NCBI GenBank assembly: GCA_016839705.1
Contig: JAEOTR010000066.1
Location: 1 to 62,373 of the forward strand
DNA from: Promethearchaeota archaeon
GTDB lineage: Archaea > Asgardarchaeota > Lokiarchaeia > Sigyniarchaeales > SOKP01
Direction: 5' to 3'
DNA length: 62,373 nt
The notes under the pieces: model-generated
Told to the model about the DNA's origin: nothing
Databases searched by the model: none
What the model saw: only the letters and a program-made list of their open reading frames with translations
Program-made: the position numbers and the translations under genes
In this document: in pieces, positions 1 through 62,373 of the stretch
Numbering within the stretch: the first letter of the stretch is position 1
Layout of the letters: each line of letters opens with the position of its first letter

Positions 1-626
1 AACTGCTGGGTTTCTAATACATGAGCCAGGCTCTCCAAATTAACAATACCTCCGTCAATCCAAATTTTTTCAATACCTTTATTTTTCAACCCATTAATTA
101 TACTAATATTATTAGGTTGGTTCTTACCTGTTATATATTCATATCTCTGGGTGGATGTCATGTTTTCTGAACCGAGTATTAATACTACAGCAGATTTGAT
201 TTTAAATTTTTGGAGAATCTCTACTTCTTGTTTGTTTTTTAGATTTGAAATTGTGTTATAAATAAAGTCATCAGGATTTACACCTTGTTCTATTAGGTAT
301 TCAATTCCAGCAATTCGAGATTCAAAATTCCCACCTAAGACAAGAGGCGGGTCATAGTTTTCTAAAAAAAACTGAAGATATTTTATCATAGCTTCCGGTG
401 TTGTAGCGGAAATTTCAACCAAATTTGGAATTTTATATTTCTCCGATAATTGAATCTGTTTATCAATCCGTTTTTTAGCTTTTTGAGAGTCAAAAATTTG
501 AGGATTTTTTCTGTCGACAATGGTTTGATTTTGATAAAAGATAGTTCCAATTAAGAGAGGAGGGAGATCAAAATTTCCTTTACCCAACTTGATATCTCTA
601 TATTTGTAGAATTTAGAATCATTCAT
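1..626 (-). CDS. mtrH: Tetrahydromethanopterin S-methyltransferase subunit H-like methyltransferase (partial, runs off window start)
   Basis: Manual translation from ATG at 626 gives MNDSKFYKYRDIKLGKGNFDLPPLLIGTIFYQNQTIVD...; the P-x-L-x-GTIFY motif and 'FDSQKAKKRIDKQ' match the MtrH N-terminus. Absent from the ORF track because it is open at the edge. Confidence 0.7.
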   Translation of the reverse strand, partial: MNDSKFYKYRDIKLGKGNFDLPPLLIGTIFYQNQTIVDRKNPQIFDSQKAKKRIDKQIQLSEKYKIPNLVEISATTPEAMIKYLQFFLENYDPPLVLGGNFESRIAGIEYLIEQGVNPDDFIYNTISNLKNKQEVEILQKFKIKSAVVLILGSENMTSTQRYEYITGKNQPNNISIINGLKNKGIEKIWIDGGIVNLESLAHVLETQQ

Positions 627-715
627 ATATAGAATTAAATTGACTTTACTCCTTATATTATTTTTTACAAATTATAAAAATTTTGGATATTATCCCAAGA
701 TTACGGATAATTCTC

Positions 716-973
716 CTAGATTTTACCTAATTTAATAAGGATATCAAGTTCCGATATGAGCCAACAAAGCACATCATATGGGGGCGAAGTAAAGAATATT
801 TCCGCAGCTTTTTCTCTTTTTCTTGAATCTTGGTTAAACAGCTCATCCCTTTGGGCCCTAAGTTGTCTTTCTGCTAGCATATAACACAGTTTATCATATG
901 TAAAATTCTTCTGAGCAAGATAATAAGCGCCAACATTTATTTGATTCCTTAATTCATTATCTATATTACTCAT
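716..973 (-). CDS. Small helical protein with two DUF2934-like repeats
   Basis: Internal duplication: I..AYYLAQKNFTYDKLCYMLAERQL / R.KAAEIFFTSPPYDVLCWLISELDI. Confidence 0.55.
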   Translation of the reverse strand: MSNIDNELRNQINVGAYYLAQKNFTYDKLCYMLAERQLRAQRDELFNQDSRKREKAAEIFFTSPPYDVLCWLISELDILIKLGKI

Positions 974-1006
974 TTCAAGTAAATGTATTTAATTTTTGAT
1001 TTCTAA

Positions 1007-2212
1007 TTAATAAAGATGTAGTTTAACATCACAACTTTTACATTGTCCTTCTTTGAGTTTTTTAAAACAATCTTCATGGTAGAGCGTATTACATTCAAGA
1101 TTACCGCATTGAACTGCACGCTGTCCTTTCTCAAATATATAATGGCATACTGGACAAGCATTGAAAAGTGCATCTTCTCCAAGATAAGCTACATCTTCTA
1201 TATATTTTGCGGGAAAGATTTCAGGTCTTTGTATAGGTTCTTCTTTTGAAGGTCGACTAAGAACACGAAATTTTTGTATTTGGGTAACTTCAGTTGGGAT
1301 TTTTAACAGATAGAAGCAATGCGGACATCTAGCTGTACCTGATCTTTTCACAATATGATCTTTTTGAGAATCTGCCCATGCCGACAAGCAATGTATGTGA
1401 AATGGAGTGGTACAATTGGGGCAATAACGACCCGTTATATAGAAAGTTCCTTTAGTGTAAGGATTAATGTCAGAAAAGCAGATGGAGCATTTCTTATAAT
1501 CTCCTTCTCCTCTTATTTGCTTAACTCGTTGTTCTTGATCTTTTGTTAGATCTTGAACCCTTAATAAATCTGCAGCAATTTTTCTGAGAAATGCTGGATT
1601 TTCACTTATTAAATCATTATCTGTACCATATCTTTTATAATTATCATCAGCTATTTCACGTGCTGTTCTTGTTAAACTTTCAGAATCGTTAGTAAAGAAA
1701 TATCTACCACCAGATATATCGCTTAACCTTTTTAATATGTTTGTTTTTCCAATTTCCCCTACTAAAAAAGTATCTATTTTTATGTTTAATCCTTGAGCTA
1801 ATTTAGCCATTTTTAAAGGATCTACCGTGGATTTCATGATTTTACCATCAGAAATTAAGAGAATTCTAGGAGGTTTCGCACCAATCTTACGTAATTCTGC
1901 AATAACAGTTTTAATTGCTAAAGCTAACCCATCACCTAAAGCAGAATATCCACCACATGCTAATGAATCTAAGGCATCATTAAGATGAGTGATATAGCTT
2001 GAAGGAGTAAAATCGATGACTTTTTCGGCAGTGTCAGAAAATTTAATTAGAGCAAAAGTACTTAAACTGTCAACTTCAAAACGTTTGCTGATTAATTCCT
2101 TGAGAGCATTTATACAACTAAATAATCGATTAGGAGTGAAATCTTTTCGGTACATCGATCGAGAGGTATCCAAACAAATTACAATATTTTCAGGAACTCT
2201 TTGCTCAGCCAT
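1007..2212 (-). CDS. vWA domain protein (Ssl1/p44- or Rpn10-like N-terminus) with two C-terminal RING-type zinc fingers
   Basis: MIDAS-like DTSRSM and LISDG; CSIC...CPNC..FHIHC...CPHC and CPVC...C...C..YHEDC...CKSC. Confidence 0.8.
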   Translation of the reverse strand: MAEQRVPENIVICLDTSRSMYRKDFTPNRLFSCINALKELISKRFEVDSLSTFALIKFSDTAEKVIDFTPSSYITHLNDALDSLACGGYSALGDGLALAIKTVIAELRKIGAKPPRILLISDGKIMKSTVDPLKMAKLAQGLNIKIDTFLVGEIGKTNILKRLSDISGGRYFFTNDSESLTRTAREIADDNYKRYGTDNDLISENPAFLRKIAADLLRVQDLTKDQEQRVKQIRGEGDYKKCSICFSDINPYTKGTFYITGRYCPNCTTPFHIHCLSAWADSQKDHIVKRSGTARCPHCFYLLKIPTEVTQIQKFRVLSRPSKEEPIQRPEIFPAKYIEDVAYLGEDALFNACPVCHYIFEKGQRAVQCGNLECNTLYHEDCFKKLKEGQCKSCDVKLHLY

Positions 2213-2407
2213 TTTAGTATAGCAGTCTAAACTATTTATAATAGAAAAATTAACTACAGTGTTTTACTAATTAATCTATTTTTTAAATAGTAACAAATTA
2301 TTAGTCTTACAACTTTAATAATAATAATAAAATTTAATAGTATCTTATTTAACTATTAAAATTAAGAAGAAAAGTACAAAGATAAATCTAAACAAATCTG
2401 ATGTGGA

Positions 2408-3616
2408 ATGTCAGATAATAATAGTAAAAGTGTAATATTAAAAGATTTCTTTAAAAGGAATGTTCTTATTAGTGAAATTGAGGATATCCTGAGATTTAAA
2501 CCAGATACACTAATAGGAGTAGATAAAGTCAGTTCGGAGCAATTAGTCGCTAATGGTATAAAATCTGTAGCAGATTTAGCAAGTTTATCTGTTGCAAATC
2601 TTCCTGAAATAAGAGACATACTCCCCTCAATGTTACAAAAATGGGTAAAAATAGCTCAGGTCATTCAAAAAAATGTCAAAGAACATCTAAAAAGACATAA
2701 AAAGATTTTACTGACAGGCCTTGATAACGGGGGAAAAACATCCATTCTAGCAGTACTTCAAGAAAAATACTCAATTATTAAATCTCTTTTACCCACAAGA
2801 GGTGTAAAAAGAGAAAAACTGGATTTCTTTGGATTTCCCATAATAAGCTGGGACCTCGGTGGGCAAGTCCAATACAGGGAGAAACTTTATTTCAATCGAC
2901 CGGAATTATTTTTTACTGAAGCCGACATAATACTCTACGTAGTGGATTCACAAGATCCAGACAGGTTTCCAGAAGCAGCAAATTTCTTTAGAGAAGTGTT
3001 AAAAATTTTAGTAGAATTAAAGGAGAATCCATCTATTCTTGTTGTACTGAGTAAAAGTGATGAAGACATCCGTAAAACGCTTCAATGGCAGCAGAATGTA
3101 ACTACTATAAAGAATAAGTTTATAAGTATTGCAGAAAAATTCGAGCAGTTTGGCCTTGATTTCTGTGATACAACTGTATTCGTAAGAGAAACAATAATGC
3201 AGATGTTTAGTGTGGCTTTAAAGAAAGTATCTGATACCTCGGAAATAATAGAAAATATTTTAGAAGATTTCTCCCATCAAGTAGAAGGAAAAGCAGCAAG
3301 TCTTGTATCAATGGATGGTTTGATATTTGGAAGTTATACAAACACCGACACTGATGAGATGCTCGTGAATAATACAGCACTACTACTACAAACTTTATCT
3401 AACTTTTATAATTCTATCGGATTGATTCGTGAAAATTCAATAAGTATTGAGTTACCTCTGAATGGTTTTACAATCCGAGGTGAAAAATTATTTGAATATT
3501 CTGATCTTCATATCCCTGTATATTTATGGGGGCTCGTTGAAAATCCTAAAAAGTTAGAAGGCAAATTAGATTATTTCAAAGAGCAGTTGTTGCCCCTAAT
3601 TAATCTATTTCTCTAA
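2408..3616 (+). CDS. Small GTPase (Arf/Rag-like) with N-terminal helix-hairpin-helix and C-terminal roadblock/longin-like domain
   Basis: G1 GLDNGGKT, G2 PTRG, G3 WDLGGQ, G4 SKSD; N-terminal LIGVDKVSSEQLVANGIKSVADLA; C-terminal AASLVSMDGLIFGS. Confidence 0.85.
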   Translation: MSDNNSKSVILKDFFKRNVLISEIEDILRFKPDTLIGVDKVSSEQLVANGIKSVADLASLSVANLPEIRDILPSMLQKWVKIAQVIQKNVKEHLKRHKKILLTGLDNGGKTSILAVLQEKYSIIKSLLPTRGVKREKLDFFGFPIISWDLGGQVQYREKLYFNRPELFFTEADIILYVVDSQDPDRFPEAANFFREVLKILVELKENPSILVVLSKSDEDIRKTLQWQQNVTTIKNKFISIAEKFEQFGLDFCDTTVFVRETIMQMFSVALKKVSDTSEIIENILEDFSHQVEGKAASLVSMDGLIFGSYTNTDTDEMLVNNTALLLQTLSNFYNSIGLIRENSISIELPLNGFTIRGEKLFEYSDLHIPVYLWGLVENPKKLEGKLDYFKEQLLPLINLFL

Positions 3617-3815
3617 ACACAATTTTTTCCTTGGGAAATACATTATTCATTAATTTTTAACAATTATTGAAATTTGCGTAGAATCTAGATGTTAAAAATT
3701 TTTGTCTAAATCAGGTTTTTTAATCGTTTTATCAATGAAATCAGCATTTTTTGAAAAATCTTCATGAATAACTTGCTTATATTTTTCTAAACTCAACGAT
3801 TATCAACCATTCAAT

Positions 3816-4028
3816 TTACTTGATCTCATTATAAGCGGTTATCAGATAGACATTACATTTATCTAGCATTTCAATAGCCTTCTCTAAATTTTCGACCACT
3901 TGTATTAGGTTTTTATTTTCTGCAATATTTTTCCATTTTAGAAAACTCTCCTTATGGGATTCATTATGATCAGCCCAGTGTTTACATAATTTAGCCAACT
4001 TTAAAATATCTTTATCTTGTTTTTCCAA
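3816..4028 (-). CDS. Small protein with HWxxHNxxH putative metal-binding motif
   Basis: LCKHWADHNESH; TTG start. Confidence 0.65.
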   Translation of the reverse strand: MEKQDKDILKLAKLCKHWADHNESHKESFLKWKNIAENKNLIQVVENLEKAIEMLDKCNVYLITAYNEIK

Positions 4029-4170
4029 TACAAATCACATCCTAGGGATAAAAAGCATCGATTATTGAAATAGTCAATAACTCATTACCTTTTAGTTTTT
4101 CTATTTAATTAGGTTTAAGTAACCGAAGCTCATTAATGAATTACTTACTTTTACATTGAATTGGTTCTAA

Positions 4171-4389
4171 ATGCTTATTGTTGATGAAACAGGTGCCTAT
4201 GCAAATAAAGAAGCAGTTTCTGAATTTGTTGAATCTGGGAAAAAATCAAAAATTCTATTAAAAAAGACTGCTGTTGTTGGAATAACTGGAGTAAAGAAAA
4301 TTTTTCTGAATTTCGTGAATAAATTAACAAAATTGGGTGTAAAACCTGTATCCACCATAGAAGACGCGAAAGAATGGCTAATAAAATAG
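4171..4389 (+). pseudogene. C-terminal fragment of a STAS/SEC14 (SpoIIAA-like) protein
   Basis: KTAVVGITGVKKIFLNFVNK...EDAKEWL is the typical C-terminal half; no N-terminal part is seen upstream. Confidence 0.5.
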
Positions 4390-4512
4390 CCCGTAATTAC
4401 AGTGGAGAAGCTAAACTTAGATAACAAATTAAGGAGAAAGAAAAAAAATTTAGTTATAAATCAAACTTAATTTTAGTATATATTTTCATACTTTCATTAG
4501 TTAACTTCATAG

Positions 4513-5637
4513 TCATTTAGATATTCTCTTTGCCTTTGCTTGATCAATCTCGTTATATAAATCAGTTTCTGTCATCGGTGGTATATGATGTTTATCTTTT
4601 TTCTTAAGTTTGATTGCATCCGAAGGGCAAATATAAACGCAATTACCACATCCTATACAACGTTTACGATTTACTATAGAAATAGCATCTTCTTGTGAAA
4701 TTGCGTCCATTTGACAACGCTCTATACACATTTCACATCCCGTACATAAATCAGGGTCAATCTCAGCATAGTAATTGGTTGTGACAAAATCTGCTGGATT
4801 TGGTACCTGTTTTAAGCCAATTAAACCACCACAACAGCAACTACAACATGAACAAACGAAATCAATCATTTTTACGTTTCCTGGTCGGAATATTAAACCT
4901 TCTTCCTCATTCTTTTTTAAGGTTTCAAGAGCTTCTTGCCTAGTAATTTCGCGCCCCCAACCCAAATCGATGTATGTTTGAGCCATATCGCCAAATCCCA
5001 TACATGATTCTAATCGTGAAGTAGCATGGCAAGGTTCTCCCATGATTTCACGTTCTTGACGGCATATACAGTTAATTACTGCAAAAGGCCCCTCAATATT
5101 CTCGAAGAGTTCTTTAATATTATCATAATTAGCTATTTCGATTTCATGTTCAACTTCTAACCCAACTGGAATAGTACGCATTTGAGGAATAGGATTTTTC
5201 CCAGCTTCTATCCCCCATGCTTCTTGAATATACTGTTGGAAAGTTTCAAGAAATTCTTTTGTCAACTTATTTACTTGATATTCATAGATTCCTACAACCA
5301 ATAGAGCTAATCCGTAAAACTTTTTATTATCTACTTTTCTACCAAATATAGCTCCTTTTTTAAGCATGCTATCTAGATGCTTTTCTAATTCTTCTTTCGA
5401 GTATCCCATTGGTTTTAAACGCTCGTAAATACTCTCTAATGATTCTGTTGGTTTCCATGCAAATTTTAACTTAGCCGCGATTTTAGCCTCTTCAGGAGTA
5501 AAAAGATATTTAAGTAAACGTATCTCTATTCCCGTTTCTGTGGGAGGAAATCCAATTGGCATTTCATCAAGGGTTTTTTGTAATTGCCTATAGACATCTA
5601 CTTCAGATGTACTATCTTTTAAATTTTGAATAGTCAT
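4513..5637 (-). CDS. 4Fe-4S dicluster domain protein
   Basis: CICR, CSCCSCCCGG, CTGCEMCIERC and CIGCGNCVYICP. Confidence 0.85.
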   Translation of the reverse strand: MTIQNLKDSTSEVDVYRQLQKTLDEMPIGFPPTETGIEIRLLKYLFTPEEAKIAAKLKFAWKPTESLESIYERLKPMGYSKEELEKHLDSMLKKGAIFGRKVDNKKFYGLALLVVGIYEYQVNKLTKEFLETFQQYIQEAWGIEAGKNPIPQMRTIPVGLEVEHEIEIANYDNIKELFENIEGPFAVINCICRQEREIMGEPCHATSRLESCMGFGDMAQTYIDLGWGREITRQEALETLKKNEEEGLIFRPGNVKMIDFVCSCCSCCCGGLIGLKQVPNPADFVTTNYYAEIDPDLCTGCEMCIERCQMDAISQEDAISIVNRKRCIGCGNCVYICPSDAIKLKKKDKHHIPPMTETDLYNEIDQAKAKRISK

Positions 5638-5826
5638 TTTTAATCATAAATTTTGAGTTTAAAATTAAGCAAATAAAATACTAAATCGTTCTTATTCAAA
5701 CATATCACATTTTATTTAAAGTTGTTCTTGAACTTCTCCTTCAAATTTCAATCTATAAAGATAAAAATCATTATAATCTGAAGTAGCCAAAAAGAAGTTA
5801 AAATTTAATTAAAGAAAAAAAAAGAA

Positions 5827-8172
5827 TTATGTTCTACACATTCTTTCGAGTAAGGTTGGATCTATTATTTCTTTTGGTTCCCAACCTTTTTGTTTGAGGT
5901 ATTCATGTATTTCATCTTTCATATTAATAGGAATGTCTGCTTCTAGTCGAATAAATTTCTCTAGATCGTTCGGGAATTGAACTCCCTTGTATTTTCGTTC
6001 TAAGTCAATCCAGTGGGATAGTTTTATCATTCTTCCTTTAGAGTTATCAGCAGGTCTTATTGCTAATTTAGCAACTAAACAAATAGCTTGTTCAATGCTT
6101 TCTGCAGTTGTTAACAAATGTTCTGGACCAGGTCCAACTAGATGATCAGAAGACCCATCTCTTGCATTAAAGACTTTCCATGTACTTTCATCATCAGAAC
6201 GTCCAGTATACATTCTTCTATATTCTGCTGCATGTGGTCCGCATACTGCAGGAATACCTAAGCCATTAGCCATGCTAGCGATACTTGCTGCTTTTTGTGA
6301 CATAGCACCCCAGGCAACACCTACCGCACCAACTCTATTTAAGATATAATCTGCAATTTCCTCGAAATTTCCCCTCAATGGACGTCTCGCGAAAATATTA
6401 GCAACTTTAATCGCTGCACCTGTTATGTGAGGATTGCTAACACAGCTTCCAACGTTAACAAGGCATCCTCTATCAAAATCCCCAGGAAAACGATCATATA
6501 AGGTCTTGCCCTCCTCATCTTTTACCAGACCAATATCCATTGCTCCACAACCAGATACCACAACAATGTAATTTCTTATGAGAAATTCTTCTGCCATTTT
6601 ATATAATTCCTGAATTTCATGTGCATAACTTGCACATCCAATTATTGCTACTATTCCGGGAATCTCTCCAAGAACTATTGGAGCGCCTACATTTCTTATT
6701 TCAGTATCCAATATTGGTCCTCGTCCAGCTCTACAATTATAGGTTTCATTTCGAATATAATCTCTTGCAGCATATTGGAGTAATGTCAATGGTGACACAT
6801 TTTTCATACAATCCACCTCACATCTCCCGCAACCTAAACAGTCATCAAAAATACTTGCTAACAATGAAAAGTCTCCATCTTTCACTAAATTTACTCCTTC
6901 AACAAGCGGTAAATCATTTGGGCAATTTCGCTGACAGTTACCACATCCATTACAATTCATTGACATGTCAATACAACCTTGCTCATCCGGAATTCCACTT
7001 TTTGCATTTCTTATAGGTTTAACTTTTATTGCAGTTTCTGCAGCAACTGTGCCTGCTTTTATAGGATCTAGAATAAGTACTCCTGGTTCTTTCCCGCTTA
7101 CTAAATCATCTACAATTTCATCAACTGGATCTGCAGTTCTATCAGGTAACCCGCTCATATTCTTTTCATTTGTAGCAATAAAAGGAGCACCAATTAATTG
7201 AGCTTGTTCAAATGACCTTAGATTCACACATTGCTCATCAACCATAACAACATCAGGTATGCCTGATCGAAGAACATGAAGCTGTCTTGACATTGAGCCA
7301 ACAATTTTAGCACCATCATAATATCTGGTTAAATCATGGGCAGTACAGCAAATTGCGCCAACATCAACCTTATCCTCAACACCTTTTTCTCTTATATAAT
7401 CAACTAATTCAACTCCTGGGGCAACGTTATGACCAATCATCAATATTACTGCTTTATTGGTATCGAGTGTTCCCATGCCAAGTTCAACAATTGGAACATT
7501 AGGATCTCCCATAGGAAACCCATATGCTGCTATTTGAACGGCATCAGAAATTTCCATACCGACCGAATCTGCTAATCCAGCAAGAAAGCTTTTTGATTCA
7601 TAATCTAGATAACTCGATTCTTGACCAGTATGACCAGAAGCAAGTAGGTGAGTAATTGTATAATGGACCCATTCCATTGCGGCTTCTAGATCTTCTAAGG
7701 TTTCAGGTTTCATACCTACCACTAATCGGGTATGAGGCATCTCAACAGCTATATTATTTCCAAAATTAATCGGCACATTTCCATATTTTTCTTTTAACCA
7801 ATGGAGAAGATGATCACCATGCGCGGAATGACATGAAGCTCCAATACAACATGCAATTTCCACAATTCTCGCTTGTTGTGTTTCCATATTAATACCACAA
7901 GCACCTGTCCGCCCTTTCGAAAGATTGCATTTACCGTAAGTGCATAAACAACACATATCGCATATGGGCATATAGGTTGGGTTATAGCGATCCATTAATT
8001 GAAAAAACCAAGGACGTAGAGTTGGAATGTGGGGTTTAGGATGCGGCCCCATAGGTTCCCATTCAGTCTCATCTCCGTAAGATATTTTCCCCGTAGTCAG
8101 TTCGAATCCCTTAATCGACCCTAAAGGTCCCTTATATTCATCGATTTTAATTTTTGCGGCTTTTCTACTCAT
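5827..8172 (-). CDS. cdhA: CO dehydrogenase/acetyl-CoA synthase complex alpha subunit
   Basis: CDMCCLCTYGKC, HSAHGDH, GHN, ICCTAHD, VDEQC, two ferredoxin motifs, GSCVSN, WGAMSQKA. Confidence 0.95.
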   Translation of the reverse strand: MSRKAAKIKIDEYKGPLGSIKGFELTTGKISYGDETEWEPMGPHPKPHIPTLRPWFFQLMDRYNPTYMPICDMCCLCTYGKCNLSKGRTGACGINMETQQARIVEIACCIGASCHSAHGDHLLHWLKEKYGNVPINFGNNIAVEMPHTRLVVGMKPETLEDLEAAMEWVHYTITHLLASGHTGQESSYLDYESKSFLAGLADSVGMEISDAVQIAAYGFPMGDPNVPIVELGMGTLDTNKAVILMIGHNVAPGVELVDYIREKGVEDKVDVGAICCTAHDLTRYYDGAKIVGSMSRQLHVLRSGIPDVVMVDEQCVNLRSFEQAQLIGAPFIATNEKNMSGLPDRTADPVDEIVDDLVSGKEPGVLILDPIKAGTVAAETAIKVKPIRNAKSGIPDEQGCIDMSMNCNGCGNCQRNCPNDLPLVEGVNLVKDGDFSLLASIFDDCLGCGRCEVDCMKNVSPLTLLQYAARDYIRNETYNCRAGRGPILDTEIRNVGAPIVLGEIPGIVAIIGCASYAHEIQELYKMAEEFLIRNYIVVVSGCGAMDIGLVKDEEGKTLYDRFPGDFDRGCLVNVGSCVSNPHITGAAIKVANIFARRPLRGNFEEIADYILNRVGAVGVAWGAMSQKAASIASMANGLGIPAVCGPHAAEYRRMYTGRSDDESTWKVFNARDGSSDHLVGPGPEHLLTTAESIEQAICLVAKLAIRPADNSKGRMIKLSHWIDLERKYKGVQFPNDLEKFIRLEADIPINMKDEIHEYLKQKGWEPKEIIDPTLLERMCRT

Positions 8173-8519
8173 TTTTGTATCAATTTTTTTAGTTTATTAT
8201 TTTAAATTAATTATATTAATTATTCTTATCTTTGATTTTATTAAAGGTATTCTATGGAGATTAAGTGTATGATAATTTAAAAGTTGTTTATTATATTCCA
8301 AAGTTCATGACCGTGAAATACTAATAATTTATGAGTGTGAAATTTCACACACATTCTCTACCCAACCTAAAGAAACTAGAATAGCTTAATGAATTTATCA
8401 ACGACTTTTTCAAATTCTATTTAATATTCTTTTACTTTTTGTTTATCTTAAATTAGAAAGTAATGTGAAGGGGATTTCTAACGAAAATATTTATATCAAT
8501 CTTAATCATAAAGTTAACT

Positions 8520-9050
8520 ATGGATAAAAATCATAAAACTATTAAAATTAGTAAAGAATCCTATGAAAAAATCATCCGTCATTCGACAAATTATGCTAAC
8601 TCATCAATCCCAGAAGATCAATGGAAAATGGTTTATGGGTTATTATCCGGTTACTCAGATGATCAATATGTTTATGTAGTGAATACCCATCGAATAGCTA
8701 CTGGAAGTGCTAATGAAGTCTCATTAGGAGATCAGGATTATATTGAATTAGGCGAAATGGGTTACCAACTTGATTCTGAAGGAAAGGGACATTATATCGT
8801 TGGAAATTATCATTCAAAACCTGGGTTTGGTTTATACATGTCTTATACTGATTTAATGAGTTTATTTGCATTTCAAATACAAAATAGTGATTTTTTTACA
8901 CTAGTGTTTGACATTACATTAATGAATAAATCACTACCTAAGAGAAATCTTGGTATGGAGATATATCGATTAAGTGATATAGAAATGAATCCTAATAACA
9001 ATAGATTTGCAAATAACTATGAAAATGTTGATTTTACTATTGAAAATTAG
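8520..9050 (+). CDS. MPN/Mov34 (JAB) domain protein with degenerate JAMM motif
   Basis: xVYGLLSG...IVGNYHSKPGFGLYMSYTD resembles Rpn11/CSN5 EVMGLL...VGWYHSHPGFGCWLSxxD. Confidence 0.8.
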   Translation: MDKNHKTIKISKESYEKIIRHSTNYANSSIPEDQWKMVYGLLSGYSDDQYVYVVNTHRIATGSANEVSLGDQDYIELGEMGYQLDSEGKGHYIVGNYHSKPGFGLYMSYTDLMSLFAFQIQNSDFFTLVFDITLMNKSLPKRNLGMEIYRLSDIEMNPNNNRFANNYENVDFTIEN

Positions 9051-9051
9051 A

Positions 9052-9645
9052 TTATAGAGTAGAGAGAAATTCAGAAACAGTTTCTTCAGAATCTTCGTCT
9101 ACTAGACTATCATCTATTTGGTCTCCTATAAAATCAAATTTATAGGTACATTTCTCTTCATCTAACAATACGCATCCAATTTCTTCACCAGTAACATCCA
9201 TTTTTAGCACATCAAATATGCCATTAAATATTCCTTGGTATAGTAAACAAAGGTTTTTACTCATGATATTATCGCGTTCTTCACAGGCAAGAGAGTTCTC
9301 TACTTCAATTATGATATGGTCTTTCTTAAATATGCCCTTCAATTCACCAAATCCCATTAGTTCTATTGCTTCAAATGAGCCCAATAAGACTTCTTTTTTG
9401 GTTGCCATAGTTTCGCTACCCCAATCTTTGCTATAGAAGAATTTATCCATAAAATCTCTTCCCGTTGTCTTTCCTACCCAAATAAGTATATCGTCTGCGT
9501 TTGTACCTGCGAATTCAGAGAATTCAATCAAATCTATTGGTCTTAACATTAATAACTTTAAGTCTTTCTTTTTATCACCAAAAAAGAGTTGCCCCTTTTT
9601 CTCTTCGATATTAATTTGTAGCTCTTTTTTCAATCTTTTATCCAT
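9052..9645 (-). CDS. V4R-domain protein
   Basis: MGFGEL, NLCLLYQGIFNGIF, EIGC...CTYKF. Confidence 0.75.
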   Translation of the reverse strand: MDKRLKKELQINIEEKKGQLFFGDKKKDLKLLMLRPIDLIEFSEFAGTNADDILIWVGKTTGRDFMDKFFYSKDWGSETMATKKEVLLGSFEAIELMGFGELKGIFKKDHIIIEVENSLACEERDNIMSKNLCLLYQGIFNGIFDVLKMDVTGEEIGCVLLDEEKCTYKFDFIGDQIDDSLVDEDSEETVSEFLSTL

Positions 9646-9818
9646 AATATCTCCCCTAGTCTAATAGTTCTGAAACTTAAAAATTCTTGAAGAAGATGTT
9701 AGTTCTTATAATAGAAATTTAAATGGCTAGCTATTTAAATTTAATGTTTGAATAGTACAAGGTTATAATTTGTTTAATTTAGGGATTATTTCTTGATAAT
9801 AGAAGTGTCGAACCTCGT

Positions 9819-10853
9819 TCAAGTGGTCAACAAATCAAAAATTGTTTGAACGGTTACTTCAATATTAAAATTTGTTTTTACTGATGTAAAGATGAATTTC
9901 CAATTTCTATTCTGAATTTTATCTAAATCAAAATAAGATATAAGTTCATCTTTTAAGTTCTGGAGTTGGGAGCTATTATTACTATTGGGTTGCATGATTA
10001 AATCAATCTTATTTCCTAAAATCAATAAGGGAATACCGTTAAGTTCATCATTGTTTAATATTTTCCATAGTTCTTTCTTAGCTTCTTCAAATCTACGTTG
10101 ATTGGCAATATCTAACATATAAACTATGATATTGGAATCCTGAAGCCCAACAAGCCATTTACTTCGAAATAATTGCTGTCCAGGCATATCCCAGAATGCT
10201 AATAGCCCATCTTCTTCTGCTTGAATATATTGTATATCAAATTTTCTTGTGGGAGTGAAGTAATTATCGTTGAATTCTCCAGTTTTTAATCTTCGAACAA
10301 AACTTGATTTCCCAACTTCATCAATCCCAAATAGAAAGACTTTGAAGAAAGAATCTCCTTGAAAGTGGTATTCAATTTCAGGGGGTTTTTCTACTACCTC
10401 ATCCCCATATCTTCGAATATCAATAAAGATAGAAATCAGGAAATTATCAATTTCAGTATCATCTTCAATGAAATATCCTGGGTCTTTATGAAGTAATTCT
10501 GTCATTAATTCCTCAAAAACATCTTTATAGTCGTAAGGATTGTCTTCATTATCAAAGATTAAGCCAATAATGATGTTTTCATCTATACAACAGGTATACA
10601 TGTTGAGTTCATTAAGATACTGAGCAACGGGTCTATCCATAGTGTAGTGGTTTGAATTTTTACACAGTATCGTGCTGGTATTTGATAAGGAGGAATGATC
10701 TTCAGTAGAGTTTCCTTTATCATGACCTTTTATAATGTTATTTACTAGGATTTTGTTATCAATATTGATAATTTCTTTTGGATAACAATAAATGTTGAGA
10801 TCTTCCAGATCTTGAAGTCTTTTGCCCTTAAATAAAAATATGTTATGTAACAA
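9819..10853 (-). CDS. Arf-like small GTPase with N-terminal longin/uDENN-like domain
   Basis: GIDEVGKS, PT, WDMPGQ, NKID, TSVK; N-terminal 'IIIGLIFDNEDNPYDYK' region. Confidence 0.85.
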   Translation of the reverse strand: MLHNIFLFKGKRLQDLEDLNIYCYPKEIINIDNKILVNNIIKGHDKGNSTEDHSSLSNTSTILCKNSNHYTMDRPVAQYLNELNMYTCCIDENIIIGLIFDNEDNPYDYKDVFEELMTELLHKDPGYFIEDDTEIDNFLISIFIDIRRYGDEVVEKPPEIEYHFQGDSFFKVFLFGIDEVGKSSFVRRLKTGEFNDNYFTPTRKFDIQYIQAEEDGLLAFWDMPGQQLFRSKWLVGLQDSNIIVYMLDIANQRRFEEAKKELWKILNNDELNGIPLLILGNKIDLIMQPNSNNSSQLQNLKDELISYFDLDKIQNRNWKFIFTSVKTNFNIEVTVQTIFDLLTT

Positions 10854-11033
10854 TGAAATTTCCGAAACTCTTAATTCCTATATGTTTGAAAATAAAATTT
10901 ACTTAAAAAAAGTTTGGAATCTTGCTACTTTTGTATACTTTTAAAGTTTTCGGTTTAGTTAATAAAAGACATGTATCTTATTGTTATTTATAAATGAATT
11001 AAAAGGAAATTCAAAAAATTATAATGAAGGTAA

Positions 11034-12467
11034 TTAATCCTTTTTTTCTTCTTCAGATTCCTCTGAAGGTTGATCTATTGGTTCAAGATTTGGTTTATCT
11101 TCCGATGTTTCACTGTCATCTTCCTTCAATTCCTCTTTTTCCTCTGGAATTGGTTGTGGAATGGGTTCTGGTTCAGCTTTTGCACCTACGGGGGTTTCAC
11201 AAATAGGACATTTGCTCCATCCGGGTCTTAAAGTATAACCACATTTTGCACATTCATTCATATCCTTATCCGCTTCCCATTCAGGAATATCTAAACCACC
11301 TTGTCGTTTTCGGGCTAATTCCTGCAGATCTTCTTCAGTCCAAACTTCCATACCTTCCGGTAAACCGGTTCCACGTTCAGCAACAAACTTTTTCAGTTCT
11401 TCCTCAGACCATTCAGGCATACTTGGCTGAGATTCCATTCTTTTTTGTGCTTCGTTAGCTAGATCTTCAGCAGTCCATACTTTGAGTTCTTGACCTCCAG
11501 GGGTTCTCACCCCACCAGGTTGTTGAGCTGCTGTTTGTGCTGGGGCTGGTTGTGACTGAGTAGGGACATTACAACACTCAGCAGAAAATCTCAAGAGAGC
11601 TTCAAAACATACTGAGAACTGATTTGAATCTTTACCTTCATCAACAACTACTAATAAAGTTGTCTTATCGGCAGGTTGAGGAATTGCTATGCTGACCACA
11701 GCTACTTCTGAAGAAAGTCGATTTGATTCCATACTGGAAGTAACCCTCTCTAATGAATTTACGAGTTCATTATCTTTCATCAGAAAATCACAGATAGGAT
11801 CTCCATGTCTTTGATATCCTTCATGATATTTAGCGAGATGATTCCTAGTCATTATAGAATCAAAAGAATTAATAATAGCACTCACATAAGAGTAGATCTG
11901 TGTTTTCGGACCTTTTTCGGTTTCACCGAGTTTGTATCCTCCTAAATCAATGGTTCCCATTATGGGAGCGAATAAAGGTTTTTCCCCTTTCATTTTTCCA
12001 AAAATGGTTGGTCTTGATATTAGACATTTGATTTCTCCATAATAGGCAATGGCATTATCTATAAGCTCTACTTTCTTGTTGAAAATAATACGAGGAACTG
12101 TTCGAAATAAAACATCAACCCACGGCATTTCTTTTACAGGGATTATTACTATGCATGTTTTTTCAATTAGTTCTCGGAGTTTTTTAACGTATGGTTTTAA
12201 TTCTTTCTTAATATCATCGTATTGTTCGTTTTCTAATTCCTCTACTGCTCGTTTTTCGAGTTCTTTGAATTTTTCCTCATTTGCTTTTATGCTTCCCCCA
12301 AACGATTTTAAACTTCCGATAATATTATCTTTTAAAATAGCAGTTGCGTTATCAATCATTTGTTTCTGAAAGTTAGTAAGCTCCTGTTCTTCACTTGATA
12401 CTAAATAATCGTCAGGATCAAATTCTAATTTATTCACAAAAACTTGAAATAATTTCTGTTCTGACAA
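11034..12467 (-). CDS. Hypothetical protein with Trp-containing repeats, zinc ribbon and acidic tail
   Basis: Repeats VWTAEDL / EWSEEEL / VWTEEDL; CAKC..CPIC; TTG start. Confidence 0.8.
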   Translation of the reverse strand: MSEQKLFQVFVNKLEFDPDDYLVSSEEQELTNFQKQMIDNATAILKDNIIGSLKSFGGSIKANEEKFKELEKRAVEELENEQYDDIKKELKPYVKKLRELIEKTCIVIIPVKEMPWVDVLFRTVPRIIFNKKVELIDNAIAYYGEIKCLISRPTIFGKMKGEKPLFAPIMGTIDLGGYKLGETEKGPKTQIYSYVSAIINSFDSIMTRNHLAKYHEGYQRHGDPICDFLMKDNELVNSLERVTSSMESNRLSSEVAVVSIAIPQPADKTTLLVVVDEGKDSNQFSVCFEALLRFSAECCNVPTQSQPAPAQTAAQQPGGVRTPGGQELKVWTAEDLANEAQKRMESQPSMPEWSEEELKKFVAERGTGLPEGMEVWTEEDLQELARKRQGGLDIPEWEADKDMNECAKCGYTLRPGWSKCPICETPVGAKAEPEPIPQPIPEEKEELKEDDSETSEDKPNLEPIDQPSEESEEEKKD

Positions 12468-12548
12468 TTCCTATCCCTTTTAATTATCAATCATTTTGAT
12501 TAATTGATATTTATAAATATAATATATTACTACTTTAAAAATACAATC

Positions 12549-13601
12549 ATGAAAATCTCAACCAACTTAGAAGATAGGCAAGATAAGCATATTAAGGTAT
12601 GTTTTATTTCAAATATACCTGACTCCGTGAAAGGGTATATTTTAGACAATTTGAAATCCTTTGAAAATATTACAGTTTTATTTTCGACTAAAGCATCACA
12701 AAGAAGTTTATCAGATCTTATTAAAGATGCGGATATATTAATAGGGTGGCGACCCTCAGAGAAAATATTATCTGAGGCTTCAAAGATGAAGTTATTCATA
12801 AATCCTGGAGCAGGTATACAACATTTATTAGAGCTTTTTAGGAAAGAAAATGAAAAGAGGAAAGTTTTACTTATTAATGGGCATGGAAATTCTTATTTTG
12901 TAGCCCAACATGCTGTTGCTCTTTTATTAACACTTATGAATAAGACTATTCCTCATCACCAATGGATGCAACAAGGAAATTGGAGAACGGGAGATAACGA
13001 TGCAATATCTATACCACTACGATTCAAAAAAGTCGGCTTCCTTGGGTATGGCGCAATAAACCAGAAAATACACCGATTTCTGCAAGGATTTGATATTGAA
13101 TTTGCAATTTTAAGAAAACATTGGAATAAACAAACGTCATCTCTCCCTACTGAAGCAACGAAATTTGAGTTCTCTCAGCTTGCTGAGTTTTTAAAATTTA
13201 TTGATATCCTCTTTGTGGCAGTTCCACTAACATCCCTAACAAAAGCGTTAATAAAGAAAAAGGAGCTAGAGCTTTTAGGGAAGAATGGGTTAGTTATAAA
13301 TGTCGCTCGGGGTGATATAATTGACGAGAAGGGTCTCTATGATTCTCTCAAAGAAAATATTATAACAGGGGCAGCTATTGATGTTTGGTATGATTATACT
13401 CCTAAAAGTGATAATGAAGGAAGAAAATATCCGTTTCATTTACCTTTTCACAAACTTGAAAATATTATACTCTCACCACATCGAGGATATTCTCCTTTTA
13501 GTGATTTATTAAGATGGGATGAAGTAATTGAAAATATTAAGAGAATGGCTGTAGGTCGTACTGATTTTATCAACATTGTTAACTTGGATGAGGAATATTA
13601 A
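12549..13601 (+). CDS. D-isomer-specific 2-hydroxyacid dehydrogenase
   Basis: GYGAIN (variant GxGxxG), INVARG, AAIDVW, SPHRG; ATG at 12549 preferred over upstream TTG. Confidence 0.85.
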   Translation: MKISTNLEDRQDKHIKVCFISNIPDSVKGYILDNLKSFENITVLFSTKASQRSLSDLIKDADILIGWRPSEKILSEASKMKLFINPGAGIQHLLELFRKENEKRKVLLINGHGNSYFVAQHAVALLLTLMNKTIPHHQWMQQGNWRTGDNDAISIPLRFKKVGFLGYGAINQKIHRFLQGFDIEFAILRKHWNKQTSSLPTEATKFEFSQLAEFLKFIDILFVAVPLTSLTKALIKKKELELLGKNGLVINVARGDIIDEKGLYDSLKENIITGAAIDVWYDYTPKSDNEGRKYPFHLPFHKLENIILSPHRGYSPFSDLLRWDEVIENIKRMAVGRTDFINIVNLDEEY

Positions 13602-14061
13602 GTGGTGATGATAAATATATTGAGAAAAAGATCATCATAAATTTTAGGTGTTATCATATCAAATTGAATTTTTAATTAGATAATCACTTATTTGAATTGA
13701 AAATTTGTATAATATTATATAAAGAAATAAAAAATTTTTATTTATTTATTGAATTTCTCTTGAAAACTTTTGCTTTAATTTTAAGATATGTAAATATTTT
13801 TTAACCATATATATATAATAGTAAAACTATAAATATGTCTTTAAATTTGAGGGGTACAGCAATATTTAAAAAATTAATGCATTAATAAACATTTTGGTAT
13901 TGGAAAAACATGACAAAATAGTCTTGCTTTAAATATGTTAATGCGATAAAAAAAAATGTTTATATATTATCATATCATAAAAGATCATATAAAAAAAAAT
14001 TGTGGTTAAAGGCGATTGTTTTTAAAAAGGCTTTAGACAATATGCCGAATTTTAAATTTGA

Positions 14062-14367
14062 GTGAGGAGAAATAAGTTGAAGATAGTCACTGTTAACATT
14101 CCAGAATCTTACCTTGAGAGTATTGAGAGATTAATTGGGGAGAATGGATTATACCCATCTAGATCTGAACTTATCCGTTGTGCGGTTCGTGAATTTTTAA
14201 TTAAAGAGTTAAGAAGGGCAAACGAAATGATTAAATATAAAGAAGTTGAGATTGAGAAACTCGACGATAAGAACTTTGTCCGGGTGCCTATTGAGAAAAG
14301 GGATGAAAATAATGAACCTGTTCGAGAGTTCAAAACATATAAAATAGTTAAGAGACTCGAATATTAA
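14062..14367 (+). CDS. Ribbon-helix-helix (CopG/Arc/MetJ) transcriptional regulator
   Basis: IVTVNIPESYLESIERL...YPSRSELIRCAVREFL. Confidence 0.9.
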   Translation: MRRNKLKIVTVNIPESYLESIERLIGENGLYPSRSELIRCAVREFLIKELRRANEMIKYKEVEIEKLDDKNFVRVPIEKRDENNEPVREFKTYKIVKRLEY

Positions 14368-14544
14368 GATGTTCAATAGAGTTTTGAATTAGAGGAGACC
14401 AATCTTTCCACATTTATTTTTATTAGGTTTTTTTTTTTCTTTTTAATTTTGTTCCTTAATTAAGAGAATATTTCAGTAAGAAATAAATAAGATTATAGCA
14501 TTAAATTCTAAGGTATACTAAAGATTGTAATAAAACTAGAGGTA

Positions 14545-15834
14545 ATGTTCATTCCCCGCTCAAAGAAAGACTCGAATAAAGAAACGCATAAAACTAAATT
14601 TATGGAATGGGGGATTATCAATAAAGAAAATTGGGAAGGAAAAACAACTTTTGACTTACCAATTAAGCGATGGGACCCACTTTCAACAGTAAAGATTACT
14701 TCAGAAGATTTTGGTCTTCGAAAAGAGCAAATAAGGTATTATGGTCATTATTCATATATATCTCCGATACGAGGCACAAGACCCAAAGGGTTTAAAACAA
14801 TGGAAGAAGAAAAAGAATTCTATGACTGTTCAGAAAAAGCAATGAAAAAGCATCAGGATGTATTTTCTTCTGTAACTGCGGGAGAGCAAGTTTACGATGG
14901 GTGGGGAATGCCGATTGGTGATGGATTTACGATTATTATTTGTCAAGATGAGATGAGACGGGATAACCCTTTTTTAGAAATACCACACCAAATTGAGAAA
15001 GTTCCCGAGGCAAGTAAAGCCCTCACTTTAATTAATAGGTATCCTTCTATGTCACGTATTGTAGATCCTGAAGTTGAACTAGATATAAAGAATAAATTAC
15101 CTCCTCAATTGAAGCTTTCTAGGGGCATCAATTTAGTCACCATCTCAAGGCATTTTTATCCTTCTATGTGTTTTAAATTGATACCAACGGATGTGTTAGT
15201 TGGAATTTTTGTTTCAATGAAAGCTGCTATACTTTACTGTGTTGAAGAAGCAATTAATAATGATTATTACGATATTCCATGCATGCCATTTTTCAATATA
15301 GGGAAAAAGGTTGGCGGTTCTCAACCAAGAATTCACAGTCAAACGTATATTGATTTAAATATGGATGGTCATGGAAGCCGATTAGAAGGTTATCTCGAAG
15401 CTTTTAAAGAAATGGGAGACAACTGTCATCTGTGCCGAACTACTCATGGAGGTACAGACCGTATCATATTAAATACTGAATTTTGGACTTTTTACAATAC
15501 AGGAAGCCCTGTAAGAAATTATCACATCAGGTTCCATCCAATGGAGCATATTAGAAGATTTTCTCAATTAAAGATAAATCAAATCGAAGATCTCGCTTAT
15601 GCCCTTAAGATTATTTTTCAAGCTCTAGATGATATAGAGATAGACAAAAATCGTAACATTCTGTTTAATTGTTGTCCATATGGTTATGATGCAGATTTTC
15701 ATATGTTTGCTGATATTATCCCTCATGAAATTATTGGGGGTGCTGAAATGGCAGATGATATGAGGGTCGCTAGAAAATTACCACATATAGCTGCGGGGGA
15801 AATTCGAAAATCATTAGAAAAATATCTTAAATAA
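14545..15834 (+). CDS. GalT/HIT-superfamily nucleotidyltransferase (galactose-1-P uridylyltransferase/ADP-glucose phosphorylase-like)
   Basis: INRYPS, FFNIGKKVGGSQPRIHSQ (GalT HxHxQ region), CHLC. Confidence 0.7.
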   Translation: MFIPRSKKDSNKETHKTKFMEWGIINKENWEGKTTFDLPIKRWDPLSTVKITSEDFGLRKEQIRYYGHYSYISPIRGTRPKGFKTMEEEKEFYDCSEKAMKKHQDVFSSVTAGEQVYDGWGMPIGDGFTIIICQDEMRRDNPFLEIPHQIEKVPEASKALTLINRYPSMSRIVDPEVELDIKNKLPPQLKLSRGINLVTISRHFYPSMCFKLIPTDVLVGIFVSMKAAILYCVEEAINNDYYDIPCMPFFNIGKKVGGSQPRIHSQTYIDLNMDGHGSRLEGYLEAFKEMGDNCHLCRTTHGGTDRIILNTEFWTFYNTGSPVRNYHIRFHPMEHIRRFSQLKINQIEDLAYALKIIFQALDDIEIDKNRNILFNCCPYGYDADFHMFADIIPHEIIGGAEMADDMRVARKLPHIAAGEIRKSLEKYLK

Positions 15835-15968
15835 ATAACGTAAACCCGATGCCATAGAAGTTATAAATAATCAAAAACCGTATGCATACCATCTTCTTTT
15901 CCTTTTATTTAATAAGTTTTAAATTTCAATGAAAATTACATTTAAATCGACTAAAATTTAATTAATAA

Positions 15969-17144
15969 GTGATTTTTTTTTTTGAGAGATTCATTTTGAG
16001 AGACTGGTCTGCTATTATCCTTGCGGGTGGTAAAGGTAAGCGTTTGATGCCTTTGACCTCTTTAATTCCAAAACCGTTAGTTAAGGTAACCAACGTACCT
16101 ATGATAGACTATTCAATAGCACATTTGGTTTATGCAGATATTAAACACATTGTTGTCGCTTTAGCATATAAAGGAAATTTATTGAAAGATTACTTAAAAA
16201 AAACGTGGAGTCGTGATAGATTGGGGGATGTAGAACTAGAATATGAGATCCAAGATAGTAAAGGAACTGCAGATGCATACAGATTATTGACGAATTATGT
16301 TGATTCTAAGAACGTAGTTGTATCAATGGGTGATTTAGTCACTAATCTTCCGATGAAACAATTTATGACTTTCCACTCTAATAAGGATGGAATTGCCACT
16401 ATTTCAATGAAAACAGTTGAGAGTCATATTTCTCAATATGGGGTAGTCCTCTTAGATAAAAATCGTAAAATATACTTATTTTTAGAAAAGCCAGCTCCTA
16501 TGGAGTTATACGTGAGCAGTATGTCTCAAAGAGCAGATTTATTTCTTCACACCAATATTATTAATACAGGAATCTATTGTTTTAAGAAAGAGATCGATAG
16601 TATTCTTCATGAAACTAATATAATGGATTTTGGGGGAGAGGTATTTCCGTATCTGCTTGAAAACGGGTATAATCTTTATGGATTCGTTAAAAATTATTAT
16701 TGGATGGACGCAGGAAACTCTACAACATATTTATGGACAAATTGGGATCTATTACGAAAGTATGCATGGCCAATTTTACCGAATGGTGTAGATTATGATG
16801 GAATTTATGTTATGGGAGTAATTAATTCTGGACAAAATATAATCATTGATAAACCAACCTGTTTTGGAGAATTCGTTCAATTAGAAAATCGTGTACGAAT
16901 TAAAGAGCTCTCTTCAATTGGACAAAATGTTATAATTGGCGAAGATTCTATGATTGAAAAGAGTGTTTTATGGGATAACATAAAGATTGGAGCAGGGTGT
17001 ATTATTACAGAAAGTATAGTATGTAATGATTGTGATATCGGTGATAATGTTGTTTTAGAAAAAGCGGTAGTCGCCCCAAATTGTAAAATTAGTAGCAATT
17101 CTCAAATAAGAAACCAAGCTCTGGAATTAGGCTCAACTCGTTAA
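15969..17144 (+). CDS. NDP-sugar pyrophosphorylase with left-handed beta-helix C-terminus
   Basis: AIILAGGKGKRLMPLT..PKPL, GTADA, FLEKP, YWMDAG, hexapeptide repeats; exact start uncertain. Confidence 0.9.
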   Translation: MIFFFERFILRDWSAIILAGGKGKRLMPLTSLIPKPLVKVTNVPMIDYSIAHLVYADIKHIVVALAYKGNLLKDYLKKTWSRDRLGDVELEYEIQDSKGTADAYRLLTNYVDSKNVVVSMGDLVTNLPMKQFMTFHSNKDGIATISMKTVESHISQYGVVLLDKNRKIYLFLEKPAPMELYVSSMSQRADLFLHTNIINTGIYCFKKEIDSILHETNIMDFGGEVFPYLLENGYNLYGFVKNYYWMDAGNSTTYLWTNWDLLRKYAWPILPNGVDYDGIYVMGVINSGQNIIIDKPTCFGEFVQLENRVRIKELSSIGQNVIIGEDSMIEKSVLWDNIKIGAGCIITESIVCNDCDIGDNVVLEKAVVAPNCKISSNSQIRNQALELGSTR

Positions 17145-17227
17145 TTATGTTCGTGTATTAAAATGTAATATTTATATTTTGAAAAGTCATTTATATTAGT
17201 ATATACTAATATACTAGTTTTTTAAAA

Positions 17228-17662
17228 ATGCCATACTGTACAAATTGCGGATCTGAAATCGAAGATACTTGGAATATTTGCCCTAATTGTGGGAAAGATT
17301 TAAAAGAATTGCAAGCCCCTCAACAACAAACTATCTCACTAGTTCAACAACAGCCTCAACAAACACCACAACCATACCAAGCACAACCGTTTCAAAAAAC
17401 CTATTCTTCGAGTAGGGGAAATATTTTTGGAGCAGTAGCTTTAATTTGTGGCTTAATTGGTTTGATCAGTGCTTTCCTTTACTTTGGAATTGTTTTAGGA
17501 ATAATAGCGATTGTATTGGGGGGCATAGGATTAGGTAGAGATGATAATAATGGTATGGCCGTGATCGGGATAATTTTTGGAATTATTGATATTGTTCTTT
17601 TTGTTCTTGTATATCTCATCATATTTTCTTGGCTATCGTGGTTTCCATTTGGTCTTTGGTAG
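17228..17662 (+). CDS. Zinc-ribbon plus DUF4190-like membrane protein
   Basis: CTNC..CPNCG, Q/P-rich linker, C-terminal transmembrane helices. Confidence 0.75.
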   Translation: MPYCTNCGSEIEDTWNICPNCGKDLKELQAPQQQTISLVQQQPQQTPQPYQAQPFQKTYSSSRGNIFGAVALICGLIGLISAFLYFGIVLGIIAIVLGGIGLGRDDNNGMAVIGIIFGIIDIVLFVLVYLIIFSWLSWFPFGLW

Positions 17663-17869
17663 AATTTGGTTTCTTTCCAAATAAAAAAATAACAACTTGG
17701 AATTTGCTAAGGAGAGGTTTGAATTAGTAGCAACTTACCTTTTTTTTATTTTGTTATAATTTATTTAGGTAATTATTTTATGTGTTAGCTTAAATATTCA
17801 AGATAAGCAACTTGAATATTTTCATGAAATAGTTATTAATATTAGCTTATTTACATTTGTTTACTAACA

Positions 17870-19459
17870 ATGAGCATAGGTTATTTTGGTTTAGTTCTAC
17901 ATGGACATATTCCATGGTGTAAGAAGTCTGGCGTTTGGCCTGCAGGAGAAGAATGGCTCATGGAGGCTATGAATGAAACATACATTCCTATATTAAATGT
18001 TTTAAGAGAATTAAAAGAGAAGGGTATAAAGACAGCTATAACAATAAATATCACACCAATATTAGCAGAGCAGTTAGCAGATGAGTACATGAAACAGCGA
18101 TTTTCAGAATACATGGAGGACCGAATCTCAAGAGCAAAAAATGATATTAGAAGATTCGAAAACCATCCTGTACAGAAAACAATAGCAGAATTTCATTTAA
18201 AAAACTATGAACACGTTTTAGATACTTTTTATCATAATTATTATAGAGATATTTTAGGGTCCTTTAAATGGCTTCAAGATGAAGAGATGATTGAATTAAT
18301 AACATGTGGAGCAACCCACGGTTTTCTCCCTCTCTTTGAAAGTGATTCAGGAATTTTTTCTCAAATCCAATTAGCTGTTGACATACACAAGAAATATTTT
18401 AACCAAGAACCAAAAGGAATTTGGCTTCCTGAATGCGCTTATCGACCAGAAATTTACAACGATGGTAAATTTCGAGAAAGTGTTGAATATTGGTTAGATA
18501 ATTCTGGTCTTGAATATTTTTTTGTTGATTCCCATGGAATTATTGATGCCGAGATAATTCAGCAAAGAAATGAAATTGGTCTGAATACGAATTTTGGTTA
18601 TAATTTGCAAAATGGAATTTCGGTGCTTGGAAGAAATAAAACCATTAGTAAGCAAGTATGGGATGCAAAAATTGGTTACCCTGGAAATGAGTTTTACAGA
18701 GAATTTCATAAGAAAGATCACGAGTCTGGTTTACATTATCATCGAATAACAGATAAGTCGCTCTCTCATAATGAAAAAGATCTATATAACATAGAAATGG
18801 CAAACAACACAATTGAAACAGATGCTTCTCATTTTCTTTCACTAATAACAAAAGAATTAATTCAATTTTCAAAATTGTTTATCGATAAAGGTATTATTAT
18901 CGCTCCTTTTGATTTTGAATTGTTCGGGCATTGGTTTGCAGAAGGAATTAACTGGTTAAAATTAGTTATGGAAAGAATAAATAAACAAGATAACATCGAA
19001 ATGATTACGATTTCAGAATACATCTCTCAATATAAAGACAAATTTTCAATTATTAAAATGAGAGAAAGCAGCTGGGGGGAAGGCGGTGACTTTAGAGTTT
19101 GGAAGAATCCCGACCACGGTTGGATTTGGCCATATATTAACGGTTCTATAAGAGCGTTTGAAGAAATTTTAGAAAAAAATCCAACCCCGGATGAGTGGCA
19201 ATTGAGGATCCTGAAACAAATGGCTCGAGAATTATTGCTAATGGAAGGAAGTGATTGGCCTTTTCTTTTATATACAGAACAAGCAAAAGAGTACGCTAAC
19301 CAAAGGTTTCATCATCACCATCAAAGATTCCTTAAGTTGTTATGGTTTGCGAAAAATTTTAATGATAAAGATAGAATTAATTACAGTGAGTTAGAAGAAA
19401 TTGAGTTAATTGATTCTTGTTTTCAAGATATAAATATGGAATACTTTAAAAAAGGATAA
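17870..19459 (+). CDS. GH57 1,4-alpha-glucan branching enzyme (DUF1957)
   Basis: LHGHIPW, ETYIP, ATHGFLP, WLPECAY, PFDFELFGHWF, SSWGEGG, SDWPF. Confidence 0.92.
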   Translation: MSIGYFGLVLHGHIPWCKKSGVWPAGEEWLMEAMNETYIPILNVLRELKEKGIKTAITINITPILAEQLADEYMKQRFSEYMEDRISRAKNDIRRFENHPVQKTIAEFHLKNYEHVLDTFYHNYYRDILGSFKWLQDEEMIELITCGATHGFLPLFESDSGIFSQIQLAVDIHKKYFNQEPKGIWLPECAYRPEIYNDGKFRESVEYWLDNSGLEYFFVDSHGIIDAEIIQQRNEIGLNTNFGYNLQNGISVLGRNKTISKQVWDAKIGYPGNEFYREFHKKDHESGLHYHRITDKSLSHNEKDLYNIEMANNTIETDASHFLSLITKELIQFSKLFIDKGIIIAPFDFELFGHWFAEGINWLKLVMERINKQDNIEMITISEYISQYKDKFSIIKMRESSWGEGGDFRVWKNPDHGWIWPYINGSIRAFEEILEKNPTPDEWQLRILKQMARELLLMEGSDWPFLLYTEQAKEYANQRFHHHHQRFLKLLWFAKNFNDKDRINYSELEEIELIDSCFQDINMEYFKKG

Positions 19460-19506
19460 ACGCGGTTCTTCTTAATAACTAACAAACCTGTACCTAAGAA
19501 ATAATT

Positions 19507-19764
19507 TCAGTTAAACAAAGAGGGGTAAGATTTTTCAATAGCATTTGTAGTTTCTTCCAATACATTAAGTAATATATAATTATCATACACATCAGTATTT
19601 TCTAAAATGTAATTTAAAAGATCATTGGCAATTTTTTTATCAACCTGAGTAAACTTTTCCGTTTTTGATTTAAATAAAATTTCGAATTCTTCCTTAATCC
19701 ACTCCATTTCTACCACTAAATCTTCTTCCAAAATTTCATGATATTTTAAATTAGCATTCATCAA
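19507..19764 (-). CDS. Hypothetical acidic small protein
   Basis: ORF with GAGGT upstream. Confidence 0.6.
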   Translation of the reverse strand: MMNANLKYHEILEEDLVVEMEWIKEEFEILFKSKTEKFTQVDKKIANDLLNYILENTDVYDNYILLNVLEETTNAIEKSYPSLFN

Positions 19765-20056
19765 AATACCTCAACTCTTAACAATCTAATTAAAATTTCT
19801 CTTACCTTGAGTTTAAGGAATTGATTTGTATATATATAATTTTCGTAGACCGATATTTGAATCATTGATTAGCGAACATTAAGATTAGCATAATTGCAAT
19901 AACTTGGGGAAACCGTGCTTAAAGAGATTTCTTATAACCATATTCGCAAAGTCTTTTAAGTCAGAGAAACTTCTTATTTTTCATTAAAATTCATCCAATA
20001 ATGATTTATTAAAAATCTCATCTTAATTGATTAAGATTAAATTAAAATTAAGAAAA

Positions 20057-21916
20057 ATGCCTGATTCAATTACCAAAGAATTAGAACATGGATGGCAAGT
20101 ATTTAATGAAGGAAAAGCTGAGGATGCTTTACAGATTGTCTCTGAGATCGAAAAAATTGAAGGACTTACCCCCGTAGAGACGCTCAAATGTCAGATTCTT
20201 AAAGGAGTAGGATTTTTGTGGACAGGAAATTTTAAGAGTGCACTCACCATAGGAAAACATGTCCAAAAAGAGGGGGTAAAACTAGGAAAACCTTTTCTTT
20301 CAATTGAAGCTATTGCTTTGTTCAAATTTGGGGCTTTATGGTTTTTAGGTAGACAATTTGAAATATGGAAAGATATAGAATATTGTGAAAAATTACTTAA
20401 ATCCGCCCCTCAAGCACCTTCCTCTGAATTCGAGCAGGCAGAGGTTTTATTCAAATTAACAAGAGGGTACTTTGCTTTTTGGGAGGGGAAACTTGATCGT
20501 GTTTTAGAAGATTATACAGAATCTCTTCCATTTCTTAAGCAATCTACTCACTTGTCTTTTACCATGCATTCTGTTCTAAATGTAATGGGTGCCACATATG
20601 CTTTAAAAGGAGAATTAGATCGAGGCCTAAAATACCTCATGAGAAGCTTAGATGTCTCCAAAGGAATGTTTCTCAATAAAACGATTGACGCAGGCAATCT
20701 CAATTGGATTGCCAAGATTTATATTCAACAAGGGAAGCTAAATCTTGCTGCTGAATACTTTGAAAAAAGTCTGGAGATCTGGGAACAATTTAACGATCCT
20801 ATAGCTATTAGTTTTATAAATAGCAACTATAGTGAGTTAATAAAAGTATGCTTATATCAAGATTCTCAAGAGAGGGCAAAAGAGTATCTATATAAGTTCA
20901 AGCTGTTTCTTGAAAAATCTAAGATTCCTCTTCTTGATTACGGTTACCAACTTTCGAATGCACGAACATTAAGATCAAGTCCCCGCACACGTGATTTGGC
21001 GGAAGCAGAAAAAATTCTTAAAGAACTTATTATAAGGTATGATGCTTTAAAAGAATCAGGACTCCGAGGAATAGCAGATGAAAATCCTGAAACTGTTATC
21101 GAACTCTGCGATTTATTCCTCGAAGAATTGTATTCAACCCATGATTTAGGTATTTTAGATGAAATTCAACCGCTTATCAATCGATTGATTAAAGCATCAG
21201 AGAACCTAAACTCTTATTCATTACTAGCTCATACAAATTTGTTACAAGGTAAAGTTTCTTTACTCCAGATGAATATGGGAGATGCAAGACGATACCTAAC
21301 CCAGGCTCAAGATATTGCAGAGGATCATGGTTTACAATTACTAGCTCAAGCGATTTCTAAAGAACATGATAAATTGTTAGAACAATTAGATAAATTGGAA
21401 AACATCGAAAAATTAGATATGACTCTTTCAGAACGCTTGGATCTTGCTTCACTAGACAAAATTATAGCAAGAATGCAAGGAAAACGTGCCATTAAAACAC
21501 CTGAAGTAGTGAATGAAGAACCAATATTGCTCTTGATTATCACAGAAGGTGGTGTTCCTGTCTTCTCCTATTCGTTTGCAGATGAGTGGAATCAGGAAGA
21601 TGAACTTTTTGCAAGTTTCTTGTCAGCCATCACTTCCTTTAGTAGTGAACTCTTCTCTGAAGGCCTCGATAGGATCAAATTTGGACATTACACGGTACTT
21701 ATGAAACCTATGACAGAATTATCATCTTGCTACTTATTTAAAGGTCAGTCATATCTAGCGAAACAAAAATTAACCCGTTTCACTAAGGGTATTCAAAATA
21801 ATACGTCGGTAATGCAAACACTTACTAATTTTTATCACACAAGCCAAGTTGTAGAGTTAAAGGATTTTCCTTTTTTAGAAGTATATATAAAAGATATTTT
21901 CGTATCAAAATTCTAA
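20057..21916 (+). CDS. TPR-repeat protein with C-terminal longin/roadblock-like domain
   Basis: TPR motifs (LNVMGATYALKGELDRGLKYL..SL; IAKIYIQQGKLNLAAEYFEKSL) and C-terminal LLIITEGGVPVFSY...SFLSAITSFS. Confidence 0.8.
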   Translation: MPDSITKELEHGWQVFNEGKAEDALQIVSEIEKIEGLTPVETLKCQILKGVGFLWTGNFKSALTIGKHVQKEGVKLGKPFLSIEAIALFKFGALWFLGRQFEIWKDIEYCEKLLKSAPQAPSSEFEQAEVLFKLTRGYFAFWEGKLDRVLEDYTESLPFLKQSTHLSFTMHSVLNVMGATYALKGELDRGLKYLMRSLDVSKGMFLNKTIDAGNLNWIAKIYIQQGKLNLAAEYFEKSLEIWEQFNDPIAISFINSNYSELIKVCLYQDSQERAKEYLYKFKLFLEKSKIPLLDYGYQLSNARTLRSSPRTRDLAEAEKILKELIIRYDALKESGLRGIADENPETVIELCDLFLEELYSTHDLGILDEIQPLINRLIKASENLNSYSLLAHTNLLQGKVSLLQMNMGDARRYLTQAQDIAEDHGLQLLAQAISKEHDKLLEQLDKLENIEKLDMTLSERLDLASLDKIIARMQGKRAIKTPEVVNEEPILLLIITEGGVPVFSYSFADEWNQEDELFASFLSAITSFSSELFSEGLDRIKFGHYTVLMKPMTELSSCYLFKGQSYLAKQKLTRFTKGIQNNTSVMQTLTNFYHTSQVVELKDFPFLEVYIKDIFVSKF

Positions 21917-22166
21917 TAATAAGAAAACGGATCCTAAAATGAATTCTTTAAAGAAATTAGAAAAATGGATCTTTCACATAATATTTATATAATTTCTTAA
22001 CATTATTACATTTTATAATAATTACGTAATATCCAAAAGGCGAGTTCTTATTTCTAATCTTAAAAATAAATTAAGGAACATTCGGGAAAATTACAGAGCT
22101 ATAAAAGAAATAAAGAGGAATACAATTTCAACATTTTTCATAGCTGTTATAAGCTTATTCATTGGA

Positions 22167-22820
22167 TTGCTGATAATCTATATTATTTTTCATTTAATAC
22201 CTGGAGACCCTATTGCAGCTACATTGCAAGCAATGGGAGCCCATCATTACGATCCGATACAATATCTTTATATGGCTAATATGTTAGGATTTGAATATAA
22301 CCCACTTTTAGGTGTTTATATACTAAGATTTCCAATATTCCTCGGTAATTTATTAACTGCTGCATGGGGTCATTCAGTTAGTGTAAATCGGGGGGTGCCA
22401 GTTTATGACCTAGTTTTAGCCAATAATACAATTCTACATGTAATTTTATTATGTGCAATACCATTGATTATAGGAACATTCTACATGATTAAAAAATCAC
22501 GTAGAAAGTCGATCATATTTAATTCATTAGTAGTTACAATACTTATTGGTGCTGCTTTTATGTTGTATGTCATGTTTAGTGTTCTATTTAATATTAGAGG
22601 ATTTGGCAAACTTTTGGTTGATGCTATATTATTAAATGATCATTTTCTTATTGCAGGATCTCTTTTTTTTGTATTAATATTGTTTCTTTTAACAACATTA
22701 ACCTCAAATATATTCTTTAGCGTCTATAAACTGCGATCAAGTAAATCTCCTAGGGGAGATATTGAATCAAACTCAAGTGACAAACTAAATACTGGAAAAA
22801 AATTAGAAAATAATATTTAA
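22167..22820 (+). CDS. Degenerate, internally shortened DppB/OppB-like ABC permease
   Basis: LIPGDPI, WGHS...VPVYDLV and GFGKLLVDAILLND match DppB ends; the central EAA region is missing; frame is open upstream to about 22101. Confidence 0.55.
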   Translation: MLIIYIIFHLIPGDPIAATLQAMGAHHYDPIQYLYMANMLGFEYNPLLGVYILRFPIFLGNLLTAAWGHSVSVNRGVPVYDLVLANNTILHVILLCAIPLIIGTFYMIKKSRRKSIIFNSLVVTILIGAAFMLYVMFSVLFNIRGFGKLLVDAILLNDHFLIAGSLFFVLILFLLTTLTSNIFFSVYKLRSSKSPRGDIESNSSDKLNTGKKLENNI

Positions 22821-22914
22821 ATAATTTTCTAACAATATTAGTTCTAATAAAAGTATATACTGGTGATCTAAAATTAAAACTTCTATCAAAATTGCGTTAA
22901 TTAGTATAATTCCA

Positions 22915-23535
22915 ATGGCGATCTCATTTTATTATATGATCTCTTTGAATGATTATTTCAGAATTATTATGGGCGTTGCTTGGTTTATTTTCCAATTCAT
23001 AGGGATTTATCAAGATTATACCAATTTTGAACACCATAATAAAAGTATCCTTGAAGCAGGCTTTTGGGGCTCTTTACTTGGTGGGTGGCATACTAATGCC
23101 CGTTCTACCTACAATATGAATTGTCTTTGGTCAATAGGAGGAATTTTTGCAAATGGTATCTTTATTTTGGTTGTATCGCTTATCTTTGGCCCTGGTTCTT
23201 TAATTTATAACATAAATTCTGAAATTCCTATAATCATCCTATGGGTGTTAAGCTGTGCATTAAATTTTTATGCGGGGATGCGTGCGATACCTCCAAGAAA
23301 ATATGAAGTTTTTAAGAGCAAGTGTAAAAATGTAGTTTTAAAGTACCTAAAACAGAATCGAGGGAACACCTTTTCCTTGAATGCGTTGCAAAATAGAGCA
23401 ATGGATCTAAAATTAAACTCTACTGAAAGAGAATTTTATTCAGACCACATTAAAGAGGTACTGGAGAGTTTGAGAGCTGATGAAAAAATACAATCAACCG
23501 TTCAAAATGAAGAAGTATATTATCTAATACCTTAG
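22915..23535 (+). CDS. Hypothetical membrane protein with soluble, winged-helix-like C-terminus
   Basis: Several hydrophobic segments followed by VVLKYLKQNRG...VLESLRADEKI. Confidence 0.6.
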   Translation: MAISFYYMISLNDYFRIIMGVAWFIFQFIGIYQDYTNFEHHNKSILEAGFWGSLLGGWHTNARSTYNMNCLWSIGGIFANGIFILVVSLIFGPGSLIYNINSEIPIIILWVLSCALNFYAGMRAIPPRKYEVFKSKCKNVVLKYLKQNRGNTFSLNALQNRAMDLKLNSTEREFYSDHIKEVLESLRADEKIQSTVQNEEVYYLIP

Positions 23536-23574
23536 TTTAATTTATTGATCTTTTTTTGTTATCGTTGATTTTTT

Positions 23575-23657
23575 TCAATCCCCTTTAGCAAAAGGTTCAA
23601 GATCTAAAGTTTTAAATAAGTCATCATTAGCTTCTATAGGTCCTAGGAAGTTCCATT
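23575..23657 (-). repeat. Displaced copy of the 3' end of the GH57 gene (copy 1)
   Basis: Encodes WNFLGPIEANDDLFKTLDLEPFAKGD*; 66/74 nt identical to 25827-25900 by hand alignment. Confidence 0.9.
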
Positions 23658-24455
23658 TACATAATCCAGAAAAGCTCTTACTACCATATGATACTTGGGA
23701 TCAGGGACAACAGTTATGTGGTCTTTTCCTTGAATTTGAAAATGGCATGCACCTGGAACTAATTGAGCCATTAAGGTCTTATCACCACCAACGAAATCAT
23801 CAGATCCTAGAACAGTTAAAACGGGTACATTGATTTTTTTAATAGAATCTTTTCTTTGGTCGTTAGTTTGGGTTGATTCTCCCCGATTTTGGAAACCTCC
23901 TTGCAAAACGGCTGCTAGAGCATCAAAATTTTGTAAATGGGAATTTTTATAAGCCGAAATTACTTGTCGAAACCTCAAAGCAGCTGGATTTTTAATGTCA
24001 TCAATATTTTTAGTTTTTAAAGCATCAATCCAACTACTGAATCCTCTTTGAGTAGCTTCTCTTTGTTTATCATCAGGAAACTGAAGAGCAAAGCCACCAA
24101 GAACAGCGCTTATAAATAGTTCTTGTTTGCGAAGTAGAAGCTCAAAAGTTAATCTTGAACCCATAGAATAGCCTATAAAGTTAGCTTTCTCGATCGATAA
24201 ATGCTCAAGTAACTTTATTATATCGTCAGTCATATATGGTCCGTATTGAGCCGGATCCAAAGGTTTATCACTTTTTCCATGTCCACGGCAATCTACAAGT
24301 ATTAGTTTATATCTATCCTTAAGAACTTCTACCCAATTCGTTGCTTTCCAATTACCTTCAAGACTTGCCGCAAATCCATGAATCATTATCACCGGTGGAC
24401 CTTCCCCTTCAACTTCATAATATATTTTAACTCCTTTATTATCAAAAAATGGCAT
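23643..24455 (-). CDS. Alpha/beta hydrolase
   Basis: HGF, DCRGHGKS, GYSMG, GSDD, DH. Confidence 0.9.
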   Translation of the reverse strand: MPFFDNKGVKIYYEVEGEGPPVIMIHGFAASLEGNWKATNWVEVLKDRYKLILVDCRGHGKSDKPLDPAQYGPYMTDDIIKLLEHLSIEKANFIGYSMGSRLTFELLLRKQELFISAVLGGFALQFPDDKQREATQRGFSSWIDALKTKNIDDIKNPAALRFRQVISAYKNSHLQNFDALAAVLQGGFQNRGESTQTNDQRKDSIKKINVPVLTVLGSDDFVGGDKTLMAQLVPGACHFQIQGKDHITVVPDPKYHMVVRAFLDYVNGTS

Positions 24456-24696
24456 TGTTATTGTACCTCATTGATTTTTAATATTAAATATTAGTTTTAT
24501 TTTATTCATATTTAATATCTTCTAATTAAATACATTTACTGTTTTTTTATTAGGTGTTTGGTGTTTGGATTTTGAAGGTTTTTATCTCAGATATAATTTT
24601 GAAAAAGGATAAATATGGTCTTGATTACTACGGGATATTTGCTCCATTCCAGAAGAAGCATGATGAGAAAAATGAATAAATAAAAAACGCTCTAAA

Positions 24697-24720
24697 CTAT
24701 TTTTTCGCGAAAGGTTCAAG
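24697..24720 (-). repeat. Displaced short copy of the GH57 3' end (copy 2)
   Basis: ctt gaa cct ttc gcg aaa aaa tag = LEPFAKK*, versus LEPFAKKN* in the intact gene; differences within LEPFAKK are synonymous. Confidence 0.7.
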
Positions 24721-24737
24721 ACTTATTCCTTAAAGCC

Positions 24738-25749
24738 TTATAGAAAAGAAGAGAAATCCGATTCTAGACCTTTATGATAATAATTTAAGAATAGTAAATC
24801 AACAGAATTCACAACCTCCTCTTTATTCTGATGATCTCCTAACAAAAACTCTTTAAAGGAGTATAGTAAGGTAATCATTTCATCAAGATCGAATTCTTCT
24901 AATTCCTGAATGAAAGAATCCCAAATCTCTTGAATGCGCGAAGTATTAAGATTCTGGCTTTTATAGACTTTCCATCCTCCAAAAAAATAATATAATTGGA
25001 GGAAAAATCTTGACCATAGGAAGCCAATTAATTCAGCTTTGGGATTTTCAATAGATATTTCATTGATTTCTCCCTGCTCGAGAATGGTAAGAAAAGCTTT
25101 TAAGTCGGCATTTACGTTAAAAAGATAAGTAGGTATATGTTCAATGAGAGCCTCATTATAAATCACAATTAAAGAGTCTTCTATTTCATCTTTAAACGTT
25201 TCATTAACCAGAATTAGATATCGTGAAAACGCGTCAAGATTGGCATAGTATTCATTTAGGCCAAACCGATTATATGCTTTAATTCTCTTTTCAAAAATCA
25301 AGAAATTCCGACCATCTTCTTGAATAATTTGCCATTCCTCTGGAATATATGGATCTGAAAAGTGATGAATCTAATGAATAGCAATTCGTATCATATTGAT
25401 TAAGTATGTCTGCTGTAATTGAATATAACAGATTTTTTTTCTTTATATTTTTCCAATAAAAAATAGCCGTTTAAACCCACATAGTATATCGCTTTTGCAC
25501 TTAAACTATTTATATATTCAAAATTCTTTTTCAATTTCTCAGTATCTAATCTATAGTCAAGTAATAATTCGCGACCAAGGCACCCCCATTCCACTAATTA
25601 ACCTTAATGTCTATATTCTTTGATTTCTTAAGTTCATTTATCCCACCCTCCAAGAATCTTATAAAAATATTTAAATAAGGATATTTATCTTTATGAAATT
25701 CTTTTACTTCAATCGCTTTTCCCTTATCTCTTAATATAACTTGAGGCAT
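24738..25749 (-). pseudogene. Disrupted zincin-like (HExxH) metalloprotein gene
   Basis: ATG at 25749; frameshifts near 25597 and at the A8 tract 25433-25440; in-frame TAG at 25371-25373 in AIH*IHHF; downstream NEYYAN. Confidence 0.65.
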
Positions 25750-25817
25750 ATTTAATTTATATTGTTGTTATTTTTGATCTCTGAGTAAATCCTCTACTTC
25801 TTAAGCTCGTATCCTGC

Positions 25818-27533
25818 TTAATTTTTTTTAGCAAAAGGTTCAAGATCTAAAGCTTCAAATAAGTCATCATTTGCTTCAATAGAGCCAAGAAAGTTCCATT
25901 CCCCTTCTTCAACATTTTGACCATTCGCATATGTATTCGCCATATTATAAAGCCTAGTGAAATTTTCATAATGTAAGGCAACCCGATTTTCAGCATAATC
26001 TCGCGCACTCCAAGTTGTTATTAAAAATTGCCAGTCACTACTCTCTAATAATAACAATTCACGTGCCATCTGTTTAAGAATTTTGATTAGATTAGGATCA
26101 TTAGAACCCTTAAATTTAGCTATAATATCTTCGCTTTTAGCTTCACATTCATATATTCTCTCCCATGTCCAGGTCGTCCATTCATTTAACCACACCCAGT
26201 GAGAGCTTGCTTGACCCCACGACCCCTCAATCACCGAGACGACCTTATTAGGAGGATTTTCTTCAAGATAGAGTCGAGTATTGGTTAAATTTATTTCAGG
26301 TTCATCTTCTATCCATCTAAGGATACGGGCAATCCACCAATTTCCTTCAAACCACCAATGACCAAACAATTCTGCATCGTAGGGAGCTACAACGATGCCT
26401 GGTTTCCCATTTTTATTTTTATAATCATTTAAAATATCTTTAACTAAATTGACATAATGACCGGCATTTTCATCTAATTTTCCTGGTATATCTTCAGGCC
26501 AATATAACATTTTTTTACCCAAATCAAGTTTTGCTTCAGTTACTTTCCAATATCGCAATCCCCCTGGATAATGCTTCTTATGGAAGTCTAGGTATTCTGC
26601 ACATCCGGGATACCCATGTTCACCACTCCACACTACAATTCCAGTTTTCTCATCTCTCGTGAAAAATCCTACTGGAGCTCCTGTTGATGGATCTGTAGAC
26701 ACTAAATATGGTTCATACTGAGATTTTTCAAAAGAAGTTGGAATTTCTTCATATTGAGATTCAAATTGCTTCCAGAGTTCCGCAAGTAAGGGAAATCGAG
26801 CAGCATAAACTCCTTGTGATTTTCCTCCTAATAGTAATGCAGTATCAATGAAAAAATACTTTAAACCATTTTTAGCGAGAAAATATTCAACTCCAGGTCG
26901 CTCATATTCTTCCCCGGATATTGGGTTTTTCCACTTATACCCAGGACGATAGGCACATTCAGGTAACCAGGCACCCGTAGGAGCTCTTCCAAAATGACGT
27001 TTATAACTGTCGACGGCAGTCTTAAATTGAGCGTCGATTGACGTTTCTTTTGAAAGAAGAGGGGCATATCCATGGGTAGCACCACAGGTTATAATATCAA
27101 TAAGTCCCTTATCTTGTAAAATCTTAAACGCACCTACGATATCCTTATTATATCTATGGATAAAATCATCCTTCACGCGTGAATAGAACTCCTGCCACCA
27201 TTTAGCTAATTTTATTCTTCCCTCTTCATACTTATTTTCAGTAAAATCATTAAAATCAAAAACAGCTGCGTTATATTTTTCATCCAGATACCCAATAAAT
27301 CCATCTGTAAATCTGGGATTTTTTAGCATTTCACAAAGGACTGGTGTAAGGCCAATGGTAAGTTTTGGGCTATATCCATCATCAACTAACTTGTATAACT
27401 CCATCAATAAAGGAACATAAGTTTCAGCAGCAGCTTCATTTATCCAATCCATTCCATGGGGCCACACACCATGGCCTATAACCCAGGGTAAGTGAGCATG
27501 TAAAACTAGACAATAACTTCCAATCTCAGTCAA
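25818..27533 (-). CDS. GH57 1,4-alpha-glucan branching enzyme (DUF1957), second paralog
   Basis: LHAHLPW, ETYVP, ATHGY, WLPECAY, PYDAELFGHWWFEG, GSWG, SSDWQF. Confidence 0.93.
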   Translation of the reverse strand: MTEIGSYCLVLHAHLPWVIGHGVWPHGMDWINEAAAETYVPLLMELYKLVDDGYSPKLTIGLTPVLCEMLKNPRFTDGFIGYLDEKYNAAVFDFNDFTENKYEEGRIKLAKWWQEFYSRVKDDFIHRYNKDIVGAFKILQDKGLIDIITCGATHGYAPLLSKETSIDAQFKTAVDSYKRHFGRAPTGAWLPECAYRPGYKWKNPISGEEYERPGVEYFLAKNGLKYFFIDTALLLGGKSQGVYAARFPLLAELWKQFESQYEEIPTSFEKSQYEPYLVSTDPSTGAPVGFFTRDEKTGIVVWSGEHGYPGCAEYLDFHKKHYPGGLRYWKVTEAKLDLGKKMLYWPEDIPGKLDENAGHYVNLVKDILNDYKNKNGKPGIVVAPYDAELFGHWWFEGNWWIARILRWIEDEPEINLTNTRLYLEENPPNKVVSVIEGSWGQASSHWVWLNEWTTWTWERIYECEAKSEDIIAKFKGSNDPNLIKILKQMARELLLLESSDWQFLITTWSARDYAENRVALHYENFTRLYNMANTYANGQNVEEGEWNFLGSIEANDDLFEALDLEPFAKKN

Positions 27534-27723
27534 TTAAATCATCTCATTATTAATTATAGAATAATTAGAATTAGGTTAGAATTATATAATATTTCATGGC
27601 TTAAATATTAAAAAGAATAGATTATTTGTTTTAAAAACGGTAAAGTTATATATTTCGTTTAGTTAGGTATCATATTAATTTTCCAATCATAAATTAATTA
27701 AGAATTCAAAAAAGTAGGTTTAA

Positions 27724-29112
27724 ATGGGTCAAGTTCCAATCACGAATCTAAATGAATTAAAAAAAAATGGTAGAATTGTAGGAAGGGCTAATTACATCTT
27801 TACACCTGAGATATCAAGCTCTATAGGGTCAATTCATGGTAGCATTTTTAACCAGAATGAGTCAATCGTTATGGGGAGAGATTATCATAATGATAGTCGG
27901 ATGTTGAAGAGAGCATATACTTCAGGGTTGATGTCTACAGGAATTAACCTCCTAAATTTATCAGATTGCACTTTTCCTTTGTTACAATTTACAATTAGAC
28001 GATTTGGGGCAAGTGGTGGTGTTTATTTTTCAGGAGGTCATTTATATAGTGAAGATGTTGGAATAAGGTTTTTAGACGCTGGTGGAATTGAGTTATCTCA
28101 ATCCGAAATACAACGGATAATAGATTCTTATAATACATATCCTGAACATGTGCGAAGGGTTGATCCTAACGAAATTGGGCAATTAACTGCGATTCCGCAA
28201 ACCGCGGATATATATATTAAATCCTTACAACAATTTGTAGATAAAAAAAAAATAAAAGATGCAAATTTAAAAATTGTAGTAGATTGTTCTTACGGGCCTA
28301 CAGGTAAAATAACTCCTCTCTTGATTAATGATATTGGGGTTGAAGTCATTGCGCTCAATACTCATTATAGAGAGAGATCAGTAAGTCCTGTGCCAAGTAT
28401 CAATACAATAAGAAATACCGCGAATATTGTGAAAGCGTCAAATAGTCACCTTGGTGTATGCTTTGACGTAGACGGCTCAAGAATCTTAGTGGTTGATGAA
28501 AATGGGATAGAAGTAAGTTTTGAAGAATTATTAATGTTGTTTGTCACATTTGATAAAAGAATTCAAAATTCTAAGTCAAATACGATTATCACAACCCCTT
28601 CGCTCTCTCCAGTTGTGAAGAGCTTTATTGAAGATGGCGGTTTTCCGATTAAACAAGTGGATAATTATCCCGGAGAAATCTCTAGGCAAATTAGAGAAGA
28701 ACGAGCTTGTTTTGCTGCAGCTGACACCCTGAAATTTTACTTTCCTGCGTGGTCACCTTTCAGTGATGGGAATTTTATTTTATTGAAAATTATTGAAATA
28801 ATGACTACTCAAAATGATATTTTGAGCTCATTAACAAAAGGATTTCCCAAGGGTATTAAGATAAATAAAACCATTCCAGTTTCTGCTGATTTAATTGAAA
28901 ACATCCATAATCGATTAAGGGAAATAGCAGAAGAATCAGGTTATCAGTATCATGATATAATAAATGAGTTGAAAGTCATTAATGATTATGGATATGCTCT
29001 AATTAAAGTAGCATTACATAGAAATGCACTCCTTTTATCGGCAGAGTCTGAAGACAAAAATAAAGCTCAAAAAATGATTGACGAATTAGAAAAAACACTT
29101 TCAAAACTCTAA
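27724..29112 (+). CDS. Phosphomannomutase/phosphoglucomutase-fold protein with degenerate active site
   Basis: GRD, SRMLKRA, KIVVDC..G; FSGGHL replaces TASHN and DVDGSR replaces DxDxDR. Confidence 0.8.
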   Translation: MGQVPITNLNELKKNGRIVGRANYIFTPEISSSIGSIHGSIFNQNESIVMGRDYHNDSRMLKRAYTSGLMSTGINLLNLSDCTFPLLQFTIRRFGASGGVYFSGGHLYSEDVGIRFLDAGGIELSQSEIQRIIDSYNTYPEHVRRVDPNEIGQLTAIPQTADIYIKSLQQFVDKKKIKDANLKIVVDCSYGPTGKITPLLINDIGVEVIALNTHYRERSVSPVPSINTIRNTANIVKASNSHLGVCFDVDGSRILVVDENGIEVSFEELLMLFVTFDKRIQNSKSNTIITTPSLSPVVKSFIEDGGFPIKQVDNYPGEISRQIREERACFAAADTLKFYFPAWSPFSDGNFILLKIIEIMTTQNDILSSLTKGFPKGIKINKTIPVSADLIENIHNRLREIAEESGYQYHDIINELKVINDYGYALIKVALHRNALLLSAESEDKNKAQKMIDELEKTLSKL

Positions 29113-29235
29113 TCTCACTTAGTTTTTTAAAGTCTTAATTTAATGTATTACCAAATAGAATTAAAAATTTAAAACAAATAGAACTAATTATATAATAATA
29201 AAATATTAACAAAAGAATTAGAAAAAGTTGATCTT

Positions 29236-29889
29236 ATGGCGGATGCTGGTTCAATAATCGTTTTAATTACCTTCTTCATTATATTTGCGATATTTTTAGT
29301 GTTTGATTTGTTAGGTCGGAATGAGAAATATAGTTATTTAGCTTATATTGTAGCGTTACTTCCCGTAAATATGTACTGGGGCTTAGGATACGATCCTCTA
29401 GTTGCCTATATTATTCTTTTTATTCTATGGGATATAACAATTATACGGGATGCCATTGCGGTTTTTCTCAAGAAAAATAAAGAAATTAATGAGATTCTAA
29501 TGTATCTCTTCCTCGGCATTATAATTCAATTGATTATGACTGCGATATTACCGGCGATTAATACTAGTTTACAGGCGGGTAATGACCTTGTATGGTATTT
29601 CTGGTTACCAAATGTTCATACTCATCCTATAGCGAGTGTAGCATTAATTTTTCAAATAGTTGCAACATTGTTGGTACTCCTAGTTATAATCCCGCTCATT
29701 CTTGATATAAAGGATGAGGAAGCATCAGTACCCATAATAATTGTTTTTGTTGTAATATTTATATTACCGTTCCTTTATTTGAGCTTTATTTGGCTTCCTG
29801 AAGCAATGGGTGTTTTAACATTACTGTTTTCGGTAATCCTCTTTACATTACTTTTATTAATCACAAAATCAGGGAAAGAAGCTAGCTAA
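29236..29889 (+). CDS. Hypothetical multi-pass membrane protein
   Basis: About 7 hydrophobic segments. Confidence 0.75.
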   Translation: MADAGSIIVLITFFIIFAIFLVFDLLGRNEKYSYLAYIVALLPVNMYWGLGYDPLVAYIILFILWDITIIRDAIAVFLKKNKEINEILMYLFLGIIIQLIMTAILPAINTSLQAGNDLVWYFWLPNVHTHPIASVALIFQIVATLLVLLVIIPLILDIKDEEASVPIIIVFVVIFILPFLYLSFIWLPEAMGVLTLLFSVILFTLLLLITKSGKEAS

Positions 29890-29997
29890 AATTTTAATAA
29901 TCTTCAATTTACTTTTTATTATTATTTTTATATTTACTTCGCAATAAATTGTTAGATTATAAGGAATTCAAATAGGAATAATTCTTAATATTCAACA

Positions 29998-30996
29998 ATG
30001 GCAAAAAAAAAAGGAACTACTGATACGGATAGTAAAGAAAAAGATTCCACGGCAACATCTTCTTACAGCCTAAAGGATTTACCGGGAGTTGGAGATGCAA
30101 CATTAAAAAAGTTAAAGGATGCAGGAATTCTCTCAATCAGAACACTGGCAATGTATCCCTTAAGAAATTTAACAGATGAAGTAGGATTAGGGGATAAGAC
30201 GGCTGAAAAATTGGTTAAGATGGCGCAAGATGTAGAAAAAATGGGTTTCAAATCTGCGGATATAATATGGGAAAAGAGGAAATCCTTAAATAAATTAACT
30301 ACGGGAAGTCAGAATCTGGATGATTTAATAGGAGGTGGGATTGAGCCTGGAGCGGTGACTGAGCTTTTTGGTGAATATCGTACAGGAAAAACACAATTAG
30401 CACATCAACTTTGTGTGAATGTTCACTTACCATATGAACAAGGAGGTCTTGAAGGAAATGCTCTTTATATTGATACTGAAGGTACTTTTAGACCGGAAAG
30501 AATAATACAAATGGCAAGTGCGATAGATATAGATTATACTGAAATTTTGAAGAAGATAACCATTGGGAGGGCTTATAATAGTGATCATCAGATATTATTA
30601 GTAAGAGACGCTCCGAAGATTATAGAGGAAAAGGAGATTAAATTAGTAATAGTAGATTCCTTGATAGGGCACTTTCGGAGTGAGTATATTGGAAGGGGGA
30701 CTTTAGCATTACGTCAGCAGACGTTAAATTCTCATATACATGACCTTTTGAGATTATCTGAAGTATACGATGAACTCGCGGTGGTCTTTACTAACCAAGT
30801 ATCCTCGAAACCTGATGTTTTTTATGGCAACCCAACAACTCATACAGGTGGACATATTGTCGCTCATGGGGCAACTATTAGAATATTCTTAAGAAAAGGA
30901 AAAGGAGAACAAAGAGTTGCTAAAGTTGTTGATGCCCCTAACTTACCTGAGAGTGATACTGTGTTTACGATTACTGAAGACGGAATAAAAGATTAA
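29998..30996 (+). CDS. radA: DNA repair and recombination protein RadA
   Basis: HhH LPGVG, GEYRTGKTQLAHQL, YIDTEGTFRPER, IVDS, FRSEYIGRG.LA.RQQ, TNQV. Confidence 0.97.
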   Translation: MAKKKGTTDTDSKEKDSTATSSYSLKDLPGVGDATLKKLKDAGILSIRTLAMYPLRNLTDEVGLGDKTAEKLVKMAQDVEKMGFKSADIIWEKRKSLNKLTTGSQNLDDLIGGGIEPGAVTELFGEYRTGKTQLAHQLCVNVHLPYEQGGLEGNALYIDTEGTFRPERIIQMASAIDIDYTEILKKITIGRAYNSDHQILLVRDAPKIIEEKEIKLVIVDSLIGHFRSEYIGRGTLALRQQTLNSHIHDLLRLSEVYDELAVVFTNQVSSKPDVFYGNPTTHTGGHIVAHGATIRIFLRKGKGEQRVAKVVDAPNLPESDTVFTITEDGIKD

Positions 30997-31044
30997 AAAC
31001 GAGAAGTTTTACTGATACTTGGGGATATCACTTATAAAATAGAA

Positions 31045-31482
31045 TCAATAATTTATATTGACACTCACTTCGAATCCGGTTCTTAAAGATTCTGAAATAA
31101 TACAATATTGTTCGAAAAATTTCCTACATTGATCTGCTCTTTTACGCATTTCTGGAGTATCAATTTTAGGCATCATTTCTACATCAATCTTCTTAACTCT
31201 CCAGAATCTTTTGTCATTTCTAGAGATTGTAACTTCAGCTTTAGCTTCCAATCCTGATAATGAAAACTTTTTCTTTTGGAGACAAAATGAAAAACTTGCA
31301 GCTAAACAACCTAGAACGGATAATGCTAATAATTTAGTAGGGGAAGTCCCTATTTTTTCATTTTCTTTTTTATTTTTTTCATCAATATATAAGTTACCCA
31401 TTTTAAGGTTTCCAAAATCACATTTAAAAATCATTTCTTCTTTTTGTTTTAAACCAACTTTAGTCTTTAACACGTTTGACAT
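31045..31482 (-). CDS. OsmC family protein
   Basis: SPTKLLALSVLGCL...FEQYCIISESLR. Confidence 0.85.
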   Translation of the reverse strand: MSNVLKTKVGLKQKEEMIFKCDFGNLKMGNLYIDEKNKKENEKIGTSPTKLLALSVLGCLAASFSFCLQKKKFSLSGLEAKAEVTISRNDKRFWRVKKIDVEMMPKIDTPEMRKRADQCRKFFEQYCIISESLRTGFEVSVNINY

Positions 31483-31527
31483 ATAAAATCATCGATTTTA
31501 TGGATTTTTTTTCTAAAAATAAAATAA

Positions 31528-31995
31528 TTACAGATCAAGATTTACATTTACTTCAATTCCAGATCTCACTGATTGTGTAACAATACAATATTGTTCGAAA
31601 AAACTTACACCATCTTTTACAGATTTTAAACACTGTTTTGCTCTTTTGAGGGTGTTAGGATCTGTTATTATTGGCAGTATATTAACATCAATCTTTTTAA
31701 TTCTCCAAAAGCCTTTCTCATTTTTAGTGATGAAAACCTCCGCTTCAGCTGTAAAATCATCCACTTTAAAATTCCTCTTTCTTATGCAAAAGATAAAGCT
31801 TGCACTTAAGCATCCTAATACACCTAAAGCTAGTAGTCTTGAGGGATTAGGACCAAGCATGTCAACTTCTTCGCGATGTTCTTCATCAATATAACAATCC
31901 TTAACCTTCAAATTCCCTAAATCGCATTTGAATATCATCTGAGATTCAGATTCATCCAATTTAATCCCAACTTTTGTTTTAATATCATTTGAAAT
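31528..31995 (-). CDS. OsmC family protein (tandem paralog; probable ATT start at 31995, ORF-track start 32004)
   Basis: GPNPSRLLALGVLGCL...FEQYCIVTQSVR; ISNDIKTKVG aligns with paralog MSNVLKTKVG. Confidence 0.8.
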   Translation of the reverse strand: MSNDIKTKVGIKLDESESQMIFKCDLGNLKVKDCYIDEEHREEVDMLGPNPSRLLALGVLGCLSASFIFCIRKRNFKVDDFTAEAEVFITKNEKGFWRIKKIDVNILPIITDPNTLKRAKQCLKSVKDGVSFFEQYCIVTQSVRSGIEVNVNLDL

Positions 31996-32091
31996 AATAT
32001 TCACCTACATTTAGCTAGAAATGAATAAATTGCAATAGAAAAAATTACTGATTATTTTTTATTATATGAGAAGAATTTAATATATTTCCAC

Positions 32092-32682
32092 TTAGCTTGA
32101 TTCAATTTTTTTTAACTTAAAGTGGTGATATAAATGGAAAGTCAGAAAAAGAAAATAAATTATAATAACCAAGAAATATTCCAGTGCAAAAAATGTCATG
32201 GATAATATCATTAGAATAAAAACCAGTATTTCTATAACTAAACAAGGTTTACAACCGTAATATTTTTCATCAAAAAATGATTGTGGATTTTTATATTCCA
32301 GTAAGTATTTAGAAATATTATCAAATTCTTCTTTTGAAATTAATAATTTAAGACCTATTTGTTTTTTTTGAAAATAAAAAAAGTTTGTACCCCAATCAAA
32401 AGTATCGATGATAATATGGATAATATAACTGAATCCACTGATGATGAGAAAGGTTAAATTAAATATAAATCCTAAGATGAGAATTACAGCTCCCGGAATA
32501 ATAGAATGAGTAATTAACAATCTATGGTTATTTTCTGGGGCAAATTTAGAAAGGATTATATCAAAATCGCAAATGAATGAAAATATCAATATTAGAAAGA
32601 ATTCTAGAAAGTTAAACCTATAGAAATAATTAAAAATGGATGCGCTAATAACTCCAATACCAAAATGAACATTTATATGTAT
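32092..32682 (-). CDS. Membrane-bound metal-dependent hydrolase-like protein (YdjM-like)
   Basis: Upstream in-frame H-x3-H (IHINVHF), DFD, HRxxxTHS, HIIID; probable ATA start at 32682. Confidence 0.7.
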   Translation of the reverse strand: MHINVHFGIGVISASIFNYFYRFNFLEFFLILIFSFICDFDIILSKFAPENNHRLLITHSIIPGAVILILGFIFNLTFLIISGFSYIIHIIIDTFDWGTNFFYFQKKQIGLKLLISKEEFDNISKYLLEYKNPQSFFDEKYYGCKPCLVIEILVFILMILSMTFFALEYFLVIIIYFLFLTFHLYHHFKLKKIESS

Positions 32683-32696
32683 TAGTATCCCCTGTT

Positions 32697-33680
32697 TTAC
32701 GTGATGTATTGTTTTTTTCCTTTTCTTTTTAAAACTTTTTTTTTCACAACAAACCCAGAAGGTCCTTTTCTCTCTACAAGAAATGACGCAGTTGCGGAAG
32801 CTAAATAACCAGCATTTTCAATAGATTTCCATGATTGATCGCTATGTAGGAATTCATATAAAAAAATAGATAAATATACGTCTCCCGCACCTGTTTCATC
32901 GATAACTTTCTTTGGTTTAAAGGCGGGAATTTTTAAAAGTCTCTTTCCTCTTTGGTAGATCAACGAACCACTTTCTCCTAAAGTCATAATAAATATCCCT
33001 TTTGTACCATATTTTTCAAAGTGCATCATTACTTTATCAAGATCATCATACTCATTTGCCAGCAATTTCATTTCTTCTTCAGATCCTTTAAGAACTAACT
33101 TGTCCCCAATTAAATTTATAATTTTTTTCAGATTGGATATGATTTTTTCATCATAATCATAGGAAACGATACCACGTTCATCGATATTTCTAATAAATCC
33201 TTGCAAATCTAATCCAATAAATATATTTGGAAATTGTTTGGATATTTGAGATACATATTCATAGGATATTTCGTTACATAGTGGTACTAATACAATTACA
33301 TCGGGGGGATTGTTAATATATTCTTGGGGAATATCTCTAAATACAAGATTAGGACTTTTAGATTTAAGTGTTAAGGTCCTAGCGTGGTCAAAATAGTCTA
33401 ATACAAAATTAGTATTTTCTACTTCGGAATATCGAATCCCCTTTAGATCAATATTTTTATCTCTAATAATACTAAATAAAGAATCATCAAAATTACTAGT
33501 TCCCACATGGGATATAATACTTATTTTTGCATAGTGGGTATAAGCTTTCAAGGCTAAAGAACAATAAGAAACGCTCCCTCCTAAAGAAGGCTTACTTATA
33601 CGTTTAAATCTAATGACATTATCAACAGCGAAATGCCCGATAAAAAATAAGGAAGTTTGGTTTTTATTTTGATTACTCAT
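32697..33680 (-). CDS. PfkB family carbohydrate kinase
   Basis: LGGSVSY, TLGESGS, DETGAGD. Confidence 0.9.
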   Translation of the reverse strand: MSNQNKNQTSLFFIGHFAVDNVIRFKRISKPSLGGSVSYCSLALKAYTHYAKISIISHVGTSNFDDSLFSIIRDKNIDLKGIRYSEVENTNFVLDYFDHARTLTLKSKSPNLVFRDIPQEYINNPPDVIVLVPLCNEISYEYVSQISKQFPNIFIGLDLQGFIRNIDERGIVSYDYDEKIISNLKKIINLIGDKLVLKGSEEEMKLLANEYDDLDKVMMHFEKYGTKGIFIMTLGESGSLIYQRGKRLLKIPAFKPKKVIDETGAGDVYLSIFLYEFLHSDQSWKSIENAGYLASATASFLVERKGPSGFVVKKKVLKRKGKKQYIT

Positions 33681-34832
33681 TTATGATGATTTTAATTTTT
33701 CAATTATATTATTCTTTTCTTCTAAGTCTATTTTTAATTTATTTATATTGTTTTGTAATTCTTTAACCAAACTAGACATTGGGCCGTGTGGTGTTATTAC
33801 CTGAGGTTGAGATGAGATTTTCATTTCATTTATTAATTTATCTTTAAGATTTACTTGTTCTTTGAGATCTTCAATGAGTCTTTTAGAGTCTACAAGAGAG
33901 AGTGTTTGGGGCGTTGTTTTAGACTTTTCCTGTAAATCTTCTTGTAATTGAGATAGTTCGATTTTCAAGGCTTCATTTTCGTTTTTTAGTTCTGTAATCT
34001 CCTCTGGTTCAAGTTTGAACCCACCATTTTCAAATTTTTGCTTTAGTTCAGATTTTTCCTTAGTCAAATTATCTACAATACGTTTGTATTTATTTAAATC
34101 AGCTTGTAAGTCTTGACATAATATCTCTAGAGGCCTTGAGGATGTTTGGGAGGGTTGTGGTTTTATCACTTGAGGTTTTAGGGTTTCAACTGATGATTTA
34201 GTTTCTTTTTCAATTAGTTTTTCATTTAACTCTGTTATCTTTGTATTTAAATCTTTAATGTTACTTTCTAATTCACTAATATGTAATTTCTTTTTTGATA
34301 ACTCTGATTGCAACTCTTCAATTATCTCTTTAGAAACTTCAGGATTGTCTTCAGGGGCAGTATTCGCCATAAATTCTACAGCAGAAAGTGCTTCATTTAA
34401 CTTCAATTTCAATTCAACTAAATCATTCTCTTTAAGGATTAATTCATTATTTTTAATATTAATTTCATTGTCTTTAATAGATATGACATTATCTTTTTCT
34501 GTTAGACTATTTATCAATCTTTTAATCCTATTAGAAAGATCAAGATTTTCCTTTTGAAGAGTATTAACTTGACTTCCATCTTCTACCGAACCTTTTTTTA
34601 CCTCTTCTTTTAACCGAGCGTTTTCATCAATAGTTTTCTTGACTACTTCTTCTGTTCTGCTAATGAGTTCAATGTTTTCGGCAATTTTGTTTCTTAATTT
34701 ATTATTTTCTTCTTCAAGATTTTTAAGTCGTTCAAATGTTTCTTCTACAACACTCGGTTTATTGGGATCATTTATCATCTTTTTACGCCACAAACTTATA
34801 AAATCTTCCACTTTTTCCTTTTCTTCTGACAT
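33681..34832 (-). CDS. Coiled-coil protein
   Basis: Long heptad-rich E/K/L sequence broken by P-rich linkers. Confidence 0.8.
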   Translation of the reverse strand: MSEEKEKVEDFISLWRKKMINDPNKPSVVEETFERLKNLEEENNKLRNKIAENIELISRTEEVVKKTIDENARLKEEVKKGSVEDGSQVNTLQKENLDLSNRIKRLINSLTEKDNVISIKDNEINIKNNELILKENDLVELKLKLNEALSAVEFMANTAPEDNPEVSKEIIEELQSELSKKKLHISELESNIKDLNTKITELNEKLIEKETKSSVETLKPQVIKPQPSQTSSRPLEILCQDLQADLNKYKRIVDNLTKEKSELKQKFENGGFKLEPEEITELKNENEALKIELSQLQEDLQEKSKTTPQTLSLVDSKRLIEDLKEQVNLKDKLINEMKISSQPQVITPHGPMSSLVKELQNNINKLKIDLEEKNNIIEKLKSS

Positions 34833-34892
34833 TTTTCTTTAATGGTTTCTATTACAGTTTTATTATTATCATTTTCAAATCTAAAGTAAAAA

Positions 34893-35792
34893 TTACTTTA
34901 TCAAAACTCCTGAAAAATATCCAACGCAATATCCACCTATCCTTCCAGTTTTTTCAGAGCTAGTATAATACTTCAGTAATTCACCTTTAGTCGCATTCAA
35001 ATTTTCAGATATTAACATGAGAGTAGTAATGGTTTGTGGTCCGCATACAGTGGTTTTTAAAGCATTCTTAAGAGCATTACGGGCATTTAGGTTTTCAAAT
35101 TCTTCAATAACTGCCAAATCTATCTCTTTAAATTTATCTAATTGATTTGAACTATCCACTTGTTTATGTGACATATCTGAGGAGGCTACTATCACAACGT
35201 CTTTATCTATTAAGTTTACTGCTTTAGTTATATCCTTTGCTATTTCATTTAGTATTTTAAAATCTCTAGGACCTGCGATTTTAATAGGTAAAATTTTTAC
35301 ATCTTTATCGAATGAGCAGTATTTTATAAATGGTAGTTGGATTTCTATATTATGTTCTTGTTCAGCCTGAAATCCCAGAAATAGAGAATTGTCGGACTCA
35401 ATAATATTACTATTGTCTAAAATCTTCCCTGATAATTGATCATCTATTACTAAATTTCCTAATGGGGTCTCCCATTCTCCTGTTTCCATCAATGCAATTT
35501 TATTATACCCAATGTGATCTGTGCCTAGAATTATTACTGTATCCGGGATTTTTTCTTTAAATAAGTTTAAATAAGTAAACGCCGCACAAGGTCCGGAATA
35601 CTCCATTCCGGCATGTGGAGACACACCCCCTATAATAGTCCTTTCATTATTATTGGCAGTTACGAGCCTTTCATTAGGCCCAAATATATCATCGATGAAA
35701 TATCCATCTAATGCGTCCATTAAACCCTTCTTTGACCCAGGGTACCAACTTCCCGCATGAGATGCTCTTCTAACCATTTTTTCATACACCAA
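34893..35792 (-). CDS. MEMO1 family protein (AmmeMemoRadiSam system protein B)
   Basis: HAGSWYP, PHAG.YSG, WETPLG, EHNIEIQLPF, ASSDMSH, CG, VGY. Confidence 0.93.
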   Translation of the reverse strand: MVYEKMVRRASHAGSWYPGSKKGLMDALDGYFIDDIFGPNERLVTANNNERTIIGGVSPHAGMEYSGPCAAFTYLNLFKEKIPDTVIILGTDHIGYNKIALMETGEWETPLGNLVIDDQLSGKILDNSNIIESDNSLFLGFQAEQEHNIEIQLPFIKYCSFDKDVKILPIKIAGPRDFKILNEIAKDITKAVNLIDKDVVIVASSDMSHKQVDSSNQLDKFKEIDLAVIEEFENLNARNALKNALKTTVCGPQTITTLMLISENLNATKGELLKYYTSSEKTGRIGGYCVGYFSGVLIK

Positions 35793-35900
35793 TCATTAAT
35801 AATTCAATATTAAATTTATTATTTTTAGATCCTAAATAATTTAATCTATACGTAGTAAAATTGTAAGAATTATTAAATTATTGAAAATACCTCTTTCATA

Positions 35901-36494
35901 ATGAATGAAGTAAAGGATAACAAAATCAATCTTGATGAAATTCAAGTACCAGAAAAGATTCCAACTAAGTTAATCAATTCAAGAGTTATTGTGTTCAATC
36001 CTTTATTCGCGTCTTATTTATATGTAAAAAAGGGTTTTTATGGAAGCCCCTTAGGGATTAATAAGCCCCGATTAGAATACTTTTCAAAACCTAGTGAATT
36101 ATCATTAATTGAAGCGTACTATTTATTAGAAAATAATGAGATCTCTATTTATGATGTGAAAGAGAAAAAAGATTTAAACTCTAAGGAGTTTTTCAAGCTT
36201 GCTAAAATAATTCATAACAAATTTGAAGAAAAGTATATAATTTATAAAGACTTAAGAGAAAAGAAGTATATTCCAAGACCTGGTCTCAAATTTGGAGCTG
36301 ATTTTGTTGTGTATCGTGTTGGACCGGGTCTTGAGCATTCCCTTTTCATGGTACACGTCTTACCACATGATTCTGAGATCACAGCGATAGATATGGTCCG
36401 TGCGGGGAGATTAGCTACATCTGTAAGAAAAAAATATGTCATTGCAAATCCTTTAACCAAATCGTACTATTTTTTTGAGTGGTTTAAACCTTAA
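35901..36494 (+). CDS. endA: tRNA-splicing endonuclease, catalytic subunit
   Basis: LSLIEAYYL, IYKDLR, RPGLKFGADFVVY, PG..HS, R.ATSVRK (Tyr/His/Lys triad region intact). Confidence 0.93.
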   Translation: MNEVKDNKINLDEIQVPEKIPTKLINSRVIVFNPLFASYLYVKKGFYGSPLGINKPRLEYFSKPSELSLIEAYYLLENNEISIYDVKEKKDLNSKEFFKLAKIIHNKFEEKYIIYKDLREKKYIPRPGLKFGADFVVYRVGPGLEHSLFMVHVLPHDSEITAIDMVRAGRLATSVRKKYVIANPLTKSYYFFEWFKP

Positions 36495-36517
36495 ATCCAA
36501 GAAAAAAATTGGTAGTT

Positions 36518-38344
36518 TTATAATAAAGATGAACTTCTTAATTTTTCTATAACCTTGTCTTTCAAAGCTTCAATTTGATGATAATCTTTATTCTGTACAG
36601 TCTGATTTATTCTTAAAATAGAGGTTATAAGATCAGGATCGATAACATTTTCAATCAGTAATCCTCTATTTAGTAAATCCTTACCTTCTTTATAAATTAA
36701 GAGAATGAATTTAATCATACTTAACAACTTTGGCACATCAGTAAAGCTATCTATTTCATCAAAGGCACTTTGGATTAAGAAACCATTTTTAACCAAATTT
36801 GCAATAAAGAGAGTTAACTGTGATTCTACAGGTAAATTTTTTTCACCAATTAATTGAATAACATGTTTTAAATCTTGTTCCTCAGCTAAAATGTCATTTA
36901 TCTGTTCTCGGCATTCTGACCAATCAATATCTATATCTACCCACTCGATATCTCTCTCATACCACCAATCCGCTAGGTATGTATAATAATTTGAATAGGA
37001 GTTAAGCCAATTGATAGCGGGATAATGTTTTAAATAAGCTAAACTAGAATCTAAAGCCCAAAAGACTTGAACTAAACGTTTTGTTGTTGCAGTAACAGGT
37101 TCACTAAAATCTCCTGCAGGAGGAGAAAGAGTTCCAACAATTGTTAGAGATCCAACTCTTTCAATACCATTTTGGGCTCCTCCTAGTGTTTTAACTACAC
37201 CTGCTCTTTCATAAAAACTTGAAAGTTTTGAGGGTAAGTATGCTGGATATCCTTCTTCGGCGGGCATTTCTTCTAATAACCCCGATATTTCTCTTAATGA
37301 TTCAGCCCATCTTGAGGTACTATCTGCGAGAACAGCAACATCATATCCCATATCACGATAATATTCTGCGATTGTAACTCCTGAAAATAAACTTGCCTCT
37401 CGGGCTGAAACAGGCATATTAGAAGTATTTGCTATAAGAACCACTCTTTCTAACAGAGGAGCCCCACTTTTAAGATCTTTAGTTTCTGAAAATTGTTTCA
37501 AAACATTCGCAATTTCATTCCCTGGTTCGCCGCAACCGATGTATACTATTATGTCCGCGTTACACCACTTTGCTAGGGATTGCTGAATAACCGTTTTTCC
37601 AGTCCCGAATCCCCCAGGAATAGCGGTAGTCCCTCCCTTTGCTAGTGGAAATAATAAATCAATCACCCTTAATCCTGTAATTAAAGGCTCATTTGGATCT
37701 TTTTTCATTTTATAAGGTCGACTTTTCGTGATTGGCCATTTTTGTAACATTGTAAAATCCTTATCTTTTCCATCAATATTTATACTAAATATCTTGTCTA
37801 TAATTGTATAATCGCCCTCGATGGCAACAGAAGATAGTTTCCCCGAAATATTTGGTGGAACCATTATTTTATGTTCTAGAAATTGGGTTTCTTGCACAAC
37901 TCCAATAATATCCCCGCTTTCAACCATCATGTCTACTTCTCCTGATGGTGTGAAATGCCATTTTTTAGATCTTGATAAAGAGGGAAATTTAATACCCCGT
38001 TCTAGATTTCCAGATTGATCATTCTCAAAAACTTTTTCTAAAGGTCTCTGTATTCCATCAAAAACATTCGAGAGGAGTCCTGGGGCTAATTCCATTGAAA
38101 GAGTTTCATTCAAACCAACGACTTCATCATTTAATTTTACTCTTATTGTGTTTTCGAAACATTGAACAATTACATGGTCAGAATAAATCTGTATTACTTG
38201 ACCTAATATATCATAATCGGAGATCTTAATCAAAGAATGAAGTTTTACTTGATTTTCTAATCCTTTTACTTTAATAAGCGATCCATTAATTGATGAAATG
38301 TAGCCACTACTAGATTCTTTGTCAATTTTATTTATTGTTTTCAT
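36518..38344 (-). CDS. atpA: A/V-type ATP synthase subunit A, second copy (GER changed to GEP)
   Basis: [37 protein letters not shown]; GCGEPGNE; ATG at 38344 avoids overlap with the upstream gene. Confidence 0.9.
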
Positions 38345-38363
38345 TAAATTTCTTCTCTTTATG

Positions 38364-38801
38364 TTATATTTGTTCCCCACAAAAAGGACATTTATTTTTA
38401 ATAAAATTTGGTAATATATTTCCGCAATTTTCACAATTACTAATTAATGGTTTGCGATATTCAAATTCAAGATCAATGGCTTGAAATATCTTAGGCTGAA
38501 TTTGCTTAGGCTCTTTTTTAATAATTGGAGTTCTCTTCCGTCTTTCCTTCTCATACTTAGGTCCCTTTTTTTTATCTGGAAACATTCTAGAGTAAAGGGA
38601 TCCTCTTTTATTTTTGAGAAAAGGACCAAGAACAATTAAAAATACGAATAACAATAAAAAAAATGCAATAAGAGGATGAGATCCAGATTCTAGTAAAATG
38701 AGATATAAATATAAAAGAAAAAGGAGATATGCAAATAGTATAATGAACCTCAAGATAAGTCCTTTACTAGAGATCTTTTCTTTCCTATTTCCTTTTGACA
38801 T
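38364..38801 (-). CDS. Two-TM membrane protein with C-terminal zinc ribbon
   Basis: Two hydrophobic helices; CENC...CPFCG. Confidence 0.75.
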   Translation of the reverse strand: MSKGNRKEKISSKGLILRFIILFAYLLFLLYLYLILLESGSHPLIAFFLLLFVFLIVLGPFLKNKRGSLYSRMFPDKKKGPKYEKERRKRTPIIKKEPKQIQPKIFQAIDLEFEYRKPLISNCENCGNILPNFIKNKCPFCGEQI

Positions 38802-38827
38802 TGAAATTTGTAACTAAACTTGAATAT

Positions 38828-41299
38828 TTATTTAAATTTATTTTTAATGTAAATTATTGCTTTTTCAACCTCTTCCTTTATTGATTGAATGTCAATCTCT
38901 TTTTCAATCTCCTCAGAAATGACATCTTTCTCAATGCCCACTTTAAAGTTCAAGACTGAGAACTCCTCATCTAAATAGAATGGAAAGAATTCTATACCGG
39001 AACCCTTGTAAAACTTAAAGAAAAACTCATAAAAATGTAATCTGATTGTGTTCAGGAATACTAACAAACCTTCGAGCAAAATAACAATCATATTACCAAA
39101 AATTCCGCCTATTAAATTTACAATCTCTACTCCTATGCCTTCTCCTTCAACTAATCCCATCATTGCATTAATCGATGTTAATAAAGCAATATGAGCAAGA
39201 GCTAATGCTAATAATCTGAGATATGAAGCTACGTTGCTCATAACAGATAAGACTGTATCAAAAGCTTCTATTGAACCTTCGCCTAATAAACCACCCACTG
39301 ATTCTTCTTGTAAATAAGAAATTTTAAAGATTTTTCCGAGAGGTTTAAGTAGTAACAATAAAAGTCCTGGAATTACCGTTAATAAAATCGGGTAGGGGTA
39401 TGATATCCACACATTAATATCAAAACCAACTCCAAAAATTAGGACAGTTCCCCCCGTTAACAAAAATATTTTTATCAGTGAGTCACTAACGGCTAAATAT
39501 TTTCTCCTTTGTTTCCAATAATTCAAAAATTGAACAAACCATCCTAAATTAATATGAAAAACACCAATTAAAACCGCAAAAAAGAAAACATTCATTATAT
39601 TATGTAAAGGATTATACAGAGTAATATTTAAGACCGGGGAAATTAGCACAATGATCAAAGGTAGCAAAAAAAATACTAATCCAATACCGATTAACCAACT
39701 CCCTAATTTGGACTTTGTTATAAATCGATCTATTCCACCAATTATCAGAGAAATCGCCCCCATGCCGGAGATGGTGAGTAATATAGTTGGACTTGGGAGA
39801 ATACTTAACAAATTAATTGGTTGTAGGTGCAAAAGTACATTTCCAAAAATTTCGATTTCATGGTGACCTAAAAACTCTCCGTATAGAAAACCTATAAAAA
39901 AAGCAGCAATTCCACAATACATGATTATCCAAGAAAAATTAAACGCGTCTCCTCTTCGTTTTCTGAATTTGAGGGCACCGAGTAACCCTACTATTATAAG
40001 AACTAAACCATGTCCAATATCACCAAACATCAACCCAAATAAAATTGGGAAAGTAACCGCAATAATTGGTGTCGGATCAATTTCAAAATAATTTGGTGTG
40101 CCATACATTTTAGTTATTGTTTCAAATGGCCTTACTAAAAAGAAGTTTTTCATGACAGTAGGAGACATTTCTCTTAGATCTTTCTCTTCGCTATGTTCGT
40201 CAGTTTCTTTCAAATCTTCTTTGTATTTTATTTCAATTGAAGCTTTGCTTTTTTTACTTTCAGAACGCTCCCTTCTTGATTTTAAAGTAAAGTCTTCATA
40301 AACGGGTCGTTTTTTAGAGATATCGATAGTTTGTAGTACAATCTCATCTTTAAAGATTTTAAATAAAGTATCCTGAATTTCTTCCTGTTTAGATGAGGGA
40401 ACAAAGAATTTAAGAAGTACTCGATAATCGGATAATTTTTCGAACTGTTGTTCAGCCCAAAGATACTCCTCGATGTTCTGAACAGTTTCATTAATCCCAG
40501 CAAACTTTAGCAAGTTCTCATCTGTTAATCGGCGCTGTTCTTTCTTATATCTCGATAATAATTTTTCAATAAAACTAATTTCTTTATCAATTCTTATGAA
40601 ATTAGTTCCTTCAGTTGTTAAATATTTTTTTAGGATAAAAACTTCTTCAGAATGAATTAAACGTATTCTACCATTGAATTCTTCATCTTTATCTTTTGGA
40701 TAGAAAATATAAAATCCTATTCTTTCGTCTGATATGGGGAAAGTTTCATAATAATTGGGAAATTCGGTGTAAGTAAATAGATTTTTTAAGTTGGTCAAAT
40801 TTTTCGAAAATGTTGTGAAAACTCGAAATTTAAATTGTTCTAAACTACCTATTGTCCCTTGTATCATATTCAACTTTTCGAGATTTTTATAACAAACTCT
40901 TATTACCTTTACGTTCTCGAGTTCGATAGTACCTTTGGTAATGTAATTATTTAATTCAGCAAATCTGTTGTGATAGAAATCTATTTCTTCAAGGATTTGA
41001 TTAATTAATTCTTCTAAATTTTTCGCTGAAAATTCTATTCTTTCAGATTTATCAATTTTTAAATCTTTAATATCTACTTCATTGAGATTTAATCTTCTAA
41101 ACAATGACTCTAAATTCTTCCTTAAAGCTTTAATTTTTTCCAAAATGGGTTCTTTTTCTGTTAAATCCTCTTCAATTTTTGATTTTTCTTTCTGTTTTAT
41201 GTGGACAGTATTTAAATTAGAGAGTGTTATTAAGAATTGATCCCTATAATTGTGATTTAGTTCTGCTCTTATTAAAGTAAATTCATCTTTTTTAGTCAT
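38828..41299 (-). CDS. atpI: A/V-type ATP synthase subunit I (a)
   Basis: PFE.ITKMYG.P.Y.EIDPT, FGLMFGDIGHG, SYLRL.AL.LAH, RLHFYEFF.KFY.G. Confidence 0.93.
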   Translation of the reverse strand: MTKKDEFTLIRAELNHNYRDQFLITLSNLNTVHIKQKEKSKIEEDLTEKEPILEKIKALRKNLESLFRRLNLNEVDIKDLKIDKSERIEFSAKNLEELINQILEEIDFYHNRFAELNNYITKGTIELENVKVIRVCYKNLEKLNMIQGTIGSLEQFKFRVFTTFSKNLTNLKNLFTYTEFPNYYETFPISDERIGFYIFYPKDKDEEFNGRIRLIHSEEVFILKKYLTTEGTNFIRIDKEISFIEKLLSRYKKEQRRLTDENLLKFAGINETVQNIEEYLWAEQQFEKLSDYRVLLKFFVPSSKQEEIQDTLFKIFKDEIVLQTIDISKKRPVYEDFTLKSRRERSESKKSKASIEIKYKEDLKETDEHSEEKDLREMSPTVMKNFFLVRPFETITKMYGTPNYFEIDPTPIIAVTFPILFGLMFGDIGHGLVLIIVGLLGALKFRKRRGDAFNFSWIIMYCGIAAFFIGFLYGEFLGHHEIEIFGNVLLHLQPINLLSILPSPTILLTISGMGAISLIIGGIDRFITKSKLGSWLIGIGLVFFLLPLIIVLISPVLNITLYNPLHNIMNVFFFAVLIGVFHINLGWFVQFLNYWKQRRKYLAVSDSLIKIFLLTGGTVLIFGVGFDINVWISYPYPILLTVIPGLLLLLLKPLGKIFKISYLQEESVGGLLGEGSIEAFDTVLSVMSNVASYLRLLALALAHIALLTSINAMMGLVEGEGIGVEIVNLIGGIFGNMIVILLEGLLVFLNTIRLHFYEFFFKFYKGSGIEFFPFYLDEEFSVLNFKVGIEKDVISEEIEKEIDIQSIKEEVEKAIIYIKNKFK

Positions 41300-41309
41300 T
41301 CAACCCAGC

Positions 41310-41957
41310 TCAAAAAATTTCTTGTTGTTTTATAATAATATCTTTAGTTTTTTTCAATCTTACATAATTTTCTCTTTCAATTTCTTCTAAACTATCTTTA
41401 ATCTGTTTAATATCTACTTTTAATTTTGGAATTATTACATTTTTCAACCCATTGATCCTTCGATTTACATTTTTAAAATTAATCGAAATCTTTAATATTA
41501 AATCTTCAATTTCGGAAAATTGGCTAATATTTTCAAGCAATTCTTTTAATGAATTAATTAAATCTTCAATATAATGACTTGTACCATCGAATGTATATGC
41601 TGGTAATTTTTCTTCTTCAAATATTTCATAGTCTAGTTGAGAAACTAGAATTCCCATTTTTTTAATATTTTCAATGTGTATTCTCGGTTTATACTGGATT
41701 CTACTCAATTTGCTAATTAAATTTAATCCATTCTTTCCCATTTCTCGATAGGTTTTATTTAAGTAGCTTAGAGATTTCTTATATGTAATCATAAACTCAC
41801 TTCTCCCCTTGAGATAATCATTCCATAAATTAGAAATTTGAAACATCAATTGCTCCCTTCTAAATTCTAAAAAAGTTGCTCCTTTAATCGCGAATGATAA
41901 TCTCTTCCGTAAAGCCATTAAATTTGTTTTTGTAGCTTTAACTTCTCTAAAACTTAT
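41310..41957 (-). CDS. atpD: A/V-type ATP synthase subunit D
   Basis: RRINGLKNVIIP, LEEIERENYVRLKK; conserved N-terminus (ISFREVKATKTNL) extends to ATA at 41957. Confidence 0.88.
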   Translation of the reverse strand: MSFREVKATKTNLMALRKRLSFAIKGATFLEFRREQLMFQISNLWNDYLKGRSEFMITYKKSLSYLNKTYREMGKNGLNLISKLSRIQYKPRIHIENIKKMGILVSQLDYEIFEEEKLPAYTFDGTSHYIEDLINSLKELLENISQFSEIEDLILKISINFKNVNRRINGLKNVIIPKLKVDIKQIKDSLEEIERENYVRLKKTKDIIIKQQEIF

Positions 41958-41960
41958 AGC

Positions 41961-43352
41961 CTACACCTTTGGTTGATAATATTTATCGATAAATCTTTGA
42001 TGTATTCTAATTAATTGGTTTTTACTTAAGTTAGAAATTACATCCCATGCAATTGTTAAAGTCATATTGAAATCTCGATTTTCATTCGATTTCTGATTTA
42101 AAAATACTTCTTCAAATTCTCTTCCAAACTTTAATATGCTTTGTTGATCATAATTTAGACCATCTTCACCAACAATTGAGATAAGATCTTTAACTTCAAG
42201 ATAATTTGAATATGATGCTAATAATTGAGAACTCACATCAGCATGATCTTCTCTAGTACTCACTTTACCGATAGCATCTTTCATTAATCGAGAAATTGAC
42301 GCTAACACTTCAAAAGGAGGGTAAATACCTTTCTTATGTAAGTTTCGGCTAAGAACTAGCTGTCCTTCAGTGATGTATCCAGTAGTGTCAGGGATGGGAT
42401 GCGAGATATCATCGTTTGGCATTGTAAGTATCGGGATTTGTGTTATCGATCCCTTTTTCCCTTTTATCATCCCAGTTCTCTCATAAAGAGACGCAAAGTC
42501 AGAATAAATATATCCAGGATATCCTTTTCGACTTGGTATCTCTTCTTTAGCAGAGCTAAGTTCTCTTAAGGCTTCTGCATAATTAGTCATATCTATTAAT
42601 ATAACAAGAACGTGCATATCTTTTTCAAAAGCAAAATATTCCGCGGTGGTTAAAGCCACCCTAGGTATGATTAATCTTTCAATAATAGGATCATCCGCAA
42701 AATTTATAAAAAAGATGATATTTTGAAGGGTTCCACTTTCTTGAAATCGTTTTAGAAAGTAAATTGCCTCATCCTGAATAATTCCAATTCCACAAAAAAT
42801 AATTGCAAAGGGTTCTTCTGAAGTGACTTTCGCTTGAGTAGCTATTTGAGCTGCGATTTTATTATGAGGTAATCCTTGACCACTAAAAATAGGAAGTTTC
42901 TGACCTCTAATCAAGGTAAATAATCCATCAATTACAGATATTCCCGTCTGAACAACTTCTACAGGATACAATCTAGCGAAAGGATTTACAGGAATCCCAT
43001 TTATATCTCTCTGAACATCGGTCAATATATCAGAATCTAAAACAGTTTTTGTTTTGATATCAATGGGCTTTCCCATGGAGTTAAATGTCTGTCCAAACAT
43101 GTCTTTTGAGATCTTAACGTTGAAAATGTCTTCTGTAAATATAATTTCTGCATTTTCGGAAGATATTCCAGTAGTATCTTCAAAAACTTCAACAATAATT
43201 AAATCCTCACTCATTTTTACTATTTGTCCCGTACGGATAATATTGTCGTCGGTCTTAATTTTTACAATCTCGCCATACTGAGCGTCATGTTCATTTTTCA
43301 GAAATAATAAAGGTCCAATTATTCTTTGTATTTTATTATAAATTACACTCAT
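41961..43352 (-). CDS. atpB: A/V-type ATP synthase subunit B
   Basis: RGQKLPIFSG.GLPHN, DMTNYAEALRE, GYPGY.YSD, HPIPD.TGYITEGQ. Confidence 0.95.
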   Translation of the reverse strand: MSVIYNKIQRIIGPLLFLKNEHDAQYGEIVKIKTDDNIIRTGQIVKMSEDLIIVEVFEDTTGISSENAEIIFTEDIFNVKISKDMFGQTFNSMGKPIDIKTKTVLDSDILTDVQRDINGIPVNPFARLYPVEVVQTGISVIDGLFTLIRGQKLPIFSGQGLPHNKIAAQIATQAKVTSEEPFAIIFCGIGIIQDEAIYFLKRFQESGTLQNIIFFINFADDPIIERLIIPRVALTTAEYFAFEKDMHVLVILIDMTNYAEALRELSSAKEEIPSRKGYPGYIYSDFASLYERTGMIKGKKGSITQIPILTMPNDDISHPIPDTTGYITEGQLVLSRNLHKKGIYPPFEVLASISRLMKDAIGKVSTREDHADVSSQLLASYSNYLEVKDLISIVGEDGLNYDQQSILKFGREFEEVFLNQKSNENRDFNMTLTIAWDVISNLSKNQLIRIHQRFIDKYYQPKV

Positions 43353-45190
43353 CTTTTGAAAACTCCTCTCGTTAGTTTTAATGATTCAATTTCATTCAAT
43401 AATATCTTTTTTAGAGATTCTATTTTCATGAATTTATCATTGGGAATCTCTTGACCTATTCTCAAGACATCATTTATAGTACGAAGGGATTTAATATCTT
43501 CCATATAAAATCCTTGTTTCATAAGCTCTTTACCCTCCTTATAGATTAACAGGATCATCTTAATCATTCCCAATAGTTTGCCTGTGCTGGTATAGTTATC
43601 AATCTCATCGAATGCATTTTGAATTAAGAACCCTTCTTTAATTAGTTTCGCTATAAATAAATCTAATTGCTGATCTTCAGGTAAATTTTCTTCTCCTATT
43701 AATTGTGTAACATATTTTAATTCATTATCTTGTGATAGAATATCGTTAACTTGCTGACGACATTCAAACCAATCGAGATCCATTTCTGACCAATTTATAT
43801 CTCTTTCATACCACCATTCAGATATATAATCTGGATAATTTGAATAAGAGTTTAACCAATTAATCGCAGGATAATGCTTTGAATAAGCTAAAGCTGCATC
43901 TAACGCCCAGATTCCTTGAACAAAGTTTTTAGTTGTTGTAGTCACTGGTTCACTAAAATCCCCTGCAGGAGGAGATACTGAACCTACGATAGTTAAAGAC
44001 CCAAATCTCTCCTTCCCAGATTCATCTTTTCCAAATACTTTCACATGGCCAGCTCGCTCATAAAAGCTAGAAAGTCTTGAAGGTAAATATGCAGGATAAC
44101 CTTCTTCGGCAGGCATTTCCTCCAATAATCCAGAAATTTCTCTTAAGGATTCTGCCCATCTTGAAGTACTATCTGCAAGAACTGCAACATCATAACCCAT
44201 ATCTCTATAATATTCTGCTATAGTGACTCCCGAAAAAATACTAGCTTCCCGAGCAGAAACTGGCATGTTAGAGGTATTGGCAATTAATATTATCCTTTCT
44301 AGTAAAGGACGTTCACTTTTAGGATCGATCAGCTCAGTAAATTGTTTTAATACATCAGCTATCTCATTGCCACGCTCTCCACAACCCACAAATATAATTA
44401 CATCAGCATTACACCATTTAGCAATCGACTGTTGAATAACGGTCTTTCCTGTCCCAAAACCTCCTGGAACTCCAATTGTACCACCCTTAGTTATTGGAAA
44501 AAGTAAATCTATAACTCTCATCCCGGTGATCAATGGTTCTTTCGGCTCCCCCCGCTCCATAAAAGGTCTAGATTTATTCACGGGCCATTTCTGAAGCATA
44601 GTAAAAGACTTCTCGTTATTATCTATGATTACCCGGTAAATTTCATCTTTATTTGTATAATCATCTTCAGACGTGATAAATGATAATTTTCCGGTGATAT
44701 TGGGGGGAACCATTATTTTATGTTCAATTAGAGGAGTTTCTTGCACAACTCCTATAATATCGCCACCTGTTACATTCTCATTAATCTCTCTTACTGGAAT
44801 AAAATGCCACTTCTTTGTTCTTGATAGGGAAGGTATTTCTAATCCCCTTCTTAGACTTCCGTCCTTATAAAGATTAAAAGCGCTTTCTAGTGGTCTCTGG
44901 ATTCCATCAAAAACATTTCCTAAGAGTCCAGGTCCCAATTCCATAGAAAGAGGTTCATCTAAAGATATTATTTGATCATTAATACGTAAGCTAGTAGTAT
45001 TTTCAAAACATTGGGCAACTACATAGTCAGAATAAATGTGAATTACTTCTCCTAGAATATTTTGTTTACTAACCTTAATTAAATCATGGATTCTAACACT
45101 ATCTTCAATTCCCTTAATGTGTATCAAAGAACCACTTATTGCGGAAATAAAACCATATTGGTGAGTGCTATTAGAATTGGATTTGATCAT
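43349..45190 (-). CDS. atpA: A/V-type ATP synthase subunit A
   Basis: [37 protein letters not shown]. Confidence 0.96.
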
Positions 45191-45899
45191 ATTGTTCGAG
45201 ATATTCGGATATTTTTGTTTTTTGATTTTGAATAAATTTGTTAAAGTTATCTTCTATTTGCTTAATTTCTGAATCATTGACAATTTTAGAAATTTCCATT
45301 TGGATAAATGAGGATTTGATATCTATTAAATTATCAATTGTATAATCATAAGAGATTGTCCCACCGACTAATGAAATTTTAAATCCTCCTATAAAATCAT
45401 CCGCATCTTTATCAATTTCAACAGGATTTTTAAACAAACCTTGAATTTTACTATAATCCTTTAATAAATAATTATAATCCCGAGAGTTAAAAATAAGTTC
45501 TATTTCTTGGGGTTTGTTTATAGTATTCTTAATCTCTCTTATATTATTTATTAAAAATTCTATATATTTTGGATAATTTTTTTCTATTTTCTCTTTTATA
45601 AGTTTAGCTAGACTACTTTTTAATTCTTTAATTAATCGGTTTTTCAAAGCCATAAACTTTTCTTTACCTTTCAGTAGAGTATTTGAAAGCATTTGATTTA
45701 AAAAGTTATCATAGTTATCTATAAAATGCTCTTTTAATTTTAAAGATCGTTCATCACTTCTTTCAAAAAACCTTTTCTTTATCTCAGCTTTTTGAAATAA
45801 TGTTTGTTGATTGAATTTTTTAATCTCTTCTTGAGCTTTCTCAACTAAATACAATCCTAAGTTGCCAAACGTTTTCTTTGTATCTTTTTCTTCTGAAAT
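45171..45899 (-). CDS. atpE: A/V-type ATP synthase subunit E
   Basis: Helical N-terminus, IGGFKI...YDYTIDN; operon position; probable ATT start at 45899 after GAGGT. Confidence 0.8.
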   Translation of the reverse strand: MSEEKDTKKTFGNLGLYLVEKAQEEIKKFNQQTLFQKAEIKKRFFERSDERSLKLKEHFIDNYDNFLNQMLSNTLLKGKEKFMALKNRLIKELKSSLAKLIKEKIEKNYPKYIEFLINNIREIKNTINKPQEIELIFNSRDYNYLLKDYSKIQGLFKNPVEIDKDADDFIGGFKISLVGGTISYDYTIDNLIDIKSSFIQMEISKIVNDSEIKQIEDNFNKFIQNQKTKISEYLEQYDQIQF

Positions 45900-45916
45900 T
45901 TTACCTCAACTCATTA

Positions 45917-46237
45917 TTAAGATATAATATTTCCAATAGCTTCGAATATTTTATTTTTCATTACATCTCCTTTATCAACATCGTGTTGAAAGACATCTGG
46001 AAGTATAAATATTAAAGGAGACTTATGAATAAATTTAAAATTTAATAAGAAATCATAATCTGCGGGAGACAATTGTAAACCAATTATTATCATGCCAATA
46101 GACGTATCCTTTATTAATGTTTTAAATTTTTCGAGGAATGAATCACCTGTCTCAATTACTGTCCCGTCGATCCCTAAAAGCCCCAACATTAAAACAATGT
46201 CGTCATCTCCTAAAACATGTACTTTTTGATCTAGCAT
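45917..46237 (-). CDS. atpF: A/V-type ATP synthase subunit F
   Basis: VHVLGDDD.V..L.L.GI, IGMIII, P...LPD, AIG. Confidence 0.85.
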   Translation of the reverse strand: MLDQKVHVLGDDDIVLMLGLLGIDGTVIETGDSFLEKFKTLIKDTSIGMIIIGLQLSPADYDFLLNFKFIHKSPLIFILPDVFQHDVDKGDVMKNKIFEAIGNIIS

Positions 46238-46548
46238 TAAAAATCCAATCCCATCTCATCTATTATTATTTTATGTAAATTCCCCATTTCTTCCTGAAAT
46301 TTTACTTCAATTTTATTAATGGCTTTATCTATTTGATCTCCAAATTCATTAATTTGTGAATCACCACTTGTTGTAAGTGTAATCAAGGCATCGTTGACTA
46401 ATTCATTTTTTCTCTCAATAAACGTCTCAAATTGTTTTGTTTGCTGATCTCTGAAACCTTCAATATCTTTTAAATTGATATCCTTCGCATTCTTTATTAA
46501 ATTTTCATAAAGTCTTTCAATATCCTTTATCCATTCAAATAAATCCAT
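46237..46548 (-). CDS. Probable A/V-type ATP synthase subunit G/H (peripheral stalk)
   Basis: 103-aa helical protein (IKDIE..YE.LI.NAK) inside the operon. Confidence 0.55.
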   Translation of the reverse strand: MDLFEWIKDIERLYENLIKNAKDINLKDIEGFRDQQTKQFETFIERKNELVNDALITLTTSGDSQINEFGDQIDKAINKIEVKFQEEMGNLHKIIIDEMGLDF

Positions 46549-46585
46549 GATTGTTCTTTTTTCATTATTTTTCTATTTTTATTCT

Positions 46586-47650
46586 CTATTTTAATAACTG
46601 ATATTTCTCGTGAAGAATATCGACTATTTTTGGTAAAATATACAACCTAATCTCCTTATCTTTTTTTATTAATACTTCTAAAATTTTGTAAATTGCTTGA
46701 TATTCAATGTCATCTAGTTTCATTTCAAATGTCTTGAAATAGTATTGAAGATATAATTTCTCAAGAGACCATATTAAATGCTCTTGATTGAGTGGTGATC
46801 TCAATAGATATGATCTTATTTCTTTATTATTTCTTAAATGCTGATTAAGCAGTAAAGTAAAATCCTCTATATTTGTTAAACTCATTAATTTAAGAAATAT
46901 CTCTTTATCAAAAAAGAGATTACTATCTACCAATAGCTGCAAAATAAGATTTCTATCAACATTATTAATGATCCCTCTATAAATTAAATTTAAATTATAG
47001 ATCTCCGAGATATATTCAGTGTATAATGAGATTAACATCTTTTCTTTCATATTGAGGTGTTTCATATCTCTTTTCATATTATTATAATAGAGTTGATCCA
47101 AAAAGGTTTCAAGCACAAAAATTTCATTGGTGTTCTTAAAGTAAAGAATTCCTTCTCTAATCACTTTATTATATTTAGTAGATCGCATGAATAGTTGAAG
47201 CTCATCTAAGGAGGGAATTTCAATTAATTCATTAATGAAATCCGTATGGTTTAAGTATTTTTCGACTAGTTTATTGACCATCAAGGATTTTTCAGTTACG
47301 CTCATTCCTAGAATAGTACCAAGGATTACACTTTTTATATTCATGATTTCGTATTTCATCAAATAATCTCTTAAAAAAATCCTCATATTTGACGGAGAAT
47401 ACTGTATTATCTTCCCTATTAATTTAATATAATTATGAAATAGAGCTTTCTCAATGTCTTCAATTACATATGTATTGAAATTAAGGCCAGGGTAATATCG
47501 GCTAATAAAATCAACAAATTCTCTTATTTCTGTGATCTCATCCAATTTTTGGAGCGTCTCTTCATTCATTATTAACTGTTTCAAAAATCCGATTTTAATT
47601 ACTGTGTAAGCGTAACTTGGCACAATGATGCTCGTTTTGAAGACCCCCAA
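46586..47650 (-). CDS. atpC: A/V-type ATP synthase subunit C (d)
   Basis: YAY...I, KYEIMNIK.VI.G, LE..LDQ.YY, EIYNL.LIYRG. Confidence 0.82.
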   Translation of the reverse strand: MGVFKTSIIVPSYAYTVIKIGFLKQLIMNEETLQKLDEITEIREFVDFISRYYPGLNFNTYVIEDIEKALFHNYIKLIGKIIQYSPSNMRIFLRDYLMKYEIMNIKSVILGTILGMSVTEKSLMVNKLVEKYLNHTDFINELIEIPSLDELQLFMRSTKYNKVIREGILYFKNTNEIFVLETFLDQLYYNNMKRDMKHLNMKEKMLISLYTEYISEIYNLNLIYRGIINNVDRNLILQLLVDSNLFFDKEIFLKLMSLTNIEDFTLLLNQHLRNNKEIRSYLLRSPLNQEHLIWSLEKLYLQYYFKTFEMKLDDIEYQAIYKILEVLIKKDKEIRLYILPKIVDILHEKYQLLK

Positions 47651-47696
47651 TAATGCTATTACTTAGATCTTACATTAGGAAGAAATATTACATTTC

Positions 47697-48062
47697 TTAC
47701 AATGGACTTGGAATTTTAGTCCAAAGTAAAATTGCAACTATCAATCCATATATTGCTAATGCTTCACATAAAGCTACTACGAGGAATGCTTTAAAGAAAG
47801 CTTCTTCCCGTTCTGAAAGTGCACTTATTGCAGCCGTACCTACGGTTTTCATAGCCCAAGCACTTCCTAATACAGCACAACTCACTGAAATCGCAACTGC
47901 TAAACCTAACGCTATAGTGGTTGCAGAATCATAATAATCAAGAGTAGTAGGAACTTGAGCAGCAACAAAAGTTACAATACCATTTGAAGTAAAAATAACT
48001 AAGAAAATTAAGAACACTTGAAATGAAGCAAGTAGTAAATAAAATTTTTGTCTGCCATTCAT
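47697..48062 (-). CDS. atpK: A/V-type ATP synthase proteolipid subunit K (c)
   Basis: VGTAAISALSE...LCEALAIYGLIVA; N-terminal hydrophobic leader. Confidence 0.92.
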   Translation of the reverse strand: MNGRQKFYLLLASFQVFLIFLVIFTSNGIVTFVAAQVPTTLDYYDSATTIALGLAVAISVSCAVLGSAWAMKTVGTAAISALSEREEAFFKAFLVVALCEALAIYGLIVAILLWTKIPSPL

Positions 48063-48476
48063 AAATCTAACATCTTCGTTAGTATTTAAAATAATTATTA
48101 AATTTAAAAATGATAAGGAAAAACTAGCGTATAAATTTTCTCTTTATTAAAGATTAAATGGTGGTTTTATTTAGCCAATAATATAAAAATCGAAAAAAAA
48201 GTTAAGGACTTATGCGTAGAAAGATTCTTACTAATTAAGTGTTTAAAAAAGTCTACTTTAATCTAATAAGATAGTTTCGACATTTAAAAGTAAATAGAAT
48301 TACTGGAGAAACTATATATTAATCAAAAAAATTAACTTCTAGTAAACCTATATCATATATGAAATACTAAAAAATGGTTTTTTAAAATACGTATAATATA
48401 AAAGATATCTTAGTAAATATTATAGAAATTTCTTAGATTTAATGGATAGTAAATCTTAAAGATAAAAAAAGAAGAA

Positions 48477-48668
48477 ATGGTGAATTATATGAGTAAAAAA
48501 TATGAACACCGAGTAGACTCCCTTAAAGACCATAAAAAAGAAACAAAAATAGGTGTCTATCGACAAAAAAAAAAAAGCCCTAATTTGAGAAGTAAGAAGA
48601 TAAGCACACAAAAGAAAGCTTTTAAAGATTTGCAGAAAAAAATGGAAAAAAGCAAAAAAACCTGGTAA
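48477..48668 (+). CDS. Small Lys-rich hypothetical protein
   Basis: 63-aa basic ORF. Confidence 0.4.
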   Translation: MVNYMSKKYEHRVDSLKDHKKETKIGVYRQKKKSPNLRSKKISTQKKAFKDLQKKMEKSKKTW

Positions 48669-49163
48669 AATTTTTCCCTCTTAAAGAAATTCTGATATTC
48701 ATAGAATTACGTTCATTTAGCTTCATTTATCGTTTTACGGAATTGTCAGTATTAAGATATTTAGAAAAATTACACATTCAAATGTGTGATGATTTAAAAT
48801 TTGATTTTTCTTTTAAAAAAGTATTTTTTATATGATTTCAGAATATTCACACTATATGGTAAGAGAATAAAGCAAATAGGGGTAATATTTATATACACAA
48901 AAAATTAAATTACAGAACTAATTGAAGCTATTGATAGAATCATTGTGTGTAGCATCGCAATATTAATATTACCAAGGATTAAAGGAAATGATTTTTAAAT
49001 CGATCCTAAAAAAATCAACTGGATTTATAAATAATTTTTCTTCCCAATAATCAATCCCTTATAAGACTGTTGATTATATACATTTATCAAAAACATTTCA
49101 AAAAAGATCTTAGTTTTAATACAAATAGTTATATTTAAAATATCTTGTTAAATTAAAATCCTT

Positions 49164-49697
49164 ATGAATCTGTGGAAAGATATCCCAGTTGGAGATGATC
49201 CACCAAGTATTTTAAATGCTGTCATTGAGGTTATAAGTGGTTCAAGAGATAAATATGAGTACAAACCTGAGTGGGAAGCATTTATCCTAGATCGAGTAAT
49301 TCCCTCCTCGGTAATTTTTCCAGTTGAATATGGATTTGTTCCCCAAACGTTATCTGATGATAATGATCCACTTGATATAATGGTATTAAGTTATGAACCC
49401 TTAGAAGTGGGTTGTATTGTAAAAGTTCGGGTGATTGGCGCTTTGGTAATTGAAGATGAAAAAGGGGATGACCCTAAGATTTTATCAGTTTTGGTAAATG
49501 ATGCAAGGTTTGAAGGTTATAAAGACATATATGATGTTCATATCTATAAACTTAAGGAAATTCAAGAATTCTATGAGACCTATAAAAGATTAGAACCACA
49601 TAAATGGGTAAAATTTAAAGAATGGAAAAATGCAGAAGGTGCAAAAAAACTTGTTAATTCTTCAATCAAGCAATTTTATAATCTTTATATGAAATAA
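49164..49697 (+). CDS. ppa: Soluble inorganic pyrophosphatase (family I)
   Basis: KYEY, LDR, YGFVPQT..DDNDPLD, DEKG.D.K, YK.LE. Confidence 0.95.
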   Translation: MNLWKDIPVGDDPPSILNAVIEVISGSRDKYEYKPEWEAFILDRVIPSSVIFPVEYGFVPQTLSDDNDPLDIMVLSYEPLEVGCIVKVRVIGALVIEDEKGDDPKILSVLVNDARFEGYKDIYDVHIYKLKEIQEFYETYKRLEPHKWVKFKEWKNAEGAKKLVNSSIKQFYNLYMK

Positions 49698-49920
49698 TAA
49701 ATAAGTTTTTTTAAACAATATTATGATGCTATTTTAAGCATAAAACCTGATAAATCTAATAAAAACGGCTTATATTCATCTTTGAGGAGATAATTAAATC
49801 ATCTATATTAAAAAATGATGACATTTTCTATTATCATTACATTTAGGGAATAAGGAATTCCTTGGTATCTTGTGAATTTATTTTAATTTAAGAAGGATTT
49901 TGTATGTAATAAAATTAGGT

Positions 49921-50667
49921 TTATTTATTAATTATTATAAACATCCATGCAAGGAAGCTATTGATCTTAATATTCACAGATAAATTTTGAAATATAATTT
50001 GTTTTATCTCAGCAGGCGTATAGCTAGATTGAATTGAGCCTAAAGGCTCGTTAACTTCCTTTAAAGCTTTTGGAACAACAACTTTAGTCGCAAATTTAAA
50101 AAGGTAGTAAAAAATTTTACGAGCATCTCTTCTAAAATCAAAGATTAAGATTGTACCATCCTCGTTCAAAATACGCTGAAATTCTTGAAATGCTTTTATT
50201 GGATGAAGCCAATGATGTAGTGATAAACTGCTTACGATAAAATTAATAGAGTTGTCAGGAAAAGGTAATTTTTCAACGGATCCTTCTTTAAAATCTATTC
50301 TTTCCCCTAATTCATGTTTAAACGCTCTTTCTTTCGCTAATTTAAGAATTTCTGACGAAATATCCGTGCCAGTGAGAAACAAATATGGGAACTTTTCTGC
50401 AATTTCCACTAATAGATTTCCTGAACCACAACCTACATCTATTAAGTGTCCTTGAGGTTCTTTTTTATTAATTTGGTTTAATACCTTTCTTCGCAAGAGT
50501 TTAAAGGGCAGAAAATCTGTCATTTTTTCAAACGCTTTTGCAATCTCTGGATTATCAAGCCCTTCAAGGTTAGGGCGTCTATAATTCTTTTTACGGGGTA
50601 AAATGATAATTAAAATGAAGAGAATGATGATTCCAAGAGCAATTAAAAAAATGTACAATAAGGTCAT
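49921..50667 (-). CDS. Class I SAM-dependent methyltransferase with N-terminal TM anchor
   Basis: IDVGCGSG, LPFPDNS, SLHHW. Confidence 0.9.
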   Translation of the reverse strand: MTLLYIFLIALGIIILFILIIILPRKKNYRRPNLEGLDNPEIAKAFEKMTDFLPFKLLRRKVLNQINKKEPQGHLIDVGCGSGNLLVEIAEKFPYLFLTGTDISSEILKLAKERAFKHELGERIDFKEGSVEKLPFPDNSINFIVSSLSLHHWLHPIKAFQEFQRILNEDGTILIFDFRRDARKIFYYLFKFATKVVVPKALKEVNEPLGSIQSSYTPAEIKQIIFQNLSVNIKINSFLAWMFIIINK

Positions 50668-50722
50668 AAATTCCCCTCCTGATTTTTATCATTATTGATG
50701 AACTCGAAGAAAAATAAGAGAT

Positions 50723-51478
50723 TCACTGTTTTTCTTCAAATAATAATTTATGAATTTTTATCATTGTTCCTATATTAATCTGTCCAACTTTCGACTCATC
50801 ATCTAACGAGCTTTCAGTGAAGAAAGAACCGAATTTGACGCATGTTATTCTTGAGAAGAGTCCCAACTCGTTAGAGCAAAAAGAAACCATCCTGCGTCCC
50901 TCACTCAAAAATTTATTTAGTAATTCTATAGGTATTAAATTATCTTCGAATTTTTGGGCGGTAAATATTACTTTATAGATACTTTTATTGATTATCTTTT
51001 TATTAATGAATAATTTAACTTCTAATTTGTATATAAATTTTTCAATAAATGCTAAGCTTTCGTTTAAACCAGGTGTTCTTTCAAAATCATAATGAGAAAA
51101 TATTAAATCAACTACGTTTGTTTCTCCTAAAAAAGCAACCTCACTTAAAATGTGATTATCAGCATTCATTTCTATTTCAAAATAGTCTGGTTTAGCTTCA
51201 ATCAAAACTTTTAAAATTTTTAATCTTTCCTTTTCATTTATTGTGATTTTTCCTCCTTTAGGGGGCTCTCTAAGGGAAAAAATAACGGGAAATTTTGGTT
51301 GAATAAATCCCAGTAATTTTTTTAAAAAATCCTTAGTTATAATTTGAATATTATCAATACAATCAAATTGTAATTCGAAAATTCTAGCTCCTGATTTTAC
51401 CGCATCCTCAATGTTTCTTTGATTTTCAGGAATGTTATCCGTTTTTATAGGAATCGATTTACAAATATTAAATTTCAT
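50723..51478 (-). CDS. aroD: Type I 3-dehydroquinate dehydratase-like protein (divergent)
   Basis: GA..EL..D, PVIFSLR...GG, S..DF..TP, SRI...FGS, GQI. Confidence 0.65.
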   Translation of the reverse strand: MKFNICKSIPIKTDNIPENQRNIEDAVKSGARIFELQFDCIDNIQIITKDFLKKLLGFIQPKFPVIFSLREPPKGGKITINEKERLKILKVLIEAKPDYFEIEMNADNHILSEVAFLGETNVVDLIFSHYDFERTPGLNESLAFIEKFIYKLEVKLFINKKIINKSIYKVIFTAQKFEDNLIPIELLNKFLSEGRRMVSFCSNELGLFSRITCVKFGSFFTESSLDDESKVGQINIGTMIKIHKLLFEEKQ

Positions 51479-51645
51479 AATTACTCAATTTTCTTTTTAT
51501 TTAAGATCTATTGTGTATATTTTTTTTTCATAACAATAAAAGTTAATCCGTAAATTAAAAAATTCAAAGTTTGTTTTAAAGAGATTACAGAAATAAGAAA
51601 GTTGTTGATTCTCTAAAACAGTTGAATTTCCATTTGAAAAAGATA

Positions 51646-52284
51646 TTACTGATAAAGTAAAATTCTTATTTGATCGGCTATATCGTGTATGCGATCTGCG
51701 CACTGTTCAAGTAAAACGATACTATCTCTAATTCTAAGAAGTTTCCTAATATCCAACTTTTCATTAGAATATAAAAATTCAAGAAATTGTCGATATATAG
51801 TATCAATTTCATTTTCGAGTTCATGAATTGCGGTTGTATTCTTAAATACAATATCGGGCTTATCTCTCAAGCTTTTTATTGTTGATTTTAAAACATCCGC
51901 CATTTGAATAGTTTTATTTATTAATTTTTCATATCTTTTTATTATTTCTTCATCCTTATTCCCATCTAATGTTATCTTTGGGAGCATGTCGACTAATTCT
52001 AAGGGATAATTAATCACATTGTCCATTTTTAGGATTAAAGCGACGTAGTCTCCTAAACCTTGCGCTCCCGCTTCAGAATAATTTTGGATTAGCTGAATTT
52101 TTATAGCATCTCCATCTTCTTCACGCATTTGCATCTTATTTTTTTTCTTGTCTAAGGTTTCCTTGTTGGATTCATAGTCTTTTGCCCACGTTGAATAATA
52201 TACGGCCATATCGGATATAACTGAGTATATAATCCTGGAATGTTCAATTAACATTGAAATAATTTCATCTTTAATCTTGTTCAT
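51646..52284 (-). CDS. DUF47 family (PhoU-like phosphate transport regulator)
   Basis: EEDGD, IHELENEID, LEQCADRIHDIAD. Confidence 0.85.
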   Translation of the reverse strand: MNKIKDEIISMLIEHSRIIYSVISDMAVYYSTWAKDYESNKETLDKKKNKMQMREEDGDAIKIQLIQNYSEAGAQGLGDYVALILKMDNVINYPLELVDMLPKITLDGNKDEEIIKRYEKLINKTIQMADVLKSTIKSLRDKPDIVFKNTTAIHELENEIDTIYRQFLEFLYSNEKLDIRKLLRIRDSIVLLEQCADRIHDIADQIRILLYQ

Positions 52285-52487
52285 AAGATATCAACTAAAA
52301 ATTTTTATTTTCTCTTATAACAATAAATGATTAAATACATAAAAATTTAGGTTTACAGAAAATAAATAGTAACGAGCCTATTAATATATGATCCTATCAA
52401 TTTTCTAATTAGTTTTTGAGTGATATATGATTTTTAATATTAAAATTACATTTGATTTAAGGATTTAAGAAATTAAGGTGGATAAAT

Positions 52488-53273
52488 ATGGAATATAAGC
52501 ATCTTTTGATTGAAAAGCGTGATGATCATATAGCTATAGTTACACTTAACCGTCCAGATCAGTTAAATACATTAAATTCAACTCTAATGCGTGAAATTGA
52601 ACATTTAACAGAAGAGTTTCAAGAAGACACAGAAACACGTGTAGTGATTTTTACTGGTGCGGGTAAACATTTCTGTGGAGGAGCAGATTTGAAGGAATCA
52701 GGAAAACCAGCTACGTTACTTGAACAAACTAGAGCAAAGCAAATTGGTCCGAGAATGATACGGAAAATCTTTATGATGGACCAAATTACCATAGCAGCAA
52801 TAAATGGTGGGGCTTTTGGAGGAGGATGTTGTATTGTTACCGCTTGTGATTTTCGAATTGGGGCTGAAGGCTGTTTGGCAGGTTTTCCAGAGTCTAGATT
52901 AGGTATGAACTTATCGTGGGGGGCGGTCCCCTTAACAGTCCATGTAATTGGTCCAACATATGCTAAAGAAATGATTATTTTAGGTAAGAATAATGATGCC
53001 CAAACACTTTTGAAGTGGGGTTTTCTAACTGAAGTAGTATCAAAAGAAAAATTATTAGATCGGGCAATTAAAATCGCTAAGGATTACACCGAAGTACCTC
53101 CAATTCCTGCCCAAATGATTAAAAAGAGTATAAATCACGTCATTGGTGCATTGGATCAAGCAATAATGCACATGGATGCGGATCAGCATACGTTAACGAT
53201 GAGAACAGAGGACTTAAAGGAAGGGATTGCCGCATTCTTCGGAAAGCGTGAAGGAAATTATAAAGGAAATTAA
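52488..53273 (+). CDS. Enoyl-CoA hydratase/isomerase family protein
   Basis: TLNRPDQLN, FCGGADL, IAAING.AFGGG, CDFRI, FPE. Confidence 0.92.
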   Translation: MEYKHLLIEKRDDHIAIVTLNRPDQLNTLNSTLMREIEHLTEEFQEDTETRVVIFTGAGKHFCGGADLKESGKPATLLEQTRAKQIGPRMIRKIFMMDQITIAAINGGAFGGGCCIVTACDFRIGAEGCLAGFPESRLGMNLSWGAVPLTVHVIGPTYAKEMIILGKNNDAQTLLKWGFLTEVVSKEKLLDRAIKIAKDYTEVPPIPAQMIKKSINHVIGALDQAIMHMDADQHTLTMRTEDLKEGIAAFFGKREGNYKGN

Positions 53274-53506
53274 AAAATATTAAAGTTATAATGTATTTTA
53301 CCAATTTTTTTTTATCATACTCCATCAATTAGAAATCGATTATTCAAATTGAAAGTCAAAAAGCATGAAAATTTATTTTTGTAGAATAAAATATATTTAA
53401 AATAAAAATAGTATATAAATAATTTATCGACATGATTTGCATTATTTTAACCAGAATACTTACTACATAAATACTAATTATTTTTCAAAGGAGAAAATCG
53501 TAAAGC

Positions 53507-54157
53507 ATGCGTAAAACCTTAAAGAATTGGAGACAATATGGAAAACTGTCAGATTTAGGGGAAATAGCTCGTCGTAAATTTTTCAATAATTGTTTTGATG
53601 GCGCTTTAACTTGTGCCGGAATTGTTAGTGGGATATTTATAATCTTTATTGGGTCAGGCACAATTCTATTTACTCCTCAAAATGTATTAATTACAGGCTT
53701 AGCGACAACCCTCGCGATAGGGATTTCAGGACTCTGGGGAGCTTTCTTATCTGAGGAAGCCGAACGTAAGAAAAAAGTGTATGATATGAAAAAGGATATG
53801 GCAATGGTTGAGGAGCCCACGGAACTTAAAAATGGAGAGGAAAAAAAAAATGAAAAGAATAACGATAAAACCTTGCTCGAAAAAGCGGAAAATTTCGCTA
53901 CAATTGTTGCTTCCTTGGTCGATGGAGGTGCTCCTGCAGTAGGAAGTATACTACCATTAATCCCCTTCTTCTTTGGGACAACATTAACAATATCGCATTT
54001 TATCTTTTCATATGTAATTCTTGCTGGTTTACTAGTTTACTTAGGTATCTTTTTAGGAAATATTTCAGGGGGAGGTAAGGTACGATATGCACTCCACTTG
54101 GTTACTGCTGGGGTGGTAACTTTATTGGTTAGTTTATTACTTGGACAAATAACTTAA
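53507..54157 (+). CDS. VIT1/CCC1 family transporter
   Basis: ARR.F.NN.FDG, SG..GA.LSE.AER, PLIPF. Confidence 0.85.
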   Translation: MRKTLKNWRQYGKLSDLGEIARRKFFNNCFDGALTCAGIVSGIFIIFIGSGTILFTPQNVLITGLATTLAIGISGLWGAFLSEEAERKKKVYDMKKDMAMVEEPTELKNGEEKKNEKNNDKTLLEKAENFATIVASLVDGGAPAVGSILPLIPFFFGTTLTISHFIFSYVILAGLLVYLGIFLGNISGGGKVRYALHLVTAGVVTLLVSLLLGQIT

Positions 54158-54266
54158 AAAATGGGGTTTCATATTTCATATTTAAAATTATCAACTATTG
54201 AACAAATTAGGTGCATCTCTGCGAAATATTTATGATTTTACTTAAAATTTTTGATGTATTTAAATA

Positions 54267-55013
54267 ATGATTAAAAAATTAAAAATTTACAACGAAATTA
54301 CTCATTTTAGCTTAATTGCACGGAGATATTTCGTGAATAATTTTTATGACGGTATGCTGACAATTCTAGGGATTTTACTTGGATTTTTTATGTTTATTGT
54401 ATATAACCCAGAGATAACCTCTATCGAATCTATTCTCGTTATATTTCCTAGCTTAGGAACCTCAATTTCTATGTTCATATCAGGTGTTTCAGGTTCTTAT
54501 CTTTCTGAAAGAGCAGAACATAAAAAAGAAAAAAGAGAATTAGATAAAGCCATGGTAATACTAGAGGATGATCAGATCGAAGAGATAAATAGACTACCTG
54601 AATTCAAAGTAAATGAAGAAATTCAAAAGGCAATGGTAACTCCAATTAATATCAGCAATTCATTTAAAAAGAAAAATCCGGTTAAAATCAGAAAGAAAAG
54701 TCAGAAAAAGAAGAAGTCAAAGACAAAAACTATTCATGAGAAAGCGGAAAGATTTGCTAATGTATTAGTTTCTTTTACAAATGGTACAGCTCCTCTATTA
54801 GGAGGGATAGTCCCCTCAATACCTTTCTTTTTCATCCAAAATGCAGGAATGTGGACTTTTATTATATCTTTTCTAACAATATTTATTTGTATAGTGTTTC
54901 TAGGGATTTTGTTGGGAGTAATCTCAAAAGAATCTATAATTAAAAATATTTTAGAAATGACAGCAGCATTCATAGTTACTCTTTTAATATCATTTCTGAT
55001 CTTGAGAGTCTGA
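54267..55013 (+). CDS. VIT1/CCC1 family transporter (tandem paralog)
   Basis: ARRYFVNNFYDG, SG.SGSYLSERAE, P.IPF. Confidence 0.85.
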   Translation: MIKKLKIYNEITHFSLIARRYFVNNFYDGMLTILGILLGFFMFIVYNPEITSIESILVIFPSLGTSISMFISGVSGSYLSERAEHKKEKRELDKAMVILEDDQIEEINRLPEFKVNEEIQKAMVTPINISNSFKKKNPVKIRKKSQKKKKSKTKTIHEKAERFANVLVSFTNGTAPLLGGIVPSIPFFFIQNAGMWTFIISFLTIFICIVFLGILLGVISKESIIKNILEMTAAFIVTLLISFLILRV

Positions 55014-55095
55014 TTAAATTGTCGTTTTAATATAATAAATTTTATCTTTTGGCTTTCATTTTTCTTTCTATAAACATATAACGTCGAGATTAATT

Positions 55096-55907
55096 TTGAA
55101 AGCATTCGTAGGAATAGATATTGGTTCTTTAGCAACAAAAATTGCCCTTCTGGAAAACAATAATTTAATAGATTTTCGAACAGAAAGATCCACCTTCGAT
55201 TTTAAAAGAATTGGACAGACAATGTTCAATGACATATTAGTAAAAAATAATTTGAATAGAGAAGATGTATTTGCAATGAGCACCGGCTACGGTAGAAATA
55301 CTGTGCAGTTCGCTGATGATCGAATTACAGAAATTACTGCTCACGCTCGGGGAGTTCAGTTTTTTTTCCAAGACGCTCATTCAGTTATCGATATAGGGGG
55401 GCAAGATAGTAAAGCTATATTGATATCACAAAAAACGGGGAATGTAATTGACTTTCAAATGAATGATAAATTTCAATTAGATAAACCTAATTGAAGTCAA
55501 AATGTGCTGCCGGTACAGGCAGATTTTTGGAAGTCATGGCAAATGCACTTGAGGTCCCGATTGAGGAGATTGGAGGATTAGCTCTAAAATCAAATGATCC
55601 TGCGTCAATAAGTTCCACATGTACGGTTTTTGCAGAATCTGAAGTCATATCACTGTTTGCCAAGGGAACAAAGAAAGAAAATATTGCTGCCGGAATTCAT
55701 AAATCAATTGCTAGGAGAGTTGCAGGAATGGCAAAACGTATAGGTGTAACTCCTTTACTGGTTTTTTGTGGTGGTGTAGCTAAAAATGTAGCAGTTAAAA
55801 AGTTCTTAGAAGTAGAGCTTGGATATGAAATCGTAATTCCTAATCAACCGCAACTAACTGGAGCCATTGGAGCCGCCTTAATTGCTCAAGAACATAATGG
55901 TGACTAA
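55096..55907 (+). CDS. 2-hydroxyacyl-CoA dehydratase activase (HgdC/BadFG-type ATPase), interrupted by a 32-nt insertion
   Basis: GIDIGS, TGYGR, EITAHARG, IDIGGQDSK, MNDK|CAAGTGRFLE, STCTVFAESE; removing 32 nt gives a contiguous 259-aa ORF. Confidence 0.9.
55470..55501 (+). other. Candidate BHB-type mRNA intron (32 nt)
   Basis: Central helix UGAU/GUCA, AAA bulges, inner stem ttcaattag/ctaattgaa; excision restores GAT AAA TGT (D-K-C). Confidence 0.7.
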
Positions 55908-55997
55908 TACATTTAGTAGTTAATTTTTATACTAAAAAATTTTATGAGCAATTAACTCTTTTTTGATTAATAATTCACAATTATTTTATTTAAGAAA

Positions 55998-57128
55998 ATG
56001 GATGACATTGAACTTCTATCGGAATATTATGCATTCCTTCAAGAAAAGAAGGGGGAAGGGAAAAAAGTTGTGGCTTTTATGTCACATGATAATATTCCTG
56101 AAGAATTAATAGACGCAGCGGGATTTGTTCCCCTAAGAATGATCTTTGCGGGAAATGATGAGTTAATGGATGCTAGTCATGATTTTCTTTCTCCCTCAAC
56201 TTGTGCCTTTGCTCAATCCTGTATAGGTGTATTTTCCGTTAAACCGAATATGTATAAGTTTTTAGATTTGATAGATTATTTTATTCTCTCAAATCATTGT
56301 GTATCAGATATATGTGCTTCTGAAGTTATAACTAAATATTTTAATATCAAACGTTTGAATTTTTATGTATCCTATACGAAGACTGAGAATAGTTTAAAAT
56401 ATTTCAAAATTGAAGTATTAGATTTAAAAAAACAACTTGAAGAGATTAAAGGGACTGAAATAGGTGTTCAAGAGTTAAAGAATAGCATTAGAAAATACAA
56501 TGAGTTTAAAAAAAAGTTAATGGAAATCAGCAATACAATTAAAAGCGGCTCTCAAAAATTAAAAATTATTCAAAAAGCAATGTTATTTGGTCCTGATATT
56601 CTCCCTGAATTAGATAGTACAATCTTAAAGCAATCAGAAATCCAAGTATCAGATAAAATCAAAGATATTCTATTAACGGGATGCTCTATTTTCATTAATG
56701 ACTATTTACTTGATTTAATTGAAGAAGGTGGTGGTAACGTTGTTTTTTTTGATACATGGGTTGGATTTAATTATTATTACCAAATAATAGATGAAAATGT
56801 CTTAAATTCTACAAAAGATCCAATTGATATACTTACCCATCGATTTGAGAAAAATTTCTACGGAGATCATTCCGTTCCAAATTTTCTTCAACGAAAAGTA
56901 TCACACATAGACACGTTTTCTAAAGACTATGAAAAGAAAACGGGAAAAAAAATAGGGGTTATAAACCATATCATAAAGTTTTGTGATCATATGTCAATTA
57001 TGTCTTCCCATTTGAAAAATAAGTTAAAAGTAAAAGGTATTTATGTATTAAATTTAGAGCGAGATTATTCTAGAGCAAATAGAGGTCAATTATCAACAAG
57101 AATAGAGGCATTTTTGGAGATGATGTAA
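55998..57128 (+). CDS. 2-hydroxyacyl-CoA dehydratase subunit (BcrC/BadD/HgdB family)
   Basis: PEELIDAAGF.P, C.F, KFCD, GQLSTRIEAFLEM. Confidence 0.88.
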   Translation: MDDIELLSEYYAFLQEKKGEGKKVVAFMSHDNIPEELIDAAGFVPLRMIFAGNDELMDASHDFLSPSTCAFAQSCIGVFSVKPNMYKFLDLIDYFILSNHCVSDICASEVITKYFNIKRLNFYVSYTKTENSLKYFKIEVLDLKKQLEEIKGTEIGVQELKNSIRKYNEFKKKLMEISNTIKSGSQKLKIIQKAMLFGPDILPELDSTILKQSEIQVSDKIKDILLTGCSIFINDYLLDLIEEGGGNVVFFDTWVGFNYYYQIIDENVLNSTKDPIDILTHRFEKNFYGDHSVPNFLQRKVSHIDTFSKDYEKKTGKKIGVINHIIKFCDHMSIMSSHLKNKLKVKGIYVLNLERDYSRANRGQLSTRIEAFLEMM

Positions 57129-57131
57129 TAG

Positions 57132-58490
57132 ATGAGTTTAGTTGCAGATGAATTAATACGATTTTCTTCAGTGTTGAGAATTGCCTACAATTTTTTAAAT
57201 GGAAGGGACTTTTTAAAGCGAAAAAAATTTCGAGAAAAAAAGAAGTTAATTTCTGTAGGTTTACCTTTTTCTGATTTAGTTTATGGATTTCCTGATTTAA
57301 TTCCCGTTTTTCCCATAAGAATGCATGAATTTGAAATTCATAAATATCTCACTTATTTAGGTTCTTCTTCCAAAATATTTGGTTGGGACCGTGTTACCAA
57401 TTTTTTAGGTTGGGTAAAAGATTTAGGTATTAAAGATATAAGTCAGACCGTTGATGATATAATTGAAAACGTAATAGATACAATAAACAGCAAATACAAT
57501 GAGATGTATGATATTGGAGTAGAAAACGGGATATCTACTGACTTTTGTTATGGTGTTAAATCACTTTATGGAATGAACGTATCAAAAGGGAAGAATTGTG
57601 ATGCAAATTTAAATTATACTATTCGTTGTAGCACCTGGAATAAATATCTAGAATCGATAGAAGCAATAGGAAACCCTTCTAAACAAATTTGGGTTGAAAT
57701 TCCCCCAAGAAATATTGGGAATTCCTTAGAACTTTTTATCGATAATATCACTCAGGGAATAAATGAATTAGAAAAACTAAGTAATTTTAGTTATAGTGAA
57801 AATGCATTAAGAAATCATTTTCAGACCGCTAATCAAATTCGTCAATCCTACAAAAAAATAATTTATGATATAAGTACCGCTGACTTCTATCCCTGTAATC
57901 CCGCAACATTTTGCGAAATTCTTTCGTTATTAAATATTAGTTTTCATGATTATAATTCCAATGCTACTCGTTATAAAGATAATACTACTCTTTTGTTAAA
58001 TGAAATGAGAGGGAGAATTAATAAGGGTATTGGTATGGATGTTTCAAAAATGCCCAAAATTTTAATTACACCCATGTTTGGTGGTTGGGAACCAAAAATG
58101 CATGATATAATCTACGAATTGGGAGGAAGAGTCTTGTATGGAGATTGGGATTTATTACGCTTTTTAGATGATATTCCGATTTCAAACAGAGCTGATCCTG
58201 TTGAAGCATATGCTGAATTTTTAATGAATGCAACCGAAAATGGCATTGGGTGTGATAACGATATTCTCACAGATTCCTATGTAAGATTAGCTAAGAATTT
58301 AAAAGCTGATGGACTTGTATTTGTCCAAGTGTTTGGTTGTCATTCGGTATCAAATTGCTATACTATGTTAAGAGAAAAAATACGGCGAGAATTAGAAATA
58401 CCAAGTATAGCGCTTAATTTTAATAAAATGGGGGAAAATGTAGAGCAAGTTCGTACCAGACTCGGTGCATTTATGGAAATGTACAAATGA
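57132..58490 (+). CDS. 2-hydroxyacyl-CoA dehydratase subunit (HgdA/B family)
   Basis: DFCY, DGLV...FGCHS, EQVRTRLGAFMEM. Confidence 0.8.
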   Translation: MSLVADELIRFSSVLRIAYNFLNGRDFLKRKKFREKKKLISVGLPFSDLVYGFPDLIPVFPIRMHEFEIHKYLTYLGSSSKIFGWDRVTNFLGWVKDLGIKDISQTVDDIIENVIDTINSKYNEMYDIGVENGISTDFCYGVKSLYGMNVSKGKNCDANLNYTIRCSTWNKYLESIEAIGNPSKQIWVEIPPRNIGNSLELFIDNITQGINELEKLSNFSYSENALRNHFQTANQIRQSYKKIIYDISTADFYPCNPATFCEILSLLNISFHDYNSNATRYKDNTTLLLNEMRGRINKGIGMDVSKMPKILITPMFGGWEPKMHDIIYELGGRVLYGDWDLLRFLDDIPISNRADPVEAYAEFLMNATENGIGCDNDILTDSYVRLAKNLKADGLVFVQVFGCHSVSNCYTMLREKIRRELEIPSIALNFNKMGENVEQVRTRLGAFMEMYK

Positions 58491-58515
58491 ATTATTAGGT
58501 GTACAATGGAGAAAT

Positions 58516-59235
58516 ATGACAAAAGAAATTAATAAAAGCAACAGTAATAATCTAATCTATATAATTGATAACTATTCAGCTAACTTTCAGACCGACCGAA
58601 TAAAAAACTTGCTGGATATTTTTAGTGAAAAAATCCCTAAGACTAGTGTTAAGGTTATTCATTACTCTCAAGCAGACTTGGAGATCCTAAAATATAGCAG
58701 TGGGATAATTCTTACAGGATCTGAAATCAATGTGTCTGAGTTTTATGCAAATAGGGTCTTACGTAAGAAATTCAAATTAGTACTTAAACTAATTAAAAAA
58801 GCTAAAAACATTCCTATATTAGCAATTTGTTATGGTCACCATTTAACGGGCTTTATATTTCATGGAAAAGTATATCGAATGAATATACCACACGATGGTG
58901 GAAGAATTATTCCACTATTGTTAAACAAAACAGATAGGTTAATTCCATACAAAAAAATAATTGTAGATATTCAACATCGAGACTACATACTCCCAGATGA
59001 CCTTAAATTAAATAAGAAATTTGAAATAATAGCAACTAAAGATCTATATGGTTACAGTACAATCCAATATATGCGTCATATAAATAGACCTATTTACTCA
59101 GTTCAATTTCATCCCGAAACTCATCTTGCAAGTTATATCTATAGAAATGAGGATGATGAAGAAAGGATTAAAGAAGCAAAACAATATGGAGAAGAAATTA
59201 TAATAAATTTTGCGAATATCTGTAAACTAAAATAG
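58516..59235 (+). CDS. Class I glutamine amidotransferase domain protein
   Basis: IIDNY, GIILTGS, PILAICYGH, VQFHPE; ATG at 58516 after GGAGA. Confidence 0.88.
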   Translation: MTKEINKSNSNNLIYIIDNYSANFQTDRIKNLLDIFSEKIPKTSVKVIHYSQADLEILKYSSGIILTGSEINVSEFYANRVLRKKFKLVLKLIKKAKNIPILAICYGHHLTGFIFHGKVYRMNIPHDGGRIIPLLLNKTDRLIPYKKIIVDIQHRDYILPDDLKLNKKFEIIATKDLYGYSTIQYMRHINRPIYSVQFHPETHLASYIYRNEDDEERIKEAKQYGEEIIINFANICKLK

Positions 59236-59358
59236 ATATCAAAAACCAATATTTTATCAAACCGATTCTTAAAAACTTTAATACAAACAAGATTTATAAC
59301 ACAATGTAGAATTTTAAAAAAAACCGCATGATCTGAACCTCTTGGAGACTTCTATAGA

Positions 59359-60708
59359 ATGAGCATATATGCCGATGATGTTGTAGGTTTTACTTCAGTA
59401 TTGAAAATTGCTTATAACTTCTTAACTGGTAGAGATTATTTACTAAAGAAAAAATCCAAGGAAAAAAAGAAATTAATTTCAGTCGCTTTAGGATTACCCG
59501 ACTTAGTTTTTGCAGCGGATTCAATCCCAGTTTTCCCGATTCGAATGGAAAGATTTAAACTTAACTTATATCTGATAGCTCTTAATACGGCGAAAAGTTT
59601 ATTTGGATGGAATATTACAACTGATCTACTCGGGATTGCGCATCAACTTGATTTCTTAAAAATAGTCGATTCAATTATCAATGACGTAATAAACACTATT
59701 AACATAAAATACAATACAATGTTTGAGTTGGGAATAAAAACTAGTAAATCCCCTGAATTATGCTATGGAGTACACTCAATTTATGGCATGCACAAATCTC
59801 AACATGAAAATTTAGATGCGAATTTAAATTTTACAATAAGGTGTGATGAGTGTAATAATTATTCTAGTATGTTGAAATCGATGATCCCTAATCAGATCTG
59901 GGTTGGGATCCCTTCAGAAAGTGAGGAAAATGTTTTAGATCGCATGAAGCATAATCTCGAGAAGGCAATTACTGAATTAGAGCATATTACTGGCAATGTA
60001 GTTACTGATAATAGTTTAAAAAAACAATTTCGTATTGGTAACCAAGTTAAGAGATATTATAAAACGATTTTACATGAAATAGGTTCTTCAGAGTTTTACC
60101 CATGTAATCCTGCGACATTCGCTGAAATTTTAGGTCTCCTCACAATATCTTTTCAAGACTATAATTCTAATGCTCAAAGATACTTAGAAAATATGAGTCA
60201 ATTAGTCAAGGAGATGAGAGAACGAATTAAGAAAGGTATAGGTATGGATGTTTCAAACACGCCTCGATTGCTCATCTCCCCAATATTTAATGGATGGGAT
60301 CCCGAAATTCATGAAATTATCTATAAATTTGGTGGTCGAGCTATTTATGCTGATTGGGATATTTTAGGATTACTGGATGAGATACCAGTATCAAAAGATT
60401 CAGATCCAATTGAAGATTATGCTCGATTTCTTTTGAATGCTTCAAATAAGGGAAACCAATGTCTAAAGAATTGTGATACATTAGCGAATTCATATTCAAG
60501 ATATACTAAAAAATGGGCTTTTGATGGTATTATTTTCAATCAAGTGCTGGACTGTCATCCAAATTACTCAAACTGTTATGAATTATTAAAAAATAAAATA
60601 AGAAATGAACTGAGAAAACCAACTGTTGTAGTAAGATTTAAGAAAATAGGGGAAAATGTAGAAGAAGTAAAAACTAAATTGACTCCTTTTATGAATTTGT
60701 TTGCGTAA
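59359..60708 (+). CDS. 2-hydroxyacyl-CoA dehydratase subunit, paralog of 57132-58490
   Basis: Shared blocks IAYNFL.GRD, PVFPIRM, FYPCNPATF.EIL, GIGMDVS, GENVE. Confidence 0.8.
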   Translation: MSIYADDVVGFTSVLKIAYNFLTGRDYLLKKKSKEKKKLISVALGLPDLVFAADSIPVFPIRMERFKLNLYLIALNTAKSLFGWNITTDLLGIAHQLDFLKIVDSIINDVINTINIKYNTMFELGIKTSKSPELCYGVHSIYGMHKSQHENLDANLNFTIRCDECNNYSSMLKSMIPNQIWVGIPSESEENVLDRMKHNLEKAITELEHITGNVVTDNSLKKQFRIGNQVKRYYKTILHEIGSSEFYPCNPATFAEILGLLTISFQDYNSNAQRYLENMSQLVKEMRERIKKGIGMDVSNTPRLLISPIFNGWDPEIHEIIYKFGGRAIYADWDILGLLDEIPVSKDSDPIEDYARFLLNASNKGNQCLKNCDTLANSYSRYTKKWAFDGIIFNQVLDCHPNYSNCYELLKNKIRNELRKPTVVVRFKKIGENVEEVKTKLTPFMNLFA

Positions 60709-60714
60709 CCTTAC

Positions 60715-61308
60715 CTACGCACCAAAGAAATCTGATGGTTTGAGTAGGTGTTGATCATCTTCTTCCTTCTTTGCCTTCTCATGGGGATCAACCCATTCTT
60801 CATCTTTTGCTTTAGTAATGCCTCCTCCCGGTGCTTTAAGAACCGGAGGATTTAGGTTACTACCTGCGGAAATCTCTTCAGGCCGTTGTCCAACAGAGAC
60901 AGCTTGAGTTGGAACATAAGTTATACCCCCAGATTTTAAGACTTTGAGTTCACTCATGACTTTTTCTAAATTCATTGTTTGTACGCTCTTATTCATAGTA
61001 TCCATTATTTCTTTTAAGGATTTTGACGTTTCTCGTAAGCCTTTTGGGTTAATTCCGGTTAACAGAGAATCTAAATTAGCACTAATGCTTTCATTTAACT
61101 CGTTTAACGATTCCAATACAGTACTCCAATGTTTATTCATCTGAGATTCAATGGCGCTAATCATCTTGATAGTTTCGTTCATGAAATTCACGGAGCAGCC
61201 CTATGTGGGTAGCTCTTTCACGTGCGCCTCGTATCTCTCTTCATCCTTAGCCCGAAGATCAGATATTAACATTATAAGCTTCCGTAAAGCTTCTTTCTCT
61301 TCACTCAT
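60715..61308 (-). CDS. Hypothetical helical protein interrupted by a 30-nt TAG-containing insertion
   Basis: ATG at 61308 (MSEEKEALRKL...) is in frame with ORF 60715-61191; the only stop is TAG 61201-61203 inside a GC-rich hairpin; spliced length 187 aa. Confidence 0.75.
61187..61216 (-). other. Candidate BHB-type mRNA intron (30 nt)
   Basis: mRNA sense: CGUG-AAA-gagc(ua)ccc-acaua-ggg(cu)gcuc-CGUG-AAU; excision gives CAC GTG AAT TTC (H-V-N-F). Confidence 0.65.
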
Positions 61309-61443
61309 TTTTAACCAAAATATATATTATTTTTTCTATTATAAATATGATTATAAATAAATTTATATGTATTCATTTAGTAAACAAACCAATCCATAAT
61401 ATTTCTGTATATTTAATTGAATAAAACTGGATTAAACACAAAA

Positions 61444-62373
61444 ATGCCAACTGAACATTTAAAATGGATTAAAAATCCAAAAATCTATGAAATTAATACT
61501 TGGCCTTGGTTGAATTCTCTTTCAGAAATTTACAATACGCCAATAACTCTACAAAACATCCCCGAAGAGATTTTTAATAGAGATATAAGCTTATTTGATG
61601 CGATTTGGTTAATGGGGGTGTGGGAGAGGAGCCCAGCAAGCAAGAAAATTGCTCTTGAGCATCCTGATTTACAGAGGGAGTACCATAAAGCTTTACATGC
61701 GTTTCGAGATGAAGATGTAGTTGGTTCACCATATTCTGTTTATTACTATAATGTAGATAGGAGTATTGGCGGAGTTGAAGGATTACAAAAAGTACGACAA
61801 CAATTATCTGAACGAGGCATTCGGTTATTACTTGACTATGTTCCTAATCATGTTTCCATTGATTCTCTTTGGACATTAGAGTCTAACCTATTTATTGAAG
61901 GAACATTAGAGGACCTAATGAGTCGTCCGTATGATTTTTTTAGTCTTTCAGAAAAGATCTATGCTCATGGTCGGGATCCCAATTTCCCTGGTTGGACCGA
62001 TACGATTCAAATCAATGCTTTTTCAGCAGAAGCGAGACAAAAGACGATTAAAACTTTATTAAGCATGTCGGAATTGTGTGATGGGGTTCGTTGTGATATG
62101 ACGATGTTAATGACAAATAGAATTTTTAGAAAAACTTGGGGAGAAAAAGCAGGACAAGTACCTGAAAAAGAATTTTGGGAGGAAATCATTACTGCTGTTA
62201 AGAATAAATTTCCAGATTTTTTATTTATCGCTGAAGTTTATTGGGGTATGGAATGGGAGTTACAACAGCAAGGTTTTGATTTTTGCTATGATAAACGATT
62301 GTATGAAAGGTTAACTCATGAAAATGTAAGTTTTATTGAGGAACATCTCATGGCAGATTTAGGATATCAAAAT
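61444..62373 (+). CDS. GH13 alpha-amylase family protein (partial, runs off window end)
   Basis: Manual translation MPTEHLKWIKNPKIYEINTW..., GSPYSV, LLDYVPNHV, DGVRCDM, FIAEVYW. Confidence 0.9.
   Translation, partial: MPTEHLKWIKNPKIYEINTWPWLNSLSEIYNTPITLQNIPEEIFNRDISLFDAIWLMGVWERSPASKKIALEHPDLQREYHKALHAFRDEDVVGSPYSVYYYNVDRSIGGVEGLQKVRQQLSERGIRLLLDYVPNHVSIDSLWTLESNLFIEGTLEDLMSRPYDFFSLSEKIYAHGRDPNFPGWTDTIQINAFSAEARQKTIKTLLSMSELCDGVRCDMTMLMTNRIFRKTWGEKAGQVPEKEFWEEIITAVKNKFPDFLFIAEVYWGMEWELQQQGFDFCYDKRLYERLTHENVSFIEEHLMADLGYQN

Follow-up and report, generated by a model that had tools for sequence, protein, structure and literature searches.

Two protein-coding genes at one archaeal locus are each interrupted by a short insert, which raises the question of whether such inserts are introns that the tRNA-splicing machinery removes from mRNA. 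The first-pass annotation of the window (the whole stretch of 62,373 nt analysed here, from a Promethearchaeota genome designated G000) had described two BHB-like introns of shared architecture. Both inserts proved to be real, with HBh' geometry and with uninterrupted orthologs (Table 1). The reading that we favour, at a probability of about 0.88, is that they are tRNA-type HBh' introns in protein genes, which would be spliced by EndA and RtcB and mostly carried as tolerated passengers. Searches with ARAGORN and Rfam gave no matches within the window, and a sigma-70 promoter scan of it, using a model unsuited to archaea, was at chance level.

Table 1. Positions of the splicing endonuclease gene, the two interrupted genes and their inserts in the window.
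Feature	Position	Strand	Basis
endA, catalytic alpha subunit of splicing endonuclease, 197 aa	35901..36494	+	PF02778 and PF01974; TIGR00324 over cut-off
EndA CSL / L1 loop	36033..36092	+	gap-free alignment to 3p1z_B, 3ajv_B
Acyl-CoA dehydratase activase exon 1 (BadF/BadG/BcrA/BcrD ATPase)	55096..55469	+	PF01869 profile 1-137; TIGR00241; orthologs
HBh' motif 1	55464..55502	+	helix arms 55464-55467, 55496-55499; bulges 55468-55470, 55500-55502; hairpin 55471-55495
Intron 1, 32 nt	55470..55501	+	most orthologs without insert
Activase exon 2	55502..55907	+	PF01869 profile 133-271; spliced ORF
Conserved Promethearchaeota hypothetical protein, exon 2	60715..61186	-	single-copy; no Pfam/NCBIfam family
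Intron 2, 30 nt, HBh' motif	61187..61216	-	site shared with orthologs; helix arms 61222-61219, 61192-61189
Conserved hypothetical protein, exon 1 (30 codons)	61217..61308	-	junction identity with G006 ortholog

The activase was found in two ORFs (55096-55494 and 55491-55907) that match successive parts of the PF01869 profile. Intron 1 introduces a frameshift and a TGA, and is located inside the Lys codon immediately 5' of the Cys codon in NDKCAAG. When it was removed, a 259-aa protein with a complete NDKCAAG was obtained, and the spliced gene had a dN/dS of 0.067. The motif consists of a TGAT/GTCA helix with one G-U pair, two AAA bulges and a 9-bp hairpin with one spare U, and the 81-nt region around it gave a folding z of -3.5. 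A second, intact activase paralog is present on another contig of G000 (C40); hence intron 1 is not necessarily essential.

In the second gene, intron 2 includes an in-frame TAG, and its removal gave 187 aa, the length of the intact orthologs, with a dN/dS of 0.068. All 21 residues around the spliced junction were identical to the G006 ortholog. Here the CGTG/CGTG central helix has two G-U pairs, the bulges are AAA and AAT, and the hairpin combines a 4-bp stem with an inner one; an alternative fold has the same stability. The gene gave a single match in G000 and was present in 51 of the 54 congeneric genomes. Its product matched no Pfam or NCBIfam family and its atlas cluster is labelled 'hypothetical'; the JGI label 'reverse gyrase' on some homologs found no support in Pfam.

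The 4-bp central helix was fully paired in both window introns and in all 23 inserts tested. The outer exon-exon helix is just 1 bp in both window introns, where a strict hBHBh' motif needs at least 2 bp, so these introns are of the HBh' class and not full BHB; the intron-side h' helix is present in both. The HBh' motif fit 23/23 homology-defined inserts, a non-independent sample, versus means of 2.7 for shuffled inserts and 3.6 for inserts moved to other host sites. A was the first base in all 46 bulges. A cut after bulge base 2, the EndA register, was among the best registers in 24/24 introns; in 7/24 it was the sole best and the only one to restore the conserved residue. For both window introns the register is ambiguous within repeats.

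Ribosomal bypassing between matched codons, for which T4 gene 60 and mitochondrial byps are precedents, might operate instead of splicing, and in G000 each insert does provide a take-off triplet matched by its landing triplet (GTG/GTG; AAA/AAA), with a hairpin and a stop in between. This match is gone, however, in orthologs (AAC/ATA in G004; also G077, L232, G014 and G012), in which no cut other than that after the second bulge base brings back the conserved residue or preserves the pairing. The stop is also not directly behind the take-off codon, and bypassing would leave the retention of the 4-bp exon-intron helix without a reason. We consider it highly improbable.

An intron was present at the activase site in 7 of 48 genomes of the genus and second-gene introns in 8 of 51 (~15% of congeners), with the carriers scattered on the gene trees. 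The activase site held other hairpins in six congeners and in three genomes of another genus, and one of the latter introns had the exon arm TGAC, fully paired. Among the seven carriers in the genus, the inserts were 27-35 nt long with mostly unrelated hairpin sequences, and TGAT/GTCA and the A-starting bulges were always kept. The intron 2 site likewise held other hairpins in G001, G077 and L232; the intron arm in this gene varied (CGTG, CGCG or CACG), and each form still paired with the exon arm. Exon helix bases at synonymous positions were fixed in carriers (CGTG 3/3 versus 1/30, CATG 5/5 versus 8/30), kin being non-independent in these counts.

If the inserts were instead unspliced hairpin insertions, MITE-like or arising as fold-back duplications, the genes would be pseudogenes or split genes. 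The 6-nt direct repeat that flanks intron 2 in G000, the ATG 6 nt into exon 2 of the second gene and the intact activase paralog are in keeping with this. Nevertheless, all 15 interrupted copies gave full ORFs at dN/dS 0.05-0.12, matching the intron-less copies (medians 0.083 and 0.061), and no further lesion was found in any of them at dS 0.36-1.4. Exon 1 remains conserved, the second gene is single-copy, and G077 and L232 retain the pairing without a direct repeat. A MITE-like origin is further opposed by the nine inserts recovered from G000 (see below), which have no common sequence and no inner word longer than 15 nt repeated in the genome. Such insertions are therefore a very unlikely explanation. 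An assembly or sequencing artefact is hardly conceivable: G000 is a metagenome-assembled genome with 6.8% contamination, but different inserts occur at the identical base in independent genomes, the G077 insert is identical in the separate assemblies L237 and L238, and so is the G021-type insert in three (L228-L230).

It had also been proposed that the introns may serve as a regulatory switch, as in IRE1/XBP1; such a switch would make selected genes depend on how active EndA or RtcB is. Unspliced mRNA would give a dead product, the introns sit at conserved motifs (before the activase Cys, DEAGR-GP of RNase HII, WCGPC of thioredoxin), and a 5' UTR BHB intron in Haloferax influences expression (PMC7714728). 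The patchy distribution argues against a switch, as do the variable intron length modulo 3 and loop sequence, the existence in one gene of two alternative sites separated by 9 nt, and polymorphism within one related species, where two strains differ by an allele swap covering the intron and exon 1. The host genes have no common pathway, and a domain search of EndA found no stress-sensing domain. A switch is thus unlikely; what stands of the proposed tRNA-type splicing of Asgard mRNAs is that the inserts appear, from their sequences, to behave as EndA-type introns in protein genes.

The best solved match of the EndA encoded in the window was 3p1z_B from Aeropyrum (E = 1e-34). The catalytic triad is Y138, H146 and K177, with H146 opposite the His to Ala position of 3ajv_B. 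The suggestion of a CSL-like loop was borne out by the gap-free alignment to the Aeropyrum CSL, in which K55 aligns with K44 (by our residue count), and the loop is near-invariant, with the Lys retained, at the 18 congener loci, out of 20, that the search pattern caught. A CSL in Asgard EndA has been published previously, and Aeropyrum EndA with a CSL excises HBh' introns in vitro (PMC5829648). Most congeners encode a second EndA paralog; the EndA beta subunit was not found in the G000 assembly (93% complete), and neither were the two neighbours that it has in G006, a genome with both alpha and beta. The first-pass annotation had called for confirmation of an RtcB gene, and an intact one (full PF01139, no stops) was located on contig C25. 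EndA lies 19-25 kb from both introns with an ATP synthase operon between, and its placement is similar in intron-less relatives, so the proximity to the introns is incidental.

Under the splicing explanation, four exon bases in the pre-mRNA would pair with four bases near the 3' end of the intron, beside a 3-nt bulge and the intron hairpin. An (alpha-beta)2 EndA would cut behind base 2 of each bulge, the CSL permitting relaxed motifs, and RtcB would ligate the exons and restore the reading frame. The introns would ride on a constitutive housekeeping pathway, rare and lineage-patchy, and homologous recombination may move them with flanking exon DNA between strains. From these comparisons we infer that splicing would take place in the cell, through this EndA and RtcB, and that the introns would be nearly neutral. 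The spliced junction and the intron-bearing form each had 0 exact matches in the metagenome contigs searched. Full-length database proteins identical to truncated ones were considered as products of spliced transcripts; of these, P0135 comes from a DNA metagenome and is an intron-less allele, and P0136 had no corresponding DNA.

When 1,379 genes were compared without reference to the motif, at least nine such introns were identified in G000. All nine internal, cleanly aligned frame-breaking inserts were HBh', versus 0 of 61 in-frame stop-free inserts; this filter was chosen after the data had been seen, and without it the motif fit 9 of the 25 frame-breaking inserts, the others being near gene ends or poorly aligned. 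We estimate the total at ~15-20 intron-bearing genes (~0.5%), so the expectation of further introns genome-wide was correct, although the number is far below the ~100 implied by two in 62 kb. A motif-first genome scan gave no enrichment of HBh' at frame-restoring positions (191 versus 182 and 168), which means that homology alone tells real sites from chance. Chance matches dominated both strict and relaxed motif-first scans, and A-starting bulges were enriched among the most stable folds only (8/15 versus 15%). It is likely that Loki-type Asgard archaea practise routine spliceosome-free mRNA splicing, that 10-20 genes per genome with no relation to one another are involved, and that their introns arise, disappear and pass from strain to strain quickly.

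In the literature searched, archaeal mRNA splicing comprised one coding gene and one 5' UTR, and no report of Asgard mRNA introns was found, most subscription journals lying outside that search. The coding gene is cbf5, with a pre-mRNA BHB intron in Desulfurococcales and Sulfolobales (Watanabe 2002; Yokobori 2009, PMC2738675). Like the introns described here, it is a short coding-sequence intron with an unconventional BHB, a variable interior, a conserved-motif location, and gain and loss; cleavage between the second and third bulge bases and a hetero-oligomeric EndA are predicted to be shared as well. In contrast to cbf5 (one gene, one position, cDNA-proven), the present introns are predicted from DNA, occur in nine or more unrelated genes of a genome and vary from species to species; one gene has two sites, and there is polymorphism among strains. 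Asgard non-canonical tRNA introns (PMC11291895; bioRxiv 10.64898/2026.10.13.758758) are similar in their motif classes including HBh', repeated gains, lack of common intron families and, as predicted here, use of the same enzyme; those papers treat tRNA genes only, and the main text of the preprint contains neither 'mRNA' nor 'cbf5'. The Haloferax HVO_1309 intron (PMC7714728) shares EndA action on an mRNA, predicted in our case, but is a single case in an untranslated region with an alpha'2-type enzyme. XBP1, spliced by IRE1/RtcB (PMC13149111), has a short intron that changes the frame and is excised independently of the spliceosome, as would be the case for the Loki introns. It differs in having another nuclease, two-stem-loop recognition, stress regulation and a conserved target, none of which was seen in the Loki introns. 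RtcB is the ligase for XBP1 splicing in animals.

The Loki introns are mechanistically unrelated to spliceosomal introns. Should they be spliced, EndA and RtcB would be all that Asgard archaea need to tolerate interruptions in protein genes across the genome, a point relevant to the handling of mRNAs with introns before there was a spliceosome. A living population of mRNA introns would then exist in the archaea closest to eukaryotes, and one could follow intron gain and spread from strain to strain; pairs of near-identical strains do differ at single introns, which makes intron origin testable. In these genomes ~0.5% of genes, among them RNase HII, IscU, an EF-2 paralog and Rab-like GTPases, are probably recorded as truncated or broken, which skews metabolic and eukaryotic-signature inventories. 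The mis-annotation predicted earlier was found in public data, where P0001 is a 155-aa truncation; P0003, which came up in the follow-up of full-length and truncated database proteins, is short for another cause.

Two protein-coding genes in the window are interrupted by short inserts (see table): the activase gene, which appears as two ORFs covering the two halves of PF01869, and a second, conserved hypothetical gene, whose product is annotated publicly as 155 aa. The first-pass annotation had described these 32- and 30-nt insertions, and they were borne out; excision after bulge base 2 restores products of 259 and 187 residues, respectively. In both, part of the insert pairs with the last bases of exon 1 in a 4-bp helix, which is followed by a 3-nt bulge and a hairpin within the intron. 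The proposed bulge-helix-bulge architecture held for the 4-bp helix, the 3-nt bulges and the hairpin, but the exon-exon helix is only 1 bp, and both introns were therefore classed as the relaxed HBh' form. A 5-bp exon hairpin lies right after the 3' bulge of intron 1 and might prevent exon 2 from competing with the HBh' motif; it is also possible in genomes G004, G069 and G077, and not in the G005 group.

Features in the window (contig C56) and in related sequences. G000 is the genome holding the window. The seven further inserts (27-32 nt, HBh') lie in genes for RNase HII, thioredoxin, iscU, dodecin, an EF-2-like protein and two small GTPase-like proteins, names that come from motifs read by eye.
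Feature	Sequence	Position	Strand	Remark
Intron 1	C56	55470-55501	+	32 extra bases within Lys codon of NDKCAAG
Intron 2	C56	61216-61187	-	30 extra bases with in-frame TAG; second gene 61308-60715
Exon hairpin	C56	55507-55522		5 bp
ATP synthase A-subunit gene	C56	36518-38434		638 aa
ATP synthase A-subunit gene	C56	43349-45190		613 aa
Further insert	G000 C25	near 55280	+	
Further insert	G000 C49	near 124157	+	
Further insert	G000 C85	74326	+	
Further insert	G000 C29	83095	-	
Further insert	G000 C82	11187	+	
Further insert	G000 C82	13897	-	
Further insert	G000 C97	90099	-	
Candidate insert	G000 C29	near 8702	+	31 nt; homology confirmation absent
Second-gene homolog	L226	520-690		low-coverage contig
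Recombination patch	L234	1200-1600		
Recombination patch	L237	900-1500		

The genus is represented by 54 genomes; inserts interrupt 7 of 48 activase genes and 8 of 51 copies of the second gene. All 15 interrupted copies gave full-length frames once spliced in silico, with dN/dS of 0.05-0.12 against the nearest intron-less copy (dS 0.36-1.4); medians among intron-less copies were 0.083 and 0.061. The full frames and low dN/dS rule out decaying pseudogenes. G000 has one copy of the second gene, which occurs in 51/54 genomes; for the activase there is an intact paralog on contig C40.

The activase inserts of the genus all share one insertion point, measure 27-35 nt with mostly unrelated hairpins, and terminate in GTCA plus a bulge starting with A. 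A search that used the motif found three genomes of another genus with the same arrangement; in one of these the exon arm, TGAC, pairs with GTCA throughout. In the second gene, introns occupy either of two sites separated by 9 nt. Three intron arms (CGTG, CGCG and CACG) occur at the site used in the window, and all of them pair with exon CGTG. Synonymous exon helix bases were invariant among carriers and infrequent among non-carriers (3/3 vs 1/30; 5/5 vs 8/30), counts drawn from related genomes that are not independent. One close homolog of the second gene, L226, has apparently lost most of exon 1 and begins about six codons before an internal ATG.

In motif-first scans of G000, frame-restoring matches were no commoner than off-frame ones, so introns were counted by alignment without using the motif: 1,379 genes from 2.4 Mb of the congener G006 were aligned to G000, and the reverse. 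Internal, cleanly aligned frame-breaking inserts numbered six in G000 and three in G006. All nine carried the HBh' motif at 27-32 nt, under a filter chosen after inspection (unfiltered, 9/25), and none of 61 in-frame, stop-free inserts did. Enrichment at gene breaks was absent from the motif-first scan and seen for homology-defined inserts: with the orthologs included, 23/23 fitted the motif, against means of 2.7 when shuffled and 3.6 when moved to other sites. The first bulge base was A in 46 of 46 bulges. This census overlooked the intron of RNase HII, a gene with a first exon of 10 codons, which makes the resulting figure (at least 7 in 1,379 genes, about 16 in 3,100) a low estimate. Further introns do occur in G000 (thioredoxin with 3/4 helix pairs), in numbers well below those expected from two in 62 kb, the window being several times denser than average. 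The three introns of G006, a single-contig genome (stretches L061-L180), are 28, 30 and 30 nt long, in genes intact in G000. In the candidate on C29, four helix pairs and a long hairpin combine with bulges that begin with A. Census introns lie mostly within the first 200 coding bases; this 5' bias is either genuine, through 3'-biased loss, or due to the small number of cases.

When excision was slid by up to 3 bases in 24 introns, the EndA register was among the best in all 24 and the sole best in seven, which fits EndA chemistry. Introns 1 and 2 taken alone are ambiguous because of short repeats; in G004 (bulges AAC and ATA) the conserved Lys is obtained only with a cut after base 2. Ribosomal hopping needs matched codons, and the register data do not fit it.

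EndA aligned best to the Aeropyrum alpha subunit, with no gap across the CSL, K55 corresponding to K44 and the catalytic triad intact, in agreement with the CSL-like loop noticed earlier. Earlier work has described an L1/CSL insert for Asgard (alpha-beta)2 EndA and has shown that the CSL enzyme excises HBh' introns efficiently, whereas loop-less enzymes do not (PMC5829648). An intact RtcB gene, whose presence had been marked for checking, lies on contig C25. A second EndA paralog occurs in most congeners; in G000 neither this gene nor the two next to it could be found, probably owing to an assembly gap. Inserts, geometry, register, selection on the exons and the enzymes are established, and the introns are very probably spliced (about 0.88, judged from sequence). 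EndA would cut the pre-mRNA at both sites and RtcB would then ligate the exons, as for the cbf5 intron, the closest known case (PMC2738675). A 2020 paper gives that intron and a Haloferax 5' UTR intron as the only mRNA cases (PMC7714728). Asgard tRNA introns have been described; in the literature searched we found no description of Asgard mRNA introns. The splicing mechanism is known; that literature does not describe it as acting on many unrelated coding genes, with rapid turnover.

Carriers were scattered on both gene trees, where many deep nodes are weakly supported. L234 and L237 are DNA assemblies of two strains within a single species. The encoded 193-aa protein does not differ between them, and the intron is in only one. 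From base 97 onward exon 2 shows no differences, the first 96 coding bases hold 20 differences, all silent, and the upstream spacers are unrelated; the patch comprises spacer, exon 1 and intron. An intron-bearing and an intron-less allele were thus swapped by recombination, in one direction or the other, and the crossover lies only a few bases beyond the intron. An exon tract that genome G001 has in common with distant carriers, and not with its sister G047, is suggestive of likewise exchanged alleles. A regulatory role is possible, but the switch proposed in the first-pass annotation found no support; because of their patchy distribution and strain polymorphism, the introns are read as tolerated passengers. 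The nine G000 introns have no common sequence and no copies elsewhere in G000, and all are HBh'-type, in line with the earlier remark that the two inserts share architecture but not sequence. A short duplication could be enough where the tetramers are palindromic; the other sites would need an inverted copy.

G000 (3.36 Mb, 31% GC) is 93% complete. Public records label homologs of window genes as Promethearchaeota or Lokiarchaeota, so the Asgard assignment stands. ARAGORN called only 31 tRNA genes in the whole of G000, several of them odd, which suggests unrecognised tRNA introns or gaps. Besides the two interrupted genes, the 25 kb of interest contains endA, metabolic genes and an A/V-type ATP synthase operon in which the A subunit is encoded twice. 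In several relatives endA lies 12-20 kb from the activase gene, with or without the intron.

What the first reader, a model, noticed from the sequence alone, without database searches (positions are those of the whole stretch)
55460..55510. Candidate bulge-helix-bulge mRNA intron splitting the MNDK-CAAG motif of a dehydratase activase
Seen: the activase gene is broken exactly between NDK and the Fe-S-ligand Cys by 32 extra nt that contain a perfect 9-bp hairpin (ttcaattag-ataaac-ctaattgaa). Hand folding pairs UGAU (55464-67) with GUCA (55496-99, one G-U), each followed by AAA; the inner stem then has one bulged U. Established: archaeal EndA cuts after the second nucleotide of each 3-nt bulge. 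That would remove 55470-55501, exactly 32 nt, giving GAT AAA TGT and an intact 259-aa HgdC-sized protein. Both halves look undecayed. Inference: this is an EndA/RtcB-spliced intron in a metabolic mRNA. Such introns are known from crenarchaeal cbf5 and some DPANN; I am not aware of a description in Asgard archaea. Weak point: the outer exon-exon helix is only about 1 bp.
Basis: partly seen in the sequence, partly recalled or inferred. Interest (0 to 1): 0.9.

Follow-up and report, generated by a model that had tools for sequence, protein, structure and literature searches.

The report
Spliced tRNA-type intron in Asgard enzyme
A 32-base insert that breaks an iron-sulfur enzyme gene of a Loki-type Asgard archaeon has the shape that the tRNA-splicing enzyme cuts; it is present in DNA but exactly missing from a matching RNA contig, so the messenger RNA is very probably spliced, which the papers I could search report inside a coding sequence for only one archaeal gene (cbf5).

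Summary
Confirmed. A 32-nt insert (55470-55501) splits a dehydratase activase gene inside the Lys codon before the first Fe-S cysteine; removal restores 259 aa. DNA contigs of two samples carry it. One 257-nt metatranscriptome contig from another study matches without mismatch and skips exactly 32 nt there. Twenty distinct inserts (27-38 nt, all frames, all with early stops) sit at this site in related Promethearchaeota genes. Hairpin sequences differ, but 19/20 keep GUCA to pair with exon UGAY, and the bulge-helix-bulge cut is the only register restoring Lys in all 20. The motif is relaxed (outer helix about 1 bp); the contig's EndA alpha keeps the catalytic triad and broad-specificity loop lysine, and RtcB is present. 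Both exons are under purifying selection. The intron is scattered: 11 of 161 class genomes, at least 8 gains or losses. Five more genes in this genome carry similar inserts. No Asgard mRNA intron turned up in the papers searched. This scan has reported the same phenomenon on other DNA, including this site. Caveats: one low-depth RNA contig, no DNA from that sample, EndA cleavage untested.

The parts
55096..55469 (+). Exon 1 of the acyl-CoA dehydratase activase (HgdC/HadI type); ends with the first two bases of the Lys codon of the MNDK motif
   Evidence: TIGR00241 positions 3-121, E 3e-31; covered from 55399 by the RNA contig
55470..55501 (+). 32-nt intron (shifts the frame; unspliced frame stops at TGA 55492-94)
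   Evidence: RNA contig skips 32 nt, 4-nt placement ambiguity; motif-free paralog alignment picks length 32; this register is the only one valid in 20/20 orthologs
55464..55467 (+). Exon strand (UGAU) of the 4-bp central helix
   Evidence: Asn codon is AAT in 20/20 intron genes versus 70/101 intron-less genes (kin not independent)
55468..55470 (+). 5' bulge AAA; predicted cut after 55469
   Evidence: cut rule from PMC2738675
55472..55495 (+). Intron hairpin (9 bp, 6-nt loop) = intron-side helix h'
   Evidence: 0/200 shuffles; a hairpin of different sequence in orthologs (median z -3.4; median pairwise identity 56%)
55496..55499 (+). Intron strand (GUCA) of the central helix
   Evidence: GTCA at this position in 19/20 distinct inserts, GTCT in one; GTCA is 0.2% of window 4-mers
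55500..55502 (+). 3' bulge/loop AAA; predicted cut after 55501
55502..55907 (+). Exon 2 of the activase, with both [4Fe-4S] cysteines (first at 55503-05)
   Evidence: 1HUX residues 127-255, E 2.6e-36; dN/dS about 0.02-0.07 against the nearest intron-bearing orthologs
55449..55536 (+). Possible distal exon-exon helix (55449-58 with 55527-36) enclosing the splice motif; suggestive only
   Evidence: duplex <= -7 kcal in 10/20 intron genes versus 9/101 intron-less; not significant on independent pairs
35901..36494 (+). EndA catalytic (alpha) subunit with triad Y138/H146/K177 and loop lysine K55; candidate cutting enzyme
   Evidence: A. pernix alpha subunit 3p1z_B, E 1e-34; K44, Y125, H133, K164
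55998..60708 (+). Downstream co-oriented genes: three 2-hydroxyacyl-CoA dehydratase/reductase-type subunits and one gene between them (58465-59235, GATase-like by eye, not scanned); likely partners of the activase
   Evidence: NF040772, HadB/HadC matches below cut-off

Best explanation
The insert is a tRNA-type intron in a messenger RNA. The pre-mRNA folds so that exon UGAU pairs with intron GUCA, next to a 3-nt bulge and the intron hairpin (relaxed HBh' / bulge-helix-loop form). The broad-specificity (alpha-beta)2 splicing endonuclease cuts after the second base of each bulge, and RtcB joins the exons, rebuilding the Lys codon and the frame so that a 259-aa activase with both Fe-S cysteines is made. 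Unspliced message gives a 132-aa fragment without the cluster ligands. Shown: insert in DNA, joined form in an RNA-library contig, conserved motif, unique register, selection on both exons, presence of endA-alpha and rtcB. Inferred: that EndA and RtcB act on it and that the protein is made. The intron is most likely a tolerated, near-neutral passenger kept only where it can be spliced; no regulatory role is shown.
For: RNA contig of run X6 (another study): 257 nt, no mismatches, 55399-55467 joined to 55500-55687; DNA runs X1 and X2 span the insert and show no 32-nt joint. 20 distinct inserts of 27-38 nt at the same site, in all three frames, every one with a stop within 12 codons, including all nine whose length is a multiple of 3. 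GUCA fixed 7-4 nt before the Cys codon in 19/20; hairpin better than shuffles (p <= 0.05) in 17/20. Only the BHB register restores MNDKC in 20/20; in L003 no other register works. Frames are open on both sides after removal in every copy; purifying selection. In the 10 other intron-bearing genomes no intron-less copy matched the ortholog pattern, while 101/135 family genomes have one. EndA alpha with triad and CSL lysine; a second EndA paralog in most relatives, including intron carriers G004 and G005; RtcB. Five more genes in this genome have BHB inserts whose removal restores recognisable motifs.
Against: RNA evidence is one contig of depth 2.8, from a sample with no paired DNA run, with a 4-nt direct repeat at the joint. 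The exon-exon helix next to the 3' bulge is about 1 bp, and the BHB fold is not the minimum-energy fold in this copy. The EndA beta subunit is not in this 93%-complete assembly. Precise intron-less alleles are common among close relatives, so an intron-less strain is possible.
Confidence: 0.92

Rival explanations
1. The insert is an intron, but the RNA contig does not show splicing: it comes from an intron-less strain of the same species, or from reverse-transcriptase template switching across the hairpin between the 4-nt direct repeats.
For: No DNA run of sample S6 was laid; the joint has 4 nt of ambiguity and flanks a stable hairpin; intron presence changes often on the tree.
Against: No unspliced contig was reported at this site in X6; the joined form was not seen in X1 or X2 (67-75% of each run read); 257 nt are identical to the intron-bearing genome, whereas the nearest intron-less orthologs differ by about 12% or more in exon-2 protein. 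The comparative case does not depend on this contig. This rival lowers the RNA evidence, not the intron call.
Confidence: 0.12
2. Ribosomal bypassing or frameshifting: the ribosome hops from the AAA take-off codon over the hairpin to the AAA before the cysteine, as in T4 gene 60, with no RNA cutting.
For: Take-off and landing codons are identical in this copy and in 12 of 20 orthologs; there is a hairpin and a stop in the gap.
Against: In 4 of 20 orthologs take-off and landing codons encode different residues (Asn versus Lys or Ile), yet the BHB cut still yields Lys. Bypassing does not explain the invariant GUCA or an RNA that lacks the insert.
Confidence: 0.02
3. Split gene: two polypeptides made from the TGA/TTG overlap at 55491-94 that assemble into one activase.
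For: An in-frame TTG four codons before the cysteine overlaps the stop of the first frame.
Against: 17 of 20 orthologs have no in-frame start before the cysteine; 11 have a stop two codons upstream of it. The overlap is an accident of this copy.
Confidence: 0.01
4. Pseudogene caused by a small hairpin insertion (MITE-like remnant or replication slip) with no removal.
For: G000 holds an intron-less paralog on a 2-kb contig; the insert is palindromic.
Against: No other stop or frameshift in any intron-bearing copy; dN/dS about 0.02-0.07 with dS up to saturation; sole matching copy in 10 genomes; the insert has no second copy in the genome.
Confidence: 0.02

Closest known systems
BHB intron of the cbf5 pre-mRNA in Crenarchaeota (Watanabe 2002; Yokobori 2009, PMC2738675)
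   Same: Short intron inside a codon at a catalytically critical motif; relaxed BHB at the boundaries; cuts between the second and third bulge bases; linked to the hetero-oligomeric EndA; patchy through gain and loss.
   Different: Asgard (Promethearchaeota) host; energy-metabolism Fe-S enzyme rather than an RNA-modifying enzyme; one of at least six such genes in the genome; presence scattered even within a genus; cbf5 splicing has cDNA and in vitro proof, this has one RNA contig.
Haloferax volcanii HVO_1309 5' UTR intron (Schwarz 2020, PMC7714728)
   Same: EndA-cleaved BHB intron in an mRNA (46 nt).
   Different: Lies in the untranslated leader and does not break a reading frame; that paper counts cbf5 as the only other case.
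Non-canonical tRNA introns of Asgard archaea (bioRxiv 10.64898/2026.10.13.758758; PMC11291895)
   Same: Short inserts at BHB motifs, gained many times, arrival route unknown, in genomes with two-subunit EndA.
   Different: Those are tRNA genes only; the preprint does not mention mRNA and reports no splicing shown in an Asgard cell.
IRE1/RtcB unconventional splicing of XBP1 and HAC1 mRNA in eukaryotes (from memory, not tested)
   Same: Protein-cut, spliceosome-free removal of a short frame-shifting intron from an mRNA; joined by RtcB in animals.
   Different: Different nuclease (IRE1) and recognition motif; stress-regulated; no evidence of regulation or homology here.

Membership tests
Archaeal BHB (EndA-type) intron | 4-bp central helix between exon and intron | tested here: met
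   UGAU/GUCA; 4/4 pairs in 19 of 20 distinct inserts, 3/4 in one
Archaeal BHB (EndA-type) intron | Exon-intron borders after the second base of each 3-nt bulge | tested here: met
   Only register valid in 20/20 orthologs; unique in L003; compatible with the RNA joint
Archaeal BHB (EndA-type) intron | Intron-side helix h' next to the 5' bulge | tested here: met
   Hairpin in all 20 with different sequences; often a mismatch or bulge near its base
Strict hBHBh' motif | Exon-side helix h closing the 3' bulge | tested here: not met
   About 1 bp; constrained folds leave it open. The motif is the relaxed HBh'/BHL form, a known substrate of (alpha-beta)2 EndA
Archaeal BHB (EndA-type) intron | Removed from the RNA in vivo | tested here: met
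   One RNA-library contig, identical, lacks the 32 nt while DNA contigs keep them; single low-depth contig from another sample, so support is moderate
Archaeal BHB (EndA-type) intron | Cut by EndA and ligated by RtcB; excised circle | not testable with these tools
   Genes present; no assay, and contigs cannot show a 32-nt circle
Broad-specificity (alpha-beta)2 EndA | Catalytic Tyr-His-Lys triad and CSL/L1 loop lysine in the alpha subunit | tested here: met
   Y138, H146, K177 and K55 align with A. pernix Y125, H133, K164 and K44
Broad-specificity (alpha-beta)2 EndA | Separate beta subunit gene | tested here: inconclusive
   Not in this 93%-complete assembly; a second paralog in 15 of 18 same-genus genomes
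Acyl-CoA dehydratase activase (TIGR00241; HgdC/HadI) | ASKHA ATPase with two cluster-ligating cysteines, next to dehydratase subunit genes | tested here: met
   Halves tile the model; exon 2 aligns to 1HUX 127-255 and 4EHT 125-253; subunit genes follow
Translational bypassing element (T4 gene 60 type) | Matched take-off and landing codons | tested here: not met
   Different residues in 4 of 20 orthologs, synonymous only in 4 more
Group I/II intron or other Rfam family | Ribozyme core, Rfam match | tested here: not met
   32 nt; no Rfam match near any gathering score

The most novel reading that the evidence does not exclude
In this family of Loki-type Asgard archaea, EndA/RtcB splicing of protein-coding mRNAs is routine: several conserved genes per genome need it, and the micro-introns are gained and precisely lost, or passed between alleles, on short evolutionary time scales, with exon codons adapting to keep them spliceable. 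That would be a spliceosome-free mRNA intron system in the archaeal relatives of eukaryotes.
Probability: 0.7. Interest if true: 0.9.

Novelty: new variant of a known kind. Interest (0 to 1): 0.8.

Why it matters
In the papers I could search, splicing inside an archaeal coding sequence is documented for cbf5 alone. A second lineage, the one closest to eukaryotes, with such introns in metabolic and housekeeping genes would make mRNA splicing a normal part of gene expression there. It would also mean that Asgard gene catalogues hold falsely split or truncated proteins, often at catalytic motifs, which affects metabolic and eukaryote-origin inferences. This locus is a good test case: 20 natural variants of one intron, one with an unambiguous junction (L003), intron-less sister alleles as controls, and the candidate nuclease on the same contig. 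It makes the substrate rules of Asgard EndA and the routes of intron gain and loss directly testable, and bears on whether protein-catalysed mRNA splicing (IRE1/RtcB type) has archaeal antecedents, which is not shown here.

Tried and rejected
1. Motif-only genome scan: first version timed out; the second gave 12,231 candidates, so the BHB shape plus frame-joining is useless without homology. 2. Motif-free census with paralogs in the same genome: recovered this intron (best length 32) but missed the single-copy and 5'-proximal cases, so it gives no genome total. 3. Vertical descent of the intron sequence: Mantel test of intron distance against exon distance gave rho -0.11, p 0.91. Gain once with many losses, repeated gain and horizontal spread cannot be told apart. 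4. Distal exon-exon helix and the AAT codon bias: strong raw association, but sign tests on 8 independent pairs were not significant (median p 0.5 and 0.25). 5. Reverse transcriptase as the route of precise loss: no PF00078 match in G000 (incomplete assembly). 6. Source of the insert: no second copy in the genome. 7. Five pattern hits (L033, L043, L050, L055, L056) lack the central helix and were excluded. 8. Run X5 does not cover the junction for this organism, so it says nothing. 9. DPANN mRNA introns: not found in PMC8784108 or in searches. 10. Exon-1 dN values come from ungapped alignment and may be inflated.

Full report
Observation. Two ORFs, 55096-55494 and 55491-55907, match the first and second halves of the acyl-CoA dehydratase activase model TIGR00241. 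Between the Asp codon of MNDK and the Cys codon of CAAG lie 35 bases where 3 are needed. Removing 55470-55501 gives a 259-aa frame. The first exon-2 codon is the equivalent of Cys127 of the solved activase 1HUX, a ligand of the bridging [4Fe-4S] cluster (ligand role from established knowledge). The insert holds a 9-bp hairpin far above shuffles. The fold alone proves little: a loose scan for such motifs that join two frames returns 12,231 candidates in this AT-rich genome.

DNA and RNA. Contigs from two DNA runs span the insert without gaps (X1 54384-56206, one difference; X2 55260-55721, none), so it is not an assembly error. A metatranscriptome from another study (X6) holds a 257-nt contig with no mismatch that joins 55467 to 55500, skipping 32 nt; the joint can slide by 4 nt and includes the predicted position. 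No DNA run showed this joint. The contig has depth 2.8 and there is no DNA run from its sample, so an intron-less strain or a reverse-transcriptase jump is not excluded.

Orthologs. Searches of relatives, all GTDB species and metagenomes gave 20 distinct inserts at this site, 27-38 nt long, in all three frames. Every one puts a stop within 12 codons, including the nine of length divisible by three. The hairpin region differs (median identity 56%) but folds better than shuffles in 17 of 20. GUCA stands 7-4 nt before the Cys codon in 19 of 20, where it pairs with exon UGAY; GTCA makes up 0.2% of 4-mers in the window. Of all ways to place the cut, only the one after the second base of each bulge restores MNDKC in all 20, and in L003 it is the only possible one. 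The Asn codon whose last base opens the helix is AAT in 20/20 intron genes against 70/101 intron-less genes, while the Asp codon, whose last base faces G and can be U or C, varies. Kin are not independent, and the paired test is not significant.

The gene is alive. After removal, frames are open on both sides in every copy. Exon 2 shows dN 0.013-0.078 against dS 0.56-1.37 to the nearest intron-bearing orthologs. The gene is near-universal in the family (101 of 135 genomes match the intron-less pattern), and none of the 10 other intron-bearing genomes has an intron-less match. G000 has an intron-less paralog on a 2-kb contig that groups with other genera.

Machinery. The contig encodes an EndA subunit closest to the A. 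pernix catalytic alpha subunit, with the Tyr-His-Lys triad and the loop lysine that allows relaxed motifs to be cut. Asgard enzymes are reported as (alpha-beta)2 with this loop (PMC5829648). The beta gene is missing from this 93%-complete assembly but present in most relatives, including intron carriers. RtcB is present. The motif here is the relaxed HBh' form: the exon-side helix is about 1 bp, and the BHB conformer is 0.6 kcal/mol above the minimum fold in G000 and within about 1.2 kcal/mol in 19 of 20 inserts. A 10-bp exon-exon helix (55449-58 with 55527-36) could clamp the region; it is strong in 10 of 20 intron genes against 9 of 101 intron-less ones, with CAA/TTG and CAG/CTG codon pairs, but it is absent from a whole intron-bearing clade and not significant on independent pairs.

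Rivals. Two polypeptides: 17 of 20 orthologs have no start before the cysteine. Ribosomal bypass: take-off and landing codons encode different residues in 4 of 20. Pseudogene: excluded by selection. Ribozyme or known RNA family: none.

Distribution and history. The intron occurs in 11 of 161 class genomes, all in one family and two genera; named records are Promethearchaeota. The record labelled Thorarchaeota has the same insert as G094, a same-genus genome. On a 119-protein tree, 19 intron-bearing rows need 17 changes, 8 of them forced by well-supported branches, and are no more clustered than shuffled labels. My sample is enriched for intron carriers by design. Intron distance does not track exon distance, although some are clearly related (L010, L035, L048). 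One gain with many precise losses is the simplest reading of a single shared position; repeated gain or allele exchange remain open.

Not alone. Following leads from earlier scan notes, my own scan finds BHB inserts of 27-31 nt in this genome whose removal restores motifs that I recognise from memory as RNase HII, IscU, an EF-2 paralog and a small GTPase, plus an aldehyde:ferredoxin oxidoreductase-like gene. These were not checked against orthologs or RNA.

Known and new. The mechanism is that of the crenarchaeal cbf5 intron (PMC2738675). A 2020 paper counts cbf5 as the only such mRNA besides a Haloferax 5' UTR (PMC7714728). Papers on Asgard introns treat tRNA only. Ten searches found no report of Asgard mRNA introns; the library lacks most subscription papers. 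This scan has already noted the phenomenon in at least 38 genomes, this same site in two other windows, and RNA junctions for other genes; those notes are leads, not support.

Verdict. A real, very probably spliced tRNA-type intron in a metabolic mRNA of a Loki-type Asgard archaeon (0.92). New variant of a known kind. Interest 0.8.

Noticed in passing
G000 C25:55280-55309 (+), C85:74326-74352 (+), C82:11187-11216 (+), C9:812-840 (+), C85 near 34893-34923 (-): Five more 27-31 nt BHB inserts whose removal restores conserved motifs (RNase HII, IscU, EF-2 paralog, small GTPase, aldehyde:ferredoxin oxidoreductase-like; names from motif memory). A sixth candidate at C71 near 17764 (-) is unidentified.
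   Followed up: partly
window 55449-55458 with 55527-55536: Distal exon-exon helix made of Asp-Phe-Gln and Leu-Glu-Val codons, enriched in intron-bearing genes. Four intron-less genes (L118, L124, L130, L132) in a clade with intron carriers have it at full strength, possibly relics of recent loss.
   Followed up: partly
G000 C40:1406-1816 (2032-bp contig): Intron-less activase paralog, 84% identical in exon 2, grouping with other genera; contamination (6.8%) or transfer.
   Followed up: partly
L037 (JBHLRJ010000019.1): Record titled Candidatus Thorarchaeota, but it has the same insert as G094, which GTDB places in the window's genus; the label is probably wrong.
   Followed up: partly
G000 whole assembly: No EndA beta subunit found, and the neighbouring genes of a relative's beta locus are also missing, which suggests an assembly gap. 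ARAGORN calls only 31 tRNA genes, many with odd introns, and a tRNA-Sec on C18.
   Followed up: partly
L050 639-700, L056 5937-5998, L043 229-287: Metagenomic matches with 30-33 extra in-frame bases and no central helix; L050 and L056 look like an MND repeat just upstream of the MNDK motif rather than an intron.
   Followed up: no
window 55096-60708: Operon-like run of activase, one smaller subunit, two paralogous larger subunits and a GATase-like gene between them, with a crotonase-like gene upstream (52488-53273); substrate unknown.
   Followed up: no
window 56021: All three DNA runs that cover it read A where the window has G; possible assembly error or strain variant.
   Followed up: no

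What the first reader, a model, noticed from the sequence alone, without database searches (positions are those of the whole stretch)
61180..61308. Second candidate BHB intron hiding an amber stop in a hypothetical gene
Seen: a 35-codon ORF from ATG 61308 is in frame with the downstream 158-aa ORF, separated only by a TAG that sits in a GC-rich hairpin unusual for this AT-rich DNA. On the mRNA strand it reads CGUG-AAA-[gagc..ccc-acaua-ggg..gcuc]-CGUG-AAU. CGUG can pair with CGUG (C-G, G-U, U-G, G-C), which gives exact BHB geometry with two 3-nt bulges directly against the inner stem. Cutting after bulge nucleotide 2 removes 30 nt (61187-61216), deletes the stop and yields a smooth helical ...EERYEAHVNFMNETIKM... 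sequence. Caveats: the central helix has two wobbles, and the CGTGAA direct repeat could also be a target-site duplication.
Basis: partly seen in the sequence, partly recalled or inferred. Interest (0 to 1): 0.85.

Follow-up and report, generated by a model that had tools for sequence, protein, structure and literature searches.

The report
tRNA-type mini-intron in Asgard coiled-coil gene
A 30-base insert with a stop codon splits a conserved single-copy gene of an Asgard archaeon, and its RNA shape, its variants in related species and the codons around it indicate that the tRNA-splicing enzymes cut it out of the messenger RNA, which the papers I could search report for the coding part of only one other archaeal gene.

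Summary
Confirmed. Bases 61187-61216 (minus strand) are a 30-nt insert with an in-frame TAG in a single-copy Promethearchaeota (Loki) gene. Of 148 distinct alleles, 137 read straight through HV-NF. Three other alleles carry different 30-31-nt inserts at the same base, and seven carry one 9 nt downstream. All 11 keep the 4-bp helix and both 3-nt bulge positions. At this site 7 of 9 intron-stem pairs change on both sides. In three alleles only the canonical cut restores the near-invariant Asn. Exon 1 stays under purifying selection. Carriers use rare synonymous codons that build a 13-bp exon-exon helix around the site (top 4 of 768 variants). The genome encodes an EndA with the broad-specificity loop, and RtcB. 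Best reading: an EndA/RtcB-spliced, relaxed-BHB mRNA intron (0.9). Caveats: no transcript evidence here, and in this allele the BHB fold is predicted 4.6 kcal above the best fold. Identical introns in genes only 84% alike hint at lateral movement and a 9-nt slide. The scan noted this intron class, and the exon clamp, in other Asgard genes and genomes before; I found no paper reporting it.

The parts
61217..61308 (-). Exon 1 (codons 1-30 plus 2 nt of Asn31) of a conserved 187-aa coiled-coil protein
   Evidence: protein sequence identical to the closest ortholog; 15 synonymous vs 1 non-synonymous codon difference to nearest intronless allele L036
61187..61216 (-). 30-nt tRNA-type intron with in-frame TAG (61203-61201)
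   Evidence: absent from 137 of 148 distinct alleles; different inserts at the same base in 3 others
60715..61186 (-). Exon 2 (third base of Asn31 to stop)
61219..61222 (-). Central helix, exon strand CGUG
   Evidence: Val30 codon is GTG in 4/4 site-A carriers vs 8/125 intronless alleles
61216..61218 (-). 5' bulge AA|A (predicted cut after 61217)
61193..61215 (-). Intron hairpin (9-nt arms, ACAUA loop; two mismatches in this allele)
   Evidence: 7 of 9 pairs change on both sides among 4 alleles; pair probability about 1
61189..61192 (-). Central helix, intron strand CGUG (CAUG or CGCG in relatives)
61186..61188 (-). 3' bulge AA|U (predicted cut after 61187), opening into a loop of about 30 nt
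61224..61237 (-). Exon-exon clamp helix, 5' arm (codons 24-28, rare synonymous codons)
   Evidence: 13 bp, -15.2 kcal; 4 of 768 synonymous variants as strong; 0 of 125 intronless alleles as strong
61143..61157 (-). Exon-exon clamp helix, 3' arm (codons 41-45)
61177..61178 (-). Position of the second intron site (site B, inside Asn34), empty in this genome and occupied in 7 distinct relatives' alleles
35901..36494 (+). EndA catalytic subunit with Y138/H146/K177 and the broad-specificity loop Lys (K55 = A. pernix K44); inferred trans-acting nuclease
   Evidence: PMC5829648
55470..55501 (+). Second intron of the same kind in this window (32 nt, dehydratase activator, splits D-K-C)
   Evidence: six carriers, 27-35 nt, all with TGAT/GTCA helix

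Best explanation
The gene is transcribed as a pre-mRNA. Exon 1 codons 24-28 pair with exon 2 codons 41-45 in a 13-bp clamp. One nucleotide inside it, the 4-bp CGUG/CGUG helix, the AAA bulge, the intron hairpin and the AAU bulge form a relaxed bulge-helix-bulge. The tRNA-splicing endonuclease EndA cuts after the second base of each bulge and RtcB joins the exons. This removes 30 nt and the TAG and yields the 187-aa protein that intronless relatives make directly; unspliced RNA gives a 35-aa dead-end peptide. Shown here: the insert, its geometry, covariation, the cut register, selection on both exons, the clamp-fitting codons, and the presence of EndA-alpha and RtcB. Inferred: that the RNA folds so in the cell, that EndA cuts it and that RtcB ligates it.
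For: 137/148 alleles are contiguous. All 11 carriers have a 4/4-paired central helix and 3-nt bulge positions at the homology-defined site. Site-A stem: 92% of cells paired, 7 pairs with two-sided change, against 29-48% when slid. In L022, L028 and L193 only the cut after bulge base 2 gives Asn34 (Asn in 127/128 intronless alleles); other cuts give Ile, Thr or Lys. A 31-nt frameshifting allele (G109) sits at the same base. Exon 1 differences are almost all synonymous in every carrier. The gene is single-copy here and found in 126/135 family genomes. Clamp duplex is -9.3 to -15.2 kcal in carriers vs median -5.7 in 125 intronless alleles, with no difference in three control windows. The same contrast holds in mevalonate kinase, 17 carriers vs 13 without, no overlap. 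EndA best matches A. pernix alpha, E 1e-34, with triad and loop Lys; PMC5829648 ties this loop to relaxed-motif cleavage and reports it in Asgard. RtcB is present.
Against: ViennaRNA does not favour the central helix in this allele. A rival fold (CGUGAAA with UUUCAUG) is 4.6 kcal more stable with long flanks and the helix probability is about 0; it is 0.02 in G001, 0.27 in L041 and 0.7 in G109. The helix has tandem G-U/U-G pairs and no adjacent exon helix. No EndA beta subunit was found with three profiles or tblastn (genome 93% complete). The covariation set is only 4 related sequences, and the clamp window was chosen after looking at the folds.
Confidence: 0.9

Rival explanations
1. Translational bypassing (ribosome hop) from the GUG before the insert to the GUG at its end, as in T4 gene 60 or mitochondrial byps elements (recalled from my own knowledge), with no RNA cutting.
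For: Matching GTG codons 30 nt apart flank a hairpin with a stop in this allele and in G001; the BHB fold is not the predicted minimum.
Against: The landing codon is GCG in G109 and ATG in L041. A hop at site B in L022/L028/L193 would give Ile or Thr, not the conserved Asn. Inserts in iscU, mevalonate kinase and the activator have complementary helices but no codon repeat.
Confidence: 0.04
2. The gene is split: a 35-aa peptide and a 155-158-aa protein from GTG 61191 or ATG 61182 are made separately.
For: Both ORFs exist; databases call the 155-aa form (P0088); exon 1 is under selection.
Against: The break lies inside one predicted 73-residue helix. Insert length stays 30-31 nt with paired helices at two sites. 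A split needs no clamp, yet all carriers have one.
Confidence: 0.025
3. Amber read-through or recoding keeps the frame and adds 10 residues.
For: In-frame TAG with a hairpin in G000 and G001.
Against: Other carriers use TGA, TGA plus TGA, TGA plus TAA, or a 31-nt frameshift. The ten inserted codons are not conserved at protein level, and no allele keeps them with a sense codon.
Confidence: 0.015
4. A target-site-duplication scar or assembly error has made a pseudogene.
For: CGTGAA is a perfect 6-nt direct repeat here.
Against: Eleven distinct alleles from separate assemblies carry inserts. Both exons are under purifying selection, it is the only copy found, and the 3' repeat drifts but keeps pairing.
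Confidence: 0.02

Closest known systems
cbf5 pre-mRNA intron of Desulfurococcales/Sulfolobales (Watanabe 2002; Yoshinari 2006; Yokobori 2009, PMC2738675)
   Same: Short insert inside a codon of a protein-coding gene; mostly relaxed BHB; cut between second and third bulge base; hetero-oligomeric-type EndA with the specific loop; patchy presence among relatives.
   Different: Asgard rather than Crenarchaeota; a gene of unknown function; two sites 9 nt apart in one gene; one of several such genes in the genome (three more checked here); a distal exon-exon clamp built from synonymous codons; signs of lateral movement. cbf5 splicing was shown by cDNA; here it is not.
Non-canonical (HBh'/BHL) tRNA introns of TACK and Asgard archaea (PMC5829648, PMC6379350; bioRxiv 10.64898/2026.10.13.758758)
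   Same: Same motif, small size, same enzymes, repeated gains at different positions.
   Different: The host is an mRNA, so the scaffold that tRNA structure supplies has to be built from coding sequence. The 2026 preprint's main text has no mention of mRNA.
BHB processing in the 5' UTR of Haloferax HVO_1309 (PMC7714728)
   Same: EndA acts on an mRNA.
   Different: That site is in the untranslated leader; here splicing is needed to restore the reading frame.
Host protein: resemblance to CHMP1/Did2 ESCRT-III suggested by earlier scan notes
   Same: About 190 aa, helical N-half, disordered Pro-rich linker, conserved terminal LLKPSDFF motif.
   Different: No support obtained: the family is not assigned by Pfam, PDB profile or fold searches. 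It remains an unassigned Promethearchaeota coiled-coil family.

Membership tests
Archaeal EndA-spliced BHB intron | Insert absent from orthologs, exact removal restores the conserved ORF | tested here: met
   137/148 alleles contiguous; spliced ORF 187 aa
Archaeal EndA-spliced BHB intron | 4-bp central helix between exon end and intron end | tested here: met
   4/4 pairs in all 11 carriers; two wobbles here and low predicted occupancy
Archaeal EndA-spliced BHB intron | 3-nt bulge followed by intron-side helix (h') | tested here: met
   7 of 9 pairs with two-sided change
Archaeal EndA-spliced BHB intron | Cut after the second base of each bulge | tested here: met
   uniquely required in L022, L028, L193; consistent but not unique in this allele
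Strict hBHBh' motif | Exon-side helix directly next to the 3' bulge | tested here: not met
   one A-U pair only; a distal 13-bp clamp closes a loop of about 30 nt instead, so the motif is relaxed (HBh'/BHL-type)
Archaeal EndA-spliced BHB intron | Broad-specificity EndA catalytic subunit and RtcB in the genome | tested here: met
   triad Y138/H146/K177, loop K55; RtcB at G000:C25
Archaeal EndA-spliced BHB intron | EndA structural (beta) subunit | tested here: inconclusive
   not found with these queries in a 93% complete genome
Archaeal EndA-spliced BHB intron | Spliced RNA in vivo; cleavage by EndA in vitro | not testable with these tools
   no RNA run could be laid on the locus; bench assay needed
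ESCRT-III / Snf7 (host protein) | Snf7 profile match or ESCRT-III helical-hairpin fold | tested here: inconclusive
   model pTM 0.36; only generic coiled-coil matches

The most novel reading that the evidence does not exclude
These micro-introns are a mobile class in Loki archaea. The 30-nt cassette moves between species by short-patch recombination and has slid 9 nt within this gene between repeated TGAA(T) words. Each host then holds its exon codons at the sequence that best clamps the splice site, so tRNA-type mRNA splicing is a genome-wide force on Asgard coding sequence. Basis: identical 30-nt introns in genes 83.6% identical (L069/L153); site-A carriers rejected as a clade once the flank is removed (AU p 0.0003) yet identical over 32-50 nt round the cut; a site-A intron (L041) matches site-B introns at 10/14 (p about 0.003, uncorrected); most site-B introns end in CGTG, the site-A word.
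Probability: 0.45. Interest if true: 0.92.

Novelty: new variant of a known kind. Interest (0 to 1): 0.8.

Why it matters
A 2020 paper states that cbf5 is the only reported archaeal mRNA with a BHB intron (PMC7714728), and my searches found no paper on such introns in Asgard coding genes. If these are spliced, the archaeal relatives of eukaryotes routinely need protein-catalysed mRNA splicing to make ordinary proteins. That bears on the origin of split genes, and means that Loki genome annotations truncate or miss genes (this one is called as a 155-aa fragment). This locus is a handy test case: two intron positions, a natural series of weak to strong helices, alleles that fix the cut register, and a defined exon clamp that can be broken and restored with silent changes.

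Tried and rejected
RNA evidence: no RNA holder was listed for the locus, so no reads were laid; this is no evidence either way. Motif-only genome scan: too unspecific for a census, as wrong-geometry controls gave similar totals (one search timed out). Donor or guide elsewhere in the genome: no meaningful match to the intron or the junction. No match to the exon tract in viral contigs. No Rfam match. The bacterial promoter/terminator scan was uninformative. Host protein function: no Pfam family at cut-off, no PDB profile hit, no Foldseek hit at E 0.001, best VIA Z 8.8 to generic coiled coils, Atlas only its own cluster; the ESCRT-III lead is neither supported nor excluded. An alternative perfect helix CACG/CGUG was considered by hand and rejected because cutting two bases after it would remove 32 nt and shift the frame. 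I first read the shared exon tract purely as co-conversion; the clamp helix explains it by selection at least as well, so both remain open. No database protein is identical to the spliced product (best P0004, alignment score 175 of 187). Literature searches cover open-access papers and bioRxiv only.

Full report
Observation. The minus strand from ATG 61308 reads 35 codons, TAG (61203-61201), then runs on in frame to 60715. The stop lies in CGTG-AAA-[GAGCTACCC ACATA GGGCTGCTC]-CGTG-AAT. Deleting 61187-61216 gives a single 187-aa ORF. Relatives are named Promethearchaeota/Lokiarchaeota. The gene is single-copy in this genome and present in 126 of 135 family genomes.

Orthologs. From genomes and metagenomes I built 148 distinct alleles. 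137 are uninterrupted and read RYEAHVNFMNETIKM or close to it; 11 carry an insert. Four, including this one, have it inside the Asn31 codon (site A: G000, G001, L041 at 30 nt; G109 at 31 nt, which shifts the frame). Seven have a 30-nt insert 9 nt downstream, inside Asn34 (site B). A motif-free detector that uses only protein homology placed every site-A insert in a register with a 4/4 central helix and 4/4 stem start. No allele keeps the ten extra residues with a sense codon.

Structure. All 11 inserts show a 4-bp helix between the exon end and the insert end, each strand followed by 3 nt beginning with A. At site A the exon strand is CGTG and the insert strand is CGTG, CGTG, CATG or CGCG: it changes but always pairs. 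In the intron stem 7 of 9 pairs change on both sides; 92% of cells pair against 29-48% when slid (four related sequences, so this is not a probability). The cut register is ambiguous here because of the repeat. In L022, L028 and L193, however, only cutting after the second bulge base restores Asn34, which 127 of 128 intronless alleles have; other cuts give Ile, Thr or Lys. That is the position given for cbf5 and tRNA introns (PMC2738675). In three site-B alleles (L063, L069, L153 type) the first stem pairs next to the bulge are weak.

The gene is alive. Exon 1 differs from the nearest intronless allele by 15 synonymous and 1 non-synonymous codon changes here, and 6-15 vs 0-2 in other carriers; exon 2 behaves alike.

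Exon clamp. The four site-A carriers are identical over 32-50 nt around the cut, while their genes are 83-90% identical; intronless pairs of like divergence share a median of 11 nt. They use codons that are rare elsewhere (GCG 7/125, GTG 8/125). Folding with longer flanks explains why: 61237-61224 pairs with 61157-61143 in a 13-bp exon-exon helix that ends one base before the central helix, predicted with probability near 1. Its energy is -15.2 kcal here. None of 125 intronless alleles is as strong, and only 4 of 768 synonymous versions of codons 23-29 match it (2 of 182 at equal GC). All 11 carriers lie at -9.3 to -15.2 against a median of -5.7, while three control windows show no difference. 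The window was chosen after seeing the folds and kin are not independent, so I do not rest on the p-value. The same contrast holds without overlap in mevalonate kinase (17 carriers, 13 without).

Weak point. Energy models prefer a rival fold in this allele, in which CGUGAAA pairs with UUUCAUG of exon 2. The BHB form is 4.6 kcal higher here, 4.1 in G001, 0.7 in L041 and is the minimum in G109. These models ignore enzyme binding, but splicing of this allele may be slow.

Machinery. An EndA catalytic subunit lies in this window (35901-36494). Its best structure match is A. pernix alpha (E 1e-34); the triad and the loop lysine K44 align to Y138, H146, K177 and K55 (my numbering from the alignment). 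PMC5829648 reports that this loop confers cleavage of relaxed motifs and is present in Asgard. RtcB is present. A beta subunit was not found.

Not a one-off. I checked three other genes of this genome that earlier notes flagged. The activator at 55470-55501 has six carriers of 27-35 nt, all with TGAT/GTCA. iscU has a strict 27-nt BHB that the orthologs shown lack. Mevalonate kinase has a 30-31-nt insert in 17 of 30 loci. In these the intron end is the reverse complement of the exon end, not a repeat. The repeat at the focal site therefore follows from a self-complementary word (CACGTG; TTCATGAA at site B) and need not be a target-site duplication, though a duplication origin is not excluded for this gene.

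History (inference). With the tract removed, site-A carriers are rejected as a clade (AU p 0.0003) and each has an intronless nearest relative. G001 differs from its 96%-identical sister at 10 of 23 sites within about 20 nt of the cut. L069 and L153 have identical 30-nt introns in genes 83.6% identical. L041's site-A intron resembles the site-B introns (10/14, uncorrected p about 0.003). Lateral transfer with short flanks and a 9-nt slide fit these facts; an old intron with many losses and strong selection on the clamp is not excluded.

Rivals. Ribosome hopping, a split gene, read-through and a pseudogene each fail on at least one allele (see rivals); together about 0.1.

Host protein. A long helix (2-74), two short helices, a disordered linker and a conserved terminal motif. 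No family or fold could be assigned.

Known and new. The nearest published case is the crenarchaeal cbf5 intron, called the only such mRNA intron in 2020 (PMC7714728). A 2026 preprint on Asgard tRNA introns does not mention mRNA in its main text. My searches found no paper on Asgard mRNA introns, within a library that lacks most subscription journals. Earlier agents of this scan reported the same class, including the clamp, in other genomes, and one reported spliced RNA for dnaG; I did not test those loci and do not count them as support. Verdict: a real, most probably EndA-spliced mRNA micro-intron; a new variant of a known kind; interest 0.8.

Noticed in passing
window 55470-55501 (+): 32-nt BHB-type insert splitting D-K-C of a 2-hydroxyacyl-CoA dehydratase activator; first bulge has one extra U; six carriers in the genus, 27-35 nt, four predicted with their own exon-exon clamp of one type and two with another.
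   Followed up: yes
window 35901-36494 (+): EndA catalytic subunit with the broad-specificity loop lies on the same contig; no beta subunit found in the genome.
   Followed up: partly
L208:327-353 (+) = G000:C85:74326-74352: 27-nt strict BHB insert in iscU, absent from the orthologs shown.
   Followed up: yes
L210:304-334 (+) = G000:C29:8703-8733: 31-nt insert in mevalonate kinase, present in 17 of 30 genus loci; in many the central helix has a G-A mismatch; exon codons form AAGACCAUA/UAUGGUCUU only in carriers.
   Followed up: yes
G000:C82:11187-11216 (+); C13:84224-84248 (+); C87:97290-97325 (+); C73:1900-1937 (+): Further frame-restoring BHB-shaped sites from the motif scan; the first is in an EF-2-like gene. 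Not checked against orthologs.
   Followed up: no
L069:1602-1631 (+) and L153:1602-1631 (+): Identical 30-nt site-B introns in genes only 83.6% identical: possible lateral transfer.
   Followed up: partly
L022, L028, L193, codon 41: These site-B carriers have Gly instead of the usual Ser at residue 41 (GGT), a change that fits pairing with their exon-1 sequence; possibly an amino-acid change driven by the clamp.
   Followed up: no
G000 tRNA genes: ARAGORN finds only 31 tRNA calls, several clearly miscalled because of multiple non-canonical introns, in line with a permissive EndA.
   Followed up: no
window 36518-38434 (-): ATP synthase A-type subunit reading GCGEPGNE where GCGERGNE is usual (seen; also noted earlier by the scan).
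   Followed up: no
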